IMG/VR virus record: IMGVR_UViG_3300032323_003671
Location: 9,263-73,262 of that record
Reading direction: 5' to 3' (one strand)
Source of the DNA: a virus
Length of the DNA: 64,000 nucleotides
Below, piece after piece: positions 1 to 64,000 of this stretch. The position numbers and the translations under genes were made by a program. The notes below the pieces were generated by a model that worked only from the letters and a program-made list of their open reading frames with translations, did not search any database and had not been told where the DNA came from. Numbering within the stretch: the first letter of the stretch is position 1; every line of letters starts with the position of its first letter.

Positions 1-224
1 AGACCAATCCTCAAAATACTAGTCAAAATGTTTCTAATATGTTGTCAGATGAAACAAATAAAGAAAATTCTAAATTTGGTAATATAACACCTAAAAATAG
101 TATATTTGAAAAAGAAATAACTGGTCAAGAAAACAAAAACAATTTATCCCGATTTAGTTCAAGTTTTGATAACCCCATAGATGAAATAGATTTTAATTCA
201 AACGAAGAAGAAACACCATTTTAA
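1..224 (+). CDS. C-terminal part of a gene starting before the window; acidic tail ending EEETPF
   Basis: Frame is open from position 3 to the stop at 224; an acidic ...PF terminus is typical of SSB/helicase-type replication proteins. Confidence 0.5.
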   Translation, partial: TNPQNTSQNVSNMLSDETNKENSKFGNITPKNSIFEKEITGQENKNNLSRFSSSFDNPIDEIDFNSNEEETPF

Positions 225-227
225 ATT

Positions 228-746
228 ATGGAATCAAAAAACAAGAAAATAGAAGAGATTATTTCTATTGTTTGCAATCATCAAAATATTGATCCCAAAC
301 TTATAGAAGAGACAAGTAGAAGACCACCAATACCATTTTTGAAAAAAGTAGTTGCATACATGTTACATAGACATCTTTCATTAAAAACCGAAGCCATTGC
401 CGAGTTGTTGAAATTCAAAACTCATTCAAATGTGGTAACTCACTTGAAACGATTAGACGAGCAAATGAGCTACGATAAAAAGTTGAAAAATGAAATCGGT
501 GAATTGAACACAATAATTATTGAAAAGGGAATTTCAAAGTATTCAAACAAAAATAATAAGTGGTATTTATTTCTGGATTTGAATGATTTTTTCATAGCCA
601 CAAAAGGAGAAAAATCAATCTTATTTCACAACCATACTCTGAATGAAATTGAATTCATATTAGGCGATGGATGGCAAATTACTGAACATACTAAAACCAA
701 TAAATTCTTATTCCAGAATTACAAAAGTTTAAACAACAAAAATTAG
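228..746 (+). CDS. DnaA domain IV (Bac_DnaA_C)-like DNA-binding protein
   Basis: IEEIISIVC..NID..LI..SRR..I...KKVVAYML..HLSL....IAELL..KTHSNVV matches the DnaA C-terminal HTH pattern; no AAA+ domain. Confidence 0.7.
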   Translation: MESKNKKIEEIISIVCNHQNIDPKLIEETSRRPPIPFLKKVVAYMLHRHLSLKTEAIAELLKFKTHSNVVTHLKRLDEQMSYDKKLKNEIGELNTIIIEKGISKYSNKNNKWYLFLDLNDFFIATKGEKSILFHNHTLNEIEFILGDGWQITEHTKTNKFLFQNYKSLNNKN

Positions 747-768
747 TAACCAATCAAAACAAATAAGT

Positions 769-1014
769 ATGACCGAAGAACAATTAGAAGAGTTTAAAAA
801 TTCTGGAATACTTCCCATGGAAGTTTATGATGATACAGATAAAACTGAACCAACTACAGAGATAACTATTTGCGATAGCATTTCAGGTGGCGTACAAGAA
901 ATAGATAACATGCCTAGAACAATTAGTTTAGTTCGATTAAAACTAATTAATGGCAAGTGGAAGGAGTTTCGTGCTGAATATATAATGAGAATGACAGACA
1001 TACCAGGTTTATAA
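769..1014 (+). CDS. hypothetical protein
   Basis: 81-aa ORF preceded by the AGTAACCAAT motif. Confidence 0.6.
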   Translation: MTEEQLEEFKNSGILPMEVYDDTDKTEPTTEITICDSISGGVQEIDNMPRTISLVRLKLINGKWKEFRAEYIMRMTDIPGL

Positions 1015-1034
1015 ATACCCTTAAATAAATTAGA

Positions 1035-1427
1035 ATGGAAATTATTTTTACAAGACATATCGTATCTGCTGAATTAGTGAGTTCAAAACCAGCAAGAGGT
1101 TATTATGTATTTGATACTCGAAAAGTTCGTATTGGCTCTAAATTTTTTGGATTGATTCCTATTTATGCAAAAATGTCTGGAATATTCGATGAAGAACCAT
1201 TTTCTTCTGGAGAATATTATGGATCAATAGATGAATTTAATTCTGCACATCCACATTTTTATTTTGATCAATTAAAAAATCGTCTTTATCATAAAGACCA
1301 TGTAAAGATTGTTCTGAGAAATGGAACTACTACAGATATATATTCAAGATATCCAAAAGTTTTAGAAAATCTTTTCGAAAAAATCAAAACGGAAAAGTTC
1401 ATTGAACTAAAACGAAAAATTTTTTAA
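1035..1427 (+). CDS. hypothetical protein
   Basis: 130-aa ORF in a co-oriented gene run. Confidence 0.65.
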   Translation: MEIIFTRHIVSAELVSSKPARGYYVFDTRKVRIGSKFFGLIPIYAKMSGIFDEEPFSSGEYYGSIDEFNSAHPHFYFDQLKNRLYHKDHVKIVLRNGTTTDIYSRYPKVLENLFEKIKTEKFIELKRKIF

Positions 1428-1502
1428 TCAAAATAAATAAGCATGTATGAACTGCACTTATTTCTTAAAAGACAAAAAAAGTAACCAATAAAATAGAATA
1501 GA

Positions 1503-2108
1503 ATGGAAAGAGAAAAAACAATAACTCATTATGAGGAAAATCCTATTACAATTTCAATTAAAAATCCAACAAACGAACAAAAAAAATGGGTTTTATTTGG
1601 GACAAATGTATTTTTACATGAAGATAATTTTGGTTCGGATGAAGGATTAAAAATTGAGAATAATGGTAATTATTCATATCAATCAATTTTACAAGATTTA
1701 TCAAGCAAAAAAATACCAATAAGTATGTTGAGAATAATGACTGACGTTAAAGTCAATTTTAATCAATGTATTTATTTTGAAAAAATAACTAATAGTACAA
1801 AACAGTTTTCTTCTGATAAAATATCTGAACATCTTGATCGATATCAATTTCAATCAAATATAATTCAAATGCCATGCAGCCTATTTTTAGATAAAGAACA
1901 TACAATATCTGGAAAAATAGAACCTAATTCACAAATGATTTTCTCATTTTATTCTCCAAAATTAGAATCTGAAGAAAAAACTAAATCCAGAAAAATTATC
2001 AAGAAAGAATATTTTTTACTTCGAATGGCAAGAAATATTTATTCAAAAACGAAAACATTTAAAACAAAATTATTGACTTTAATAAAAATAAATAAGCATG
2101 GAAAATGA
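1503..2108 (+). CDS. paralog of the putative major capsid protein
   Basis: Shares N-P..I.I.N.T.....VLFG.N.F, SY..., D.YQFQS.I and FSFY/ISMF blocks with 28160..28912. Confidence 0.65.
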   Translation: MEREKTITHYEENPITISIKNPTNEQKKWVLFGTNVFLHEDNFGSDEGLKIENNGNYSYQSILQDLSSKKIPISMLRIMTDVKVNFNQCIYFEKITNSTKQFSSDKISEHLDRYQFQSNIIQMPCSLFLDKEHTISGKIEPNSQMIFSFYSPKLESEEKTKSRKIIKKEYFLLRMARNIYSKTKTFKTKLLTLIKINKHGK

Positions 2109-2376
2109 AACAACTAAACCATTGACACTTGGAGAACAGAGATGTCACATTGACTTCAATCCTTCAGCAGATGATAAGATTGGAAAATTCAAAAGAATGA
2201 TGGCTGATGCTATTGACTTTCTTAATCAGGAAGATAAAGACACAGAATTAAGAGGAGATGAATATATGGAGCAAGCAAGATGTTTTAAAATCGCAATGGA
2301 ACATTTAGAAACAGCTCAAATGTATGGCGTTAAAGCAATTTCCAAATCACTTAAAGTAACCAATAAAAATAAATAA
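2098..2376 (+). CDS. Acb2/Tad1-hairpin-like small helical protein (candidate anti-defence nucleotide sponge)
   Basis: C-terminal ARCFKIAMEHLETAQMYGVKAI resembles the R..A.A.T.LE.A.MW..KA helix of Acb2/Tad1-type proteins; 92 aa. Confidence 0.5.
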   Translation: MENETTKPLTLGEQRCHIDFNPSADDKIGKFKRMMADAIDFLNQEDKDTELRGDEYMEQARCFKIAMEHLETAQMYGVKAISKSLKVTNKNK

Positions 2377-2378
2377 AT

Positions 2379-2999
2379 ATGCAAATCACAGAAAACTGGG
2401 GTAAAGACGAAAACGGTGAACAATTGTACATTGAGTTCGGTAAAAATGGCCAAGGAATCACAGAAGAATTGGTCGCCATTGGAAAAAGAATTGAAGAATT
2501 GAGTAAACAATACAATGTTTACCTTCATCACGAAAGTTTCATAGACACTGCGGATGATGTGTACACTTTGAAATTTCAGCTAGTTAAAAAAGAAAATACC
2601 TTAACTAATGAAAGTCGTATTCCATTGCAATCCTTAAAAGTTTCAGAAAGCACATGTAATTGGAGTCCAGATCAAAAAATGGATACATGCAATTGGATTC
2701 CACCTACAAAATCAGATACATGCACATACCCTTTTCAAAATGAAACACCCGAACCAAAATTTGTCGAGTTTGAAACCCCAGAAACAAGAAGTTTATCCTT
2801 GGATTTAGTTTCTCCAATTCGTGTTGTGGATCTTGATAAAGGAAGTTTTAAAATTGTGGATTCCGAGGATTCAGAATACTTCTTTTACCAAACTAAAACA
2901 GGAAAACTTGCCTATGATGGTTGTTGTGTTGCTGTTGAGAACAAACAAAAGGTATTTGATCATTTGGAGACTCCTAAACCAGAACAAGAAGCAAAATAA
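2379..2999 (+). CDS. hypothetical protein
   Basis: 206-aa ORF with internal TCNW.P repeats; preceded by AGTAACCAAT. Confidence 0.65.
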   Translation: MQITENWGKDENGEQLYIEFGKNGQGITEELVAIGKRIEELSKQYNVYLHHESFIDTADDVYTLKFQLVKKENTLTNESRIPLQSLKVSESTCNWSPDQKMDTCNWIPPTKSDTCTYPFQNETPEPKFVEFETPETRSLSLDLVSPIRVVDLDKGSFKIVDSEDSEYFFYQTKTGKLAYDGCCVAVENKQKVFDHLETPKPEQEAK

Positions 3000-3181
3000 A
3001 AATAAAGAAGTATGAACGCTTACTATCACTATAAATATAGTAATGGATTACAATTTGTATCAACTGCAAACGAAACAATAATAAGATTAAAAACAGATTT
3101 CGGTTGCGAAATACCAAAGTGTATAGGCGTTTGGAGATTTAAGAAAGTAAACAAAAAAGTAACCAATAAAAACAAATAAAT

Positions 3182-3559
3182 ATGAAAGAAAAATCACTTC
3201 ACAACACAACTGCAAATGGCGCAAAAGAGAACGTTAAAGACATTCAATTTTGGGGCGATGAGGATACATTCCTTTTAATTTCAAAAGCATCTTCTGAATC
3301 GGAAGGTTGGATGAAATCAACCAAAGCAATGCCTGCAGGAAATTCAGTTGTAGTTCAAGTAACGACACAACAAAGAAATCCAAACCTAACTAATTCAATT
3401 GCCGAAGCATTGACTACTGTTGATAATGCCATTATTTGGGAATTGATAGGCCAAGATGGTAAAGCAGAATATCGCTGTATTGTTCAAAGAACAGACAAAC
3501 ATAAAGGAATGCGAACATACAAAACAAGTAACGGGCAAATCATTAATTCAGAACAATAA
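3182..3559 (+). CDS. phage hypothetical protein
   Basis: 125-aa ORF preceded by AGTAACCAAT. Confidence 0.65.
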   Translation: MKEKSLHNTTANGAKENVKDIQFWGDEDTFLLISKASSESEGWMKSTKAMPAGNSVVVQVTTQQRNPNLTNSIAEALTTVDNAIIWELIGQDGKAEYRCIVQRTDKHKGMRTYKTSNGQIINSEQ

Positions 3560-3599
3560 GCGAAATAAAATCAAATCTTTTTAAAAGATTGATTGGTTT

Positions 3600-3671
3600 A
3601 TTCACGTGGCGGAATTGGTAAGACGCAAGTTATTTATACGAAAGTTATAGGTTCGAATACTATCCTGAATA
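3600..3671 (+). pseudogene. degenerate tRNA-like element
   Basis: D-arm TGGCGGAATTGGTAAGACGC, T-arm ATAGGTTCGAATACTAT, acceptor ATTCACG/CCTGAAT-A (one mismatch); no proper anticodon stem. Confidence 0.55.
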
Positions 3672-3685
3672 CAAAGCAAACAAAC

Positions 3686-4345
3686 ATGCAAATCACAGAT
3701 AAAATATCAATTACTAATGAGGATAATATGGCATTGATGTCTCGTTATCCAGATAAGTATTTTGATTTGGCGATTGTAGATCCTCCCTATGGCATTGGTG
3801 AAGATGGTGCTAAAAACCATTCTCGAAACAAAGCAGCAAGAGCCACTAAATACACATCAAAAAGTTGGGATTGTTCTCCACCTTCTATTGAATATTTTAA
3901 TGAATTATGTAGAGTTTCTAAAAATCAAATTATATGGGGCGCAAATCATTTCATTAGTCGTATTCCTTTAGATAGCAGTTGTTGGCTTGTTTGGAATAAA
4001 TTAAATTCTGGAGATTTTGCAGATTGTGAATTAGCATATACTTCATTTAATTCATCTGTTAGAAAGTTTGACTTTAGATGGAATGGAATGATTCAAGGTG
4101 ATATGAAAAACAAAGAAATCAGAATTCATCCAACTCAAAAACCTGTTGCACTTTACAAATGGATTCTTGACAAGTATGCCAAACCAGGTGATAAAATACT
4201 TGATACCCATTTAGGAAGTGGATCAATAGCGATAGCATGTCATGACTACGATTTTGAATTGACTGCATGCGAGCTTGATTCCGAATATTACCAAAAAGCA
4301 ATAGAAAGAATAAAAAAACATACTAATCAACAAAAACTATTTTAA
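3686..4345 (+). CDS. DNA N6-adenine/N4-cytosine methyltransferase (beta class)
   Basis: DPPY, HPTQKP and DTHLGSGS motifs; start moved from 3593 to ATG 3686 because the extension overlaps the tRNA-like element. Confidence 0.9.
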   Translation: MQITDKISITNEDNMALMSRYPDKYFDLAIVDPPYGIGEDGAKNHSRNKAARATKYTSKSWDCSPPSIEYFNELCRVSKNQIIWGANHFISRIPLDSSCWLVWNKLNSGDFADCELAYTSFNSSVRKFDFRWNGMIQGDMKNKEIRIHPTQKPVALYKWILDKYAKPGDKILDTHLGSGSIAIACHDYDFELTACELDSEYYQKAIERIKKHTNQQKLF

Positions 4346-4654
4346 ATGTCGAAACAAAAAATTTACATTGCTGGCCCAATTACTGGATATGATTTATCAG
4401 AGCGTGATGCAACTTTTAAGAAATATCAATTATTTCTAGAAGACAATGGTTTTGAGGTTGTAAATCCTATGACCTTACCACATGATCATGATAAAAGTTG
4501 GGAAAGTTATATGCGTGAATGCATTACTGAATTAGTGAAATGCGACAAAATATTTTTAATTCCAGATTGGCATAAATCAAGAGGTGCAAAATTAGAGTTC
4601 GAAATTGCTGATAGTTTGAATATGGGAATGATTACTTACAGTGGAAATTTATGA
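4346..4654 (+). CDS. DUF4406 / nucleoside deoxyribosyltransferase-like protein
   Basis: KIYIAGPITG...VVNP...W..YMR.CI..L..CD.I....W..SRGA.LE pattern. Confidence 0.8.
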   Translation: MSKQKIYIAGPITGYDLSERDATFKKYQLFLEDNGFEVVNPMTLPHDHDKSWESYMRECITELVKCDKIFLIPDWHKSRGAKLEFEIADSLNMGMITYSGNL

Positions 4655-4797
4655 TTAATATTAAATTCAAGAAGTGTCTCCCATTTACTCACAAATGGAT
4701 ATTATTCAATTACGATGGATACAGTAAAATCTTTTGGTGTAAAAAATGCGATAAAGTCAAATCAATAAAAATTAGTAACCAATAAAAATAAATAAAC

Positions 4798-5310
4798 ATG
4801 ATTAATTATTTTCAAGTAAAAGTAAGAGTAACAAGAACTATTAAAGGTAAACCAAAAAGAGTTTTTGAAAATTACCTAGTATGGGCGCAATCATTTACAG
4901 AGGCCGAAGCGAATATCATGCAATCTCTGTTAAATCCAGAAAGAGAAAATTTCGAGCAAAACAAAACAATGACTATCAATGCCATTGATCGATTCCAGAT
5001 TGATGATATTTTTGGTTCAGATTTTTCTGAGAAGTATTGGTTAGTAAAAGTTGACTACAATGTTCTAGATGGTAAACCAGTAAGATTAAAATATCTTATC
5101 AATTCAGCATCACCTGAAAAAGCATCAAGTGAATTGCTTGAAATTATTGCAAAGAATGAATCATCATCAAGATTTGAAGTTACCTCAATTTCTGCTTCTT
5201 CAATTTTAGAAGTTTTCACTTATGAAACTTCAAATTCAACTACAAATGAAAGCGCAGAAGAATCAGAAGAAGTTGAAGAATCAGAAGAAATGAATGTTAA
5301 CGAAGACTAA
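4798..5310 (+). CDS. DUF4494-like protein
   Basis: ENYLVWAQSFTEAEA motif typical of this Bacteroidota family; acidic tail. Confidence 0.65.
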   Translation: MINYFQVKVRVTRTIKGKPKRVFENYLVWAQSFTEAEANIMQSLLNPERENFEQNKTMTINAIDRFQIDDIFGSDFSEKYWLVKVDYNVLDGKPVRLKYLINSASPEKASSELLEIIAKNESSSRFEVTSISASSILEVFTYETSNSTTNESAEESEEVEESEEMNVNED

Positions 5311-5312
5311 CC

Positions 5313-5516
5313 ATGACTTACATTAAAGGAAATCGAATTAATTCTTGTCTCTATGAAAGAAATATGACAAGATCTGAATTGATTGATAAAACTGGTATTG
5401 ATGCATCCATGATGTCAAAAATTATTAATGGTTCAAAAAAGGATCTTAGATTGACAACAGCTCATCGTATTGCCAAAGCACTAGATTATCCATTAGAAGT
5501 AGTTTTTATTTTGTGA
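5313..5516 (+). CDS. XRE/Cro-type HTH transcription regulator
   Basis: MTRSELIDKTGIDASMMSKIING..DLRLTTAHRIAKAL. Confidence 0.85.
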   Translation: MTYIKGNRINSCLYERNMTRSELIDKTGIDASMMSKIINGSKKDLRLTTAHRIAKALDYPLEVVFIL

Positions 5517-5518
5517 TT

Positions 5519-5671
5519 ATGTTCAAAGTAGGAGATAAGGTTAATATAAAAAACCTAACACAGACAGGAGTTATTGTAGAAATCAGAAAAGACAAATTCA
5601 AGATTGAACTTGATGGTGGTTTCGGATTTTGGGTAGTTCAAAAAAACCAAATTTCATTGGTTGAAAAATGA
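5519..5671 (+). CDS. small KOW/SH3-like protein (50 aa, not in ORF track)
   Basis: MFKVGDKVNIKNLTQTGVIVEI...; stop overlaps the next ATG (ATGA). Confidence 0.6.
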   Translation: MFKVGDKVNIKNLTQTGVIVEIRKDKFKIELDGGFGFWVVQKNQISLVEK

Positions 5672-6780
5672 AATCAATCAAAGTAGGATCAGATTTTTCT
5701 GGTGTAGGTGCATTTAACCAAGCACTTATGCGTTTAGGTATCGATTTTAAAGAAGTTTTCGCATGCGACATGGACAAGTATGCTAGACAAACTTTTATTG
5801 CAAACTATGGAGAGCCTGAGTACTATCCACTGAATGTTTATGATCGAGAAATACCAAAAGAATCTTTGGATATCTATATGACTAGTCCTCCCTGCCAAGC
5901 ATTTAGCCTGGCAGGGAAAAGACTAGGTAAAGACGATAAAAGGGGAATTCTCTTTTTCAATAGTCTTGAATTCATTCAGAAAAATAAACCAAGGTATTTC
6001 ATTTTTGAAAATGTAAAGGGATTACTTTCTGATGATGGTGGCAAGACTTTTCAGGAATGGGTGAATCTTTTAGGCGGCAAATCAGTCAATGGCCTACCAG
6101 TTTTATTTCCATACGAAGAATCAGTGCCTTATCATCTATATTGGAAAGTTCTCAATGCAAAGCACCATGGAGTTCCGCAAAATCGTGAGCGAGTGTTCTT
6201 GGTTGGCATTCGAGATGATTCCGACAACAAATTTCAATTTCCAAGAGAGGAGCATTTATCCAAACGATTAAAAGATGTGCTTGAGCAAGAAATCGATCCA
6301 AAGTATTTTCTGAGTGAGAAATTATTATCCTATTTTGCAGACCATAAAGAAATGCATAAAGAACGTGGTAATGGATTTAAATTTGAACCTCATACAGACA
6401 CCACAAAGGTATCAAATGCCATCAGTACAAAATGTGGAAGTAGACAAACAGATCCATTTATTAAAATAAAATCAGCTACGACCAAAGGTTACGAAGAGGC
6501 GCAAGAAGGTGATTCAATAAATTTCAGCGTTCCGAATAGTGAAACTAGAAGAGGCCGAGTTGGAAAAGGAGTAGCTCAAACTTTGGATACTGCTTGTAAT
6601 CAAGGAACTTTAAAATCAGGAGAAATTCGAAGGCTTACACCTAGAGAATGTTTCCGATTAATGGACTTCCCAGATACATTTACTTGGCCTGTGTCCGACT
6701 CTCAAGCATACAAGCAAGCTGGCAATTCAATTGTGGTTGGAGTATTGTACAAAATAATTGCAAAATTCAAACTTAATTAA
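5668..6780 (+). CDS. dcm: DNA cytosine-5 methyltransferase
   Basis: FSGVGA, SPPCQAFS, ENVKG, PQNRERVF, RRLTPREC and QAGNS motifs. Confidence 0.95.
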   Translation: MKSIKVGSDFSGVGAFNQALMRLGIDFKEVFACDMDKYARQTFIANYGEPEYYPLNVYDREIPKESLDIYMTSPPCQAFSLAGKRLGKDDKRGILFFNSLEFIQKNKPRYFIFENVKGLLSDDGGKTFQEWVNLLGGKSVNGLPVLFPYEESVPYHLYWKVLNAKHHGVPQNRERVFLVGIRDDSDNKFQFPREEHLSKRLKDVLEQEIDPKYFLSEKLLSYFADHKEMHKERGNGFKFEPHTDTTKVSNAISTKCGSRQTDPFIKIKSATTKGYEEAQEGDSINFSVPNSETRRGRVGKGVAQTLDTACNQGTLKSGEIRRLTPRECFRLMDFPDTFTWPVSDSQAYKQAGNSIVVGVLYKIIAKFKLN

Positions 6781-7268
6781 TGAGTTCAAAGGCATCTATC
6801 GGTACACTATACATTAACAATGGTAGTGTATCGATTATTGAAGAAAAGTGTTTTGTCTTGGATTCAAGTCGTAAATACTTTCTATTTGATGTTGTTCCCA
6901 TGGGTGCAGTACGCATGTCTCAGAGTGATAAATGGAAATTAAATCCTAACCACCACAATATTCTTCAAAGGCAAAGACCAGAGGTTACTAGGTATTTCAG
7001 ATTTAAAAGAACTATCAAAGAACAATCGGTAAAAATGGGATATGTTCAAGATGCAACACTTGAAATTATATTTTTAGTTCCAATGCCAAGCAGTTGGTCC
7101 AAAAAGAAAAAGGAAAGACAAAATCGAATGCCTGTAAAAACAAGACCTGATATCGATAACTATGTAAAGGCATTTTTGGATGCATTATTAGTTGATGATG
7201 GATTTGTTTGGAAAATAATTGCAGAAAAGAGATATGCATACAAGGGATCAATTATCGTTTACAAATAA
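6780..7268 (+). CDS. rusA: RusA-family Holliday junction resolvase
   Basis: RPDIDNYVKAFLDAL..DD..V motif. Confidence 0.85.
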   Translation: MSSKASIGTLYINNGSVSIIEEKCFVLDSSRKYFLFDVVPMGAVRMSQSDKWKLNPNHHNILQRQRPEVTRYFRFKRTIKEQSVKMGYVQDATLEIIFLVPMPSSWSKKKKERQNRMPVKTRPDIDNYVKAFLDALLVDDGFVWKIIAEKRYAYKGSIIVYK

Positions 7269-7271
7269 GTC

Positions 7272-7460
7272 ATGAGTAAAAATATTTTATTTGGAACTAT
7301 CAAAGTCCAAGAAGGAAAATCATCCAAAACTGTTGAAAAGGCTGTGTTCATAGAAGGATCAGAATACTATGTTTCGCATGCAGATAAAAAACAACCACCA
7401 AGAAAAATACTCCAGGTAATCGAAACTAAAATAATTGGCAAAACAAATCAAAATGCTTAA
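7272..7460 (+). CDS. hypothetical protein
   Basis: 62-aa ORF tightly packed in the operon. Confidence 0.55.
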   Translation: MSKNILFGTIKVQEGKSSKTVEKAVFIEGSEYYVSHADKKQPPRKILQVIETKIIGKTNQNA

Positions 7461-7656
7461 AAGACATATACTTAAAGCGATATCTTATAGAATGTTAGGT
7501 ACGCTTCAAACAATGACTATTGGATATTTCTTTACAGGAAGTTTTATCATTTCAGGATCTATAGGAATAACTGAATTGTGCGTAAAACCAATGATATACT
7601 TTCTTCACGAAAGATTTTGGTACAAGTACGTTAAGTTTGGATTGGATAAAAAATAA
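7453..7656 (+). CDS. DUF2061 membrane protein
   Basis: KRH..KAISYR..GT...YFLHERFW pattern; ATG 7453 preferred. Confidence 0.8.
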   Translation: MLKRHILKAISYRMLGTLQTMTIGYFFTGSFIISGSIGITELCVKPMIYFLHERFWYKYVKFGLDKK

Positions 7657-7685
7657 AAAGGGAGACTACTATTATTCATCTCCCC
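7657..7685. terminator. intrinsic terminator between convergent units (U-tail on - strand, ends the tmRNA)
   Basis: GGGAGA...TCTCCC hairpin followed by TTTTT on the - strand. Confidence 0.7.
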
Positions 7686-7930
7686 AGTTTTGTTCCTAAG
7701 CTACTGCTCGTAGTTTAGGAAACATTTCAATAACGTTTCCGTTTATTTTTTTTGTTGACCAAATTCACACCTCTTTCTAACTGTCAAAACCAACGACATC
7801 CCCAATGAACTTTGGTAGGTTTGCAAGATGCCTAACTACCAGTTGACAAACACTTGTGGAGATGGAGGGATTCGAACCCTCGTCCAAATTAGCGACTAAT
7901 GTCAATTCGATATTTCTATCAAGTCAACGT
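7657..7930 (-). ncRNA. ssrA: circularly permuted (two-piece) tmRNA; tag (A)GNVIEMFPKLRAVA
   Basis: T-arm GAGGG-TTCGAAT-CCCTC plus CATCTCC-A (to 7857) lies upstream of the 5' end GGGGATG (7803); acceptor stem with G3:U70; inter-piece pairing; tag ORF 7740-7696 after ATAAAC. Confidence 0.9.
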
Positions 7931-7931
7931 T

Positions 7932-7939
7932 CAAAGATA
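7932..7939 (-). promoter_or_regulatory. Bacteroidota -7 promoter element for the tmRNA
   Basis: TATCTTTG matches TAnnTTTG immediately upstream of the acceptor piece. Confidence 0.7.
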
Positions 7940-7945
7940 AAATAA

Positions 7946-8509
7946 TTATTTTGATTCAGGTCTAGTGTAATACCAAAAAGCAAGAGCAAAAGCTGTTAAG
8001 CCTAATCCAATTGCAATATTACGATACTGAGTGGCAGTCAATCCTGATTTGTTGAAAGTATCGTTAGATGGGCTATATCGAAAATGCCAATCTTCTCCGA
8101 TTGATTTTCCTTCATCCCACATCCAACCATATTTCTCACCATTTTTCTTTACCCAATCTTGTGCAGATTTTGGATATAAGTCAATAGCTAATCCATAACC
8201 ATGATTTGATTTACAACCTTTTGAAGTGGATGGATCAGCTGCAACTGCATTTTTGCCAGCTTTATATTTTTCCCACAGACACCATTGTGTAGCACCACCT
8301 TTGCAATTACGCTCAGTGTAGTCTCCTTTTCGACCACATTTACGATAAGAAGATACCAAATTAAAAGTTACTCCAGAATCCTCTGCAGCAGCTTTCATTC
8401 TCAAATAAGAATCGGCAGCAGTTTTGAATAAAGCATGATTACCTCCAACACTTTTTAATACAGAGCTAGATAGTTTACCATTCTCACCGATTCCTTCTTT
8501 GTATGCCAT
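7946..8509 (-). CDS. M15B (VanY-like) peptidoglycan peptidase with C-terminal membrane anchor
   Basis: SSYR, SNHGYGLAID, EDWHF; hydrophobic C-terminal helix. Confidence 0.85.
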   Translation of the reverse strand: MAYKEGIGENGKLSSSVLKSVGGNHALFKTAADSYLRMKAAAEDSGVTFNLVSSYRKCGRKGDYTERNCKGGATQWCLWEKYKAGKNAVAADPSTSKGCKSNHGYGLAIDLYPKSAQDWVKKNGEKYGWMWDEGKSIGEDWHFRYSPSNDTFNKSGLTATQYRNIAIGLGLTAFALAFWYYTRPESK

Positions 8510-8979
8510 TATTTTACAGTTGTAACGACAGTTTTATCAGGTTTCATAATCGTAAACTCTACTCTACGATTTTTATCTCTACCTTCTGAAGTTTCATTAC
8601 TTGCAATTGGCATGGATTCTCCTTTTCCATCGGTAGCGATTCTTGAAGCATCAACTCCTTTAGAAACTAAATAATTAGAAACTGCAATGGAACGTTTTTT
8701 AGAAAGTTCTAAATTGCTTGCATCACTACCAACGTTATCGGTATGTCCAACAATTTTAATTTTCCAGGTTGGTTCTTTCACCAGTACATCTGCTAATTCA
8801 TCTAAAAAAGGAAAAGATTCCGCTTTGATAATTGCTTTACCATATTCGAAATTCAGATTATCAAACACATCTCTCAATGTTTGTTTGTCGGTCTTGCGAT
8901 ATTTAGTATAGTACCAAATACCTCCAATTAATAGAAGTATTACTGCGCCAAGTGCGATTTTTTGATTTTTTTTCATCAT
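8509..8979 (-). CDS. OmpA-like peptidoglycan-binding protein with N-terminal TM helix
   Basis: LNFEYGKA, GHTDNVG...NLELSKKRS..V, G.GES.PIASN, NRRVEF. Confidence 0.95.
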   Translation of the reverse strand: MMKKNQKIALGAVILLLIGGIWYYTKYRKTDKQTLRDVFDNLNFEYGKAIIKAESFPFLDELADVLVKEPTWKIKIVGHTDNVGSDASNLELSKKRSIAVSNYLVSKGVDASRIATDGKGESMPIASNETSEGRDKNRRVEFTIMKPDKTVVTTVK

Positions 8980-9662
8980 GCTACTTTCAAATCGTTTACT
9001 GCGATATCTAATGATCCATTTTTGCCAAGCATCTTTTTAATGTAACCAGCAGTGATTGCTGGTACTGAAGTAACAACTTGTGCAGTATCTTTATTTGCTA
9101 TTCCAGTGTTATTGAATCCTTTCAAGCCCCAATTGTAAAGGGCAATGATTCTATCCATACGGATAGCACCATTCGTAGTACCCCAAGGCTTATCCATATA
9201 CTGTCCTAAAATGATAGAACCAATCAAAATGTTTAATTCGGGATTCATTTGATCCTGCATAGTCAACTTTCTTGTATTACCTTTTGCATCAAAAGTTATT
9301 CCGAAAGATTTTAGCTTTTGTTTTTCAAATTCTGATAGACGACCTTGATTAAATTCTTTTGTCAAGGTAAAGTCAGGATTTCCTGTTCCTGCAACAAATT
9401 GTCTATTCCATTGCATTAAGCCAGTAGTTGGAGAATTATTTTGTGATCCTGCAGTTGGATTACCATTTGATTCAACCATAGTGAATGCCAAAAGAACAGC
9501 AGGTGGGATTCTAGAACTTTCGCCATATTGTTTAAAGAATGTACCATACTTAGACCATACATCTTTCATTTGTTTTGCTAGAGCTTCACGACTTGAATAC
9601 CAATTACTAGGACTTACTAGATTTGGATTTTTTTGAGGAACGGATAGTGTATAAGTAGCCAT
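8976..9662 (-). CDS. SLT-type lytic transglycosylase
   Basis: VESNGNP, GLMQ, NILIG, LYNWG motifs. Confidence 0.85.
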   Translation of the reverse strand: MATYTLSVPQKNPNLVSPSNWYSSREALAKQMKDVWSKYGTFFKQYGESSRIPPAVLLAFTMVESNGNPTAGSQNNSPTTGLMQWNRQFVAGTGNPDFTLTKEFNQGRLSEFEKQKLKSFGITFDAKGNTRKLTMQDQMNPELNILIGSIILGQYMDKPWGTTNGAIRMDRIIALYNWGLKGFNNTGIANKDTAQVVTSVPAITAGYIKKMLGKNGSLDIAVNDLKVA

Positions 9663-9667
9663 AGTTC

Positions 9668-9805
9668 TTAGTTAAATACGATTTTACGATTATTCTTTTT
9701 TTCGTCTTGTGTTTTCAGAGGACGAACTACAAAATAGTAATAGCCAGTACCTGCTAATAAAACGACTGCACCTAGCCCTAATATGAGTTTAAAATTTGAT
9801 TTCAT
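9668..9805 (-). CDS. small membrane protein (45 aa, not in ORF track)
   Basis: MKSNFKLILGLGAVVLLAGTGYYYF...; TACATTTG promoter element at 9832-9825. Confidence 0.65.
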   Translation of the reverse strand: MKSNFKLILGLGAVVLLAGTGYYYFVVRPLKTQDEKKNNRKIVFN

Positions 9806-9931
9806 TTCTTTGGTTTTTGTTAAACAAATGTAATTATTTTATTCTTTATTGAATGAATAACTATTTATATATCAGTTTTTTTACTATAAAATAGGGATTT
9901 TTTGATTAAAATTGTACATTAATTTAAAGGT

Positions 9932-12900
9932 TTGAAAAAGATAAAAAAAACTAGCGATGCCAAGGATGGAGGACTATTTGTTGGCAAATCACATGACGAT
10001 GGTGGGATTCCTGCTATAGTTGTAGATACTGGACAACCTATTGAGGTTGAAGGTGGTGAAGCTATTATTAATAAAAAGGCCACAGCCAAACACTGGAAAG
10101 AATTATCAAAAATCAATCAAAGTACTGGTGGCGTTCCAATTCCTCCTCCTGATCGAGCAGATGAACTTATGGACAAGTTTGAAAAGGGAGGAAAGTTAAC
10201 TCAATTGGAGAAAAAAACTATTCACAACAAGTGGAAAAACTTGGTGAATATGACATACACTGAATTGAGAAAGTATTATGATTCCAAAGATGGCAAAACT
10301 AGTGGCTTAACTCAAAAAGAAGCTGATGATTTAGGTATTGATTCAGGTCGTGAAAGTGCTGTATGGATCATGAAAATGAAACGCACAAACTACAAGGATT
10401 GGACACCTGAAATGTGGCGTTGGGCTAAAAAACAAATAAGTTTTATATCTCGAATGAGAGGTAACCAAGGCGAGTTAATGGAAAATGGCAGAAGAACTCC
10501 AAAATTAAAATCATTATTGATTTGGGGTCATAATCCTTACAAATATGCAGGAGGCGGAGACATTCCAGCTGAAGCAAAGTATCCAGTTGATGCAAATTCT
10601 CTTCAAGTAATGCTTAAATATGCATCAAAAGAAGATGCACCTGCTATTCAGGAACAAATAGCCAAACTTAAACAAGAACATAAAGAAAAGTACCAAAAGA
10701 ATCGGAAAAAATATAAAGGAGGTGGTAAACCATCGGATATTGCCTCTGCAATACTTGGATTGAAAGCACTTTTGAAATATCCAGAATTACTAGAAAAATT
10801 TGATAAGGAAAATATAGAATACACTATCAAAGGATTAGAAATTCTTGATAAAATGCATCCTTCTGAAATTGATCCTAACGATACAAGTAGTGGAGTGAAA
10901 TTTATTCCATACAAGGATTACGAAATAATGTATGATCCATATACTAAAAACTACTATGCTAACGATGCTGAATTTGATTCTTTAGAAGATGCAAAAGCAT
11001 TTTTAGATTCAGGTAAAATTTCTGATTCAATTAGAGGTGCAATGCATTATGAAGTGTATGGATATTCAAAAGGTGGGTCAGTAAATAATCAAACACTTTT
11101 AGCACCAAATGGTAAACCAACTAAATTAACTCCAGAACAATACAAATTAGTTCGTACACCAGAATTCAAAGCCTGGTTTGGAGATTGGGAAAATGATCCT
11201 GAAAGCGCAAGTAAGGTAGTTGATAGTAATGGTGAGCCTAAAATATATTATCAAGGCGTACCATATTATCTATATCCTAATGGAAAATTTATTTACGAAA
11301 AAGATAATAATGGAATATTTTTTACATCTGATAAAAGAATCGCTTTAACATATGGGGTAGTAAAAGAAGTATTCATCAATTGCAGAAATCCAAAAGATAT
11401 CAGAAATTATTTTGGATTCGATGGTAAAAAAATACCGAATAGTGTCAGAAATGATAGAAACTATGATTTTAAATCGGAAGAAGAAATCCAATATGCCAAT
11501 TCAGATAAAGAAGTCATTAAATTTTATAAGGAAGTTATCAATAAGTATGGTAAACCCATTGAAATAACTGTTGATTCTACTGGTGAAAAATTCAAATTTA
11601 AGAGTGTAGAAGAAATAAAAAAATTCTTAATTCCAACTTCAGAAAAAGGATTTTCATTTTTGAATTTTACACGTAGAAGTCTTTTTTGGAATTGGATAGC
11701 AGAATATATTAAAAATTCTGAATACGATGGGATATTTGCAACTGATGAAGATCGTCTTTCTGAAGAAATATCAGATAGTGTAGTTGTTTATAATTCTAAT
11801 CAAATAAAACTTGCAGATGGAACGAATACTACTTTTGATTCTGAAAATCCTGATATTCGATTTGAAGATGGAGGATCAGTAAATAATCAACCACTTTTAG
11901 CACCAAATGGTAAACCAAGTAATCTATCGCCAGAACAATACAAATTAGTTCGCACACTAGAATTCAAAGCATGGTTTGGCGATTGGGAAAAATTGATTCA
12001 AGTCAAAATGAATGATTCTGCTATAGATGAAATTTCTCTGAAAAAAATATCAGATACAGTAAGTAAGGTCGTGGATTCAAATGGCGAACCTATGGTGGTT
12101 TATCACACAACTGACAAAGAATTTTTTATTTTCGATAAAAAAAAATCAAAAGAAGGATTCTTTTTCTCACCTCAAAAAGAAAGACTTTCAGTATATAATA
12201 AATCAAAAATAGGTCAGTATTTTTTAAATGTAAAAAATCCTTCTCACGAATTGTTTAAATCAGATGTGAATTATATTTTATCGAAAGGATACGATGGAAT
12301 TATGGATTATGGCCATGCAAGAAAAATAAATGAATCCTTGTATGAAATAATTGTTTTCGAACCTAATCAAATAAAACTTGCAGATGGAACGAATACTACT
12401 TTTGATTCTGAAAATCCTGATATTCGATTTGAAGATGGTGGCAAGACTGATTTAACATACAAAGAAAAATACAACAAGAAATATGGGTATGATTTGGATA
12501 AGTCTCACAGTCTTGAAGAAATAGCATCAAAAACAGGTATTTCACTTGAAGGGCTTCAAGAAATTTTCAATAAAGGTGTGGGTGCTTATAGAACAAATCC
12601 TGAAAGCGTTAGACCAAATGTAAAATCTCCAGAACAATGGGGAATGGCTAGAGTTTATAGCGCAGTCATGGGCGGTAAAACAGCAAAGATAGATTCAAAA
12701 GAACTTAAAATGGAAGGCGGAGGCAAAACCGATTCAGAAATGAATATAGAAAGATACGTTGTCAAACCTAGAGTAAAATTTGGGATGGTATTTGGGTATG
12801 TTGTTTACGATAATTTAGAAAAAAAGAATTTGCCTTATGATTATGATGAAGATGAACAATGGAAAGCTCAATCAAAAGCAGATTTACAAAACGAATTGGA

Positions 12901-13345
12901 GAAAAATCGTTTAAATAAAATGGAAGAAGGTGGCGTAACAGATAAAAAAGATACAGTAACCTTAGATATTCCATTACTCATAAGATTATTAGAATTATCA
13001 AGAGAAGACATTCAATCAGATGCTGACTTACACAAGGTTGTAGAAAATATGCTCGATTTAAAAAATAAGGAGGTCTTAACAATGGAGGATTATGATAAAA
13101 TTTCTCAAATCGCAAAAGAAAAATTAATTTCCCAAGCGCATTATAATTTGACAAGAAAACAAGGCCGACCTGAATACGCACCGAATTCACGTGAAATTGA
13201 AGCAGAGATTGAAAGAATGATAAATACAGAAAAATCAAAATTTGCCGATGGTGGAATACTAGAATCTGATACAATGGTAGTTCTACAATCACCAACTGAA
13301 ATGTTGGATGAAATCAACTTTAATGCACAATTTAAACCAGAATAA
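9932..13345 (+). CDS. large modular polyvalent protein (DUF3140-like, two ART-PolyVal-like modules, DUF5824-like)
   Basis: Two LAPNGKP...FKAWFGDWE...SKVVDSNGEP...QIKLADGTNTTFD modules; W..LVNMT..EL and KGVGAY...QWGMARV blocks; about nine [FMY]xxGG linkers. Confidence 0.7.
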   Translation: MKKIKKTSDAKDGGLFVGKSHDDGGIPAIVVDTGQPIEVEGGEAIINKKATAKHWKELSKINQSTGGVPIPPPDRADELMDKFEKGGKLTQLEKKTIHNKWKNLVNMTYTELRKYYDSKDGKTSGLTQKEADDLGIDSGRESAVWIMKMKRTNYKDWTPEMWRWAKKQISFISRMRGNQGELMENGRRTPKLKSLLIWGHNPYKYAGGGDIPAEAKYPVDANSLQVMLKYASKEDAPAIQEQIAKLKQEHKEKYQKNRKKYKGGGKPSDIASAILGLKALLKYPELLEKFDKENIEYTIKGLEILDKMHPSEIDPNDTSSGVKFIPYKDYEIMYDPYTKNYYANDAEFDSLEDAKAFLDSGKISDSIRGAMHYEVYGYSKGGSVNNQTLLAPNGKPTKLTPEQYKLVRTPEFKAWFGDWENDPESASKVVDSNGEPKIYYQGVPYYLYPNGKFIYEKDNNGIFFTSDKRIALTYGVVKEVFINCRNPKDIRNYFGFDGKKIPNSVRNDRNYDFKSEEEIQYANSDKEVIKFYKEVINKYGKPIEITVDSTGEKFKFKSVEEIKKFLIPTSEKGFSFLNFTRRSLFWNWIAEYIKNSEYDGIFATDEDRLSEEISDSVVVYNSNQIKLADGTNTTFDSENPDIRFEDGGSVNNQPLLAPNGKPSNLSPEQYKLVRTLEFKAWFGDWEKLIQVKMNDSAIDEISLKKISDTVSKVVDSNGEPMVVYHTTDKEFFIFDKKKSKEGFFFSPQKERLSVYNKSKIGQYFLNVKNPSHELFKSDVNYILSKGYDGIMDYGHARKINESLYEIIVFEPNQIKLADGTNTTFDSENPDIRFEDGGKTDLTYKEKYNKKYGYDLDKSHSLEEIASKTGISLEGLQEIFNKGVGAYRTNPESVRPNVKSPEQWGMARVYSAVMGGKTAKIDSKELKMEGGGKTDSEMNIERYVVKPRVKFGMVFGYVVYDNLEKKNLPYDYDEDEQWKAQSKADLQNELEKNRLNKMEEGGVTDKKDTVTLDIPLLIRLLELSREDIQSDADLHKVVENMLDLKNKEVLTMEDYDKISQIAKEKLISQAHYNLTRKQGRPEYAPNSREIEAEIERMINTEKSKFADGGILESDTMVVLQSPTEMLDEINFNAQFKPE
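11796..12438 (+). repeat. 76-bp exact direct repeat (11796-11871 and 12363-12438)
   Basis: ctaatcaaataaaacttgcagatgg...tttgaagatgg is identical in both copies; module starts near 11077 and 11877 are also near-identical. Confidence 0.9.
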
Positions 13346-13348
13346 TAA

Positions 13349-16300
13349 ATGGAAGCCCAAGATATTCAAAAACAGGTAGAAGAAAGATTAAAAGCTCAAC
13401 AAGAAGGCAAGGAATTCAAAGACATTGGTAAGGTTGCATATACTAAAAAAGAAATGGCAGCCTACAGATTAATATCATCAAAAATGCTTGTGGATTTAGA
13501 AGTAGATCCTACAATAGCATTTAACATGGTCAAAAAAGAAAATGTTTGGCCTGCATATAATGTTCAAGAATTAAAAGAAAAAGGTGTTTCTAGTGGTGCT
13601 GCATTTATGATGGTTAAATTAAGGACATCAGTTCCTAATAAACCTGAAAACTCTCCAAATAAGAGATCAAGTTATGTTCATTTTTTAGAATTACTTCAAT
13701 CAGATTTACAAAAGTGTATGACTTACTCTGATGTTTACAATTTGGCTCAAGAGTATCAAAAAATGCCATTGGATAAATTGATTGAATACTTTATCGATCC
13801 ATCTATTTTCCAGATGGATGAAGAAAATAGAATACTTGTTTTAGAAAAAGCCAAAAATAATCCTTCTATTCAGAAATTTACAAGTCGAGGATCTATATAT
13901 AATTTATTTAAAGAAGTATTTGCAACAACATTTGCAAATCTCATTTTTAACAAGACAGATGCAACTAATGCAGTATGGTATCAAGCTAGAGAATTTGCAG
14001 CACTTTCAGAAGAAGATTCTAAAACGCTTATTGACAAACAAATTGAATCGACAAAAAAGCAAGTAGAAGAAAATAATGCTGAAATTGAAAAAATCAAATC
14101 TGCATCATTTTCAGAACTAAAAAAAATAGCTGAAAAATATTACAGATTAAGTTCAGCAGCTAAAAAAATATACTATAGTGATCAACCTAAGTTGATGGAA
14201 TTTCTATTAGAAACCTTTCAAAGGAAAAATCAAAGGAGGGAGCTTGAACTTGCGGCATACAAACAAAAATATTCTCCAAGGTTAGAGGATTGGAGTTGGT
14301 TTGAAAAACCTAAAACTGAATCAGATACTCCAACAAAAAAGAGAGAGAAATCTATTAATACCAAAGAACCTTTATCTTATATAAAAAGAATAGGTGGATA
14401 TAAAATAAACACTGTCAAGGCACAAGAAATTATTGATTTATTTGGTTTTTCAGCTGTCAATTATGGAAAATATGTTGATGATGCCTGGTCGAAGCAACAC
14501 ACTAAACATTTTTTAGGTGCAATTTCAGATTTAGGTGATGTTTTAAACATTGATATTAAAAAAGTAAATGAGATAGGTGGATTGTCTATTGCTTTTGGTG
14601 CGAAAGGTATTGCTGGACACATGGCAACATATTTTTCTCAAAGTCATGATATAAATCTTACTAGAGGAAATGGAGATGGTTCAGTTGCTCATGAATGGGG
14701 ACATTATTTTGATAACATACTTTGTGATTTATCTGAAAAGAAAGCAGAACCAAAATTTGCATCAGCATCAAAAGCTGATAACGCAAGTATATCTGATATA
14801 GTTTCAAAAATAATGAACTTTATTTATAAAGGAGATCCAGAATATACCCCTAGAATTCCAATGACTTTTTATGCCAAAAAGTCTAGTTCTGTACCTTCGT
14901 ATTATAGTTATAAATATGGCAATCAGTCTATAAAAATTTTAGATACTATTGAAGAAACGTTAGATCAGTATTTAGATTTAGCAGAAGTAAATAGAGATAG
15001 ATATAATACTCAGTTAAGAGTTTTTGGATATATCATCGATGCCTTCGGTTTGGATAAATATTTGATTCCTATGAAATTGACTACAAGTTATCACTTTCAT
15101 AAATCTGCTTATTTTTCTTTCGTTTATTCAGGCACAAAAGAAAATGGTCAGCCTGCAATAATTACTGGTACAAGATCAGCCTATTGGACAAAAAATGTTG
15201 AGTTGTTTGCAAGAGCTTGGGAAACAGTAATTCTTAAAAAATTACTAGACAAAAATAGAGTTAGCAACTATTTAGTTGCTGATATTAATATGCAAGATGT
15301 CATTGATGAAAATTGGTTTCAACCTTATCCACAAGGAAAAGAACTTGAATATCTTGAAACTTTAATTGATGAACTAATAGATGCATTCAAATTAGTTTAT
15401 TCGGTGGGAGATTTCAATCCACCAAGTAGTATCAGAGAGGATGAATATTTAGATTTATCTCCGAATACAGATGAAGGTAAAACTGAATCAGGAATGGTAA
15501 TTGATAAATCAACCGAAACAAAAACAACAACTTTTATTGAAAACGATAAGGTAGTTGAACAAATTAAAAAACCAAGAAAACCTAGAACAAAGAAAACCGA
15601 AGCTGTCTCTCCAGAACCAAGTGTGGCAGCAATTGAAGAAAATTCTCTAGAATTACAAGAAGATGAAGAACCAAAAGTAGAAGAAATGCAAGAACAAGTA
15701 AAAAATGAATCGATTGACGATTCTCAGATAAATGTTTCTCTTTATGCAAATAATTGGAATCAAGTTCCTATTCGATGGAAAAATGTCAAAGGTATTCGTC
15801 CAATAGTAGTCAGTTTAAATCCATTTGATAAAAACCTATTAAGTCTTGCAAAAATTATTGTCAATACAAACATTAATTTCACCCCAAAACCAATTTTTAG
15901 TGCAATGTCTTTTGATAGCTCTGGAGTAACTTTTACAGATGCAAAGAAATTAGTTCATATCGCAGGTGAAAACATAGATTACACAGGAAACTATCCTACT
16001 TCTGAAACATCAAAATTTTTTCCAGGTTCAATTGAAAAACAAACCAAAGAATTGAATGCTATTCAATATCCGAATTGGAGATCGATAGTACCTAAAGAAA
16101 GCAAAGTAGAAAAAATAGAGATTGATAAACTTTATCAGTATGTTGTAGTTGCACTAAACTATGCAAACAAAATAAATCATACCATTGGATTTAAGTTTAG
16201 CAATTCAGATTTTATTGGATTTGATGGTGAGTTTCTAAAAGACATTTTAGAAGTACTTATGAAACTGCAACATACCAAAGATATCTATGTTCATTGGGCA

Positions 16301-17770
16301 AGTTCAAGTAGAGCTGTTTTATTTAGTTATGAAAAATCAATTGACATTGAAAAATCAACTTATGCGTTATTAATGCCGATGATGTTGCATGATGGTATTA
16401 ATCAATTAGGTGCATCAGATATTGATTACAAAAAAGATTTGAATTGTTATTTTGATTTTTCTGATAATCAAATTTATAATGCCGATGGATCAGTAGCAGA
16501 CTACAAAGAAAACTATGGAGATGCACCAGGAATGTCTTTGAATTTAATTTCAATGTTCGCTTCTTTCTTAAAATCAAGTAAATCAAAAAAAGACGCATAT
16601 TTTTATAGCTACATAAGAGTAGATAACGATAGTATATTGGTTTCTGATAAGAATACAAGACTTGAAATTCCAAATGATTATGATTTAATAACAGGTCTTT
16701 ATACTATTGAGAACAATGTTTTAATTCGTGATATTTCTGCAGATATAGATAACTATTCACTCGAAAAGAGAATAGCTACAAAAGATCCGATATTTGTTGC
16801 TAACACAGAGCAATTGCTTTTTTATATGAACAAAATGTCAAATCACCTATCTGATGATGATGATTTCAGACCTAAATTATCTGGATATATTTTTGAGAAA
16901 AAAGATAATCAAGTAAATGCAGTATCTACAGATGCTCATACTTTGATCAAACTTGATATCACAAATGCAATTGAATCTTCAATCGATGAATTCAATGTAA
17001 TTCTTGGGAATGCCACAACATTAATGAATGTTTCAAAATCTTGGGATTCAAAAAAAGTTGCGGTTTACATTGATAGTAAGGAAGAAAAATATCGTATCGT
17101 TTCAGATAGAATTCATTTTGAAGGTAAATTATATGACAAAGGCGTTACAAATTGGCGAGCAGTAACTCCAAACATTGTAAATAATCAATTGAAATTTAAT
17201 GTTAAAGATTTATTCTCTTGTTTGACTAATCCCGAACTTAAAAAGTATGCCGATAAATTCGGATCAAAAGTAAAAGACCTAGCTTTGTATAACAACTTTA
17301 ATGAAGTTTATGCGATTTATGATGCAAAAAACAATAATGAAAGTATCAAAGTTTGTGATTTAAAATTAAATCATACTGAAATAAACGAGTTGTTTAATAT
17401 CAATGAATCTTATGTTTTAATAATGCCTGTTGTATTTACGAATGGAAATTATTTCAATTTAGGAATAGGCAAACTTGAAGATGTAATGAATTCTATTGGT
17501 AAAGAAGAATGTACAGTAGTATATAAGGAATTAAATAGTGGCTATGTCTTCACTTCTGAAAATCTTTATTACAAAAACTCGGATGTTTACAAACCTGAGA
17601 AACCTAAAAAAGTTCAAAAACCAGTTGTCAAACCATCTGAACCTACTAATCAAAAGCAAGAAATATTAGATGCTTTAACTGGTGCGAAAACACTACTAAA
17701 ATACGTATCAGGAGAGGATAAATCAAATCTTTCGGCTTATATTAGAGGACTTGAAATCCTAATGAAATAA
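13349..17770 (+). CDS. large polyvalent protein: LPD1-like zincin region plus C-terminal beta-clamp-like domains
   Basis: HEWGH and ELFARAWE motifs; RPKLSG...VNAVSTDAHTL and YPNWRSIVP resemble DnaN motifs. Confidence 0.65.
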   Translation: MEAQDIQKQVEERLKAQQEGKEFKDIGKVAYTKKEMAAYRLISSKMLVDLEVDPTIAFNMVKKENVWPAYNVQELKEKGVSSGAAFMMVKLRTSVPNKPENSPNKRSSYVHFLELLQSDLQKCMTYSDVYNLAQEYQKMPLDKLIEYFIDPSIFQMDEENRILVLEKAKNNPSIQKFTSRGSIYNLFKEVFATTFANLIFNKTDATNAVWYQAREFAALSEEDSKTLIDKQIESTKKQVEENNAEIEKIKSASFSELKKIAEKYYRLSSAAKKIYYSDQPKLMEFLLETFQRKNQRRELELAAYKQKYSPRLEDWSWFEKPKTESDTPTKKREKSINTKEPLSYIKRIGGYKINTVKAQEIIDLFGFSAVNYGKYVDDAWSKQHTKHFLGAISDLGDVLNIDIKKVNEIGGLSIAFGAKGIAGHMATYFSQSHDINLTRGNGDGSVAHEWGHYFDNILCDLSEKKAEPKFASASKADNASISDIVSKIMNFIYKGDPEYTPRIPMTFYAKKSSSVPSYYSYKYGNQSIKILDTIEETLDQYLDLAEVNRDRYNTQLRVFGYIIDAFGLDKYLIPMKLTTSYHFHKSAYFSFVYSGTKENGQPAIITGTRSAYWTKNVELFARAWETVILKKLLDKNRVSNYLVADINMQDVIDENWFQPYPQGKELEYLETLIDELIDAFKLVYSVGDFNPPSSIREDEYLDLSPNTDEGKTESGMVIDKSTETKTTTFIENDKVVEQIKKPRKPRTKKTEAVSPEPSVAAIEENSLELQEDEEPKVEEMQEQVKNESIDDSQINVSLYANNWNQVPIRWKNVKGIRPIVVSLNPFDKNLLSLAKIIVNTNINFTPKPIFSAMSFDSSGVTFTDAKKLVHIAGENIDYTGNYPTSETSKFFPGSIEKQTKELNAIQYPNWRSIVPKESKVEKIEIDKLYQYVVVALNYANKINHTIGFKFSNSDFIGFDGEFLKDILEVLMKLQHTKDIYVHWASSSRAVLFSYEKSIDIEKSTYALLMPMMLHDGINQLGASDIDYKKDLNCYFDFSDNQIYNADGSVADYKENYGDAPGMSLNLISMFASFLKSSKSKKDAYFYSYIRVDNDSILVSDKNTRLEIPNDYDLITGLYTIENNVLIRDISADIDNYSLEKRIATKDPIFVANTEQLLFYMNKMSNHLSDDDDFRPKLSGYIFEKKDNQVNAVSTDAHTLIKLDITNAIESSIDEFNVILGNATTLMNVSKSWDSKKVAVYIDSKEEKYRIVSDRIHFEGKLYDKGVTNWRAVTPNIVNNQLKFNVKDLFSCLTNPELKKYADKFGSKVKDLALYNNFNEVYAIYDAKNNNESIKVCDLKLNHTEINELFNINESYVLIMPVVFTNGNYFNLGIGKLEDVMNSIGKEECTVVYKELNSGYVFTSENLYYKNSDVYKPEKPKKVQKPVVKPSEPTNQKQEILDALTGAKTLLKYVSGEDKSNLSAYIRGLEILMK

Positions 17771-17797
17771 ATAATAACTTTGTTAAAATCTTTTAAA

Positions 17798-18262
17798 ATG
17801 AATATTGCAGAAATCAAATCAGACATTCGAGATCTTGAAGCAGCTATAAAATCTCCTCAAACTCCAGATAACTTTAAAGAAAAAATGAAAGCGCAAGTTG
17901 AAGTTCTTAAAGTTAAACTTGAAGAGGCCGAATCCAAAGCCAAAGAACCAGCACCTGCTGAACCAAAAATTGAGCCGAAAAAAAAAGGTGTTCCATTACC
18001 TAAAGATCAACAACAAAAAGTTGAATACGATTGTGATGAACTAATTGCTCAGGCAAAGGCTAGACGTAAAGCAGCTAAAGAGCGTTCAAAAGCTCCTAAA
18101 AAAACCGAAGCGACAAAGAACAAAGAAAAAATCGAAACAGTATTTGATAATGTGAAAAAACGTGCAGACGAAAAAGACATTTCAAAAGCAGAAATTGAAA
18201 AGCTAATTTCTGAGACAAAAACATTATTAAAATTATTAGAGACTAAATTATCATCTCTTTAA
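17798..18262 (+). CDS. coiled-coil/basic hypothetical protein
   Basis: Helical, Lys/Glu-rich; ATG 17798 preferred over TTG 17780. Confidence 0.65.
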   Translation: MNIAEIKSDIRDLEAAIKSPQTPDNFKEKMKAQVEVLKVKLEEAESKAKEPAPAEPKIEPKKKGVPLPKDQQQKVEYDCDELIAQAKARRKAAKERSKAPKKTEATKNKEKIETVFDNVKKRADEKDISKAEIEKLISETKTLLKLLETKLSSL

Positions 18263-18279
18263 AATCAAAAGTTCTTATC

Positions 18280-20811
18280 ATGGAATATAAATTGAAATTT
18301 GAAAATGGTCGCAGTTGTGAAATTTACTGTGAATCAGATGGCAAACCTTTGCAAGATAAAATAAATGCTGCCGAAGAAAGATTTGGTAGTAAAGTAAAAA
18401 CCATCAATGGCAAAGAAGTAACTGAACATGGTCTTGGTGGATTCTTAGTTGGTGCGATTATCGGTGGTTTAGCTGGTAATTCTGTATCCAAACAAGGCGT
18501 TAAAAAGACTATTAAATCAGTAGGTACAGAAGCCAAAAAAGTTGTCAAGAAAACAACAACAATTGCAAAAAAAGCAGTTGATGCAGTAAAAAAAAAAGAA
18601 GCACCAAAAAGTAAAAAATCAAACTACGTTCCAAATAGACTAATTGATTCAATAGAAACAAAGTCAGGAAAAAAGATTGATAATAAGGATATTATCGATG
18701 GCGCACATACTAAAAAGAAAATTTTAGTTTCTAAAAAAAGAGTTGCATCAACTCCAAAAGATATCGATAAAGAAAAAGCACTTAAACTTCAAAGTGATTA
18801 TCTATCTGCTAGAGAAATTAAAGTAGTAAACACTACCTATGGTCGTAAAATCAAAGGATCTGAAATCATTGATGGTGCATACGTCAAAAAAGGTGTTTTT
18901 GCCGATGGTGGTTCAATAGAAGGGTTCAATTGGAAATCATTTACCATATCTGAGCTTATTGAAGTTCTACCAGAAGATGTTCAATTTCTTTATTTCCAAA
19001 GACCTGATAAAAAAGAGTACATTAATTATTCAGATGTATTGAAAGATAAATCATTATTGAATACTACATGGACTATTTCAGATTCTGGAGACATGAGTTT
19101 ATCAAAAGGTTCTGAAAACTTGTACTTGGACATTGTAGTTTATGATCAGGCTACACGATCAGAGCAAGAAAATAAAATATCAATTTACACAAAAGATAAT
19201 CATTCAGGATTGAAGAAGTTTGCATCTTCTTTAATTGAGAAATTCAAATCAGGCGGTAAAACAAAAGATAAATATGAAGGAGATATTGTAGAAATACGTC
19301 CTGCTTCTAAAAAATCAAACAAATTCATTATTTGGTCAGTTAAAAATGATATGATTTGGGCTAATGAAAAATTTGATTCAGTTTCTGAAGCCAAAGAATT
19401 TATTGAGCAAAACAAATTAGTTCTAAAAGACTCTTCAATCTTTGAAGGCGGAGGCAAAACCGACTATCGCTATGAATACATGTTATTAGATCGTTTACGT
19501 CAAGACAATGATTACTTCCTAGGTTTCGGTGCTAGAAATCCAAATAGATTGTGGGCAGGTAATGTAGACGAACAAATAGCCGAAATGAAAAAATTGTATA
19601 ATAGTCTGCCTGAAAAGCCTGAATGGATTACCATGGAGGATATCGAAGAATATGAACGCAAAATGAAAACCGAAGAAATGGCTAAAGGTGGTGTGATTGG
19701 CGACAGTGGTACAATTACTGACACCAAAAGCATGTATCAAGGAAAGATGGGATTCATTGAGATGGACATGGGCAACGAATGGATTGTTAAAGTTCTGGAT
19801 AATGGTAAAGAAAAAAGCGTAACAGTTCGTAAATCTGGATTTAAAATACTTGAAGACGAAGAGTTTGGTGATGGTGGCAAAACTTCTAAAGAATATAAAA
19901 TCTTTGAAGGATTTGATCATCTAAAAAAGAAAAATGTCTATCGAGTTATTGGTGTAGAAAACGATTATGTTGGTGAATGGCATAATACTCGTGAAGAAGC
20001 TCAATCTGAGATTGATTCAATGAGTCAAAAATTTGCATCAGGTGGGATTGTAGGCAAGGACGTTACATTTAACCACTGGTCTGGTGATATTCGAAAAGGT
20101 ATCATTACAGAGCAACTTGAAGATGGCCAATATGCAGTAAGTTCTGGTTATGGTTCAGTTTTAGTTAGTCCTGATGATATAATCTCAACAAGTGAAAGAG
20201 TTCCGCAAAAGAAATTCTTAGGAATTTTTGAAAAAGGCGGTATCGCAAATGATAAAAAAAAGTATGCTAAAGGTGGCAGCATAACATTTTCAGAAGATGA
20301 TCAAGAAGGATTTGATTATTGGATTGAAGATGGTAATGCAAGAAAAAATGCAGATGGTACTTATTCCACACAAGATGCTCAATATCGAAATAAATTAACT
20401 TTAGATGAGTTAAAAAGATATTTTGTTAAAGAGTATTTGCCTGATAGCGATTATTTGAATCCAAGAGTTGAATCAAATCTTTTGACTGATGAAGAAAATG
20501 ATACCTTAAATGAAGAATTAGAATCATTTGAAGACCTAATTGATTACAAGGATATAAATACCTTCAGTTCGGGAGGGAATATGAATCACACTATGATTTT
20601 GTTAGATAATGGTCATATTTTGACTATTAATTGGGATTCAAAAGATGTTCAGTATTCTTTAGAAACATATCCTTCTATTGAGCAATATGCTTTTTCAGAA
20701 GATGGAGAATCAGGTTGGGATAATGAGTACTACACAGAAAACTCTGAATCTAGAATGAGTAACTTAAATGATGAAAGTTTATATTCATTTCTTTACAGAT
20801 TGGTTGATTAA
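18280..20811 (+). CDS. modular protein with LPD11-like domain, glycine zipper and SH3-like modules
   Basis: YMLLDRLRQDNDYFLG..LWAGNVDEQI.EMK.LY..LPEKPEWIT is LPD11-like; about nine [FMY]xxGG linkers. Confidence 0.7.
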   Translation: MEYKLKFENGRSCEIYCESDGKPLQDKINAAEERFGSKVKTINGKEVTEHGLGGFLVGAIIGGLAGNSVSKQGVKKTIKSVGTEAKKVVKKTTTIAKKAVDAVKKKEAPKSKKSNYVPNRLIDSIETKSGKKIDNKDIIDGAHTKKKILVSKKRVASTPKDIDKEKALKLQSDYLSAREIKVVNTTYGRKIKGSEIIDGAYVKKGVFADGGSIEGFNWKSFTISELIEVLPEDVQFLYFQRPDKKEYINYSDVLKDKSLLNTTWTISDSGDMSLSKGSENLYLDIVVYDQATRSEQENKISIYTKDNHSGLKKFASSLIEKFKSGGKTKDKYEGDIVEIRPASKKSNKFIIWSVKNDMIWANEKFDSVSEAKEFIEQNKLVLKDSSIFEGGGKTDYRYEYMLLDRLRQDNDYFLGFGARNPNRLWAGNVDEQIAEMKKLYNSLPEKPEWITMEDIEEYERKMKTEEMAKGGVIGDSGTITDTKSMYQGKMGFIEMDMGNEWIVKVLDNGKEKSVTVRKSGFKILEDEEFGDGGKTSKEYKIFEGFDHLKKKNVYRVIGVENDYVGEWHNTREEAQSEIDSMSQKFASGGIVGKDVTFNHWSGDIRKGIITEQLEDGQYAVSSGYGSVLVSPDDIISTSERVPQKKFLGIFEKGGIANDKKKYAKGGSITFSEDDQEGFDYWIEDGNARKNADGTYSTQDAQYRNKLTLDELKRYFVKEYLPDSDYLNPRVESNLLTDEENDTLNEELESFEDLIDYKDINTFSSGGNMNHTMILLDNGHILTINWDSKDVQYSLETYPSIEQYAFSEDGESGWDNEYYTENSESRMSNLNDESLYSFLYRLVD

Positions 20812-20820
20812 AAGCAAATT

Positions 20821-21585
20821 ATGAAAAAAGAAACTATTGTAAGAAACACAATGCGTGAATTCAAGGAAGGGAAATTGCGTTCATCAAGTGGAGAAAAAGT
20901 TACTAGTCGCAAACAGGCGATTGCTATTGCTTTAAGTAAATCAGGTCAGTCCAAATTTGCTGCAGGTGGTATGGTAGGTCAAAACTTAGTTTTTGATCGT
21001 TGGGATGAAAAGTTAGAAGGCCGAATTATTGAAATAACTGATTCAGGTGATTATATCGTTTCTTCTGGATCGAGAACTATTCTTGTTAGTCCTGATGATA
21101 TCATTTCTTATGGAGACATGAAGCCTAAAAAAAGATTTTCTTTTTTCAAGGATGGTGGCACTACAAGTTCAGAGACGATTCTTTGGGCGGTAAAAGTAGG
21201 AGAACCTGATTGGAAAGAAGTTCTGATTACAAATAATCCAGATAAAATTGATGAAGCTCGAAAATGGGCTTCAGAAAATGGATTTGATAGATTTAGAGTT
21301 GCTTCTGTGGATATGTCAAGTCGTCCAGACTTTACCAAAACTTTTAAAGATGGAGGTGATGTAATGAAATACGATTGGGCTTCAATGTGGAAAAAACCAT
21401 CTAAGTCTAGTAGAGTTATGATTGGTGATGTTGTTTTTCAAAAACATTCAGACCAACCTTACAAAATCATTGAATTACTTGATGATCAATACACAGTTGC
21501 GAAAATCGTTAATAATGAAGAAACCGAATGGAAAACCTTCAATAAGGATTTTTATGAGCATCGTATGTTTGAAAAACGTAATTAA
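20821..21585 (+). CDS. modular protein, N-terminal DUF6496-like domain
   Basis: MREFKEGKLRSSSGEKVTSRKQAIAIALS; FAAGG/FKDGG/FKDGG linkers. Confidence 0.7.
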   Translation: MKKETIVRNTMREFKEGKLRSSSGEKVTSRKQAIAIALSKSGQSKFAAGGMVGQNLVFDRWDEKLEGRIIEITDSGDYIVSSGSRTILVSPDDIISYGDMKPKKRFSFFKDGGTTSSETILWAVKVGEPDWKEVLITNNPDKIDEARKWASENGFDRFRVASVDMSSRPDFTKTFKDGGDVMKYDWASMWKKPSKSSRVMIGDVVFQKHSDQPYKIIELLDDQYTVAKIVNNEETEWKTFNKDFYEHRMFEKRN

Positions 21586-21595
21586 TATTTAGGCT

Positions 21596-22303
21596 ATGCT
21601 ATTTTCAAGAAGCAATTTAAAAACTTTCTTTGATTCGGTATTAACTGGTGAAAGCAAGACTTATGATGATCACAATTGGTACACTTCTTCAGGATTAAGA
21701 TCATATATTAGAGGAGTCAATCAGAATCGCAACTCTGCATTAAGTAAGGATTTATCTGATACCACTATTGCCGATGTCATGAAATTCCAAAAGAACCAAC
21801 GTTCTAGCACTTCTGGCCAACTTTGGGCTACTGGAAGGTATCAGATTATTCCGACAACCTTAAAAGGCCTTGTGGATAACTATAAAATAAATCCAAATCA
21901 AAAGTATAGTGAAGCGGTTCAGGATGAACTTGGCGAAAAACTTTTACTTGGCAGAAGTAATCTTAGGAAGTACTTAAAGAAAGAAGTTCCTGATACCAAA
22001 GAAAATCGTGAGAAAGCAGCATTGGATATGGCAAAAATATGGAGTTCTATCGGAGTTCCATACGATATGCAAGGTTCAAGAAAAGCTATTAAGAAAAACC
22101 AAAGTTATTATTCTGGAGGTGGTGATACTGCATCTGTAAAAACCGAAACAGTTCAAGCAGCATTGCAAAAATTACGAAACTCAGATAATACAACACAAGA
22201 AAGTCCAAAACCAAATAATAATGGTAAAATTTTGGATAGTGTTTTCATTGCATTGTTTGTCATTGGATCTTACATTTTCTACAAAAAAATGACATCTATT
22301 TAA
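21596..22303 (+). CDS. lysozyme-fold muramidase/transglycosylase with C-terminal membrane anchor
   Basis: GES..Y, ATGRYQIIPTTL, QD motifs; hydrophobic C-terminus. Confidence 0.75.
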   Translation: MLFSRSNLKTFFDSVLTGESKTYDDHNWYTSSGLRSYIRGVNQNRNSALSKDLSDTTIADVMKFQKNQRSSTSGQLWATGRYQIIPTTLKGLVDNYKINPNQKYSEAVQDELGEKLLLGRSNLRKYLKKEVPDTKENREKAALDMAKIWSSIGVPYDMQGSRKAIKKNQSYYSGGGDTASVKTETVQAALQKLRNSDNTTQESPKPNNNGKILDSVFIALFVIGSYIFYKKMTSI

Positions 22304-22337
22304 ACTCTATTGTGTAGTTTGAATCATAGATATTGAT

Positions 22338-22345
22338 TATATTTG
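22338..22345 (+). promoter_or_regulatory. TAnnTTTG promoter element
   Basis: TATATTTG in the intergenic gap upstream of 22362. Confidence 0.6.
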
Positions 22346-22361
22346 AACAAAATAAATTTGT

Positions 22362-22934
22362 ATGAAATTAGGTATTGAAAAATTAATCGAGGAGCAAAAA
22401 CTTGATTTGGAAAATTTACCAGCTGATATTCAAAAGCTGATTACCGATATTAAAAAATCGAAAAGTTCTATTGAATATAGAATTTCAATTGGTCAAAATA
22501 TCAATCCAAAAACGATTGAAAGTCTCAAAGAAAGAGACCAGGAATTGATTGAAAAACTATATGATCATTTAGATATTTCCTCAGACGATGATTCGCAAGA
22601 AGAAGAGGAGGAAGAAGATGATGATGATTCAACCGAAGGTGGCGAGGAAGAAGATGATGATTCACAAGAAGATGAAGAAGACGAAAACCAAGAAGAAAAC
22701 ATGGTAGATTTAAGTAAATACGATGCAAACAAAATAGATTCAGAGTTATCTAGTCTGATTGATCAAGGAATCACAGAAATTAACTTTATGGACATTCGTT
22801 CTGCATGTCCGCATGCTTATGAACTTTTGTTTGAAGCGTATGAAGCCAACAAAGAAAACGGAGTTCGTACAACCTTCTATGAAATGATAGAAACGCAACC
22901 AAATTCAGAAACATTTAAAATCACAAAATTATGA
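22362..22934 (+). CDS. protein with long acidic tract
   Basis: About 40-aa Asp/Glu run. Confidence 0.7.
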   Translation: MKLGIEKLIEEQKLDLENLPADIQKLITDIKKSKSSIEYRISIGQNINPKTIESLKERDQELIEKLYDHLDISSDDDSQEEEEEEDDDDSTEGGEEEDDDSQEDEEDENQEENMVDLSKYDANKIDSELSSLIDQGITEINFMDIRSACPHAYELLFEAYEANKENGVRTTFYEMIETQPNSETFKITKL

Positions 22935-23122
22935 TTGCAACTTTAAGTTCAAGCATGCCTGCAGCACCAACTTCAACAACAGGAGGCGGTGGCGATAAAA
23001 CACTTTTAATTGCGGGTATAATCCTTGGTAGCTTTTTATTGTATAAATTTGTTATCAAGCCAGAAATGGATAGACAAAAAGCATTAAAATATGAAAATAG
23101 CAATGGTGGGGGGCTTGAATAA
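22931..23122 (+). CDS. small membrane protein
   Basis: Single TM helix LLIAGIILGSFLLY. Confidence 0.6.
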   Translation: MIATLSSSMPAAPTSTTGGGGDKTLLIAGIILGSFLLYKFVIKPEMDRQKALKYENSNGGGLE

Positions 23123-23303
23123 AGCTCAAACAATAGGATTAATCACAGCAGTAGGTGTATCTTTGGCAGGTATTATTGCGGTAATTGAGTATGTGAATTC
23201 AAGAAAACACAGAGAATTACAACGTAAGAATGCTGAATTGGAAAATCAAATTAAGCAGTTACAACTTTTGAAGTTGTCAAGCGATTTATCTGGGGAAGTA
23301 TAA
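23091..23303 (+). CDS. small membrane protein with coiled coil
   Basis: TM helix followed by heptad repeat. Confidence 0.6.
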   Translation: MKIAMVGGLNKAQTIGLITAVGVSLAGIIAVIEYVNSRKHRELQRKNAELENQIKQLQLLKLSSDLSGEV

Positions 23304-23569
23304 TCCAAAGCTAAATCCAATAGATAAGCTGTAGTGTACCAACGATCACTTTTCTTATTTGAAACTATATAAAATTGGGCGATTAATTTATCACCTATTT
23401 TGTAGTTTTTAAATATGTTTTTGAAATATTGAGTTTTTGTTGATAGGCAAACATTTCTTTCATTTGTCAATCCAACTTTCAAAACTATATTACAAAAGTC
23501 TTCGGCCTGATTAATTTCTATCAGTTCACCTTTTACCTTATTGAAATGTACTTGGTCGTTTTTTATCAT
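23246..23569 (-). CDS. DUF3127-like OB-fold (ssDNA-binding-like) protein
   Basis: KGELIEI...KIGDKL...F.I.S......RWYT pattern; lone antisense gene. Confidence 0.5.
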   Translation of the reverse strand: MIKNDQVHFNKVKGELIEINQAEDFCNIVLKVGLTNERNVCLSTKTQYFKNIFKNYKIGDKLIAQFYIVSNKKSDRWYTTAYLLDLALDYTSPDKSLDNFKSCNCLI

Positions 23570-23606
23570 ATCTGGAGATAAAGATAATCATTTCAATCAT
23601 AATTAG

Positions 23607-23614
23607 TATATTTG
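23607..23614 (+). promoter_or_regulatory. TAnnTTTG promoter element
   Basis: TATATTTG upstream of 23652. Confidence 0.6.
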
Positions 23615-23651
23615 TTCAAAACAGCACAATTAAAATATAGAGAAGTGAACA

Positions 23652-24083
23652 ATGGAGAATGAAATTCATAAATCAGTATCTTCATTATTGAAAAACATTT
23701 CAGATGGCCTTTCAATGATGTCAATAGACGAATTAAGCAAAGCTATTTCTGATCTTGTTATCAAGAAAAAGTCAAATGTTGGGGATTTAGATAAATTGTA
23801 TAACATAGTATGTGTTGAGTATGATGTATCTAAAAAATCCTTAAACGAAAAATACTCTAGGGGTAATATTTACTTCGCTAAGATTACTCTTTGGACGATT
23901 ATGAATAAACACCTGGGCATTTCAAAAAGAAAGATTGCATCGATGTTTGAAACTTATCCTAATGCAGTCAATGTAGCGATTTCGTATTTCGAAAAATTGA
24001 ATCCCCAAAAATTCAAAGCGGATGATAAGTTTCTTTCAAAATATCAGGTGTGCTTAAACGAATTTTATCAACAAATTAACTAA
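23652..24083 (+). CDS. second DnaA domain IV-like HTH protein
   Basis: IVCVEYDVSKKSL...SR.NI..AK......M.KHLG.S...IA..F pattern. Confidence 0.55.
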   Translation: MENEIHKSVSSLLKNISDGLSMMSIDELSKAISDLVIKKKSNVGDLDKLYNIVCVEYDVSKKSLNEKYSRGNIYFAKITLWTIMNKHLGISKRKIASMFETYPNAVNVAISYFEKLNPQKFKADDKFLSKYQVCLNEFYQQIN

Positions 24084-24085
24084 GG

Positions 24086-25252
24086 ATGGCAAATAAGTAT
24101 TACAAGAAAAGAGGCAATTTAAATTGGAAAGAGCGTAAATTAATTGGCGATATTGAAGAGGCAATTGAAAAGAATCCAAATCTAGCCGATATTGAACCAG
24201 CAACGACTTTTGATGAATTGGAAAAATTGCATGTGAAGGTTACAGCACCTGATGCAAATTTTGAAGAAGTGAAACCTGATACTGAGACTTTGCCAAAAGA
24301 TTCAGGTGAGAAAAAGCCCCAGTCAAATCCTTTTATTGATCCTTTGAATCGTGAAGAACCGAATGTTCGTGATTACGTTCTTGAAGATCAATTTGACCCT
24401 TTTGCCGACCATAATAGTGCAACAAAAAGTACAAGTACTTTTTCTGAACCTACTGATTATGATTCTGCCTTTGGTATTCCAGATGAAGAAGAACTTCGTA
24501 AGCAAGCCAAAGAATCGCAACAACGTCCAGGACAAGCGCAAACACAACAACGTCCACAACCAAGTAATAATCCCCAACCTTCGCAGGATTCAGCTCGTGA
24601 TACTCGAAAGTCAAAACGATTTGCAAAGACAGTAGTAAATACTGTTTGTAATTTGTTTGAAGTTGGTTTTGTTTGGTATGCCACAAAAGATATTTCAGAA
24701 CAGCGATTGACTGAATATGAAATGTCAGGTGAAATGGACTTATCGGTATTGGTTGAATTACCTGATGGTAGTGAAGCTACGGTAAAACAATTCTTTTTAA
24801 ATCAATTAGGTGATATTCAAGCAGCATCAAAAATTGATAAAGAAAAGCGTGATATGCTTGTTGATTCCTTGACTGAGTTATTCATTGAGAAAAATATTCA
24901 GCCAAGTAATACGGTAAACTTTGCAATTGATGCAGTTACTGTTGGTGCAGAGCAAATAATGAAATTGGTGATGATTAGTTCACAAAACAATGCTATCCTC
25001 AATCAACTACGTGAGAGAAATGCAATGATGAAAGAGCAAGGCATGCCTACTCCACCACCTGCGCCAACTCCACCGCCAGCACCTACGCCAACTCCTACTT
25101 CTACGCCAACACCTGCGCCAGAGCCAACTCAATTTGTTCAGACAATGCCATTGACAAATGAAGCAATGCCTATTGAATTTTCTGATCAAGCATTGAGCAA
25201 TGAAATGTCTATGGACTTATCTTTGTTAGATTCAATTGAAACTTCAGAATAA
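24086..25252 (+). CDS. hypothetical protein with Gln- and Pro/Thr-rich linkers, adjacent to packaging ATPase
   Basis: 388-aa ORF, PTPPPAPTP repeats. Confidence 0.7.
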   Translation: MANKYYKKRGNLNWKERKLIGDIEEAIEKNPNLADIEPATTFDELEKLHVKVTAPDANFEEVKPDTETLPKDSGEKKPQSNPFIDPLNREEPNVRDYVLEDQFDPFADHNSATKSTSTFSEPTDYDSAFGIPDEEELRKQAKESQQRPGQAQTQQRPQPSNNPQPSQDSARDTRKSKRFAKTVVNTVCNLFEVGFVWYATKDISEQRLTEYEMSGEMDLSVLVELPDGSEATVKQFFLNQLGDIQAASKIDKEKRDMLVDSLTELFIEKNIQPSNTVNFAIDAVTVGAEQIMKLVMISSQNNAILNQLRERNAMMKEQGMPTPPPAPTPPPAPTPTPTSTPTPAPEPTQFVQTMPLTNEAMPIEFSDQALSNEMSMDLSLLDSIETSE

Positions 25253-25254
25253 TT

Positions 25255-26094
25255 ATGTCAGATTCAAATCTTAGAGAAGCAGGTATGATGGCCATTACTG
25301 GTATTCAAGGTGTCGGAAAGACATACTTGAACCAGCATATTATTTACGACTATGTTCGTGATAAAGTGGCTATTAAAGTACGTGGTAGAAAGTGTCTTAT
25401 TTTTGATACCAATGGTGAGTACACTAAAAGTCAATTTGAGAAAAATGGCATGCAAAACTTTGATGCCAAAATCATTGCCATAAAAGACGTTGGTCAATGG
25501 AGTAAGTCTCCAGGAATTGAATGCCGAAGAATTGATGCAAAAACTTTGCCGATCATGCAAAAGCGTGAGGCTATCGAGTATATCATGAGACATTTTAGAA
25601 ATGGCATGTTAGTACTAGAGGATGTCAACACATATATTCTCAATGTAACACACATGGAGAAAATTGTATCAGGTCTTGTATCTCTTCGACATAGGGCAGT
25701 TGACATTTTGATTTCATATCAGTCTTTGCGTGTAGTAGAGCCTCGTATTTGGCAAAATAGCCGATGGGTGCGCATGCATTACCAAGCGGATAATGTAAAT
25801 GATATCAAGGGTAAAGTAAATAACCCTACGATGTTTAAAATCGCTCAGTACGTTGTAAATAATCGTTATTTCGATGGTGATAAGCGTTTCTATGTTTACA
25901 TTCACAATTTTGCCAATAAGATCGAAGGTGATTTTACTTTGGATGAATTCAAAAAAGCATGCGCTCAATATATCAATGCCAACAAGAAGTATTTGAAAGA
26001 ATATAAAGAAATGAGTAATTGTTCAGATGCCGAAGCTATTGAAGGATTAACAAACCAATATATTTCTCAGTATTATGGAAATGACAATCAATAA
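25255..26094 (+). CDS. FtsK/HerA/A32-like genome packaging ATPase
   Basis: Walker A GIQGVGKT, Walker B MLVLED, then LRH..VDILISYQ (Arg finger and Gln sensor); 279 aa, no nuclease domain. Confidence 0.8.
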   Translation: MSDSNLREAGMMAITGIQGVGKTYLNQHIIYDYVRDKVAIKVRGRKCLIFDTNGEYTKSQFEKNGMQNFDAKIIAIKDVGQWSKSPGIECRRIDAKTLPIMQKREAIEYIMRHFRNGMLVLEDVNTYILNVTHMEKIVSGLVSLRHRAVDILISYQSLRVVEPRIWQNSRWVRMHYQADNVNDIKGKVNNPTMFKIAQYVVNNRYFDGDKRFYVYIHNFANKIEGDFTLDEFKKACAQYINANKKYLKEYKEMSNCSDAEAIEGLTNQYISQYYGNDNQ

Positions 26095-26305
26095 TTTCTT
26101 AGTTATCTGGTTATGTTTGAATGCTATTGCTATTCTATTAGGCATGCTTCGAACTGACTTTTGGAAAATCCAAAAAGACACTGAATTGATTTTTAAAAAT
26201 CATAGCTTTTTGTATAAAACATTTATCAGCATAACTTTATTTATGCTTTTGCCTTTTACTATCGGAGAAACCTTAATTAATATCAAAAATCGCTTAAAAA
26301 AATAA
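26075..26305 (+). CDS. two-TM membrane protein
   Basis: Two hydrophobic segments. Confidence 0.6.
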   Translation: MEMTINNFLVIWLCLNAIAILLGMLRTDFWKIQKDTELIFKNHSFLYKTFISITLFMLLPFTIGETLINIKNRLKK

Positions 26306-26307
26306 GT

Positions 26308-26787
26308 ATGAAACCAATGAAAATCGTAATGTCCAAATTTCCTCACTTGTCAAACGTGAAGAATAATATCTCAACCATGCAACGTGAGATTGAACTTTTG
26401 AATAAAAGAAAACGTCTTTGGACAGCAGAACTTGCAAACAAAACTCCATACGAACAAAATGAAATGGAGCTTTTGATTTTGAGAACCGATCGTGAATTGT
26501 CAAGATTATTCAAAGGATTGAGTGATCAAGAAATTCACTTCAAAAACTACAAAGCAAATCTTGATGAAAATATCAAGAAACTGAATCTCAATTATGATGA
26601 GTTTGTTGATGAGTGCAAAAAATTAAAATCAACCAACGAAGAGGTTAAGAAAATTTTCGATGAGTTTACTCAATTTGATTTTAATGCAAACTGGGAGGCC
26701 AAGGTAATGTTCTATGCATCTTTGAAAAGGGCAACTGAACCTAAGGTTAAGCAAGATTCTGAAAAAGTATTAAGCGTAATGCCTTAA
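26308..26787 (+). CDS. coiled-coil hypothetical protein
   Basis: 159-aa helical ORF. Confidence 0.65.
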   Translation: MKPMKIVMSKFPHLSNVKNNISTMQREIELLNKRKRLWTAELANKTPYEQNEMELLILRTDRELSRLFKGLSDQEIHFKNYKANLDENIKKLNLNYDEFVDECKKLKSTNEEVKKIFDEFTQFDFNANWEAKVMFYASLKRATEPKVKQDSEKVLSVMP

Positions 26788-26801
26788 ATCTTGAAAATCA
26801 G

Positions 26802-27728
26802 ATGAATTTAACGTCAGTATTAGTTGTACTGAATGAAAAATTTTATGCTCTCGATGTCCTAGAAGATAACATTAAAACAGCTGGAACTAAAATCCAGCTG
26901 TTAGTTTATAATCATGGATTGCTGGATCCTGAAATGATTGAATCCATTAAGGCAATATCCTCGGAATACATTGAAGATTTCAGTCCAATTAAAAAAACAT
27001 TTTCTGAATGTTGTAATGCTTTGCTTCGAATAGCATCAGGTAAATATATATGTGTCTTCTACGATTATGGATATTTGAATGATGATTGGTTAAGCATGCT
27101 CATTGCAAGCCATAAAAACATAGGTAAAAGTGGCGTAGTTGCCATTAACAATTTGCGATGTCATGATGTTTCTTTCGAAATGAATTCAGAATTTGAATTA
27201 GAACCAGTTTATAGAAATGAAGAAAACTTAGTTTCTGGAATCATACTATTCAACAAAGAAGTCTTAATTACTATTGGTGGATTCAAGCCTGATTTGAATT
27301 TACATTATTCAGCATTTGATTTTTGCGATAGATTATCATTATCAGGATTCGTTAATTATTACGTACCTGGCACTTCAATAATAAAACATAGTGAATATGT
27401 TGATTCTTACGTTAGTGATACTTATCATTTCAAGAAAGCAAAAGTCCAAAACCAAAAACAATTATTTGTCAAGATTTATCATATTGAAGAGAATGATCAA
27501 AAATTCATAGATGATATTAATAAACACCTTGACATTCCTATTTACTATAGTGATAAATTTGGATCGGTAATATTTATTACAGATACGCTAAATCCCTTGC
27601 AGCTTCAAATTATCAATGTTTATTTAATTAAACACAATAAACAGTTGGAGTTGAAAAGCATCAGCTATTTTGATGAATTTCTCCTTAAAAATTCTATTTT
27701 AGGTATTATAGTACCAAACAATATTTAG
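26802..27728 (+). CDS. GT2/GT-A-like glycosyltransferase (divergent)
   Basis: N...ASGKYICVF.D......WL, IGGF...D...RL...GF patterns. Confidence 0.6.
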   Translation: MNLTSVLVVLNEKFYALDVLEDNIKTAGTKIQLLVYNHGLLDPEMIESIKAISSEYIEDFSPIKKTFSECCNALLRIASGKYICVFYDYGYLNDDWLSMLIASHKNIGKSGVVAINNLRCHDVSFEMNSEFELEPVYRNEENLVSGIILFNKEVLITIGGFKPDLNLHYSAFDFCDRLSLSGFVNYYVPGTSIIKHSEYVDSYVSDTYHFKKAKVQNQKQLFVKIYHIEENDQKFIDDINKHLDIPIYYSDKFGSVIFITDTLNPLQLQIINVYLIKHNKQLELKSISYFDEFLLKNSILGIIVPNNI

Positions 27729-27745
27729 TATTTGTTCATAATTGA

Positions 27746-27786
27746 TGCCTTGTATCCTTTACCAATAAGGGATACAGGGCATTTTT
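27746..27786 (+). terminator. intrinsic terminator
   Basis: TGCCTTGTATCCTT / AGGGATACAGGGCA hairpin plus T-run. Confidence 0.75.
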
Positions 27787-27833
27787 GCGTTATTTGAACA
27801 ATAAGTTAACAAGTGTAGTACTTAATCATTTTC

Positions 27834-27841
27834 TAAATTTG
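27834..27841 (+). promoter_or_regulatory. promoter element of the capsid operon
   Basis: TAAATTTG just after the terminator. Confidence 0.55.
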
Positions 27842-27878
27842 AATGATTAGTTCTTATTAATAACTTAAAAATCGAAAA

Positions 27879-27983
27879 ATGAAAAAACCAACTTTAAACG
27901 CAACAGACTTTGTAGTAATCTTAGGATTATTCATGGTAGGTTTGGCTGTTCACCAGAAAGTGGTAGCACCTCGCCTCAAATAA
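27879..27983 (+). CDS. 34-aa membrane peptide (not in ORF track)
   Basis: MKKPTLNATDFVVILGLFMVGLAVHQKVVAPRLK; leader AAAATCGAAAAATG like those of 38017 and 43919. Confidence 0.65.
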   Translation: MKKPTLNATDFVVILGLFMVGLAVHQKVVAPRLK

Positions 27984-28159
27984 GTCTTTATCGCTTTAGA
28001 CTTGTTCTGCTATCAGCTTTATGTTGAATGTGTAGAATTCGAAAAAACAAAAGTGAAAAAGTCAGCGTATCGCTGGTTTGAAATTTTTTAGAGTTTTAGT
28101 AAAAACTTGACAATTAAACCAATTTAAAAACCTCCTTAATAGGAAAAATACTTAAAAAA

Positions 28160-28912
28160 ATGAACGCAACAGAAAAAGAATTGCATCGCTTTTTAGGGGT
28201 AGCTGAAAAAATGTCTGGATACGATGGTATGGACTATGAAGGCGACCTTTCGTCTTTTGACGATATGGATTTCTTTGATGGTGGAGAAGGTATTAACGAC
28301 CCGATGTCTTTCGCTGATGGTGGAGCATCAACCGTTAACGTTTCTAACCCATACGTTATCCAATATGTTAACTCAACACCAGGTACTCTTACCGCTGTGT
28401 TGTTCGGTTACAACAACTTCTTTAATGATCCAACAGGTCAGTTCGGCAACCCAGTGGGTATCACCGTAACCAACTTGCAAGGTTCATCTTATGCTGCCTT
28501 GATTGGTCAGACTTCAAACAAAGCATTCCAAATTGGAAAATGGCGTTTTCAGTCTGCTTCAGCTGGTCAGTTGAGCCAAACACTTACTGTATCACATTTC
28601 GATGCGAACGGTAACCAATACTCAACTCCGTTGAACTTATCAATCATGCGTGATGCTTACCAGTTCCAGTCAGATATCTTGGATATCACCAAGGTAATCA
28701 CAGTGGACGGTAACACTCAAATCACGTTCCCATTGTTAGCGTTGACTACATTGGTAATCTCTATGTTCCCAGTAAGCGTTGTTAGTACTAAAGCAGTACT
28801 TAACGGTGGTATAGCTCTTAACAAAGCAGTTGCTCCACGTCTTTCTGGTAAAAACGTAGCACCAGTGATTATCAACACTAATCAAAGAGTTGGTGGCGTA
28901 ACCAAAGCGTAG
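28160..28912 (+). CDS. putative major capsid protein (beta-rich, possibly single jelly-roll) with acidic propeptide
   Basis: Strong high-expression codon bias (AAC/TTC/ATC), own terminator, near packaging ATPase, two paralogs; fold is inferred. Confidence 0.6.
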   Translation: MNATEKELHRFLGVAEKMSGYDGMDYEGDLSSFDDMDFFDGGEGINDPMSFADGGASTVNVSNPYVIQYVNSTPGTLTAVLFGYNNFFNDPTGQFGNPVGITVTNLQGSSYAALIGQTSNKAFQIGKWRFQSASAGQLSQTLTVSHFDANGNQYSTPLNLSIMRDAYQFQSDILDITKVITVDGNTQITFPLLALTTLVISMFPVSVVSTKAVLNGGIALNKAVAPRLSGKNVAPVIINTNQRVGGVTKA

Positions 28913-28936
28913 ATAAAAAACCGATCGCTATAAAAG

Positions 28937-28972
28937 AAAGGCAGAGTCGTATAACGTCTTTGCCTTTTTTTT
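28937..28972 (+). terminator. intrinsic terminator after putative MCP
   Basis: AAAGGCAGAG / CTTTGCCTTT hairpin plus T-run. Confidence 0.8.
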
Positions 28973-28987
28973 CTTAAAATCATTAGT

Positions 28988-29488
28988 ATGAGAAGAAATC
29001 CAGAACGTACAAATCAACTTCAACAGCGAGTAACTTTACTTGGTACTATTGCCAATGGTTCTACAGCAAAAGCTAGAAACCTATTGAAAAAATACAAGAT
29101 GCCAGATGCAGTTAATCATGAAGATTTAGAATATAAGCTAACTCAGTTATATCATCAGCAAGGTGATAAGATTGAGCTTGAAAAAGATTTGGCAATGATT
29201 CATCCTCACAAAGATTTTATCTTGAAATATTCTCAAATTAAAAAAGAAGAGCCAACAGATATGGAAGCACCTTTGGAAAAAACAAAGCAAGCCATTACAG
29301 AAACTAGTTCTTGTGCTTGTGGTTGTGGATCAATGGGATTTGATGGAGTAAAATCGAATGCATCAGGTTATTCAAATGCTGCTGGTGATGCCTCAGTAGC
29401 AAGCCCAATGGGTACAAATACAGGCATGATAGTTATCGGAGTTCTTGGGATGGTTACAGTCCTTGCATTAACTCTAAATAGACAATAA
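28988..29488 (+). CDS. tail-anchored virion membrane protein
   Basis: C-terminal TM; SNASG/SNAAG motifs; CACGC cluster. Confidence 0.65.
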   Translation: MRRNPERTNQLQQRVTLLGTIANGSTAKARNLLKKYKMPDAVNHEDLEYKLTQLYHQQGDKIELEKDLAMIHPHKDFILKYSQIKKEEPTDMEAPLEKTKQAITETSSCACGCGSMGFDGVKSNASGYSNAAGDASVASPMGTNTGMIVIGVLGMVTVLALTLNRQ

Positions 29489-29946
29489 TGGACGTAGTTT
29501 GCCTTGATAAGACACCAATTCTGATTCATAACACAGAGCATAAAAACTTTGTTGAAACAGATAAGTCAGTTCCGAAAGGAACAAAAATGACAGGTCAATT
29601 TATGAATGTTATTGGCAAAAGAAAAGGAAAAGAATTTACATATCGCCTATTCAAAGATGAAGATGGCGTAATTGTTTACCAAAATAAAGTAAAACCGATG
29701 GAAGTAACATTGAACGCAACAGGAGATGATGAAACAAGAGTTATCACATTCCCAAATGTACAAGACAATCTAAAAACGCATGCTATTGTTTCAGCAGGTG
29801 CAGCAGTAATTGCTTTTGCTGTGGCAAAACGCATGGGCAAAGCCAACAAAACAGCATTTTGGGCAGCGGCAGGTTCTGCAGTTGTAGGTTATGTAGCTGT
29901 AAGTATGATTGCAAAAAACCAAAGAATTAAATACCAAAAAATTTAG
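29488..29946 (+). CDS. membrane protein, two C-terminal TM helices
   Basis: Hydrophobic hairpin at C-terminus. Confidence 0.65.
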   Translation: MDVVCLDKTPILIHNTEHKNFVETDKSVPKGTKMTGQFMNVIGKRKGKEFTYRLFKDEDGVIVYQNKVKPMEVTLNATGDDETRVITFPNVQDNLKTHAIVSAGAAVIAFAVAKRMGKANKTAFWAAAGSAVVGYVAVSMIAKNQRIKYQKI

Positions 29947-29948
29947 TC

Positions 29949-31196
29949 ATGGAAGAAATTCAAAACTATAACCAGGTTGTCGTAAATCTTGATTCTGAAG
30001 GTGGTATTAGTGTGAACACACCTACAACTACTTTCGAGGAGGCGTTTATGGGTGAAGAATTTTCTGAAGCTCAGGGTAAAAGAAGAGCAAAGAAACAATC
30101 TCGCAAAATCCAAAAAACTACTGATAAGCGTGCAAGAAAAACTGCAAAACGTGGCAAAAAGTCTGATCGTCAAGAAGAAAGACTTGGCAGACGTGCTACT
30201 CGTAAGTCTTTAAAACAAGACATTCGTGATGAGCAAGCGGAACGCAGACAAACACGTAGGTCAAGAAGACCATCTGCAGTTGATCAAATCGTTTCAGCAA
30301 GGGAAAAAATGCGCCCAGAAGAAGAATACGTTGAAGAAACATTCCAAGAAGGTTTCAGAGATGAAGAATATGATAACAAATATTATCCTTCTGATGAGCA
30401 AGAAGAACAAGAATACAATGATTCTGAAGAATTAGATCAAGATTACCAAGATGATCAAGATTATCAAGATGAATCAGAGTATGAAGAAGACGAAGCTGAT
30501 TATGGTGATGATTCTGAATCCGAAGGTATGGATGAAGAAATTATCTATGACGAAGAGAATAATTTCACAGGAGAAATGAGTGGTAAAAAACCAGTTCCCA
30601 AAGAAATTATGGATTGTTGTATGAAAATCGAATGGAACGATGAACTAATTGCTCGCTTGAAAGATGCAAAGCAAAAAAATAGTTTGTCTGATGTTTCAAC
30701 GATGAGAATTCAAGATGTCATTGATGAGAAACAATCTCGCATGAATGAATTAAAGAGTTCACTTGATGATTATGCTAAACAATCTCCTGAGAATGCTGCA
30801 ATTGCGAAAGAAGCTAGAATGAAAGCTCGTAAAGAACGCATGAAAATTTGTCCTTATCCAATTCGCAAAAGACTTCGTGAACGTGGAATGAGTGATCAAC
30901 AAATAAATGAGTGGTGGACAAAAACAGGTCAACAAAAAATTGAGCAAAAAATGTCCAACGCTGCTGGTATGCCAAGCGTAAGTACTCGTGAAGAATCTAC
31001 AAGAATTGCAGATTTTGAAGAGCCAGTTTTGGACTATGATCAACCAAAAACACAAGTAGTTGATATTGATGAGAATGGAGAAGTAAAATCAAACATGACA
31101 GGTGAAAATAAAGACTTTTGGAAGTCTGTACTCATTGGTTCATTAGTCGGTTTTGCAGCTATTTATGCCATTAACAAATACAAATTGTTGAAATAA
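29949..31196 (+). CDS. tail-anchored protein with basic and acidic tracts (core/DNA-condensing candidate)
   Basis: FSEAQG, then Arg/Lys tract, then D/E/Y tract; C-terminal TM. Confidence 0.65.
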   Translation: MEEIQNYNQVVVNLDSEGGISVNTPTTTFEEAFMGEEFSEAQGKRRAKKQSRKIQKTTDKRARKTAKRGKKSDRQEERLGRRATRKSLKQDIRDEQAERRQTRRSRRPSAVDQIVSAREKMRPEEEYVEETFQEGFRDEEYDNKYYPSDEQEEQEYNDSEELDQDYQDDQDYQDESEYEEDEADYGDDSESEGMDEEIIYDEENNFTGEMSGKKPVPKEIMDCCMKIEWNDELIARLKDAKQKNSLSDVSTMRIQDVIDEKQSRMNELKSSLDDYAKQSPENAAIAKEARMKARKERMKICPYPIRKRLRERGMSDQQINEWWTKTGQQKIEQKMSNAAGMPSVSTREESTRIADFEEPVLDYDQPKTQVVDIDENGEVKSNMTGENKDFWKSVLIGSLVGFAAIYAINKYKLLK

Positions 31197-31468
31197 TGAC
31201 TATCTATCAAACACTTTACAATTCTGATAACAAGGAAGCTGAATATCAGAAAAGAGGTAAAACCTGGTACAAAAGAAAGAAAGGTTCAAGTGAGAATTGG
31301 TATAAAGTGGATTCTAAATATTTTTCCAATTTGAACTCTAAATTTAAAGATGCACCATTTCTTTACAACTATACTACTACTGCAAAAGTAGGAGCGGCAG
31401 CGTTATTGGTTTTAGCTGGTTACATCACTTATAAGAAGTTTTATGGACTACAAAAGATATCAAAATAA
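31196..31468 (+). CDS. small tail-anchored membrane protein
   Basis: C-terminal TM. Confidence 0.6.
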   Translation: MTIYQTLYNSDNKEAEYQKRGKTWYKRKKGSSENWYKVDSKYFSNLNSKFKDAPFLYNYTTTAKVGAAALLVLAGYITYKKFYGLQKISK

Positions 31469-32054
31469 GCATCGTAAAATGATGAATAAACTTGGTCAGA
31501 TTATCGTTACTGATAAATCAGACTTTGTTTCTATGCTTGATGCATCAAATACTCCTTACGCAAGTCAGGATGATTCTGATTTAATCAAGGCATTCATTAT
31601 TGATATTCCAGAAAATGATCAGTTGAAAGTTTTGACTTCATACATGCTTGAAGACAAACTTTCGGCAACTCCATCAGTAGATAATGAAGCAGTTTATGAA
31701 AACTACGAAACTATTTACAATTATTGGGATTTTGATGTTACTGAAGATTACATGAAATCAAATGCTGTAGGTGCTATTGCAGGTGCAGTAAGTGCAGGTG
31801 CAAACTTGACAAATACTGCATTACAAGGCCGACAACAGCGTAAATATGGTGCTACAATGGCAGCACAAAAGCAAGCTGAATCAAAAACAGAGCTTTTAAA
31901 AGGATTAATCGCTCAGAAACAAGCGGAGGCGGATAAAACTAAATCCATTGAAGAGAATAAATCCAAGACTAAAAGAAATCTGATTATTGCAGGATCTATT
32001 GTCGCAGGATTGACAATTGTTGGCGTGGCTATTTACTTTATAAGAAGAAAATGA
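31443..32054 (+). CDS. tail-anchored membrane protein
   Basis: KSNAVG followed by Gly/Ala segment; C-terminal TM plus RRK. Confidence 0.65.
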   Translation: MDYKRYQNKHRKMMNKLGQIIVTDKSDFVSMLDASNTPYASQDDSDLIKAFIIDIPENDQLKVLTSYMLEDKLSATPSVDNEAVYENYETIYNYWDFDVTEDYMKSNAVGAIAGAVSAGANLTNTALQGRQQRKYGATMAAQKQAESKTELLKGLIAQKQAEADKTKSIEENKSKTKRNLIIAGSIVAGLTIVGVAIYFIRRK

Positions 32055-32158
32055 GAAAGATTTTATCCATAATCGCTTTAGGTGGTGTCCTTTATGGTAT
32101 TTATAAAGGATATGAAAGAGCCAAGCGAACTCAGCAAAACGTAAAATTGCAATCATGA
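32051..32158 (+). CDS. 35-aa membrane peptide (not in ORF track)
   Basis: MRKILSIIALGGVLYGIYKG...; ATGA overlaps at both ends. Confidence 0.65.
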   Translation: MRKILSIIALGGVLYGIYKGYERAKRTQQNVKLQS

Positions 32159-32469
32159 AACTCAGTAAAAAACATTATATGATTGGTGGTGGATTGCTAC
32201 TCGCAAGTTTGGCTGCATATTACTATTTTGGTTCGGCAACAGTAAATCAATTTTACGAATTCGAAGTAGCTTCTAATCAATCAGGCCAAGGCATTTTCTA
32301 TAGCGTAGATATGCGTAAATATGAGAAAGCTAGAAATGAGTTTTCAAGGAACTTAACTCGTTCAGAAGCCAGAGAATTGATTAACTTAGTAAAACAAAAA
32401 AAATATAACCAACGATATGAAACCCTAATTAAAAAATGGGGATTGACATCGGTTAAATCTGAAAAATGA
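32155..32469 (+). CDS. N-anchored membrane protein
   Basis: N-terminal TM. Confidence 0.6.
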   Translation: MKLSKKHYMIGGGLLLASLAAYYYFGSATVNQFYEFEVASNQSGQGIFYSVDMRKYEKARNEFSRNLTRSEARELINLVKQKKYNQRYETLIKKWGLTSVKSEK

Positions 32470-32963
32470 AAAAGTCATATATCATAACAAAAGACGTAAA
32501 ATCTCCAGTTGTTGTAAGTAGCCAAGTCGCTCACAAACCAGCACAAGTAAGATTTCAGACATTTCGCAGAGGACAAATTGTTCAAGGTGAATTAAAACAT
32601 GCAGACAATAAGCCTGCATTTGTTTTGGTCGGACGTATGTGTGTCATTCCAGTAAATTGCGTAAAAGAATTGCAAGGAAAAGAAATTACATCAAATTTCA
32701 ATGATCAAGATGGCCAAAGCCAAGCACCTGCTCAAAAGAAAACAATTCAAGTAGAGAATCCAAAAATCAAATACATGGATGCCCTTTTGATTGGTGGTGT
32801 GGTTGGATATGCAGCAGTGCATGTAGCAATTCAGAAAGGTTATATTCAAAGTGAAGATCCCAAAGCAAAAATTTATGGTGCTTTAGGTGGCGCAGTGCTA
32901 GGCATGTACCTAGTATATAGAAATGTTAGTAGTCAAAAACCAAAAACAACTCCAAAACAATGA
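32466..32963 (+). CDS. membrane protein, two C-terminal TM helices
   Basis: Same architecture as 29488..29946. Confidence 0.65.
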   Translation: MKKSYIITKDVKSPVVVSSQVAHKPAQVRFQTFRRGQIVQGELKHADNKPAFVLVGRMCVIPVNCVKELQGKEITSNFNDQDGQSQAPAQKKTIQVENPKIKYMDALLIGGVVGYAAVHVAIQKGYIQSEDPKAKIYGALGGAVLGMYLVYRNVSSQKPKTTPKQ

Positions 32964-33325
32964 TTAGTGTAGAAACAGCTCGTCCAGTATATTCAGCTTT
33001 TGGTGGTAAGGATCTTACTCCAGAACAAAAGAAAGAACGTCAAAAAAAACGTATCGAAAAAGCAAAACAAATCTATCAAACTGCAAAAGAGACAGGTAGC
33101 TTAACAGCACTTGAAAATATTGCAATGAGAGCAGGTGCGCCATTAGCTCCCACAACTGATCCAAACTCAGGTGGTGGTGCAGGTGTTGGCACAAATGGTG
33201 ATCCAAAAGGAAAAGGATGGGCAGACCTATCTACTCCTTATAAAGTAGGTATCATTGGTGGCAGCCTTTTAGTTGTAGGTGTAGCTGTTTGGTATTTTGG
33301 ATTTAGAAACAAAGCAAAGAAGTAA
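32960..33325 (+). CDS. tail-anchored membrane protein
   Basis: N-terminus MISVETARPVYS shared with 45720; C-terminal TM. Confidence 0.65.
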   Translation: MISVETARPVYSAFGGKDLTPEQKKERQKKRIEKAKQIYQTAKETGSLTALENIAMRAGAPLAPTTDPNSGGGAGVGTNGDPKGKGWADLSTPYKVGIIGGSLLVVGVAVWYFGFRNKAKK

Positions 33326-34101
33326 TGGAACAAACTTGGGAAACGGATAAAAGATCGCTTTCCTTGAATGTTTCAATTAAATGTCAAGGCAAATGCAAAT
33401 TTCGTGTAGTTGCCACAGATTTTAATGTAAACACCAAGTATGCTGATCGTACAATTGAAGTAGATGGTTTTCGAACAATCTATTTGTCTTTTGTAACATC
33501 TCCAGAGAAAGTGAGAATCATTGTAACTCCAAAAGGAGATACAAACAACTATTTGGTGGATATCAAAGAGAAACCACTAAAGACATATCAGATTTATCTT
33601 GACGAACAAGCGAAGAAATTTGTAAAGTTTGCACAAGAATTTTCTAGTGTATGTGGATACTCTAAAGCAACACCACAAGGCCGATTTTTCAGAACTAAGG
33701 ACAAAGAGTTCTCAATTCGTTTTTATCCTTTCATTTCCCAAAATGGAAAAGTAAGCACCTCGCCTGCTAGAATTGGCCACAATACTGGTATTATTGACGT
33801 ATCTAAACTTCATTTTGATAGATATACAATACCAATGAGAATGATTATTCTTTTACACGAATTTTCTCATAAGTATCGTAATCCTAAGATCGATCTTGAA
33901 ATATCAAATGAGTTTGGGGCAGATTTAAACGCATTATACATATATTTGGGATTAGGTTACTCCAAGGTGGATGCAATCTTTGTTTTTGCTAATGTATTTT
34001 TGAAAGCTCAGACCGATCAGAATATAATGCGCATGCGTAAAATCATGGATTACATTCAGAAATTCGAAAATGGAGAAATCGCCAAACCATTGACAAATTA
34101 A
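33325..34101 (+). CDS. HExxH zinc metalloprotease (candidate maturation protease)
   Basis: ILLHEFSH ... NEFGAD zincin motif inside the structural operon. Confidence 0.7.
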   Translation: MEQTWETDKRSLSLNVSIKCQGKCKFRVVATDFNVNTKYADRTIEVDGFRTIYLSFVTSPEKVRIIVTPKGDTNNYLVDIKEKPLKTYQIYLDEQAKKFVKFAQEFSSVCGYSKATPQGRFFRTKDKEFSIRFYPFISQNGKVSTSPARIGHNTGIIDVSKLHFDRYTIPMRMIILLHEFSHKYRNPKIDLEISNEFGADLNALYIYLGLGYSKVDAIFVFANVFLKAQTDQNIMRMRKIMDYIQKFENGEIAKPLTN

Positions 34102-34102
34102 T

Positions 34103-35047
34103 ATGAATATCTGGGAAGAAGATATCAATGAATGGGATGGATCATCTTACGATGATTTGTTCGAAAATAATTCTCAAAACTTAGATGATTTTGAGAATGA
34201 ACCTGATATTATGGATATCGAGGATATCGATTTTAGTGGCATTAATGGAAAATCAACAAAAGAAAAACTTCGCAAAATTTCCAGAAAGACTGTTTCAGCT
34301 CGTATAGTTCCCAAAAAAAAAAGACTGAGTAGTGATAAGTCAATTTCAAGAAAAATAGTTGCGAAGCGAAATGTTGAATATGTTTTTAGTAAAAACAAAG
34401 GCCGACAAACCACCACTGAGATAAAACTCCCTGATAATCGTGAGGTTCTTATTAAAGGTGTAGATGAGTTTATTCTATCCCAAGGTAGTGATCAAGTAAA
34501 GAATATAGGTTATTACAAAGGCGAGAAACTTCGTGAGCTTGTCCTAATCATAAATAATACTACTCCAAACGACATTGACATTGAATTTTTCAATCTTTCA
34601 ACTCCTTTGGATTACATGTATGCAACTGCCAATAACTTAAACAATCTGATTCAAGTAGCTGGTGATAACAAGGTTAGTTACTCCGACATGTTGTTTAACT
34701 TATTAGCAAATCCAACAATTTTGCCAAACGCAAAATTTAGTTTATCTGGGCCTTTCAAAGATGCTCAGTATGCTCAACCAATGATTTTCAAGAATAAAAA
34801 TATTGCAGGTTTTGAAAAAGTACATCCAATTCAAAACTCCTTGAATATCGATATAGATCAGAATCAAAATGATATTGTTTATTGGGATATAGAACAGAGC
34901 TTAGGACGATTATTTTGTCCTGATGGTATGGACGTGATGCAATATAAAGTTCTTGCAGGCATGTCCGTTATTTTTGGCTTCTACTATAAGCAAATCAGTT
35001 TGAAAAAAGTATTTATCCCAGAACTTAGAAATAAAGGTATCCTATGA
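34103..35047 (+). CDS. capsid-protein paralog with acidic then basic N-terminal extension
   Basis: C-terminal half aligns by eye with 28160 (I.N.T, SY..L, D.DQNQ.DI, .DG). Confidence 0.55.
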   Translation: MNIWEEDINEWDGSSYDDLFENNSQNLDDFENEPDIMDIEDIDFSGINGKSTKEKLRKISRKTVSARIVPKKKRLSSDKSISRKIVAKRNVEYVFSKNKGRQTTTEIKLPDNREVLIKGVDEFILSQGSDQVKNIGYYKGEKLRELVLIINNTTPNDIDIEFFNLSTPLDYMYATANNLNNLIQVAGDNKVSYSDMLFNLLANPTILPNAKFSLSGPFKDAQYAQPMIFKNKNIAGFEKVHPIQNSLNIDIDQNQNDIVYWDIEQSLGRLFCPDGMDVMQYKVLAGMSVIFGFYYKQISLKKVFIPELRNKGIL

Positions 35048-37281
35048 TGCTCGATTCACAAAAATATCAGAATACTACTAGGACAATTACTGGTCTAGTG
35101 AATTTCGTATTTAATACGGATACGATTATCATTTGCGATACAACACTTGGGCCAGTGCAAATCGAATTGTTAGAAATTCCTGCAAATAGTTGGAACACAA
35201 CTAGGAAATTCTATTTTTTAGATTCTGGTAATGCTACAGCAAATAACATTACGATTACTGCACCTGCAGGTTATACGATTAATGGTCAATCTACTTTAGT
35301 ATTGAATGCCAATAATCAAAATGCTTTAGTTCGAGTGGGATCAAATACTGATTATCTCGCATATACTTCTACTGGTAATGGGTCAAACCTTGCAGTTCTA
35401 AATCAAGGCGTTCAGATTACTCCTAGTGCTGTTTCAATGAACTTCTTAGGAATTCAAGCTACAGCTGTAGGAAATGCTGTTACGATTCAGAATAATTTCA
35501 TTTCTGGAACGTATGCTCAGATCGCTTTACTTGCATCTTCAAATCAATTGATACCAAGTCAAGGATATCAAATTACCAATGCCTTGTTTGGATCATTACC
35601 AACAACAAATATATCGGTCTATCTTCAAGCCATTTCTTCAAATGAATTATCGTTATCAGGTTCAGGTTATTTCTTCAATGCCGATTACGATGGTGCTGGT
35701 GTCTATACAGGAATCCCTGGTTTTGTTGCTCAATTAGGTATTTGGTCTTTGAGCCTATTGCCTGTTATTGGAGACGTATGTATTTGGAACAATTTACATT
35801 ACGTGAATACGACAGGAGCAAATGGGTTGACTAATCCTCAATCAGATGCAGTAAACTGGACTTTGTTAAGCTATAGTGCTACTAACGGTTATATCGTTGA
35901 AGTAGATGCAATAGAATACGATTTTAGCACCAATAGAATTATCAGAAGAACGGATAAAAGATTAAATACAGTCGAATGGTGTATTGCTTTTGCTGGATAT
36001 GATAGTTTCAATCATTTTAGATGGGGTGATAACAAATGTTTCAACAATATTATTTTAGGATCTGTTCTTTACAATTGTAATAATCAAAAAGATTCAGTAT
36101 TCAATACTTTGAACAAGTCTTCGGTTATTGTAGGATCTGCCACTGTAGGTGGTAGTGTAGAAATGACTCAAAATCAAATTTCAAATTCTTTGGTATTCAT
36201 GCCTTTTGAATCATTAGGAGGCGAATCATTCTTTTTGAACTCAATTAATTTTTGTTCACTTGTATTTGGTAAGAACAATTTTACAATTACCGACACAGGC
36301 ACTTTCGGTAGAAATGTCATGAACAATTCTACTTTGGCAAATATTACTTTTGAAGGCCAATACACAAATAATATTTTTGATAATTGTACTTCTGGCACTT
36401 TGAATCAAAATAGATTTGGTTCTATTTCATATAATGTTATTGATAATTCAAATTTTGATATTTTCAATAATAGTGGAGTAGTTTTAAATAATGAAATCAG
36501 ATCTAGTAGTACATTCTCTATTACTAGTCTCAACACTGGTGATATTATTTCTAATGAAGTTTCATTTGCTTCAGTATTTACAATTGGCATTAACTCATCA
36601 AATATTGAGAAAAACATTATTAAGAGTACTTCCAATGTTTTATTGGCAAACAATTCAAATCAGGTATTTAATAATTTCATTATGAATACCACATTTAATT
36701 GTGCGAATACTCAAACTTCTAGAGTTATTGGAAATACATGGTACACTTCTTCGGTAAGTATTGCTAATTGTAATGGTAACGTTACTGACAATACATTCAA
36801 AAATAGCAGTCTAACAATTTCAACATTAAGTGTATCAATTTCTGAAAACAATGTCAATAATGGAACGCTTAATGTAACAACTTTGAGTACAGCAATTTCT
36901 GGTGGTATTTATATCGATGGAGTAGCCACAACGCAATATGTACTTAATTTGAATGATCCTGCAGTGTTCAATGCAGGAACTTTAACTATTGCAAATGGTA
37001 TTGCTTCATTCTTTGGAGTTTACACTTTGCTAAATTGTGCAGGACAAAACATTACCAAAATTGTAAATCCAAATCCAAACGTTCCAATTCGTTTAATTCC
37101 AGATGCAAACACTGTTATTTTGACTAGAACAGCAGTAGGTGGAGCGGTAGCAAACGATATTATTGCTTCCACAGCCACAGCATCATGGACATTGACTTAT
37201 AGAGCATCAGGTTGTGATTCAATTCAGTTAAGAAGATTAAATACTCTCAATGGAGTAATAGAAACAGAAATTTACGTTTAA
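35044..37281 (+). CDS. spike/fibre protein with Asn-rich beta-helix
   Basis: 745 aa, periodic N-x-I repeats. Confidence 0.65.
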   Translation: MMLDSQKYQNTTRTITGLVNFVFNTDTIIICDTTLGPVQIELLEIPANSWNTTRKFYFLDSGNATANNITITAPAGYTINGQSTLVLNANNQNALVRVGSNTDYLAYTSTGNGSNLAVLNQGVQITPSAVSMNFLGIQATAVGNAVTIQNNFISGTYAQIALLASSNQLIPSQGYQITNALFGSLPTTNISVYLQAISSNELSLSGSGYFFNADYDGAGVYTGIPGFVAQLGIWSLSLLPVIGDVCIWNNLHYVNTTGANGLTNPQSDAVNWTLLSYSATNGYIVEVDAIEYDFSTNRIIRRTDKRLNTVEWCIAFAGYDSFNHFRWGDNKCFNNIILGSVLYNCNNQKDSVFNTLNKSSVIVGSATVGGSVEMTQNQISNSLVFMPFESLGGESFFLNSINFCSLVFGKNNFTITDTGTFGRNVMNNSTLANITFEGQYTNNIFDNCTSGTLNQNRFGSISYNVIDNSNFDIFNNSGVVLNNEIRSSSTFSITSLNTGDIISNEVSFASVFTIGINSSNIEKNIIKSTSNVLLANNSNQVFNNFIMNTTFNCANTQTSRVIGNTWYTSSVSIANCNGNVTDNTFKNSSLTISTLSVSISENNVNNGTLNVTTLSTAISGGIYIDGVATTQYVLNLNDPAVFNAGTLTIANGIASFFGVYTLLNCAGQNITKIVNPNPNVPIRLIPDANTVILTRTAVGGAVANDIIASTATASWTLTYRASGCDSIQLRRLNTLNGVIETEIYV

Positions 37282-37291
37282 AATATAAAAT

Positions 37292-37801
37292 ATGGCAGCA
37301 TCATCCGCAGCAAGCGCAGTATATAGTGGTCTTGATCCAAGATTGAAATTTGGTTTACAAATTGGCGCAGTAATAGTAGTAGGAGTAGTAGTATATCAAT
37401 TGGTGAAAAAATCAAATCAGTTTTTTGATGATCAAGCTAACAGAGACGAAAACCAAAGTACAGCTAATGAACTTGAACAACTAAACAAGAATCCATCTAC
37501 ACGCCAAAAGATTTCTAATTCTCAGGCGCAAGCCTATGCAAATAGTATCTATGGATCGATGCAAGGTATTGGTACAGATGAGCAAGCTATCAAAGACATT
37601 TTCTACAACATTAAAAATGATGCAGACTTTCTTGCCATCAAAAAATATTTTGGCACAAAAACAATTTGGTCAGGAACTCCAGTTTTCGTAGCTGATTTCA
37701 GAGGAACTTTAGTGCCATGTTTAAGAAATGAACTAAGTGCATACTGGGTCAATGCAATCAACAAAATACTTCGTGATAAGAAAATCAAGTATCGTGTATA
37801 A
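37292..37801 (+). CDS. membrane-anchored annexin-repeat-like protein
   Basis: A..IY.SMQGIGTDEQAI..IF matches the annexin GxGTDE motif; N-terminal TM. Confidence 0.6.
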   Translation: MAASSAASAVYSGLDPRLKFGLQIGAVIVVGVVVYQLVKKSNQFFDDQANRDENQSTANELEQLNKNPSTRQKISNSQAQAYANSIYGSMQGIGTDEQAIKDIFYNIKNDADFLAIKKYFGTKTIWSGTPVFVADFRGTLVPCLRNELSAYWVNAINKILRDKKIKYRV

Positions 37802-37849
37802 AAAATAAGTATTTTTATACCAGATATTTTGATCCATCGCCTAATTTAG

Positions 37850-37881
37850 AGTGCATTTTTATCATGAAAATGCACTTTTTT
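37850..37881 (+). terminator. intrinsic terminator
   Basis: AGTGCATTTT / AAAATGCACT hairpin plus T-run. Confidence 0.75.
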
Positions 37882-37898
37882 ATTTATATCAATTTTGT

Positions 37899-38016
37899 TA
37901 GTGGTTAATTTCGAACAATTTAATCTTTCATGAATTGAATTGAAGGCCATTCGTATTATTTATATTTGAAGATTAAATCTATTGATTTACTATTTATTTA
38001 TCAAAAATCGAAAAAA
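37899..38016 (+). promoter_or_regulatory. 118-bp promoter/leader element, copy 1
   Basis: Colinear similarity to 43801-43918; contains TATATTTG at 37961. Confidence 0.75.
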
Positions 38017-38232
38017 ATGAAATTAATTCAAGATTCAACAGCGAAAATTAAAGCAAATCCTATCTCTTCTGTAGTAGGTGGTGTAGCAGGTTTTTACGTA
38101 ACTCGTAAATATATCTCTACAAAATGGTGGGCTTTAAGTCTTGGTGCAGTAGTTGGTTTAGTTGGTGGTGCAATGACAGGAAGTGCTATTGCAGCAAAAT
38201 CAACAACTCCAAAAGCAGCAGACGTAAAATAA
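38017..38232 (+). CDS. small glycine-zipper membrane protein
   Basis: Two Gly-rich hydrophobic helices; ATG 38017 preferred. Confidence 0.7.
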   Translation: MKLIQDSTAKIKANPISSVVGGVAGFYVTRKYISTKWWALSLGAVVGLVGGAMTGSAIAAKSTTPKAADVK

Positions 38233-38333
38233 GAAAAACGTCTTTCTTAGATCTTTAAGGGCAAAGAATCCAATATGTCAATGTATAGTGGTTAATAGCA
38301 CCTTTGCCCTTATTTCTTATTTAATTTCTGTTT

Positions 38334-40862
38334 ATGTCAAGTAGGTCATTTGGTTTTTCTGGTGGAAATAGTGGCAGTGGCCCAGTTCCTCCAGGTGGTG
38401 TAGTAATATTAGGTGCAGGTGCAGGATCATCCGAAAGATGTGGTAATAGTAATTCCGCATCGGGTGCTTATGCAACTGGATTAGGTCGTTGTAATAATGC
38501 CTCAGGAGATTTTTCAACTATCAGTGGCGGTTATTCTCATTCTGCTAGTGGATGCTATGCTACAATCAGTGGCGGTTACAATAATAATGCTAGTGCCTAT
38601 TCAACTACAGTTGGAGGTGGTGCATTTAACACTTCATCAGCATTTGGTTCAACTGTATCAGGAGGAAGGGCAAACACAGCGAGTTCTTTGTATGGATACA
38701 TAGGTGCTGGTTTTGCGAATACTGTATCAGGAAACTATGCCTTAATAAGTGGCGGTAAATTTAATACATCTAGCTGTTATGCATCGGTTGTTGCAGGTGG
38801 ATATGGTAACGATGCTACAAATTGTTTTTCTGCAATAGGTGGCGGTTTAGACAACACATCTTCTGGTTGCGTTTCATTTGTTGGTGGCGGTAAACAAAAT
38901 AGTGCCAGTGGTCAATATAGTACTATTAGTGGTGGTTACAATAATAACTCTAATTGTTATTCTTCTTCAGTAAATGGTGGTGCATTTAACACTGCAAATT
39001 CTTTTTATTCAGTTGCAACTGGTGGTAGAGGAAATACAGCTTCTGGTTTTTCAGCTACAGTTAGTGGATATTTTAATACATCCTCAAATGACTATGCTGT
39101 TGTATCTGGTGGTGCATTTAATACATCGAATGGAGTTCTATCCGCAATATTAGGAGGTTTACAAAATACAGCATGTGCAAATTATTCGGTTATAACTGGC
39201 GGTAGACAGAATGGTGCAAATGGAGGATATTCATTTATAGGCAGCGGAAGACAAAATACAACCAGTGGTGATTATTCAGTAGTAACTGGTGGAACTTTAA
39301 ATCGTGCAACTGCTAATTGTAGTGCTGTAGTTGGTGGTGCATTTAATTGTGCTTCTGCAGACTTCGCATTTATTGGTGGCGGTGGACGGAATACGATATC
39401 TGCTTTTCAATCAACTATTTCAGGAGGTTATTGCAATAATATATGTTCTGGTTCTCAATGGTCTACAATTGCAGGCGGTTGTTGCAATTTAGTTGATCCT
39501 AATTCATCAGTTTCAACAATTGGTGGGGGTTCATGTAATGAAACAGGTAATGCTTATTCAACAATAAGTGGAGGATACAAAAACTTTGCGTTTGGTATTT
39601 ATTCAAAAATTGGTGGTGGTAGACAAAATAGTGCCAGTGGTCAATATAGTACTATTGGTGGCGGTGGTGGTAATCCTGTTATTGGTTACGGAGGCAACGC
39701 AGCCTTTGGTGGTCATTCAACTATTGGTGGAGGACATAGTAACAGTACTTCAGGATATTATGCTACCATTGGAGGTGGTTATTGTAACCAAGCAACAACT
39801 ACTTCAGCAACAATAAATGGCGGTAATCGAAATACAGCCTCTTCCTACGCATCATTTATTGGTAGTGGTACTCGGAACACAGCATCGGGAGATAATTCTA
39901 TTGTGGTTGGTGGTTTTCTAAATCAATCTACTGGTGAGCAAGCTAGTATAGTTGGGGGTAGATTTAATTCTGCAACAAGCCCATATAGTTCAATTGTTAA
40001 TGGTTTAGCAAATTCAATTCAAACTACAGACCCTAATTTCCTTGGTGGTAATTACTATTCTCATATTAGTTCAGGTTGTTGTAATACAATATGTACATTT
40101 ATAAATGATTCAAATCCTCTATTACTTAATAGTTATTATGATTCTTCTTTTATTGGAGGTGGTAGAAATAATATAATTCGTAACACAATTAGCTCATATT
40201 ATGGAAGTTGTTTTAATACTTTTTCTTTATCTCATGTCATTTCTGGAGGTAATTTAAATAGAATTGATATTAATACACTTCCGTTTCTTGGAAATTTTAG
40301 ATATTATCCATCTACAATATCAGGTGGATATAATAACATTATCCAAATGCCTAATTTTGGTATTTTAAATGGATCTACAATTGGTGGTGGATTATGTAAC
40401 TCAATTGATTCTGCTTCTTATGCTACAATTGGAGGTGGTAGATCTAATTGTATGAGTTATATAATGGGATCTCCTGACTATTCAACAATATCAGGTGGTT
40501 ATGCCAATTCTTCTGTTAATTCTTGTAATGCTATTTCAGGTGGTGCATTCAACACAATTTCAGGAAGTAGATCAGTAATTGGTGGAGGTAATAATAATAC
40601 AATTTCAGCATATACAAGTTTTATCGGTGGTGGTGTTATTAATACAATTTCAGGAACATACTTATCTGGTATCTTAGGTGGTGGATTTAACACAATTAGT
40701 GGTTACAATAATGCTTTTATAGTTGGTTCAAATATTGTAGCTGATAGATCATGTACAACATTTGTGAATAACCTTTCAATAAAAAATATTCCAACAAGTG
40801 CTGCTGGTTTACCTTCAGGATCAGTATGGGCAAATGGTACTATTTTAGAAATTGTACCGTAA
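38334..40862 (+). CDS. Gly-rich repeat fibre/adhesin (YadA-head-like beta-roll)
   Basis: Dozens of ~14-aa S.I.GG..N.AS repeats, Cys-rich. Confidence 0.75.
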   Translation: MSSRSFGFSGGNSGSGPVPPGGVVILGAGAGSSERCGNSNSASGAYATGLGRCNNASGDFSTISGGYSHSASGCYATISGGYNNNASAYSTTVGGGAFNTSSAFGSTVSGGRANTASSLYGYIGAGFANTVSGNYALISGGKFNTSSCYASVVAGGYGNDATNCFSAIGGGLDNTSSGCVSFVGGGKQNSASGQYSTISGGYNNNSNCYSSSVNGGAFNTANSFYSVATGGRGNTASGFSATVSGYFNTSSNDYAVVSGGAFNTSNGVLSAILGGLQNTACANYSVITGGRQNGANGGYSFIGSGRQNTTSGDYSVVTGGTLNRATANCSAVVGGAFNCASADFAFIGGGGRNTISAFQSTISGGYCNNICSGSQWSTIAGGCCNLVDPNSSVSTIGGGSCNETGNAYSTISGGYKNFAFGIYSKIGGGRQNSASGQYSTIGGGGGNPVIGYGGNAAFGGHSTIGGGHSNSTSGYYATIGGGYCNQATTTSATINGGNRNTASSYASFIGSGTRNTASGDNSIVVGGFLNQSTGEQASIVGGRFNSATSPYSSIVNGLANSIQTTDPNFLGGNYYSHISSGCCNTICTFINDSNPLLLNSYYDSSFIGGGRNNIIRNTISSYYGSCFNTFSLSHVISGGNLNRIDINTLPFLGNFRYYPSTISGGYNNIIQMPNFGILNGSTIGGGLCNSIDSASYATIGGGRSNCMSYIMGSPDYSTISGGYANSSVNSCNAISGGAFNTISGSRSVIGGGNNNTISAYTSFIGGGVINTISGTYLSGILGGGFNTISGYNNAFIVGSNIVADRSCTTFVNNLSIKNIPTSAAGLPSGSVWANGTILEIVP

Positions 40863-40873
40863 AACATTGTATA

Positions 40874-41338
40874 ATGAAACTAAGTAATAATTTTTGGTTA
40901 ATTGAATTCACTAGAAGTGATTTAGCTAAACGCCTTGGCATTAGTAATCAACCTACCAAAGCGCATTTAGAAAATATCAAATTACTTTGTGAAAAGGTTT
41001 TAGAACCGATTCGAGAACACTTTGATACTCCTATTTATATTAGTTCGGGATATAGATCGATAGAACTAAATAAGAAAACTCCTGGTGCATCTACTACTTC
41101 TCAACATTCAAGTGGAGAGGCAGCAGATATCGATATGGATGGTAGCATCATTTCAAATGCGGATGTCTTTAATTACATAAAAGAAAATCTAGAGTTTGAT
41201 CAACTTATCTGGGAATTTGGTACAGATACAAATCCTGATTGGGTTCATGTATCCTTTGAATCCTCAGGTAAACAACGTAAACAAATTCTTAAAGCGGTTA
41301 AATCAGGCGGAAAGAAATTTTATAGAAAGTTTAAATAA
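40874..41338 (+). CDS. M15A peptidase (endolysin)
   Basis: SSGYRS..LN, SQH..GEAADI, WVHVS; ATG 40874 preferred. Confidence 0.9.
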   Translation: MKLSNNFWLIEFTRSDLAKRLGISNQPTKAHLENIKLLCEKVLEPIREHFDTPIYISSGYRSIELNKKTPGASTTSQHSSGEAADIDMDGSIISNADVFNYIKENLEFDQLIWEFGTDTNPDWVHVSFESSGKQRKQILKAVKSGGKKFYRKFK

Positions 41339-41368
41339 AATACTACTTTTATGTTCAAATAATAAAAA

Positions 41369-41701
41369 ATGGCAAACGAAACTCAAACTTGGAACACTAT
41401 TCACATCTTTGGTTATGGTGAAACTCAAATCATCGGCAAAGATTTAAATAAAAAAGTACCTACATCTGTTTTGACTACAGTTCAAGCGGTTGTGGATAAT
41501 GTATATTCTTTCAAACCAGAAGGAAACACAGCGACAGAAGAATATCATGCTGTAAATATCTTTAACACTATGTTTGCTGATTGGCAAACAAAACAACAAG
41601 GCGTTCAGGGTTGGAGAGTTCAATATGCTGATCTTGATAGTGCGGCAATTGAAGCACTTGCAGCAGAAATCGTTGCATACGTAGCACCAGTTACAGAGTA
41701 A
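41369..41701 (+). CDS. hypothetical protein
   Basis: 110-aa ORF. Confidence 0.65.
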   Translation: MANETQTWNTIHIFGYGETQIIGKDLNKKVPTSVLTTVQAVVDNVYSFKPEGNTATEEYHAVNIFNTMFADWQTKQQGVQGWRVQYADLDSAAIEALAAEIVAYVAPVTE

Positions 41702-41726
41702 TAAACTACACATCAAATAAATAAGT

Positions 41727-42671
41727 ATGAAAAACATCATTTTCAAAATTGATGGTGGGATTGGTAAATCCATCATGGCAACTGCAGTTTGTGAGGCAAT
41801 TAAGAAACAATATCCAAACGATAAATTAATTGTTATCACAGCCTATCCAGACGTATTTCTTTGCAATCCAAATGTAGATAAGTGTTATACACATAACAAC
41901 TTATTCTACTTTTATCAGGATTTTGTAGACAATAAGTCTATTCGTGCATTCTTGCATGATCCTTATTTAGAGACATCTTTCATTAAAAGAGAGTGTCATT
42001 TAATTGAAACATGGTGTTCAATGTTTTCTATTAAATACAATGGAGAACAACCAAAATTATATTTGACTGATAGAGAGGTTAATTTCTATGCAAATCAATT
42101 TGCATCTGACAAGCCAATTTTCTTGATTCAAACAAATGGGGGTGGTGCAGAACAAGGAATTAAATATTCTTGGTCTAGAGACATTCCTCAACAAGCTGCA
42201 CAACAAATTGTCAATCATTATGCAAGTAATGGTTTCAATGTAGTGCATATTCGTAGAGAAGACCAATTAGCATTACAGAATACCACTCCAGTATCTGCAG
42301 ATTTTCGTGCAATTGCATCTTTGATAAAATTGTCAAGTGTTCGTCTATTCATGGATAGTTTTGCTCAACACGCAGCAGCAGCACTTGAATTACCAAGTAC
42401 TGTTCTTTGGATTGCAAATACTCCAGAACAATTTGGATACAATATCCATAGCAATATCATTGCGAACAAAGAAACTGCAACTCCAGAATTGAAAAATTCA
42501 GTATTTTCTAGATACAATATTGCAGGTGGCCTTTTAGAATTCCCATACAACTCTGAATCAGAAATTTTCGACTTAGAAAAAGTTGTAAAGTCTATCGATG
42601 ATTTTATCAATCCAGTAGAAACTGAAATTGAAGAAGTACAATTACCGAAGAAAAAATTAAATTCTAAATAA
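41727..42671 (+). CDS. GT9-like (GT-B) glycosyltransferase
   Basis: GGIGK.IMATAV..AIKKQYP, NPNVD, MDSF..HAAAAL.LPS.VLW. Confidence 0.75.
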   Translation: MKNIIFKIDGGIGKSIMATAVCEAIKKQYPNDKLIVITAYPDVFLCNPNVDKCYTHNNLFYFYQDFVDNKSIRAFLHDPYLETSFIKRECHLIETWCSMFSIKYNGEQPKLYLTDREVNFYANQFASDKPIFLIQTNGGGAEQGIKYSWSRDIPQQAAQQIVNHYASNGFNVVHIRREDQLALQNTTPVSADFRAIASLIKLSSVRLFMDSFAQHAAAALELPSTVLWIANTPEQFGYNIHSNIIANKETATPELKNSVFSRYNIAGGLLEFPYNSESEIFDLEKVVKSIDDFINPVETEIEEVQLPKKKLNSK

Positions 42672-42677
42672 TTCGTT

Positions 42678-43502
42678 ATGCCGAAAAAGATTTTTTTTCA
42701 GTCTAGCATGCCTAGATCGGGTTCTACTATTTTACAAAATATCGTAGGTCAAAATCCTAACTTTTATGTTACGCCAACATCAGGTGTTTTGGAATTAGTT
42801 TTTGGTGCTAGAGCCAACTATACAACTTCTCCAGAATTCAAAGCGCAAGATTCTGAATTGATGGCCAAAGCATTTAAGAATTTTTGTGTTCAAGGAATAA
42901 ATGGTTTTTACGATGGTATTACTGACAAACCTTATGTTTTAGACAAAAGCAGAGGTTGGGGAGTTTATCGACCTTTTTTAGATGAATTCTATCCTGATCC
43001 TAAAATCATTTGCATGGTTAGGGATTTAAGAAGTGTTTTGGCTTCTTATGAAAAAATATATCGAAAGTCTCAACTGAAACATGATCCTATTCGTGATGAT
43101 GCCTCAGCTAGGGGTACTACAGTACACAAACGTATTGATGAATGGGTAAATCCTCAGAATACGATTGGTCGTGCAGTAGAGCGTATTTTTGAAATGATTC
43201 GACTTGGATATGATGATAAGATTCTATTTGTAAAATTTGAGGATCTAGCACTTTATCCAGACTTGGAGATGAAACGTATCTATAACTACTTAGGTTTAGA
43301 TTATTTCGAACATGATTTTGATAATATTCAACAAATTACCAAAGAAGACGATGCAGTTTACGGACTGACATCCGATTTACATACAATTAAGCCAAGATTA
43401 GAACCTTTGAAAAAGGATTTCAAAGAAATTCTTGGTAAAGATATTTGTGATTGGATTCAAAATAATTATTCCTGGTATCAAGAAAAATTCAATTATAGAT
43501 AA
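42678..43502 (+). CDS. PAPS-dependent sulfotransferase
   Basis: 5'-PSB MPRSGST, DKSR, 3'-PB VRD.RSVLAS, VKFEDL. Confidence 0.9.
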   Translation: MPKKIFFQSSMPRSGSTILQNIVGQNPNFYVTPTSGVLELVFGARANYTTSPEFKAQDSELMAKAFKNFCVQGINGFYDGITDKPYVLDKSRGWGVYRPFLDEFYPDPKIICMVRDLRSVLASYEKIYRKSQLKHDPIRDDASARGTTVHKRIDEWVNPQNTIGRAVERIFEMIRLGYDDKILFVKFEDLALYPDLEMKRIYNYLGLDYFEHDFDNIQQITKEDDAVYGLTSDLHTIKPRLEPLKKDFKEILGKDICDWIQNNYSWYQEKFNYR

Positions 43503-43536
43503 TTACTATCTTTGAAAGAATTAAATACTTAACACT

Positions 43537-43803
43537 ATGGGAGTTTCTCAAAACATTTGGACATATAAATTATCAGCAGGTACATTGAACATTGATTCAA
43601 ACTATGGATTACTTGTAATTTCAATCATACTTGAATCTGGTACAGGTACAGTTACGGGGACTGCCCTTTTAAATGGTGTGGCATCAACTCCAATAGATCT
43701 TGCAGTAGGTGTTCCTTTGACTATTTCAACAGATGGAAACACAATTCTTGGAGACGTAAGTATTACTACAACAGGTGTAGTTTCTATTGTCGGTAGGTCT
43801 TAG
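43537..43803 (+). CDS. small beta-rich structural protein, paralog of 47744
   Basis: QNIWTY.L....IDS.YGL..IS..L.SG shared; TATCTTTG at 43507. Confidence 0.7.
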   Translation: MGVSQNIWTYKLSAGTLNIDSNYGLLVISIILESGTGTVTGTALLNGVASTPIDLAVGVPLTISTDGNTILGDVSITTTGVVSIVGRS

Positions 43804-43918
43804 TGGTTAATTTTGAACAATTTAATTTCTGAATATTTCAATTCAGATGCTTTCGTATTTTCTATATTTGAAGAATAAATGTATTGAATTGTTTATTAAT
43901 TAATTAAAACCGAAAAAA
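43801..43918 (+). promoter_or_regulatory. 118-bp promoter/leader element, copy 2
   Basis: Colinear with 37899-38016; TATATTTG at 43863. Confidence 0.75.
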
Positions 43919-44296
43919 ATGCCAACAGTACAAGGAACAAACTATCTTCGAGTAGCTACCACAGCAGTATTAGCAGATAGCACATACGATCTTACTTTGA
44001 AAGATAACAATGGTAACGTTTTCCCAAAAACAACCATTGAAATTAACACAACATTGGGTGATGGAGAGTTCAATCTTCCTTCAATTGCCTCTTTAGGTGC
44101 AGCAGCACAAAATTGTCAGGTAGTTATCGTAGTGGATAACTCTACAAATGATGTAATTGTTGATCCTGCATTAACCGATAAAATCGGTGGTTTAGCAGCA
44201 GGCGCACCATACACTATTGCGGCAGGTGCAGCAGGTCAAAATATAGTTCTATATCCAGTGGATGGAACTACATGGGGATTTGTTTACACAGCATAA
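43919..44296 (+). CDS. highly expressed beta-rich structural (decoration/spike-base) protein
   Basis: Own promoter and terminator; resembles N-terminal domain of 35044 (I..(D/N)TTLG......P). Confidence 0.6.
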   Translation: MPTVQGTNYLRVATTAVLADSTYDLTLKDNNGNVFPKTTIEINTTLGDGEFNLPSIASLGAAAQNCQVVIVVDNSTNDVIVDPALTDKIGGLAAGAPYTIAAGAAGQNIVLYPVDGTTWGFVYTA

Positions 44297-44316
44297 TCTA
44301 AACATTCTAGAAAGCA

Positions 44317-44346
44317 AAGGTAGGTAGCAGAAATGTTACCTACCTT
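44317..44346 (+). terminator. hairpin terminator
   Basis: AAGGTAGGTAGCA-GAAA-TGTTACCTACCTT. Confidence 0.7.
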
Positions 44347-44360
44347 ATAATTCATTTTAC

Positions 44361-45170
44361 ATGAAGAACAAGAACATTCTTACTATTGCAGGTATTTTGA
44401 TTGCTGGTTCGGCAATTTATTTTGGTATTAAATGGTATCAAAAAAATCAAGAAGAAAAAAATCAATTACCTAAGCCAGATCCAGTTGTTACTCCTTCTGG
44501 TAATGGTACGGATTTAGCTCCGAGCGATGTGGAAAATCCATTCTTAAATATTGACGAAGTAAAAGCGTTTCAAGATTGGATGGATGCAAAGCACCCTAAT
44601 TGGGTAAATGGTAAGAATTTAAATAAAGGTGCAGGATATGGTAATTTTGGCCCAGCTACAAAGGCAGCCTTTACTACTTATGGTGCTGAATACCTTAAAT
44701 CATTACAACCAGCACCTGCTCAATTGTCTGAGAATCAGAAAAAAGATATTCAGACTATCATGGCTCATGGAACTGGAGATAAATCAAAAGAATCATATTT
44801 AAAAGCAACAATTGCAAAGTATCCTAACTACACTGCTAATTGGGCTAATTCAATTCGTAGAAGAATAGAAACTAATGGCCAACAAGGAACAACTTTCCTT
44901 TTTGCTAATCAGATTTATGAATCTTTTTCTGGAAACAGAATCTATCGTGGCACTTTGCTAGGTAAAAAGCCAGAAGTAAAGGCTAACGCTAAATTGCGTA
45001 GAGAATCTAAATGGAATACAAGCACTCAACCTGTAGGTGTAGGTGCAGACTTAGGTAAAGTCAAAGGTTATTTTTACAATAAAAATGACAAGGCTTTATT
45101 TGTCTATGTTCCAGACCAAAATAAATCCCTAACAAATAAATGGATTTGGGTAGGATCAATAAAATTTTAA
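44361..45170 (+). CDS. membrane-anchored protein with peptidoglycan-binding-like domain
   Basis: N-terminal TM; VKAFQ.W...G.FGPATKAAF motif. Confidence 0.6.
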   Translation: MKNKNILTIAGILIAGSAIYFGIKWYQKNQEEKNQLPKPDPVVTPSGNGTDLAPSDVENPFLNIDEVKAFQDWMDAKHPNWVNGKNLNKGAGYGNFGPATKAAFTTYGAEYLKSLQPAPAQLSENQKKDIQTIMAHGTGDKSKESYLKATIAKYPNYTANWANSIRRRIETNGQQGTTFLFANQIYESFSGNRIYRGTLLGKKPEVKANAKLRRESKWNTSTQPVGVGADLGKVKGYFYNKNDKALFVYVPDQNKSLTNKWIWVGSIKF

Positions 45171-45171
45171 T

Positions 45172-45723
45172 ATGAGAGAGCAAGAAATTAGACCAGTTCG
45201 TTTTATGGTGGCCAATGGATTTTCTGAGTTACGTCCGCCAACAATTTATGGTGATGTATCTCCGATGTCCGCATTTGATGGAGAACCTATCAATGATACA
45301 GAATTCCCATTCACTGAGGAAATTATGCTTGAATTTTCAAATGCCGATGGTAAAGCTAGACGTGCTAAAAGACGTTCTGCTCGATCAGATAAAAAGCAAG
45401 GTAAGGCTAGTGCCAAAAAAGACCGCCAATCAGATAGATCAGCTGCTAGAAAACAGCGTGCTGATATTCGTGAAAGAAGAATGTCTTTGAAAGAAAAAGA
45501 ACAAGCAACACAAGCGGAAGTTGCTAAGAAAATCGGTGAACAATCTCCTGAAGAAATTGCTTTGATGAATCAAATTGCTAGTCAAGGTACTACCAAAAGT
45601 GAAACCGCACCAAAAGTAGGCATGAGTAAAGGTCTTAAAATTGGCCTTATTGCTGGATCCGTTGCTGTTTTGACAATTGTAGTCATTGCCATTGTTAAAT
45701 CCCGTAAAAAATCTAAAAAATGA
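45172..45723 (+). CDS. tail-anchored basic protein
   Basis: FSNADG, then Arg/Lys tract; C-terminal TM. Confidence 0.65.
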   Translation: MREQEIRPVRFMVANGFSELRPPTIYGDVSPMSAFDGEPINDTEFPFTEEIMLEFSNADGKARRAKRRSARSDKKQGKASAKKDRQSDRSAARKQRADIRERRMSLKEKEQATQAEVAKKIGEQSPEEIALMNQIASQGTTKSETAPKVGMSKGLKIGLIAGSVAVLTIVVIAIVKSRKKSKK

Positions 45724-46403
45724 TTGAAGTAAACACAGCTCGTCCAGTATATTCTAATGCTATAGGTGATAAATTAAAAAGATCACCAGAAAAAAAAGCC
45801 AAAACTCAGGAGAATAGAGCCGAACGTGCGGAAAAAAGAAGTGGTCGTAAGGCAAAAAGAAATGCCAAGAAACTTATCCGCATGGAAAATAAAGGCAAAA
45901 AGAAGTTTTTCTATCCTTTAACAAAGATTTTTGGCAAAAAGAAAAAGTACAAAGATGGATCAACAATTGAAGTTCCTGCCGAAAATACAGTTGTAGTTTC
46001 AACCAAAGATGGTAAAACAGCATCTTTGGATAAAACAGAGATTGCAAAAGCACTCAATATTCCTGAAAGCCAGGTTACGCCAGCAAAAGTTCAAGAAGTT
46101 GTTGTGAATGTACCACAAGCAAGTGCAGGCCCAGCAGCAAACGAAACAGGAACTCCAGTAGGTGAGCCAGTTCTTGCAATTCCAATAAAAGATGAAGATG
46201 TAATCATTACAGACGATGGTTCAGCGTATTTATCTGATGATACTCAATCTCAGGATGAAAAATTGAAAAATGTTGCCGATGATGATAAAGAAGCACAGAA
46301 AAAAATTAAAATCGGAAAAATTTTATTGATTTCTGGTGTTGTAATCGTTGTTTTAGGTGCAGTCGTTTACTTTATGAATAAAGATTCAAAAGCTGAAAAA
46401 TAA
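45720..46403 (+). CDS. tail-anchored basic protein
   Basis: MIEVNTARPVYSNAIG, then Lys/Arg tract; C-terminal TM. Confidence 0.65.
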   Translation: MIEVNTARPVYSNAIGDKLKRSPEKKAKTQENRAERAEKRSGRKAKRNAKKLIRMENKGKKKFFYPLTKIFGKKKKYKDGSTIEVPAENTVVVSTKDGKTASLDKTEIAKALNIPESQVTPAKVQEVVVNVPQASAGPAANETGTPVGEPVLAIPIKDEDVIITDDGSAYLSDDTQSQDEKLKNVADDDKEAQKKIKIGKILLISGVVIVVLGAVVYFMNKDSKAEK

Positions 46404-46406
46404 ATC

Positions 46407-46769
46407 ATGGGAAAAGAAAAAGATTTGTTGGGTAATCCATATAAGCAGTCTAATCCTACATTAAGTTTAGGATCAACATTAAGCATCAATACCCCTGCTC
46501 CAATCATCGGAACAAATGGTATTTCATACAAACCAGGTAAGTACACTACTCTTACAAATCCAGATTTAGGCAATCCTTTTAGAAAGAATCCATCAGGAAA
46601 AACAGATATGAGTTTAAAGAAACCTTCTGAAATGAAAATGGATCGCAAAAAATCTGAAACCACTGATCAAACTCAGTCAAATACAATGGGTAAAACTACT
46701 ACTTATGTAATCGTAGGGATACTTGCTGTAGTTGGAATTAGTTTATTATTAAGAACAAATAATGAATAA
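46407..46769 (+). CDS. tail-anchored membrane protein
   Basis: Two LGNP[YF] repeats; C-terminal TM. Confidence 0.6.
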   Translation: MGKEKDLLGNPYKQSNPTLSLGSTLSINTPAPIIGTNGISYKPGKYTTLTNPDLGNPFRKNPSGKTDMSLKKPSEMKMDRKKSETTDQTQSNTMGKTTTYVIVGILAVVGISLLLRTNNE

Positions 46770-46781
46770 ATTTATTGAAAC

Positions 46782-47228
46782 ATGGAAACTATGTTTTATT
46801 TTAGAATTCAAAGTCGTATGAAAATGACCATTTTTTTAACCATTATGTTCCCTCTAGTATCCATGTCATTTATTGCATCATATTGTTATGAAGCAACTTT
46901 ACTTTATTGGCAAGAATACTTTGCCCTATCGATGGCTATTGGTCTTGATGGATTTTTTGGGATGATTAATGGTATTAAGAAAGAAGGATTTAAATCTTTC
47001 AAGGCACTCAGAATCGGTAAATCATTCTTTTCTTGGAATCTTATTCTAACTTCAATACTCATTACACAAAAAGCGTTTCCAGCAGCGTCTTGGCTTGATG
47101 AGACTTTTATTATTCCAGTAATCAGCTTCTTACTTATTTCCACTATTAAAAATGCAAGTCAGGCAGGTTTTATTAAGGCCGAACTTGTAAACGTAATCAT
47201 GGAAAAAATTGACCAACATAAAAATTAA
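46782..47228 (+). CDS. putative holin
   Basis: Multiple TMs, D..FG...G.K, S.IKNA...G pattern of holin_4-like proteins. Confidence 0.6.
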   Translation: METMFYFRIQSRMKMTIFLTIMFPLVSMSFIASYCYEATLLYWQEYFALSMAIGLDGFFGMINGIKKEGFKSFKALRIGKSFFSWNLILTSILITQKAFPAASWLDETFIIPVISFLLISTIKNASQAGFIKAELVNVIMEKIDQHKN

Positions 47229-47231
47229 GCC

Positions 47232-47744
47232 ATGAAATTCGAAAAAAAATACGCTATTGGTGCAGCTATTGGACTTGTTTCTTTAACAGGTTTTTATCTC
47301 TATACTCAGATCATGAAAGTCTTAAACTATCGCTTGGATTTCAAGGGATTTAAGAACGTTTCTATCAATCAGAAAGGCATGTCCTTCACGATTGTATATG
47401 AGTATGAAAATAAAGCAAATATCAGCATCACTTTGGCAGAACAAAAGTATGAAGTGTATATTGATGGAGTGTATATTACGACATTGACAAACTTTGCACC
47501 AAATACTTTGTCGGGAAGCAAGCCTTCTCTTATTGAGGTGAATGTAAATCTTACGCTTGACGAACTCAAAAAAGTAAAATTACCTTGGGCTAGATTACTT
47601 CTTAAACCAGGTGAAGTTGAAGTAACCAATGTAATGCGTTGGAAAGTCAAATATGGCATTTTGAAAATTCCTTACAAATACACTTACAAAGTTTCTTTAA
47701 AAGAAATCATCGGATGGTACGTTCCGATTGTCAATAAGCTCTAA
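47232..47744 (+). CDS. LEA_2/WHy-like membrane-anchored protein
   Basis: N-terminal TM; EN.ANISI.L....Y.VYIDG pattern. Confidence 0.55.
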   Translation: MKFEKKYAIGAAIGLVSLTGFYLYTQIMKVLNYRLDFKGFKNVSINQKGMSFTIVYEYENKANISITLAEQKYEVYIDGVYITTLTNFAPNTLSGSKPSLIEVNVNLTLDELKKVKLPWARLLLKPGEVEVTNVMRWKVKYGILKIPYKYTYKVSLKEIIGWYVPIVNKL

Positions 47745-48013
47745 TGAATAGCATTGGCCAGACAATTTGGACGTATGAGCTAAACAATAATTCGATTTTA
47801 ATTGATCGTACTTATGGTTTAACTATCATTTCATTTACATTAATTTCTGGTGCAGGATTTTATCAAGGTGCAAGTCTAGCCAATTCAATTGCTTCTACGC
47901 CTGTAAACCTAGTAGTAGGTCAAGCTGTAACCATTTGTAGTGATTCAAATAATCCATTAGATCAGTTTCTTATTTCCACAACTGGAGTAATTGCAATAAT
48001 TGGAAAACAATAG
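47744..48013 (+). CDS. small beta-rich structural protein, paralog of 43537
   Basis: Full-length similarity to 43537..43803. Confidence 0.7.
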   Translation: MNSIGQTIWTYELNNNSILIDRTYGLTIISFTLISGAGFYQGASLANSIASTPVNLVVGQAVTICSDSNNPLDQFLISTTGVIAIIGKQ

Positions 48014-48015
48014 AT

Positions 48016-48528
48016 ATGTGTGATAGCTTTGGATTTGATTCAATAAATTCTGGTTCAGCACCTGCAGCACAAAATATCTATGGTAGTTATTTTGATACTA
48101 CTATTCAACAAGCATTAGTTATCAATACTCCTTATGCCATGCTGCTAGATACGGTTGATGTGCAAAATGGCGTACAATTACTTGCTGGATCTCAAATAAA
48201 AGTATTCAATACTGGAGTTTATAATTTGCAATTCTCAGCACAATTATTTAGAACGGGAGGTGGTAATCCTGCATCTATCGATATTTGGATTCGGAAAAAT
48301 GGAACTACAAACGTACCTCATTCAAACACTAAAGTTGACATTCAATCAAATAGTGTATTTCTTGTAGCTGCATGGAATTGGTTTGTTTCTTTGAATGCAG
48401 GCGAATTTGTAGAAATAATGTGGTCAGTTACCGATAATAGGATTCAACTTCAATCAGCACCAGAAAATTTAATAATTCCACATCCTGCAATCCCATCTTT
48501 GATTACGACTATCAATAAAGTTAGTTGA
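48016..48528 (+). CDS. C1q/BclA-C-like beta-sandwich protein (receptor-binding/decoration candidate)
   Basis: I.V..TGVYNLQFSAQ, IWIRKNG, L.AG.FVEI. Confidence 0.6.
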   Translation: MCDSFGFDSINSGSAPAAQNIYGSYFDTTIQQALVINTPYAMLLDTVDVQNGVQLLAGSQIKVFNTGVYNLQFSAQLFRTGGGNPASIDIWIRKNGTTNVPHSNTKVDIQSNSVFLVAAWNWFVSLNAGEFVEIMWSVTDNRIQLQSAPENLIIPHPAIPSLITTINKVS

Positions 48529-48598
48529 TTTTTTATAGTCAACTTTATTAACAATCTGATTTATTGAATTATATTTGTTCAAACTTAAATAAATAGAT

Positions 48599-48838
48599 AT
48601 GAGCTTAACTGGAATGCTTGGCGGATTAATTGACAGTGAAGGAATAGTAACTGAGAAAATCCAAACAACTCTTGATGATTTATCAGAGGAACTAAAAGAA
48701 CCTAACTTTCGTAATTTCTTTATTACGATTATCCCAATCAATGAAGAATTTGATTTTCAATGCGTTGTTTATCATAGAACACCAGAAGGAATAAAAATGG
48801 TTAGAGAAATCACTATCAAAGAAATCGTTGAAAAATAA
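48599..48838 (+). CDS. hypothetical protein
   Basis: 79 aa; TATATTTG promoter element at 48570. Confidence 0.6.
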   Translation: MSLTGMLGGLIDSEGIVTEKIQTTLDDLSEELKEPNFRNFFITIIPINEEFDFQCVVYHRTPEGIKMVREITIKEIVEK

Positions 48839-49197
48839 TGAAAATCGATAGAATATATATCAGTCTATCGTTATCGCTATTTTGCTTAATATTTAGTATC
48901 TGGAGTTATTTCAATTCGAATAAAAAGGATTCAATTAACTCCAATGATACTATTGAAAATTATTTTCTCGATCAAAGAAAATCGATTGAGAAACAAAATC
49001 AATTGCTCATTCACAAACTGGATAGTTTAGAAAAAAAGATTGACAAGAATCAAATTAAACTTGTCCAAATCCAAAACCAGAAAAAAGAAATCGAGTATGT
49101 CTACCAAAATAAAATTAATCAGATTGATGCTTACTATACTAATGGTATCGTCAATGAATTCAATTTGCTTTTCTCAAAAGGTAATTTCCGAAAATAA
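48838..49197 (+). CDS. spanin-like inner-membrane coiled-coil protein
   Basis: N-terminal TM plus coiled coil; overlaps next gene. Confidence 0.5.
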   Translation: MKIDRIYISLSLSLFCLIFSIWSYFNSNKKDSINSNDTIENYFLDQRKSIEKQNQLLIHKLDSLEKKIDKNQIKLVQIQNQKKEIEYVYQNKINQIDAYYTNGIVNEFNLLFSKGNFRK

Positions 49198-49537
49198 TGA
49201 CACTTTGATATGTTTTGATTTAGAACAATCAAAATACATTCTTAAAGAAATGAATCATGCTATCTTTTTAGATAGCATTAATCGCCTCTCGCAATCCGAA
49301 ATAAGATTATTGAACACTACTATCAAAGATTTACAGATAATCGTTGAGAGCCAAAAAGAACAGATAATTTTAAGAGATGTCGATTACAAGATATCCAAGA
49401 CCGAAACAAAATTGCTAAAAGAAAAAAACGAATCCCTTAAAAAAGAGATCCGTTTACAAAAGTTTTACAAATGGCTGTCAATTGGCGTAGGTACAATAAC
49501 TACTTCATTTATGACTTATTTGTATCTGACAAAATAG
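49127..49537 (+). CDS. spanin-like coiled-coil protein with signal peptide and C-terminal TM
   Basis: Starts within the previous gene; ATG 49127 preferred. Confidence 0.5.
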   Translation: MLTILMVSSMNSICFSQKVISENNDTLICFDLEQSKYILKEMNHAIFLDSINRLSQSEIRLLNTTIKDLQIIVESQKEQIILRDVDYKISKTETKLLKEKNESLKKEIRLQKFYKWLSIGVGTITTSFMTYLYLTK

Positions 49538-49745
49538 ATTTACCCTTAGTATTTAAGTACTCAGTGTAATCTGAAATTAAATAGCAAGACCAAGCCTTAT
49601 CCTTTTCTTTTCGAACTACAGGACATGATCTACCAAGGCAGAATTTCATGAATGGAATTCTGTGTTCTTTCGGAATATCATCTATCACAATGTAGTGAAC
49701 ATTTCGAATAGGATTTTTCCAATTAATTTCAGGTGCGCTTTTCAT
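49509..49745 (-). CDS. hypothetical protein
   Basis: Last ORF of the - strand run. Confidence 0.55.
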   Translation of the reverse strand: MKSAPEINWKNPIRNVHYIVIDDIPKEHRIPFMKFCLGRSCPVVRKEKDKAWSCYLISDYTEYLNTKGKSILSDTNKS

Positions 49746-49811
49746 TATTTTTTTGTTATTGTACCTTAGTGTGCTTTAAATAAAATAAAGGATTTCTTAT
49801 TTTAATTTTGA

Positions 49812-50087
49812 CTAAACACCAGAATATTGTCTTTCTGTGATATTCGCATGCGTAAGATTATTTTCTTCATCTGTAATTAATGACATGTATCCCATCGTAG
49901 AGATATGGTACTTGTAATCATTAATTTCAGGAACAAAATCTTTGGTGGTGGTAGCTATTGCAAAGATAGTAATTCCTGCAACAAGAATTTCTTGATCATC
50001 AAATAGAATCCTCCATTGTTCACCAGGATTATTAGCTGCAGTATTAAAACGAATTTTGTAAGTTTTCAGATTCAATTCAGTTGACAT
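49812..50087 (-). CDS. hypothetical protein
   Basis: 91-aa ORF. Confidence 0.6.
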   Translation of the reverse strand: MSTELNLKTYKIRFNTAANNPGEQWRILFDDQEILVAGITIFAIATTTKDFVPEINDYKYHISTMGYMSLITDEENNLTHANITERQYSGV

Positions 50088-50092
50088 AATTT

Positions 50093-50836
50093 TTAGTATT
50101 TATTGGTAATTAACCATCTTAAAATGGTTTGAACATTGACTACAATTTCAGGATTCATATATTTTCTAGCAAATGCTCTAGCAATTGGGAATCCATATTT
50201 TGCATCTCTTACAGAAAAAAGATGATGATTGATTAGTTGAGTGGTATGATCATAAATCTCTTTACTAGTTTTTCCCCAAACTTTTGAAATTAATTTTCTT
50301 TCATAATCCACTTTTACTTCAAAATCATTATCGGCAGCTTCAAGGCATAAATTCAATTGATCAGGAGAATATCTATTTAAGTAAGAATTTACTTCAATTA
50401 AAAAATCTTTGATTTTATTATCATAATTCTCTAGACCATTAACGATATCTTCATTATTTTTCATCTGCTCACGAATTTTTGTAGCTGAAATATCAGCAAC
50501 ATCTGCAGGCGGAAGATGCTCTATAATGTCATAACCAACACCTCTACCAAAGTTTACACTTTCGATATCTGGAACAATAATTACTTTGATGCATCCTTTT
50601 TCAATTTCTTTAAAAAATCGTAAGTTCAATGCCTTTTCAATTTCTAATGCTGGCCATGGATTTTTATCATCTACTGGAACATCTCGAATGGCAATACAAA
50701 CATTTTTACCTTCGTTCAAAGATTGATTAATTAGCCATTGGTGGCCATCATGCCAAGGTTGCCATCTACCGATATACAAACAAAATTTGTTAGGTGCATC
50801 GGTTTTGTTTTCAGAAGTCTTATGATATAAATTCAT
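50093..50836 (-). CDS. HxGH nucleotidyltransferase (cytidylyltransferase-like; candidate ATP sulfurylase)
   Basis: GRWQPWHDGH and ISATKIR motifs; stop/start overlap with APS kinase. Confidence 0.8.
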   Translation of the reverse strand: MNLYHKTSENKTDAPNKFCLYIGRWQPWHDGHQWLINQSLNEGKNVCIAIRDVPVDDKNPWPALEIEKALNLRFFKEIEKGCIKVIIVPDIESVNFGRGVGYDIIEHLPPADVADISATKIREQMKNNEDIVNGLENYDNKIKDFLIEVNSYLNRYSPDQLNLCLEAADNDFEVKVDYERKLISKVWGKTSKEIYDHTTQLINHHLFSVRDAKYGFPIARAFARKYMNPEIVVNVQTILRWLITNKY

Positions 50837-51303
50837 TAGATAAGAATAGTTAAAAGATTGATAAACGATTGAAAAGGAGTTAATCCTGTAGTATCAATTG
50901 CAACTGCATCAGATATTTCAAAAGGAGAAGGTTGTTCAAAATAGTCTACAAAGTATTCTTCTCTACCTCTTTTTTCTGAACAATGGACGTATATTTCAAC
51001 ACCACCTACTTCTTTGCAGAAATCCATTCTCTGATCACGAAAAGGACTAACCATACAAACGATAACAATAATATCGTTTTGGATTAGAAATCGGCAACAA
51101 GATTGAACCAAGTCAACGTTTTTCAATCTACCTTCTTTGGAGTAGTCTTGATTCTTAAAAATGTCTCTGATATTATCACCATCGAGAATGACAACTTTTT
51201 TTCCAATTTCAAATTTGTCGATGTGTTCTTTTAGCAAATTAGCTAAAGTGGTTTTACCAGCACCAGGTTGGCCAGTAAACCAATAAAGGTTTCTTAATTC
51301 CAT
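50836..51303 (-). CDS. cysC: adenylyl-sulfate (APS) kinase
   Basis: WFTGQPGAGKTT, LDGDNIR, YS.EGR..N, VSPF...R. Confidence 0.9.
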   Translation of the reverse strand: MELRNLYWFTGQPGAGKTTLANLLKEHIDKFEIGKKVVILDGDNIRDIFKNQDYSKEGRLKNVDLVQSCCRFLIQNDIIVIVCMVSPFRDQRMDFCKEVGGVEIYVHCSEKRGREEYFVDYFEQPSPFEISDAVAIDTTGLTPFQSFINLLTILI

Positions 51304-51432
51304 GCTTATTTATTTGAAGTAAAATACCCATAAAGGGCTAGTGTAAAGATAAGTAAAAATAGGCAAATTAAAGCGTAAAAAGCAGCTTTAGATGTATATT
51401 CATACTTCAAGTTTGACCTCTGATCCCAAACT

Positions 51433-51666
51433 TCAATTTGTCGTTTCTTCGGTTTTTTCATCTTGGTAAAGATTATCGATTTTTACTACAGCTTCATAAA
51501 TGGTTAAATTATCATTTGCATGTTCAACCAAAGTCGCCATTATTTGTCTTTTACAATCCTTAACATTTTTATTGATGTTCCAGTTGATAAGTCTGATAAT
51601 TTCCTTTTTCTTATCTTTTGGAATTTCAGTTAAGGACTGAATCAATTCTTCTAAAGATTCATCCAT
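51433..51666 (-). CDS. hypothetical protein
   Basis: 77-aa ORF. Confidence 0.55.
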   Translation of the reverse strand: MDESLEELIQSLTEIPKDKKKEIIRLINWNINKNVKDCKRQIMATLVEHANDNLTIYEAVVKIDNLYQDEKTEETTN

Positions 51667-51675
51667 AAATAAAAA

Positions 51676-52140
51676 CTATTTTTTTAAAATTCTCTTAGTC
51701 GGCACATAACAAAAAACGGAATCATCATCATAAGAATAGAATCTCTTCAAATATCCTTTCTTGAAAAATTTGGACAACAATCTAGAGATATCTTTTCTAG
51801 TTAATTCAAAGTTTTGTTCTTTGATAAGAAAATTAGCTATCGTGCTTGTTGTAAAGGTAGTATCATAAAAAGATTCTCGAATAGTATCTTTTACCAATTT
51901 TGTCTTGTTTTCAACTTTTTTTGGCGTACTCTCCACTTGTGCATCTTCTACCACATTAATAACAATTACGTTTGGATTATTAGGATCTTGCTTGGCACTC
52001 TGATGAAGATTATCAACCATTTTATCCCAATCAGCTTCTTTATCCACTTCTTGCTCTGTAGATTCAATCTTTGAACACTTAAAAAATTTACACCAAAAAC
52101 GAACAACGAAGTCTGGCATAGAATAGAATAACTTTTTCAT
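51676..52140 (-). CDS. protein with C-terminal winged-helix-like domain
   Basis: FTTSTIA..L....TRKDISRLLSKF.KKGYLKR. Confidence 0.55.
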   Translation of the reverse strand: MKKLFYSMPDFVVRFWCKFFKCSKIESTEQEVDKEADWDKMVDNLHQSAKQDPNNPNVIVINVVEDAQVESTPKKVENKTKLVKDTIRESFYDTTFTTSTIANFLIKEQNFELTRKDISRLLSKFFKKGYLKRFYSYDDDSVFCYVPTKRILKK

Positions 52141-52159
52141 AGTTTAAGTTTATTAAATA

Positions 52160-52411
52160 TTAATTATGATTCAACTGATCAACCTGAATCAATCCCATTA
52201 CAGTTGATTTATTCATGCTAATTGATTGACTTTTTTCATTGATCACATCTCCTTTGTTGACACAGTACAATGGCTCAATGCCTGGATAATTCTTGTAATG
52301 AATGTTTAAAGCTGATTGCATGTCCTTAGCTTCAATATTGTACGAATTCAAATACATCGTCTCAGAATTTGGATAAAAGACAACATGGTACAATTTTAAG
52401 ATACTTTTCAT
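52160..52411 (-). CDS. hypothetical protein
   Basis: 83-aa ORF. Confidence 0.55.
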   Translation of the reverse strand: MKSILKLYHVVFYPNSETMYLNSYNIEAKDMQSALNIHYKNYPGIEPLYCVNKGDVINEKSQSISMNKSTVMGLIQVDQLNHN

Positions 52412-52435
52412 TCTTATTTATTTAGGGGTTAAAAA

Positions 52436-52684
52436 CTAATTCCAGGTTACTTGATGCTTAATAATATCCAAGGCAACTTTAAAATGTACAAAGTTGTAAG
52501 GATCTAATCTATTTTGTTTACAAACCTGTTTTACCATCAGCATAGTTCCATACATGTCGTTTGACATCATTTTCATAACGTCTTGTTCGGCAAGAGGTAA
52601 GTAACTGATTTCAATCACTTTCACATTTTTTAAATTGTCCATTTCAGTATGATTTAACAGAACAAATATATAAACAATTAACAT
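52436..52684 (-). CDS. hypothetical protein
   Basis: ORF; true start may be internal MDNLKN. Confidence 0.5.
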   Translation of the reverse strand: MLIVYIFVLLNHTEMDNLKNVKVIEISYLPLAEQDVMKMMSNDMYGTMLMVKQVCKQNRLDPYNFVHFKVALDIIKHQVTWN

Positions 52685-52756
52685 TTGTTGTGTTATCGTA
52701 CAACATATTTATTAACAATAGATTGTAAATAATTAACAATACGTGAAAATTTAGGG

Positions 52757-52787
52757 AAAAAGAAAAGGCATCGTGTAGCCGATGCCT
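52757..52787 (-). terminator. intrinsic terminator
   Basis: AGGCATCG / CGATGCCT hairpin plus TTTTCTTTTT on the - strand. Confidence 0.75.
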
Positions 52788-52851
52788 CTCCCATAAGAAC
52801 GAATGAATATCAAAGATAATAAATAGTTTGAATCCGATATCGTCAATTAAA

Positions 52852-53295
52852 TTATTTACTTGAAGAATCCCATTCTTTCTCTGTCTGCAGGTATTTCTGA
52901 TAATCGTTTGTTACGCAAATAAAAATAGTATTTGAATGGCTTTCGTATTCGTATTCTGCTATCCACAACCATCCATGAACAAAGTCCAGATAAAAAGGCT
53001 TATCTTCATCAATAGTACCAACATAGTTTTTGAATATTCTACTATCAGTTATGCTTTTCAAATCAATATTGGTATCAGACTCTACATGAGGAATAATATT
53101 ATCAATAAAAGCTGGTAAAATTCTGGATTCTAAGATAGCTCCTTCAAGTTCTGTTATTTGATCTTCACTTAATCCGATTTTACTACCTAGTGGTAAAATA
53201 TGTGGTAAGTAAAAGTCAATACCTATATTATGATTAATGTTATCCCATGGATCTAACACAACCAATCGATAAGATACTTTTTGCTCCATTACCAT
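52852..53295 (-). CDS. hypothetical protein
   Basis: 147-aa ORF. Confidence 0.6.
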   Translation of the reverse strand: MVMEQKVSYRLVVLDPWDNINHNIGIDFYLPHILPLGSKIGLSEDQITELEGAILESRILPAFIDNIIPHVESDTNIDLKSITDSRIFKNYVGTIDEDKPFYLDFVHGWLWIAEYEYESHSNTIFICVTNDYQKYLQTEKEWDSSSK

Positions 53296-53792
53296 ATGTT
53301 ATAGCGTAAAACATCCATACCGAAAGACAAATCATATTTTTGCATGATTTTGTCTTTGATTTCTTCTAAGCTGGTTTCTCCTAAATTTCTAAAACGAAGT
53401 AGTCGCTTCTCTTCTAGGGAAACCAAATCCCCAAGGATTTCAACATCACCACCCAACAAACAATTCTTGGTTCTTTCTGATAAACCTAAATGAATGATTT
53501 TCGTTTGCAGTAATTTTTTCATTGCATTGAAGCGTTTTTTATAGCCTATCAAATCAAAAGTTTCATGATATATTTGCTTAAAATCAATATCTTCAATATC
53601 AGATTTTGAGTTGGCATTTTTCAAACAATTTTTTGCAAAGTCTACACAATCATTATAATGTCGATTGTCAGCCTCTTTCAAAATTGAACTAAATTTTACC
53701 ATGAGTTCGTATGAATTGTAACGATTTCTTTCAATTTGTGTGAGCAAAAATTGTATTTCATCGCTTAACCATTGTGTTGAATGTTCTTGCAT
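53289..53792 (-). CDS. RNA polymerase alpha C-terminal domain-containing protein
   Basis: LGLSERTKNCL....V..LGDLV......LLRFRNLGETSLEEI....LSFGMD. Confidence 0.85.
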   Translation of the reverse strand: MQEHSTQWLSDEIQFLLTQIERNRYNSYELMVKFSSILKEADNRHYNDCVDFAKNCLKNANSKSDIEDIDFKQIYHETFDLIGYKKRFNAMKKLLQTKIIHLGLSERTKNCLLGGDVEILGDLVSLEEKRLLRFRNLGETSLEEIKDKIMQKYDLSFGMDVLRYNIW

Positions 53793-53995
53793 CGTTCTTG
53801 TTTTTTAAAGTTGTGGTTGATAATTTTAGCATTAAAATTTAATTGTCCTTTGTAGTATTTGGTAAGGTAATCAGCTTCAGTTCTATTGAATCTAAAAGAA
53901 GCACTAAACTTTTTATTGGATTCCTTTAAAATGTTATCCCAATCTCTGATATTGCTAGAATTCAGTTCTTCTACAAATTCAATAATTCGGTTCAT
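53765..53995 (-). CDS. hypothetical protein
   Basis: 76-aa ORF. Confidence 0.5.
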   Translation of the reverse strand: MNRIIEFVEELNSSNIRDWDNILKESNKKFSASFRFNRTEADYLTKYYKGQLNFNAKIINHNFKKQERCKNIQHNG

Positions 53996-54007
53996 ATTGA
54001 AATTGAA

Positions 54008-54154
54008 TTAAAACCATTGTTTTGAACATTTTTGACATTCATAAATTAATGAAGTTCCTTCTATATCTACAATTTCCATTTTGGTATTGCAGCATGGACT
54101 TTTTTTTCTAATGTAATTGATAATATCAATGATTCCCAAAAATATTTTTTTCAT
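54008..54154 (-). CDS. small zinc-ribbon-like protein (48 aa, not in ORF track)
   Basis: SPCC...YECQKC. Confidence 0.5.
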   Translation of the reverse strand: MKKIFLGIIDIINYIRKKSPCCNTKMEIVDIEGTSLIYECQKCSKQWF

Positions 54155-54179
54155 TCTTCTATTTGTTTTTCTTGTTTTT

Positions 54180-54211
54180 TAGACATTTTCTAGACATTTT
54201 CTAGACATTTT
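54180..54211. repeat. 11-bp tandem repeat x3 (TAGACATTTTC)
   Basis: Seen directly in the intergenic gap. Confidence 0.85.
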
Positions 54212-54346
54212 TTAAATTAATCCAATATAAATACCTAAGCCAATTGTAATCAGAGTTATTAGTTCCAAAATAAGAAATCCCCAACCTTCCTGGTCTTCTT
54301 TGCGATCACGACCATGGTCATGATTATTTTGGTTTTTATAGTTCAT
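54212..54346 (-). CDS. 44-aa membrane peptide (not in ORF track)
   Basis: Preceded by the AACAAGAACAATG junction motif; C-terminal TM. Confidence 0.55.
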   Translation of the reverse strand: MNYKNQNNHDHGRDRKEDQEGWGFLILELITLITIGLGIYIGLI

Positions 54347-54358
54347 TGTTCTTGTTGT

Positions 54359-54595
54359 TTAGTTAGTTCTTTCACTAATTTGATATTTATTCCATTTAAA
54401 AGGATTTGTAGTATCAATTTCTCTCCAAATTCCTATTATTCCAAACATAACTAAACCTATTAATACTCCGAAAATAATAACTACATAGGTCAATGGATTA
54501 AATGGGTTGATTCTAAATTTAATCCAAGTTCCATATGAATCTTCATATTGCTTTTCCTGTTTAATATATAGATACTTAAATATTTTATTCTTCAT
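54359..54595 (-). CDS. small membrane protein
   Basis: RINPFNPLTY plus TM. Confidence 0.6.
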   Translation of the reverse strand: MKNKIFKYLYIKQEKQYEDSYGTWIKFRINPFNPLTYVVIIFGVLIGLVMFGIIGIWREIDTTNPFKWNKYQISERTN

Positions 54596-54824
54596 TATTT
54601 TTGTTATTAAAGGTTTCTAACTCTTGTGTAAGAATAGCATTCATTTCTTTTTGTGATTCAAGTTCTGATTCTAACTGAATAATTCTTTCAGCACTAAACT
54701 CTTTTAGTCTTTTTTGATAATGTTCAAGTTGTACTTGTTGGGATATTGCTATTATCCTTAAAGCATTAAATTGAATAACCAGTCCATCGTAATCTTTTGC
54801 TAAATCTATCTTTTGAAAGTTCAT
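54585..54824 (-). CDS. coiled-coil hypothetical protein
   Basis: 79-aa ORF. Confidence 0.55.
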   Translation of the reverse strand: MNFQKIDLAKDYDGLVIQFNALRIIAISQQVQLEHYQKRLKEFSAERIIQLESELESQKEMNAILTQELETFNNKNNEE

Positions 54825-54826
54825 TG

Positions 54827-55075
54827 TTAATGTTGTTTACATTGTTTGTAATAGACTTCTAAAATTTCTTTATCTGTATAAGTCCAACCATCATACTGCC
54901 ATCCACCTTGAACTTCAACTGCATTATTTCTAATCCATTCTAACAAAGAAATTTTCTGATCCTTCTCCATTTCTTTGGCTTCAAGTTCTAATTGACATAA
55001 AAGTTCATAATGTTCTTCTTTAGTTACACCAAGTGATTGCAACTTAGTCATCAACCATTCTACTGCTATTTTCAT
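54827..55075 (-). CDS. phage hypothetical protein
   Basis: MK.AVEWL...EAKEMEK.Q pattern. Confidence 0.6.
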   Translation of the reverse strand: MKIAVEWLMTKLQSLGVTKEEHYELLCQLELEAKEMEKDQKISLLEWIRNNAVEVQGGWQYDGWTYTDKEILEVYYKQCKQH

Positions 55076-55431
55076 TGTTCTTGTTTAAAGGTTTCAAAAT
55101 AAAATTTAACATCCGTATTAGTTTCAGTAACTAATCCGTAACGCTTGGCAAACTTGTATTGCGTACTATATTGATTTAGTGAGTTAACAAATTGTTTTAT
55201 GTTATTTCTAAATTGTTCAAGTGAATATGAGTTCTTTTGAATGTTGCAACTTGCACAAGCAGGATTCATATTGTCAATGTTATGATTGTGAGGTTTTTCA
55301 CAAGAACTATCTCTCAAACTTCTAACAATCGGTTCAATGTGGTCTATATGCCAACCTTTTTGCAACTCGCATCCGCAATAAGCGCACTTGCCTCCATATT
55401 TATTAAAGATAATCTGCCTATCTTTCTTCAT
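55072..55431 (-). CDS. HNH endonuclease
   Basis: CAYCG, HIDHIEP, N..PACASCN..K. Confidence 0.9.
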   Translation of the reverse strand: MKKDRQIIFNKYGGKCAYCGCELQKGWHIDHIEPIVRSLRDSSCEKPHNHNIDNMNPACASCNIQKNSYSLEQFRNNIKQFVNSLNQYSTQYKFAKRYGLVTETNTDVKFYFETFKQEQ

Positions 55432-55817
55432 TGTTTTTGTTGTTTAAGTTCTTCTCCTGTTAATACAAAGTATAGGTTTTGAAGTTGGTGGACATATTCT
55501 ATATTAACACAAAAATCACCTGTACCTGTTGTTAATATAAGTTTGCCTTGACAAAAACTAAATGGTGTATTTGGTAAGTTAAATGTACAAGGTAAGTTTA
55601 ACGGTGCAATAGCAATACTTGTTAGTGCAATACCTACTTTATCAAACCCAAACTTCAACAACCATTCTTCGGTTAATGGGATAGGCTCAACATCCATCAT
55701 ATTATTAAGAAACAGAAGAAAATAATATTCATTAAGTTCTACAGGTTCTTCATATACTTTTTTTTCGGGTGATTTACCTTTAATCAAATTACCAATTCTT
55801 AATTCACTTGCTTTCAT
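55428..55817 (-). CDS. MKASELR-family protein, copy 1
   Basis: MKASELRIGNL / PIPLTEEWL.KFGF / YVHQLQNLYF. Confidence 0.75.
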   Translation of the reverse strand: MKASELRIGNLIKGKSPEKKVYEEPVELNEYYFLLFLNNMMDVEPIPLTEEWLLKFGFDKVGIALTSIAIAPLNLPCTFNLPNTPFSFCQGKLILTTGTGDFCVNIEYVHQLQNLYFVLTGEELKQQKQ

Positions 55818-56089
55818 TGTTCTTGTTGTTTAAATGTATTATTGTAATATTCTTCTGCTGTTATGTGATCATCTTCTTTAAAAAATGACTGATAATTGCT
55901 GCACATTAAATCACCTGCCCAATATGAATCAAGTAAATGCTGCCTTTCCAATGGCAAAAGCCTTTCCGCAACTTGGATAGCTTGTTTTAATCCATATTTA
56001 TGACCAATATTTATTGCTCCATTACAACCTTCTCTTTCCTTCAATTCAGCTTCAAGTTCACTGATCAAAGTTTGTAGTGATGTTTTCAT
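55814..56089 (-). CDS. hypothetical protein
   Basis: Ends AEEYYNNTFKQQEQ. Confidence 0.6.
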   Translation of the reverse strand: MKTSLQTLISELEAELKEREGCNGAINIGHKYGLKQAIQVAERLLPLERQHLLDSYWAGDLMCSNYQSFFKEDDHITAEEYYNNTFKQQEQ

Positions 56090-56099
56090 TATCCTTATT

Positions 56100-56411
56100 T
56101 TAATATAGATTTAGCTCAATCGCTTTTTCCAAACTGATAACAATAAATTTTCGCTCAATTGCTTTGTTCAAACTAATTAAACAATCTTCACCTGGGATAT
56201 AGCAAGTATTTTCTTTAAACCAATTCCACATGTGAATTTTCCAACCGAAAGTGCTTGCGTCTTTATAAACTGAAGCACACTTTTTAAATTCTTCTTTTGA
56301 TTTTAATCTGATAACATGCATGACATTATTTTTCTTTTTGATTGTAATGTTCAATTGCTTGTTTAATTTCTTTATTGAAATCCAGATAGTCAAGTTCAGG
56401 ATCACAAACAT
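56100..56411 (-). CDS. hypothetical protein
   Basis: ORF; true start probably internal (MHVIRLK). Confidence 0.45.
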   Translation of the reverse strand: MFVILNLTIWISIKKLNKQLNITIKKKNNVMHVIRLKSKEEFKKCASVYKDASTFGWKIHMWNWFKENTCYIPGEDCLISLNKAIERKFIVISLEKAIELNLY

Positions 56412-56682
56412 TGCTTACTAAAGTCTCATATCCAAAAATTATTCTTGTATGAATATGATAAATATATGTTTGAAAATAATCCATGTAGTAATCCCAATCA
56501 AATGATTTTTCACATTCACAATGTTCAATGATTTTATTAAAATCATCTTCATCTGACCAATCTTCTTTGAATCGTGACCATTCGTATTCATTTTTCGGAT
56601 TTATTTTGCACAACTCATCATTGAATTGTAACCATGTTCTTAAAGTGTTCACATCCTTTTGTGAGGCTTTTGCTATTCTCAT
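56326..56682 (-). CDS. hypothetical protein
   Basis: 118-aa ORF. Confidence 0.6.
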   Translation of the reverse strand: MRIAKASQKDVNTLRTWLQFNDELCKINPKNEYEWSRFKEDWSDEDDFNKIIEHCECEKSFDWDYYMDYFQTYIYHIHTRIIFGYETLVSNVCDPELDYLDFNKEIKQAIEHYNQKEK

Positions 56683-56684
56683 AA

Positions 56685-57362
56685 TTAAATATTTTTTGGT
56701 TTTTCAATGCGTTCAAACTCGATTACCCATACCCATGGATTGTCATTCCATGACTTATAACCATTAATTGATTTCCATAATGATTTAAATGTATCTGATG
56801 GAATTTTAGTCCAAGAAGTAATAGATTTTGATTCCACAATTTCAAATCCATTTATTTCTTTTTTCCAAAAGATTTCAATCCCTTCTTTTCTTGCATCTGA
56901 ATCTGAAATAGCTTGCAAACGTTCAATTCTTACGTCTCTGATACGAAGCCAAATACGTGCAGCATCTTTTGGCATGTATATAGATGGTTTCCATGAGTAA
57001 TCTTTTGCTTCTAATGTAAATTTTTCATTAGGATTCCACTCAGTACCTTCATACGTAATTGGAAAATCAGCTTTATACAAAATTGGATATCCGCTTTTAT
57101 CAGGAGTTGGATCTGTAAATGTCTCACGCACCCAAAGAATATCACCTCTTTTTCCGTATGGGCATGAAACAATTGGATGAGAGCTTCCACCATCGTGGAA
57201 ATAAAAATGCCAATTGCAACCATCAGTATTAGATGGAGACATTCTAGCATCTGGATTTAGATTAACTTTTTCTAATCCTTTTGTCCTTCTAGTCTGTGTC
57301 TTGTGTCCTGCAAGTATTGCCTGCACCATTTCAGTGCTAAATAAAATTGGTTTTTGTTTCAT
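56685..57362 (-). CDS. ASCH/PUA-like phage protein
   Basis: PILFS..MV.AIL.G.KTQTRR, GD.LWVRET, WKPSI.MP, NPWVWVIEF. Confidence 0.75.
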   Translation of the reverse strand: MKQKPILFSTEMVQAILAGHKTQTRRTKGLEKVNLNPDARMSPSNTDGCNWHFYFHDGGSSHPIVSCPYGKRGDILWVRETFTDPTPDKSGYPILYKADFPITYEGTEWNPNEKFTLEAKDYSWKPSIYMPKDAARIWLRIRDVRIERLQAISDSDARKEGIEIFWKKEINGFEIVESKSITSWTKIPSDTFKSLWKSINGYKSWNDNPWVWVIEFERIEKPKNI

Positions 57363-57385
57363 AATTCTTATTTATTTGTTTGTTT

Positions 57386-57625
57386 TTACTTTCTGGAATA
57401 CAACGATCCAGTTCTATAACCTGTAGCATACGCCTTTATACATTGAGCAGCTATTTTTTTGTAATTAGCATTTCTGGCTTCTTCAAAGTATTTTTTTAAA
57501 TCCTCACTTGAAATAGTAATAACATGATTATTCCGATTGCTTCCCTTGGAACGATGAGATTTAATTTTTGCTTCAAGATCAGTAATTGCGCATGTCTCAA
57601 TTGGCATTTGATTTTTTATAAACAT
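57386..57625 (-). CDS. hypothetical protein
   Basis: 79-aa ORF. Confidence 0.5.
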   Translation of the reverse strand: MFIKNQMPIETCAITDLEAKIKSHRSKGSNRNNHVITISSEDLKKYFEEARNANYKKIAAQCIKAYATGYRTGSLYSRK

Positions 57626-57631
57626 TGCTTT

Positions 57632-57898
57632 TTAATTTTTACTGATGTGGTACTTAATCCATTTGATTCTTGGCTTGATTTTTTTAGGTTTCCAATAAAA
57701 TCCACCTCTCCACTTAATCAAATAACTTTTCAAAATTCCTTTTGGTTTGTTATTTTGAATGTATTGGTCAAGAGTTATATACTCTTCGTATGTTATTTGA
57801 TCATATATATTACAAGATACAACCCATTGGCAAAGACCAGTCGAAAAAAGATGATGATTATCTAGCATTACCTGTAATAATTCTTTAATACTTCTCAT
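57632..57898 (-). CDS. hypothetical protein
   Basis: 88-aa ORF. Confidence 0.6.
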   Translation of the reverse strand: MRSIKELLQVMLDNHHLFSTGLCQWVVSCNIYDQITYEEYITLDQYIQNNKPKGILKSYLIKWRGGFYWKPKKIKPRIKWIKYHISKN

Positions 57899-57916
57899 AT
57901 AATTAATTTTTAGTTA

Positions 57917-58435
57917 TTAATTAACCAATTCTCTACTCAAAATAGATATCGCTTTAGCTGAACAATACATGTCTAATCCCTTTTCAGAATTCGTATTGAC
58001 AAAATTATTTCGCTGTGTATATAACATATCTGTATCATCATCTAGGATTACATATTGATAATCTATACCCAACTTTTTTCTTTTAAAGTTCTTCCCATTT
58101 TCTGAATGAATATGGGTATCAATCCATTGTTGGATCTCAACACCTCTTGGAATAGAAAGATGTATTTTTGAAGACTTATCAATGTAATGATATGCTCGAA
58201 TAGTAACCCCTATGATATCATCAACAAATAAGAAACCTTCTTCTTTCATCTTAGCCTTAGTATCTTCAAGCGTGTGAAGTCTCCATGAAGAACTCAAAAC
58301 AATCTTTGCACCAGTTAGCTTTAGAATTTTTCCAAGTATTTCTTGTTTTTCAGGATTTAACGCCCATTGGCCATCTTTTAGATAATCAGGAGTAGCTACA
58401 ACACCATCGATATCTAGAAAAATTATTTTTATCAT
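57917..58435 (-). CDS. HAD-superfamily protein (HAD_SAK_2-like)
   Basis: IIFLDIDGV, IVLSSSWR, RG.EI..W, YVILDDD; start MIKIIF at 58435 preferred. Confidence 0.85.
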   Translation of the reverse strand: MIKIIFLDIDGVVATPDYLKDGQWALNPEKQEILGKILKLTGAKIVLSSSWRLHTLEDTKAKMKEEGFLFVDDIIGVTIRAYHYIDKSSKIHLSIPRGVEIQQWIDTHIHSENGKNFKRKKLGIDYQYVILDDDTDMLYTQRNNFVNTNSEKGLDMYCSAKAISILSRELVN

Positions 58436-58436
58436 A

Positions 58437-58808
58437 TTATTGAAATTTAACTTTTGCAAAAGATTTTTTCCAGCCAAGAACACTGCAAGAATGAAAGAAA
58501 TCATTATTTGGAAGTAAGAATAAATCTTCATTCGACATGTAGACACCTGTATGATAAGTGTAATGATCAGTAATAAAATCACATATCTGTAAATGTGGTG
58601 GCTTTTGTTTTTCAATCAAAGTATAACCTGGTTCTGATACAAAATCAGCTTTAGGAAAATCATTTGGAGCAGGAATTGAAGTTAGATTTTCTACTCTTTG
58701 ATCATTAACTACTTCATTCAATTTTTCCACCATTCTACTCATGGTTATCTTTTCATCAATCAATTCTTTAAAGAACTTACGAAAATCTGCCACTTTTATT
58801 TTTGCCAT
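58437..58808 (-). CDS. hypothetical protein
   Basis: 123-aa ORF. Confidence 0.6.
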   Translation of the reverse strand: MAKIKVADFRKFFKELIDEKITMSRMVEKLNEVVNDQRVENLTSIPAPNDFPKADFVSEPGYTLIEKQKPPHLQICDFITDHYTYHTGVYMSNEDLFLLPNNDFFHSCSVLGWKKSFAKVKFQ

Positions 58809-58813
58809 TGCTA

Positions 58814-59242
58814 TTATTTTTTAAAGGTTAATTCTTCTGCTACCAATGAAAAGTACAGATTTTGAAGTTGGTGAACGTATTCAATTTTACAAGTAATAAT
58901 ATCTCCAACTTCACAATTACCATCAGAGTATAAAACAATTGCATAATCATTATCTCCTACTGATAACCTATGTGAATTAAAGTTGTCCCATTCAGTTTTC
59001 TCAAACCCAAACTTGAACTTCCATTCTTCGGTTAGTTGGATTGGCTTAATAAATTCATTAAATTGTGAAATTTCCCAACAATTTTTGGGATCGGTAAAAC
59101 TAATGACTGAATTAGAATTAGGAAATAAAGGTTCATCCCTAAGTTTTATTCCAATTATCTTCAAAGGAATATCTTTTAAATCAGAAAAGAAGGGATTATC
59201 TACATTAACAAGATTCCCGATTCTCAATTCACTTGCTTTCAT
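58814..59242 (-). CDS. MKASELR-family protein, copy 2
   Basis: Same three conserved blocks as 55428. Confidence 0.75.
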   Translation of the reverse strand: MKASELRIGNLVNVDNPFFSDLKDIPLKIIGIKLRDEPLFPNSNSVISFTDPKNCWEISQFNEFIKPIQLTEEWKFKFGFEKTEWDNFNSHRLSVGDNDYAIVLYSDGNCEVGDIITCKIEYVHQLQNLYFSLVAEELTFKK

Positions 59243-59269
59243 TGCTCTTCTTATTAAAATGTTTAATTA

Positions 59270-59866
59270 TCAAATACTTTCGCAACACTCACGACTACAA
59301 TCTTTGCAACAATGACAAGTAACATGTTCTTCATTTATTTCTAATTGGTAAGGACATTCCGATTCTTCAACACCTTCAGAATTACCGCATTTTTCACACT
59401 TTAATGTTTCATTTGTTTCATCAGGTGTCAATTCTTTCCCAGATAATGCAAACCAGATGTTTTGAAGTTGATGAACATAGTTGATTCTGTTTAGGTATTG
59501 ATGACAATCTCTATACTCATCCTGACCACATTCTTTATCATGATGTTCAATCCGCCACATATCAAATAAATTTTCCGATTCAGAATATACAGAATAAAAT
59601 AGAGCATACTCAGGTTCAAATTTATCCAATCCTTTTTGTACCCACCTACCTCGCTCATTCTGATAAAAACCTAATTTGAATAACCATGCCTCGGTTAGTG
59701 GAATTGGTTTCCACGATTGGTAATTTTCATGACATTGCTGAAATGAGTCATTTACTTTTGCATAAATCATTTGTCCGACAATGCCATTTACTTTAACTGG
59801 CAACAATTCTTGATTTGGTTCGTACCACCCAATAATGTTATTCATTCTCAATTCACTTGCTTTCAT
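59270..59866 (-). CDS. MKASELR-family protein, copy 3, with Cys-rich C-terminal extension
   Basis: Same blocks plus CxxC...CPY...CHCCKDC tail. Confidence 0.75.
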   Translation of the reverse strand: MKASELRMNNIIGWYEPNQELLPVKVNGIVGQMIYAKVNDSFQQCHENYQSWKPIPLTEAWLFKLGFYQNERGRWVQKGLDKFEPEYALFYSVYSESENLFDMWRIEHHDKECGQDEYRDCHQYLNRINYVHQLQNIWFALSGKELTPDETNETLKCEKCGNSEGVEESECPYQLEINEEHVTCHCCKDCSRECCESI

Positions 59867-60110
59867 TGTTCTTATTTAAAAATAGATTTATAGATTGGTC
59901 GATCTTCTGAATCACATATTTTAATTCATCGACATTATTCATCGCCCATTGCTCTGTTTTTAAAACATAGTAACAACCTTCCGTATTGGATATACCTAAA
60001 TCAGATACACACTCAATAGTCAATGTTTCTATGCCTTGCATTTCATTCGACATGCAATGTTCTTCCTGAGTAAACTCAAAAACAACTTTGTCTAATTTGA
60101 TTTCACTCAT
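59853..60110 (-). CDS. hypothetical protein
   Basis: 85-aa ORF. Confidence 0.6.
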   Translation of the reverse strand: MSEIKLDKVVFEFTQEEHCMSNEMQGIETLTIECVSDLGISNTEGCYYVLKTEQWAMNNVDELKYVIQKIDQSINLFLNKNNESK

Positions 60111-60112
60111 TA

Positions 60113-60451
60113 CTAAAAGAATTTTTCGTTCAATTCTTCATCAGTCAATGGAACAGGTCTTTCTTCCCAAGTAATTGATTTTCCCAAAGCACTTTCAGTG
60201 ATAGTAGGCTTGAAGTACTTATATTTTAATTTAGAAATTCTCTGCCTTTCTAGCCCATCAGCTACTAAGGCTATCATTCCACCAAATGAACCCATTATCA
60301 AGTAAAATCTAATTACTTTCAACTTCTCCTTAAAAGTCCTTTTTTTAAAAGGAATATTAGTTAATTCATGATCTTTAAAAAACCAATTTTTACTTCCTGT
60401 TTCGGTAGTTGAATTATCTTCTGACAATACATATTCTTCACTTGCTTTCAT
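60113..60451 (-). CDS. membrane protein with MKASE start and PVPLTDEE end
   Basis: Retains two blocks of the MKASELR family around an unrelated core. Confidence 0.55.
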   Translation of the reverse strand: MKASEEYVLSEDNSTTETGSKNWFFKDHELTNIPFKKRTFKEKLKVIRFYLIMGSFGGMIALVADGLERQRISKLKYKYFKPTITESALGKSITWEERPVPLTDEELNEKFF

Positions 60452-60467
60452 TTTGTAAGATTTAGAG

Positions 60468-60644
60468 TTAAATAGATTGAGCTATAGCAAAAAGAACTAC
60501 AAAAATCAACACACCAACTACAACCATCGTATAAATTGCAGAGGTTCTATTTCTTTGTTCTTTCTGATAATCTTGGTATTCTTTTTGCGCTTTGCGTTTT
60601 GCCTGGTGTTCAATTGAATTAGGCTTCTTAAAATTACCCTTCAT
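60468..60644 (-). CDS. small tail-anchored protein
   Basis: Start MKGNFKK preferred; C-terminal TM. Confidence 0.55.
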   Translation of the reverse strand: MKGNFKKPNSIEHQAKRKAQKEYQDYQKEQRNRTSAIYTMVVVGVLIFVVLFAIAQSI

Positions 60645-60942
60645 TGTTTTGATTATTAGTGTTGTTGAATCTCTCATCAAAGTTTTCAAGTGCTTTATCA
60701 GCATAATGAGAAGGAGGAAAATTCAGATCAGCTGGACAATTAAGAATTTCTAAGTAAGCAGCTTTCCAAAATTCTTTTCTTTCTTCTTGAATGGCGATTT
60801 TTCTTTGAGCTTCTTTTTCTTTAATTAACCTTTGTCTTTTAGCTTCTCTAATTTTTTGCTTAAAAGAGGTGCGAAAATGAGCATTTATAATAATATCAGC
60901 AATTGCTTTAATTTTTTCTTCTTTTGCTTGTTGTTCAGTCAT
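60634..60942 (-). CDS. hypothetical protein
   Basis: 102-aa helical ORF. Confidence 0.6.
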   Translation of the reverse strand: MTEQQAKEEKIKAIADIIINAHFRTSFKQKIREAKRQRLIKEKEAQRKIAIQEERKEFWKAAYLEILNCPADLNFPPSHYADKALENFDERFNNTNNQNNEG

Positions 60943-60947
60943 GATTT

Positions 60948-61175
60948 CTATTTTTCAAGTTTATGAATTGGATTACTACAATTTCCTTTATGACACATAC
61001 TCATGCTTCTATCATACTGCATAAGAAAGTATTCACAGCCTTCAATTGTAACTACATCAACTTCTTCACCAAAAGTTCCTACTTTATGTTGAGTAGTTTT
61101 ACTATCTACATTTGGCTTATCAATACAAGATGCTAATCCAATTAGCACTATTGGAATTATCAAAATTCTTTTCAT
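60948..61175 (-). CDS. small lipoprotein
   Basis: Signal peptide with LASC lipobox; IEGCEY..HKGNC.NPIH. Confidence 0.7.
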   Translation of the reverse strand: MKRILIIPIVLIGLASCIDKPNVDSKTTQHKVGTFGEEVDVVTIEGCEYFLMQYDRSMSMCHKGNCSNPIHKLEK

Positions 61176-61254
61176 TGTTCTTTGGTTTAAAGTTTTTCAA
61201 TAAGTATGAAAATAAATCCTACAAAGGCAATACAAACAATTCCTGCTATTATTA

Positions 61255-61473
61255 TCATTGTTCTTCGTATTTTTTAATTGCTAATTCATAAAGACGTGCA
61301 ACTGGCATAAGATACATGCATATTGCTACTAAAAACACATAATGTAGAATCTGATCACAGATTTTTTCTGCATCTGACATCGGATATAAATTCCATCCAA
61401 AATATGAGTTGTAAATAACCCAATATAAAAAGTTGAATTGAATAATTGCTTTGGCTAATTTGATTGTTTTCAT
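61255..61473 (-). CDS. small membrane protein
   Basis: Two hydrophobic segments. Confidence 0.55.
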   Translation of the reverse strand: MKTIKLAKAIIQFNFLYWVIYNSYFGWNLYPMSDAEKICDQILHYVFLVAICMYLMPVARLYELAIKKYEEQ

Positions 61474-61814
61474 TGTTCTTGTTGTTTTAATCTGATTACT
61501 GTTGATGGAATTTTTTTAGAATCTTTAAGAATTAAACATCCCTTTTCATCTAATTTTGGACTTTCAAATGTTGCAGAATTTCTTTCGAATTTTTCCATCT
61601 CAATTTCAACTATACATTGATCAGAGTCTGGGTATTCCAAAAATATTTCATAACAGTTTTTATAAGATAGTTTGCCGCCTGCACCATAATTTTTCATCAA
61701 TCCTGATACAATAGGATGTGTATGATAAATATTTCCGTTTAAATATATGTGATAATCATGACCATCAATAGTCTGAAATCCAATTCCTTTTTCTCTAATT
61801 AGTGTCGTCTTCAT
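61470..61814 (-). CDS. hypothetical protein
   Basis: Ends KQQEQ (junction motif). Confidence 0.6.
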   Translation of the reverse strand: MKTTLIREKGIGFQTIDGHDYHIYLNGNIYHTHPIVSGLMKNYGAGGKLSYKNCYEIFLEYPDSDQCIVEIEMEKFERNSATFESPKLDEKGCLILKDSKKIPSTVIRLKQQEQ

Positions 61815-61817
61815 TGT

Positions 61818-62165
61818 TTAAAGGTTAGTTAAATAGTATAATGATAGATAGTTACATACTAAATGAAATGTATTATCTACCGCAAATATTGACCATGGTG
61901 CTAATGGTGGTTGTGCAAAATCACCTTTGCCAGTAACTCTCATAAACCACATAACAAACTTACTTCGATCAATGGCATAATGTGTTAGATATATGGCAAG
62001 CACTGCAGACCAACTACCAATTAATAAAAATGGTAATGAATAAGTAATGCAATGAACTTGACAAGCCAATTCGCCTTTCCAAGACATAACTTTTTTGTTT
62101 TGTGCCATCCAATCATTCTGGACTAGATAATCACCTACTGCGTGTAATATTAATTGCTCAAACAT
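61818..62165 (-). CDS. DUF3307-like membrane protein
   Basis: H.VGDY.VQNDWMA..K, H..ID, DNTFH. Confidence 0.8.
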   Translation of the reverse strand: MFEQLILHAVGDYLVQNDWMAQNKKVMSWKGELACQVHCITYSLPFLLIGSWSAVLAIYLTHYAIDRSKFVMWFMRVTGKGDFAQPPLAPWSIFAVDNTFHLVCNYLSLYYLTNL

Positions 62166-62193
62166 GGTTGATTTTATTTTGATTTGTTAATGA

Positions 62194-62643
62194 TTATAAA
62201 GATTCAAATTCTGATTCTAAAAACTTTATTCTCTCCTCGTTAGCAGCTATGTTTAACTCAGTATGTTTTAAAATAATATCTGCTGGAATGATAATATCAA
62301 CATCACCAAATGAAAGTGTCTTACCAGTTAATCCATTTGGGAATGGTATATCTATAGATTTTTTAATCTTATTAAGATAACTAGAAATAGTTTTTAATTT
62401 GTTATTATAATCCAAAATTGAATCAATCTGTTCTTTGAGATCAATTGCTTTTTGTAAATTTTCTATTTTCATTTGTTCTTCTTTTTTAGGTTTTGTTTTT
62501 GAAACTAGTTCTGAATCCAAAGATTCTAATTTTATGCCTATAAATCCAGCAGTTCGAGTAATTTCATCAGCTAAGGCATTAAGCTGTTCATCGGTCATTT
62601 CTGCTTTGATATGGATTTCTGTGTAGTATTTACAGTCGCTCAT
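62194..62643 (-). CDS. hypothetical protein
   Basis: Start MSDCKY at 62643 preferred (junction motif). Confidence 0.55.
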   Translation of the reverse strand: MSDCKYYTEIHIKAEMTDEQLNALADEITRTAGFIGIKLESLDSELVSKTKPKKEEQMKIENLQKAIDLKEQIDSILDYNNKLKTISSYLNKIKKSIDIPFPNGLTGKTLSFGDVDIIIPADIILKHTELNIAANEERIKFLESEFESL

Positions 62644-62656
62644 TGTTCTTATTTTT

Positions 62657-63322
62657 TTAAAATAAATACTTACCGACCCATTCAGTTCTACCTTCTGAGT
62701 TGGTGGTTGTTTTTGGAACAATAGAGTTACCATTCAGAAATCCTTTTCCTCTTTCTCTTATCTCGTCTATATCAAGGTATCTAGGCTCGCACTCAAAAGC
62801 AATAGGTAGTTTTTGTTGGTTGAGTGAAAGTTTTATTTGTTCCTCTGAATACTCAAAATAATAATTAGGACAGCCAGGAGAATAATAACCAATATTTCCC
62901 TCTTTAGCCATTTGAATAGCGTTTATCAAATCTTCCTCAGTGTACTTGTAGGTTTCTTTAGCTTTGTTATAGCCATCTTTGAAACCCACACAAGCACCTC
63001 CATAAATTCCAATTTTAGAGTTCAAATCATAGCTTCTTGGTTCTATGTCAATCTTAACCACAGATTGTACATATTCATCAGCCAACTTTTCTACTTGCTG
63101 ATCTTTCAATTCTGGCAACACATCCACACCATCAAGATATGGTGATCCGTTTAATGGTAGGTGAGCTAGTACCTTAAACTGGTTATCATCATCTTGGTAT
63201 ATACCTGCTGTTATTTTATTTATATTTTTATTAAAGATGGTATCATTACCACTTTGTTCTCTTATCTCTTCATTACTCACAACAAGTAGATAGTCATCTG
63301 TTTTAATTAGTTCGTGTTTCAT
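62657..63322 (-). CDS. phage hypothetical protein
   Basis: 221-aa ORF. Confidence 0.65.
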   Translation of the reverse strand: MKHELIKTDDYLLVVSNEEIREQSGNDTIFNKNINKITAGIYQDDDNQFKVLAHLPLNGSPYLDGVDVLPELKDQQVEKLADEYVQSVVKIDIEPRSYDLNSKIGIYGGACVGFKDGYNKAKETYKYTEEDLINAIQMAKEGNIGYYSPGCPNYYFEYSEEQIKLSLNQQKLPIAFECEPRYLDIDEIRERGKGFLNGNSIVPKTTTNSEGRTEWVGKYLF

Positions 63323-63334
63323 TGTTCTTTTTGT

Positions 63335-63751
63335 TTAAAATGCGTATGGGCCATCCCATTCTGGTATGTTTGGTTGTCGTTGTTTAATTTCTACAATCTC
63401 AATCAGTTTGTCAAGAGCGAAAAGTTCTGCCACTTCGTAGGTTTTGTAGTCTTCTTCTCTTGCATCGTTAACCGCTATTTTATTAATCGTTATTACAAAA
63501 TCAGTTTGACAAGCTGTTGAATACATGATTGAAACAAATAATTTGTGTTCCTCTATAAACCATCTAAATGCTTGTGAGAAGGTTGGTGCTGAAATATAAC
63601 GACCCAATTCAAATTCTGAGTTGTATTTTCTTGGCGCTGAATAGTCATTTGAGAAATTACCATAAGCAGTATAGTATGATATACAAGGTTCATCAAATCC
63701 GAGTTCTCTGAGTTTAACCGCCCTCTCATAAGGAAGAAATTCTTTTTTCAT
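63335..63751 (-). CDS. phage hypothetical protein
   Basis: A.KL.ELGFDEPC, SAPTFSQAFRWF, TYE.AE..AL pattern. Confidence 0.65.
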   Translation of the reverse strand: MKKEFLPYERAVKLRELGFDEPCISYYTAYGNFSNDYSAPRKYNSEFELGRYISAPTFSQAFRWFIEEHKLFVSIMYSTACQTDFVITINKIAVNDAREEDYKTYEVAELFALDKLIEIVEIKQRQPNIPEWDGPYAF

Positions 63752-63909
63752 TATACCTATTTATTTGAATCAAAAATACAACAAAAACAAATACAAACGA
63801 ACAATATTGAACAATAAAAGAAAAAATATTTTTTTTCTAGAACAAATTCTAATCAGGTGAGGATCAACCCATAAACACCAGAAAGAAAAAAATAATAGAA
63901 AACAAAATC

Positions 63910-63972
63910 AATCCGAAGGATGAGGATTGAAAGAGAAAAAATAAAAAGATAAATCCGAAGAATGAGGATTGA
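63910..63972 (+). repeat. 21-bp direct repeat AATCCGAAG(G/A)ATGAGGATTGA x2 in an A-rich non-coding region
   Basis: Copies at 63910-63930 and 63952-63972. Confidence 0.75.
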
Positions 63973-64000
63973 TCAAGAAAAGAAAGCAAAAGAAAGGAAA

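Follow-up and report, generated by a model that had tools for sequence, protein, structure and literature searches.

A recurrent Ser-Asn-Ala-x-Gly motif in virion-module proteins of an uncultured Bacteroidota virus lineage, a possible signal for maturation cleavage

Gene content of the locus

The window analysed was a stretch of 64,000 nucleotides of the IMG/VR record IMGVR_UViG_3300032323_003671 (positions 9,263 to 73,262), and its genes and proteins are named here by their first coordinate (Table 1). The source is an uncultured Bacteroidota virus lineage, apparently tailless and with an internal membrane, an architecture suggested by its gene set: two paralogous single jelly-roll capsid proteins, a HerA/FtsK-like ATPase and many tail-anchored membrane proteins. 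The ATPase, encoded at the upstream edge of the motif-bearing module, had weak Pfam matches (DUF87/HerA, E 2e-4, and TrwB) and was 67-84% identical across 11 related loci. The records are 37-84% complete by CheckV. A PHROGs search of 40 window ORFs and of 57 late ORFs from the distant relative G002, itself 84% complete, gave no family for terminase, portal, HK97 capsid, tail tube or sheath, and a terminase Pfam model had no match in five relatives. Furthermore, tblastn of the ATPase and the 33325 protein against 50,697 phage records gave no match, and no cultured relative was found. The viral clade is abundant, and it was not found in the published literature.

Table 1. Features of the locus and the motif sites that they carry
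Feature	Coordinates	Strand	Basis	Motif sites (coordinates)
Putative FtsK/HerA-type packaging ATPase, 279 aa	25255..26094	+	weak Pfam, conservation	
Jelly-roll capsid protein 1, 250 aa	28160..28912	+	alignment, AF2, Foldseek	MSGYDG (28214-28228), MSFADG (28307-28321)
Tail-anchored membrane protein, 166 aa	28988..29488	+	motif scan, alignment, TM prediction	SNASG (29354-29368), SNAAG (29372-29386)
Membrane protein, 152 aa	29488..29946	+	alignment	LNATG (29710-29724)
Polyprotein-like core/membrane protein, 415 aa	29949..31196	+	family alignment	SEAQG (30063-30077), NNFTG (30558-30572), SNAAG (30954-30968), SNMTG (31089-31103)
Tail-anchored protein, 203 aa	31443..32054	+	alignment	SNAVG (31758-31772)
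Membrane protein, 165 aa	32466..32963	+	alignment	SNFND, degenerate (32691-32705)
Tail-anchored protein, 121 aa	32960..33325	+	motif scan, alignment	SAFGG (32993-33007)
Candidate maturation protease, 258 aa	33325..34101	+	alignment, AF2, structure search	
Jelly-roll capsid protein 2, 314 aa, paralogue of 28160	34103..35047	+	alignment, hhalign	DIDFSGINGK (34235-34249)
Tail-anchored basic protein, 183 aa	45172..45723	+	motif scan, alignment	SAFDG (45268-45282), SNADG (45337-45351)
Tail-anchored basic protein, 227 aa	45720..46403	+	motif scan, alignment	SNAIG (45753-45767)

The relationship between the two capsid protein families was seen with hhalign (alignment A2 for 28160 vs A3 for 34103; probability 93.9, E 1.6e-7, 94 columns). 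In the 28160 protein, an acidic disordered N-terminal leader (residues 1-61) held both motif sites, the second directly preceding the first beta strand, and the AF2 model, with an overall pLDDT of only 58, placed a beta-sandwich core at residues 62-207, for which Foldseek matched picornavirus, comovirus and bromovirus coat proteins and CBMs (E ~1e-3). Residues M18, S19, G20, A52 and G54 were invariant in the 11 sequences of A2; a distant homologue in G002 had FSNAIG at site 1, and distant-clade homologues retained two sites, F-x-N-A-D-G and F-M-S-A-N-G. The 34103 protein showed the order acidic leader, motif site, basic tract and fold, with D43, S45 and G49 invariant in 13/13 sequences of A3; apart from M1, no other residue among the first 100 was invariant.

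Among the membrane and core proteins, the 28988 protein had a Cys-rich stretch followed by two sites, 12 aa before a C-terminal TM helix starting at residue 141, and the motif at the last site was kept in most of 13 orthologue sequences. The site of the 29488 protein, between an N-terminal domain and two TM helices, was looser, the aligned column being L/M-[NG]-A-[TND]-[GSA] in 9/9 sequences; lacking Ser, it is a weaker member of the motif set. The nine members of the 29949 family carried 2 to 5 sites each in corresponding places; in the window copy the first followed an acidic leader and preceded a basic tract, and the last stood directly before the TM anchor. Site 1 of this family read FEEAFGxF-S[ENQY]A[QKR]G-[KR]GRARRKKR, and the net charge over 25 aa on each side switched from about -2 to -6 upstream to +6 to +13 downstream. 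In the 31443 protein, the site abutted a conserved Gly/Ala-rich hydrophobic segment, AVGAIAGAVSAG, and the column S-N-[A/F/V/I/S]-x-[G...] stood between variable flanks in a 12-sequence alignment. The 32960 and 45720 proteins, whose N-termini were clearly paralogous, each began with an 11-residue leader ending in a site, which was kept in the three aligned sequences of the former (SAFGG, SNVTG, SNAGG) and, for the latter, in the related locus L002 (SNANG) and not in L004. Finally, the second site of the 45172 protein was followed by a basic tract, KARRAKRRSARSDKK; both of its sites were kept in L002 and the second in L003.

Form and distribution of the motif

A recurring five-residue signature, Ser-Asn-Ala-x-Gly with close variants, was thus present in capsid and membrane proteins. 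The clade consensus, [D/E]-x-[Y/F/M]-S-[N>S,G,A,E]-[A>F,I,V,L,M]-x-G, loosened in distant clades to Φ-x-[N/S]-A-x-G, the motif being kept there in a very divergent capsid protein. The third position was always small or hydrophobic (A/F/M/V/I/L). Codons varied among the 15 window sites, and therefore selection acts at the protein level and the motif is not a DNA element. All 14 instances listed by the sequence-only reading were present in their ORFs; ten fitted its pattern S-[NAE]-[AFM]-x-G, but LNATG, NNFTG, SGYDG and SGING were looser, each of them at an orthologously conserved site. Absent from that list were SFADG in the 28160 protein and the degenerate site of the 32466 protein, where orthologues had SNATG, SNAEG, SNANG, SNASG, SNLDG, SSFTG or SAFNG at the same linker position.

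Strict SNAxG occurred six times in five proteins among the 103 window ORFs (19,854 aa), for an expectation of about 0.34-0.5, and none of 2000 within-protein shuffles reached six (maximum four). The + strand ORFs between 28000 and 46800, which total 6,110 aa, contained all six copies, and the remaining 13,744 aa had none (Fisher p = 8.5e-4). The rank of SNA.G in the window alone was about 12th among all abc.d patterns (p 1.6e-5), the window by itself not being decisive; the relatives were. Across 10 related ATPase-centred loci (L014 left out as near-identical to L013), where counts are non-independent through orthology, there were 20 strict SNAxG in the 28,383 aa encoded downstream of the packaging ATPase, against none in the 29,527 aa encoded upstream of it (p = 6e-7), and profile matches numbered 43 in 22,253 aa vs 0 in 22,693 aa in eight non-redundant loci. 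An equal frequency in non-structural ORFs, set beforehand as a refutation of the motif's role, was clearly not observed. When 648 ORFs (136,650 aa) were pooled, with L008, L011 and L014 left out as redundant, 53 SNA.G were observed vs 2.7 expected, in 10 BLAST clusters, ranking second out of 1390 patterns found in at least six clusters, after the low-complexity PTP.P (SYA.G was fifth). Shared ancestry inflates motif counts across relatives. In the 97-kb genome of G002, all five SNAxG fell in 4 of 161 ORFs at 16.1-25.6 kb, adjoining an HExxH gene at 26987.

Sites aligned among orthologues within otherwise variable acidic linkers, and up to five were found in a single protein. They lay at domain boundaries: before the first jelly-roll strand, between acidic and basic tracts, and just before TM anchors. 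The earlier proposals that the motif often parts an acidic leader from a basic tract, and soluble portions from a C-terminal membrane anchor, were borne out by the charge switch at site 1 of the 29949 family and by a TM helix starting within 30 aa of the site in 49 of 132 profile matches, respectively. A strongly basic downstream tract was found in 24 of these 132, so the suggested unmasking of DNA-condensing tracts fits a minority of sites; the profile behind these context statistics favours D/E at -3 and -2, and its acidic upstream charge figure is partly circular.

A candidate metallopeptidase within the module

The 33325 gene sits between the two motif-bearing capsid genes and was present in every related motif-carrying locus, down to 32-40% identity. 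Its product (AF2 pLDDT 90.7) combines a jelly-roll-like beta-sandwich at the N-terminus (1-85) with a zincin-like domain at the C-terminus; the latter bears HEFSH (H178, E179, H182), E196 and D200, invariant in alignment A1. Among the best 150 of 713 profile matches, HExxH was found in 135/135 full-length diverse representatives, and these five residues were 100% conserved. The family comprised 713 clusters at 50% identity, annotated solely as 'hypothetical protein'. The only structural matches of the C-terminal domain were BepA/YfgC of M48 (Z 7.5, a middling score below the level that the tool calls clearly meaningful, over 116 aa with rmsd 4.4) and the putative Zn peptidase 3c37 (Z 6.4-6.5). 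Atlas feature matches, taken as leads only, were a DUF4344 metallopeptidase (0.88) and a cluster with 25% Peptidase_M48 members (0.80). No Pfam peptidase family, Peptidase_M48 included, was matched even at E <= 1, PDB sequences gave nothing better than E 0.3, and no TM segments were predicted. Compared with M48 enzymes (BepA/YfgC, HtpX, Ste24), the protein likewise places HExxH in a helix, has a candidate acidic ligand further downstream and resembles them in its helical domain, whereas it differs in lacking the Pfam match and TM segments and in being fused to a beta-sandwich. The sole other HExxH in the window, in a 1473-aa polyvalent protein at 13349, had no Pfam support and no match in five motif-bearing relatives, whose records are incomplete. 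The 33325 product is most likely a new zincin metallopeptidase family fused to a beta-sandwich domain, and the likeliest candidate for an enzyme that would cut at the motif.

Interpretation of the motif

The motif is best read as a short linear signal under protein-level selection, located in disordered linkers of virion-module proteins, and with moderate confidence it most likely marks maturation cleavage by the 33325 product. Cleavage, its position and the responsible enzyme are what we infer from the observed motif, its conservation and context, and the catalytic-type residues.

A serious rival, which we regard as possible though doubtful, is a non-cleaved docking or incorporation signal binding one common partner, for instance a scaffold, the shell's inner face or the beta-sandwich domain of the HExxH protein; through this binding, membrane and core proteins would be brought into the particle and the membrane fastened to the shell. 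A conserved core with variable flanks in disordered linkers is a hallmark of any short linear motif and equally expected of a docking site; moreover, nearly all tail-anchored module proteins carry the motif, a TM helix is predicted in 80 of the 93 proteins with the motif, and the residue at -1, often aromatic or Met, together with Gly at +4 would suit a pocket-binding turn. However, sites that occur several times in one protein and coincide exactly with domain and charge boundaries, like those at the extreme N-terminus after 11-residue leaders, resemble processing sites more. The capsid proteins are themselves carriers, 28160 twice, which fits poorly with the capsid as receptor, and the module includes a conserved enzyme-like gene.

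Recognition by a different enzyme, either a host protease or a modifying enzyme acting on the conserved Ser, appears unlikely. After Gly, Ser was the most conserved residue (112/130 unique sites), and the virus encodes candidate modifying enzymes: a sulfotransferase (42678; Pfam Sulfotransfer_3, E 7e-19), an APS kinase (50836; E 3e-19), which like its neighbour 50093 has a homologue in G002, and other transferase-like genes, e.g. 41727. In distant clades, however, Ser is often replaced while A-x-G stays (F-L-N-A-T-G, Y-N-N-A-D-G, M-Y-F-A-G-G), and therefore Ser modification cannot be the common function. The sulfotransferase had a BLASTP match (E <= 1e-4) in only 1 of 17 related loci, most of which end short of that region, and had no counterpart among the G002 matches of the window proteins. 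Bacteroidota O-glycosylation uses the signal D-[S/T]-[A/I/L/V/M/T], which the motif misfits with Y/M/F/K rather than D at -1 and N at +1, and a signal peptidase would require an upstream hydrophobic segment, none of which precedes the sites.

Self-cleavage through succinimide formation at Asn is very improbable. Nodavirus and tetravirus capsid proteins self-cleave at Asn|Ala or Asn|Phe, and the commonest core here is S-N-A, with N-F and N-M variants and capsid proteins among the carriers; nevertheless, Asn is dispensable, orthologous sites having S, G, A, E, K, Q, Y or F in its place, and the sites, spread over the disordered linkers of many unrelated proteins, do not share a folded catalytic context. 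The tolerance of position 2, which accepts S, G, A, E, K, Q and Y, argues against Asn-dependent chemistry and for enzyme recognition. Lastly, chance, composition or inherited paralogy without own function, to which the modest rank in the window, the paralogous N-termini of 32960 and 45720 and the BLAST clusters shared by several carriers could point, is scarcely credible, being contradicted by the pooled SNAxG enrichment, by the downstream restriction with none in ~30,000 aa of neighbouring genes of the same composition, by motif columns invariant across clades inside otherwise unalignable leaders, and by new sites at non-orthologous places in different genomes.

Comparison with known processing systems

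Adenovirus adenain is a cysteine protease that processes pVII, pVI, pre-Mu and others at a short Gly-containing consensus. The likeness to this jelly-roll-capsid virus lies in one short consensus reused in many capsid, core and membrane-lytic precursors, in a consensus pairing a hydrophobic residue a few positions upstream with Gly, and in the removal, here predicted, of leaders from basic DNA-condensing proteins. In contrast, Pfam gave no cysteine protease, adenain-like or otherwise, in the 73-kb record, and the candidate here has the HExxH of a zinc enzyme; S-N-A-x-G is unlike the adenovirus consensus, the host is a bacterium, and each capsid protein has a single jelly-roll instead of a double one. 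In poxvirus core maturation, the I7L cysteine protease acts at Ala-Gly|X together with the metalloprotease G1L, of M16/M44 type with an inverted HxxEH motif. Core precursors processed at a short small-residue motif and a metalloprotease in core condensation would be the shared traits, while HExxH with an M48-like fold and the lack of a sequence relationship set the present candidate apart. The analogy drawn earlier with both viruses is one of function only, the motif also differing from the poxvirus consensus site.

In T4 (gp21) and phiKZ (gp175) head maturation, short N-terminal capsid-targeting leaders are removed from internal proteins by serine proteases of tailed phages with HK97-fold capsids, which cut after Glu. 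The 11-residue leaders of 32960 and 45720 similarly end in a consensus site, and many internal proteins plus the major capsid protein would be trimmed at one motif, although no tailed-phage hallmark families were detected here. The sortase/exosortase-type C-terminal sorting signal consists of a motif, a TM helix and a basic tail; this exact tripartite layout was seen in a subset of sites (28988, 29949, 46407-like), whereas many others are N-terminal or internal, and the Pfam search of the 73-kb record showed nothing resembling a sortase gene. The earlier remark that such processing is atypical among characterised tailless phages fits a review of membrane-containing phages from 2019 (PMC6356626), in the main text of which a term search gave 0 occurrences of protease, proteoly-, cleav- or propeptide.

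Under the maturation-cleavage reading, a virus-encoded zinc protease would trim the motif-bearing proteins during particle maturation, with the scissile bond placed between positions 2 and 3 (S-N|A-x-G) because a small or hydrophobic third position would suit a zincin P1' pocket. Cleavage would remove the acidic leaders from both capsid proteins, split the polyprotein-like core proteins where their domains meet, release strongly basic tracts, which presumably bind DNA, from neutralising acidic leaders, and clip soluble domains off the membrane anchors that carried them into the particle.

Recurrence of the motif in virion-module proteins

A total of 103 non-overlapping ORFs (19,854 aa, here named by their start coordinates) were retained in the window, which is AT-rich (G+C content 0.27-0.39), densely coding and drawn from a 73,262-bp source record (bases 9263-73262) rated 48% complete by CheckV. 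The sequence-only reading had taken a recurrent motif, SNAxG and its close variants, as a propeptide cleavage signature, and all 14 of the instances it had listed were recovered at their places. The strict form occurred six times in five proteins, against an expectation of 0.34-0.5, and this count was reached in 0 of 2000 within-protein shuffles. Moreover, all six were confined to the plus-strand ORFs from 28000 to 46800 (6,110 aa), the remaining 13,744 aa containing not a single one (Fisher P = 8.5e-4). Since SNA.G ranked only about 12th among patterns of the same shape, the window by itself is unconvincing. Among the patterns enriched above SNA.G were YVH.L (four proteins) and EYV.S (five proteins).

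Scans of viral contigs with the candidate protease 33325 and the putative FtsK/HerA ATPase 25255 yielded 17 related loci (40-84% identity), each with 0-5 SNAxG motifs, all of them on plus-strand ORFs, while nine more loci taken from genome bins had 0-3 apiece. In the 10 loci centred on the ATPase (L014 being left out as near-identical to L013), SNAxG was absent from 29,527 aa upstream of that gene and appeared 20 times in 28,383 aa downstream, and the broader S[NAS][AF]xG was found once upstream vs. 45 times downstream. Once the redundant loci L008, L011 and L014 had been removed, the pooled set of 648 ORFs (136,650 aa) contained 53 SNA.G vs. 2.7 expected, distributed over 10 BLAST clusters. 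By observed-to-expected ratio, SNA.G was second among 1390 patterns present in at least six clusters, behind the low-complexity PTP.P, and the capsid-leader variant SYA.G was fifth. An iterated position matrix converged on the logo [D/E]-[G/D/E]-[Y/M/F]-S-[N>S,Y]-A-x-G. It matched 43 times in the downstream parts (22,253 aa) of eight non-redundant loci and not at all in their upstream parts (22,693 aa), although the counts across relatives share common ancestry and are non-independent, and the matrix was trained on these same data. Finally, the 15 sites of the window used five Ser, both Asn, three Ala and two Gly codons; therefore, the signal is at the protein level, and a DNA-level explanation is ruled out. 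The motif observation is robust.

In every relative examined, among them 39 additional loci with 32-39% identity, a gene of the 33325 type accompanied the motif. Strict SNAxG was rarer in these distant loci (17 in 240,344 aa), being preceded by Y or F in 16 of the 17 cases and by H in the other, and a shifted form, Φ-x-N-A-x-G, was found in its place. The strand control was uninformative for the distant loci, with 235,778 aa on the plus strand vs. 4,566 on the minus strand, and in the 23 of them with no strict SNAxG, Ser/Gly/Thr-rich fibre repeats dominated the output of unbiased pattern discovery, the informative approaches being instead a profile scan and the comparison of capsid N-termini.

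Location of the sites within the proteins

In the family alignments, the motif stands as a conserved island within variable, mostly acidic linkers, and at least 15 sites were found in 10 window proteins, both putative jelly-roll proteins included. The second position was mostly Asn, with S, G, A, E, K, Q and Y also tolerated, while the third was always small or hydrophobic (A, F, M, V, I or L). Modification of the Ser is unlikely as a common function because the distant clades lose this residue and keep A-x-G, and Asn-driven self-cleavage is unlikely because the Asn is dispensable.

The context of 132 profile matches in 93 proteins was surveyed. A transmembrane (TM) helix was predicted in 80 of these proteins, and 49 of the 132 sites had a TM start no more than 30 aa away. 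Furthermore, 24 sites were followed by a charge of at least +5 and 14 fell within the first 25 residues, and the mean upstream charge was -2.66 vs. 0.00 for positions drawn at random from these proteins, a difference partly built into the profile. In the membrane/core protein 29949 (415 aa) and eight relatives, two to five sites each were found at corresponding places: a first type in which a short leader and the site precede a run of net charge +6 to +13, one or two sites between internal domains, and one just N-terminal to the C-terminal TM helix. An 11-residue N-terminal leader with the motif at its end is common to 32960 and 45720. The window member of the 32466 family has a degenerate site (SNFND), and 9 of 12 orthologues present S-[N/S/A]-[A/F/L]-x-G.

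In 28988 and its orthologues, the sites lie within a Cys-rich, repeat-like stretch, which could form a metal- or disulfide-bonded cluster beside the membrane. In 31443, a conserved Gly/Ala-rich hydrophobic stretch directly follows the motif (AVGAIAGAVSAGANL; IAGxVGxGxxL in relatives). Many tail-anchored proteins have a second recurrent element immediately ahead of their C-terminal TM helix. Its version in the 97-kb distant relative G002, D-D-[K/T]-I-L-G-M-P-K, appeared in at least eight proteins (ORFs at 18.7-27.0 kb), and that of the window, G-M-S-K-G-L-K-I-G, near the TM helix in the 45172 family. This element may be what the sequence-only reading had called its first motif, or may be a common membrane-insertion module.

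Capsid-like proteins

Protein 28160 was modelled with a disordered leader (residues 1-61, pLDDT <50) and a beta-sandwich core (62-207), the overall pLDDT being 58. The core of this low-confidence model showed a weak likeness (E about 1e-3) to viral jelly-roll coat proteins and CBMs, and the Protein Atlas gave no usable match. Two sites lie in the leader, where M18, S19, G20, A52 and G54 were invariant in 11 of 11 sequences, and the G002 homologue (37% identity) has a canonical FSNAIG at the first of them. The 28 distinct full-length homologues from distant clades mostly present two sites, of which F-x-N-A-D-G is the typical first and F-M-S-A-N-G the typical second, the latter 8-12 residues ahead of the first strand.

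Protein 34103 is probably paralogous to 28160 (hhalign of the two family alignments: probability 93.9, E 1.6e-7), and in it an acidic leader is followed by D-I-D-F-S-x-Φ-x-G-K and then by a basic tract. Besides the initiator Met, only D43, S45 and G49 were invariant in its first 100 residues (13 of 13 sequences). The two capsid-like genes flank membrane-protein genes and the gene with the HExxH signature, a layout that recalls viruses with two single jelly-roll capsid proteins and an FtsK/HerA ATPase (Sphaerolipoviridae-like), but the records here span 57-170 kb. The product of 24086 (388 aa, upstream of the ATPase gene) was considered as a double jelly-roll capsid protein and rejected, its alignment being acidic and Pro-rich and apparently helical or disordered.

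A candidate metallopeptidase between the capsid-like genes

The 33325 gene lies between the two capsid-like genes. Its product carries HEFSH at residues 178-182, within a helix (169-180) of the AF2 model and just past its end. In the family alignment (12 sequences, 38-74% identity), H178, E179, H182, E196 and D200 were invariant, and E196 or D200 could be the third metal ligand. A profile search of 1.84 billion representatives found 713 clusters at E <= 1e-3; among the best 150 of them, 135 were full length, and all 135 had HExxH, with the same five residues 100% conserved. A word-indexed search found 634 proteins, all named 'hypothetical protein' and none with a Pfam domain.

The AF2 model is a confident two-domain one (pLDDT 90.7). 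Its first 85 residues fold into a jelly-roll/CBM-like sandwich, for which middling matches were numerous, while for residues 112-256 the sole structural matches, at middling Z-scores, were BepA (M48, 6sar; Z 7.5, 116 residues, rmsd 4.4) and the putative Zn peptidase 3c37 (Z 6.4-6.5). Foldseek also returned M60-type metalloproteases with weak E-values, and Atlas feature matches, which are leads only, pointed to a DUF4344 metallopeptidase (0.88) and to a cluster with PF01435 in 25% of its members (0.80). Pfam gave no peptidase match at E <= 1, DUF4932 (E 0.043) falling under its cut-off, and the best E of the family profile against PDB sequences was 0.3. The protein was not assigned to M48 (PF01435) because no family profile matched and the Atlas score was only 0.80; it is described here as a zincin-like candidate metallopeptidase with predicted activity. 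A complex prediction pairing its family with residues 28-72 of the 34103 family scored 0.01 against a mark of 0.32 and gave no verdict.

A motif-like stretch, I-S-N-E-F-G-A-D, is present in 33325 itself, in a lower-confidence loop after HExxH that includes the invariant E196; a ligand loop is one possibility and, speculatively, a pseudo-substrate another. The only other HExxH of the window, HEWGH at residue 448 of the 1473-aa polyvalent protein 13349, was provisionally set aside as an alternative protease: Pfam gave nothing for it at E <= 1, and a homologue was missing from the incomplete records of five motif-bearing relatives.

Gene content and lineage

Pfam identified replication and defence-related genes in the window, together with cell-wall hydrolases (SLT, VanY and M15) and a weak holin match (E 1.4e-4). 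The ATPase 25255 (279 aa) had weak HerA/FtsK-type matches below the curated cut-offs (DUF87, E 2e-4; TrwB, E 1e-3), and nothing relevant matched it among PDB sequences. Neither Pfam nor PHROGs detected a gene for a terminase, portal, HK97-type capsid or tail protein in the window or in the 57 late-strand ORFs of G002 (97 kb, rated 84% complete), and a terminase model had no match in five relatives. Moreover, PHROGs matched none of the motif-bearing proteins, the ATPase or 33325, Pfam did not match the capsid-like proteins, and tblastn of the ATPase and 33325 against 50,697 phage records gave no match. The MAG bins with relatives carry the labels Saprospira, Saprospiraceae, Flavobacteriaceae and Bacteroidota, the few archaeal or clostridial labels being taken as mis-binning. 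A literature search covering titles and the opening parts of abstracts returned no paper on this clade, on the motif or on a metalloprotease in tailless phages.

Features located in the window (positions in nt)
Feature	Position	Strand	Details
Small protein with Acb2/Tad1 hairpin domain	2098-2376		E 5.5e-7
Three polyvalent proteins	9932-20811		1137, 1473 and 843 aa; ART-PolyVal, LPD1 and LPD11 domains
Capsid-like protein 28160	28160-28912
Cys-rich stretch of 28988	29300-29390		SSCACGCG…; SNACGC repeated in relatives
Gly/Ala-rich stretch of 31443	31758-31830
Candidate metallopeptidase 33325	33325-34101		258 aa
Motif-like loop of 33325	33904-33918
Capsid-like protein 34103	34103-35047
Sulfotransferase	42678-43502	+	Pfam Sulfotransfer_3, E 7e-19
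Nucleotidyltransferase-like protein (weak match)	50093-50836	-	adjoins APS kinase
APS kinase	50836-51303	-	Pfam, E 3e-19
Bacterial RNA polymerase alpha C-terminal domain	53289-53792	-	E 1.5e-16

Polyvalent proteins are usually delivered with DNA, and they are an unusual cargo for a putatively tailless virus. The domain match of the small protein suggests a sponge for cyclic-nucleotide immune signals, and the product with the RNA polymerase domain may act in transcription takeover. The APS kinase and the adjoining protein have homologues in G002 (40-49% identity). Together with the sulfotransferase, these genes suggest a virus-driven PAPS supply and sulfation of some target, which could conceivably be the acidic, Tyr-rich capsid leaders.

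Proposed maturation and alternatives

The simplest account would be a single protease that recognises one consensus site and trims numerous virion precursors there, a mechanism that we consider plausible. Such a protease would remove the acidic leaders from both capsid proteins, cut the polyprotein-like core proteins, free basic tracts from adjoining acidic segments and sever soluble parts from the tail anchors by which they had reached the viral membrane. The hydrophobic third position would fit the P1' pocket of a zincin, suggesting S-N|A-x-G as the scissile bond. The main rival is a docking motif that is never cut, which accounts for the conservation equally well but is a poorer fit to the presence of several sites per protein at domain boundaries. 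Two known signals do not match the motif: a sortase-type C-terminal signal needs the motif, a TM helix and a basic tail, whereas only 49 of the 132 sites have a TM helix within 30 aa and others are N-terminal or internal, and the O-glycosylation sequon of Bacteroidota is D-[S/T]-[A/I/L/V/M/T], whereas here the residue at -1 is Y, M, F, K or T and that at +1 is N, S or Y.

In adenoviruses, poxviruses, ASFV and tailed phages, it is well established that capsid and core proteins mature by sequence-specific proteolysis. The proposed trimming is alike in function to the maturation of adenovirus, poxvirus, T4 and phiKZ, but the enzyme class, motif and virus lineage differ, and the present system is a member of none of them. 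As in the adenovirus type, one consensus is reused in several capsid and core precursors. Pfam detected no adenain-like (clan CE) cysteine protease family among the 103 ORFs of the window, nor among 13 more from the other 9.7 kb of this 48% complete record. The main text of a 2019 review of membrane-containing phages has 0 occurrences of protease, proteoly-, cleav- or propeptide (PMC6356626).

Taken together, proteolytic trimming can be placed in a wider reading that we put forward tentatively and regard, in its full combination, as rather improbable: large Bacteroidota viruses, forming a widespread lineage that has yet to be described, would have two single jelly-roll capsid proteins and an internal membrane, and would mature like adenoviruses or poxvirus cores through S-N|A-x-G clipping by a zinc metalloprotease that is encoded in the capsid module and represents a new family. 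The records holding relatives reach 146-170 kb, with no terminase, portal, HK97-fold capsid or tail gene detected. Under such a scheme, precursors would reach the viral membrane as tail-anchored proteins and then be clipped, releasing DNA-condensing basic peptides from their acidic neutralising leaders. In the 31443 family, clipping would expose a Gly/Ala-rich hydrophobic N-terminus (AVGAIAGAV...) resembling a fusion or membrane-active peptide, which could serve to fuse with or disrupt a membrane at entry.

The 258-aa protein and the five-residue site constitute a testable candidate enzyme-substrate pair, the protein being from a family of more than 700 clusters (50% identity) annotated only as 'hypothetical'. 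Furthermore, the signature offers a way to pick out virion proteins in a virus group that is abundant but uncharacterised and in which profile libraries fail to recognise the structural genes. If the sites are cleaved, a jelly-roll lineage of bacterial viruses would follow the same maturation principle as the jelly-roll viruses of eukaryotes, but with an unrelated enzyme, which would bear on how often such maturation arose independently.
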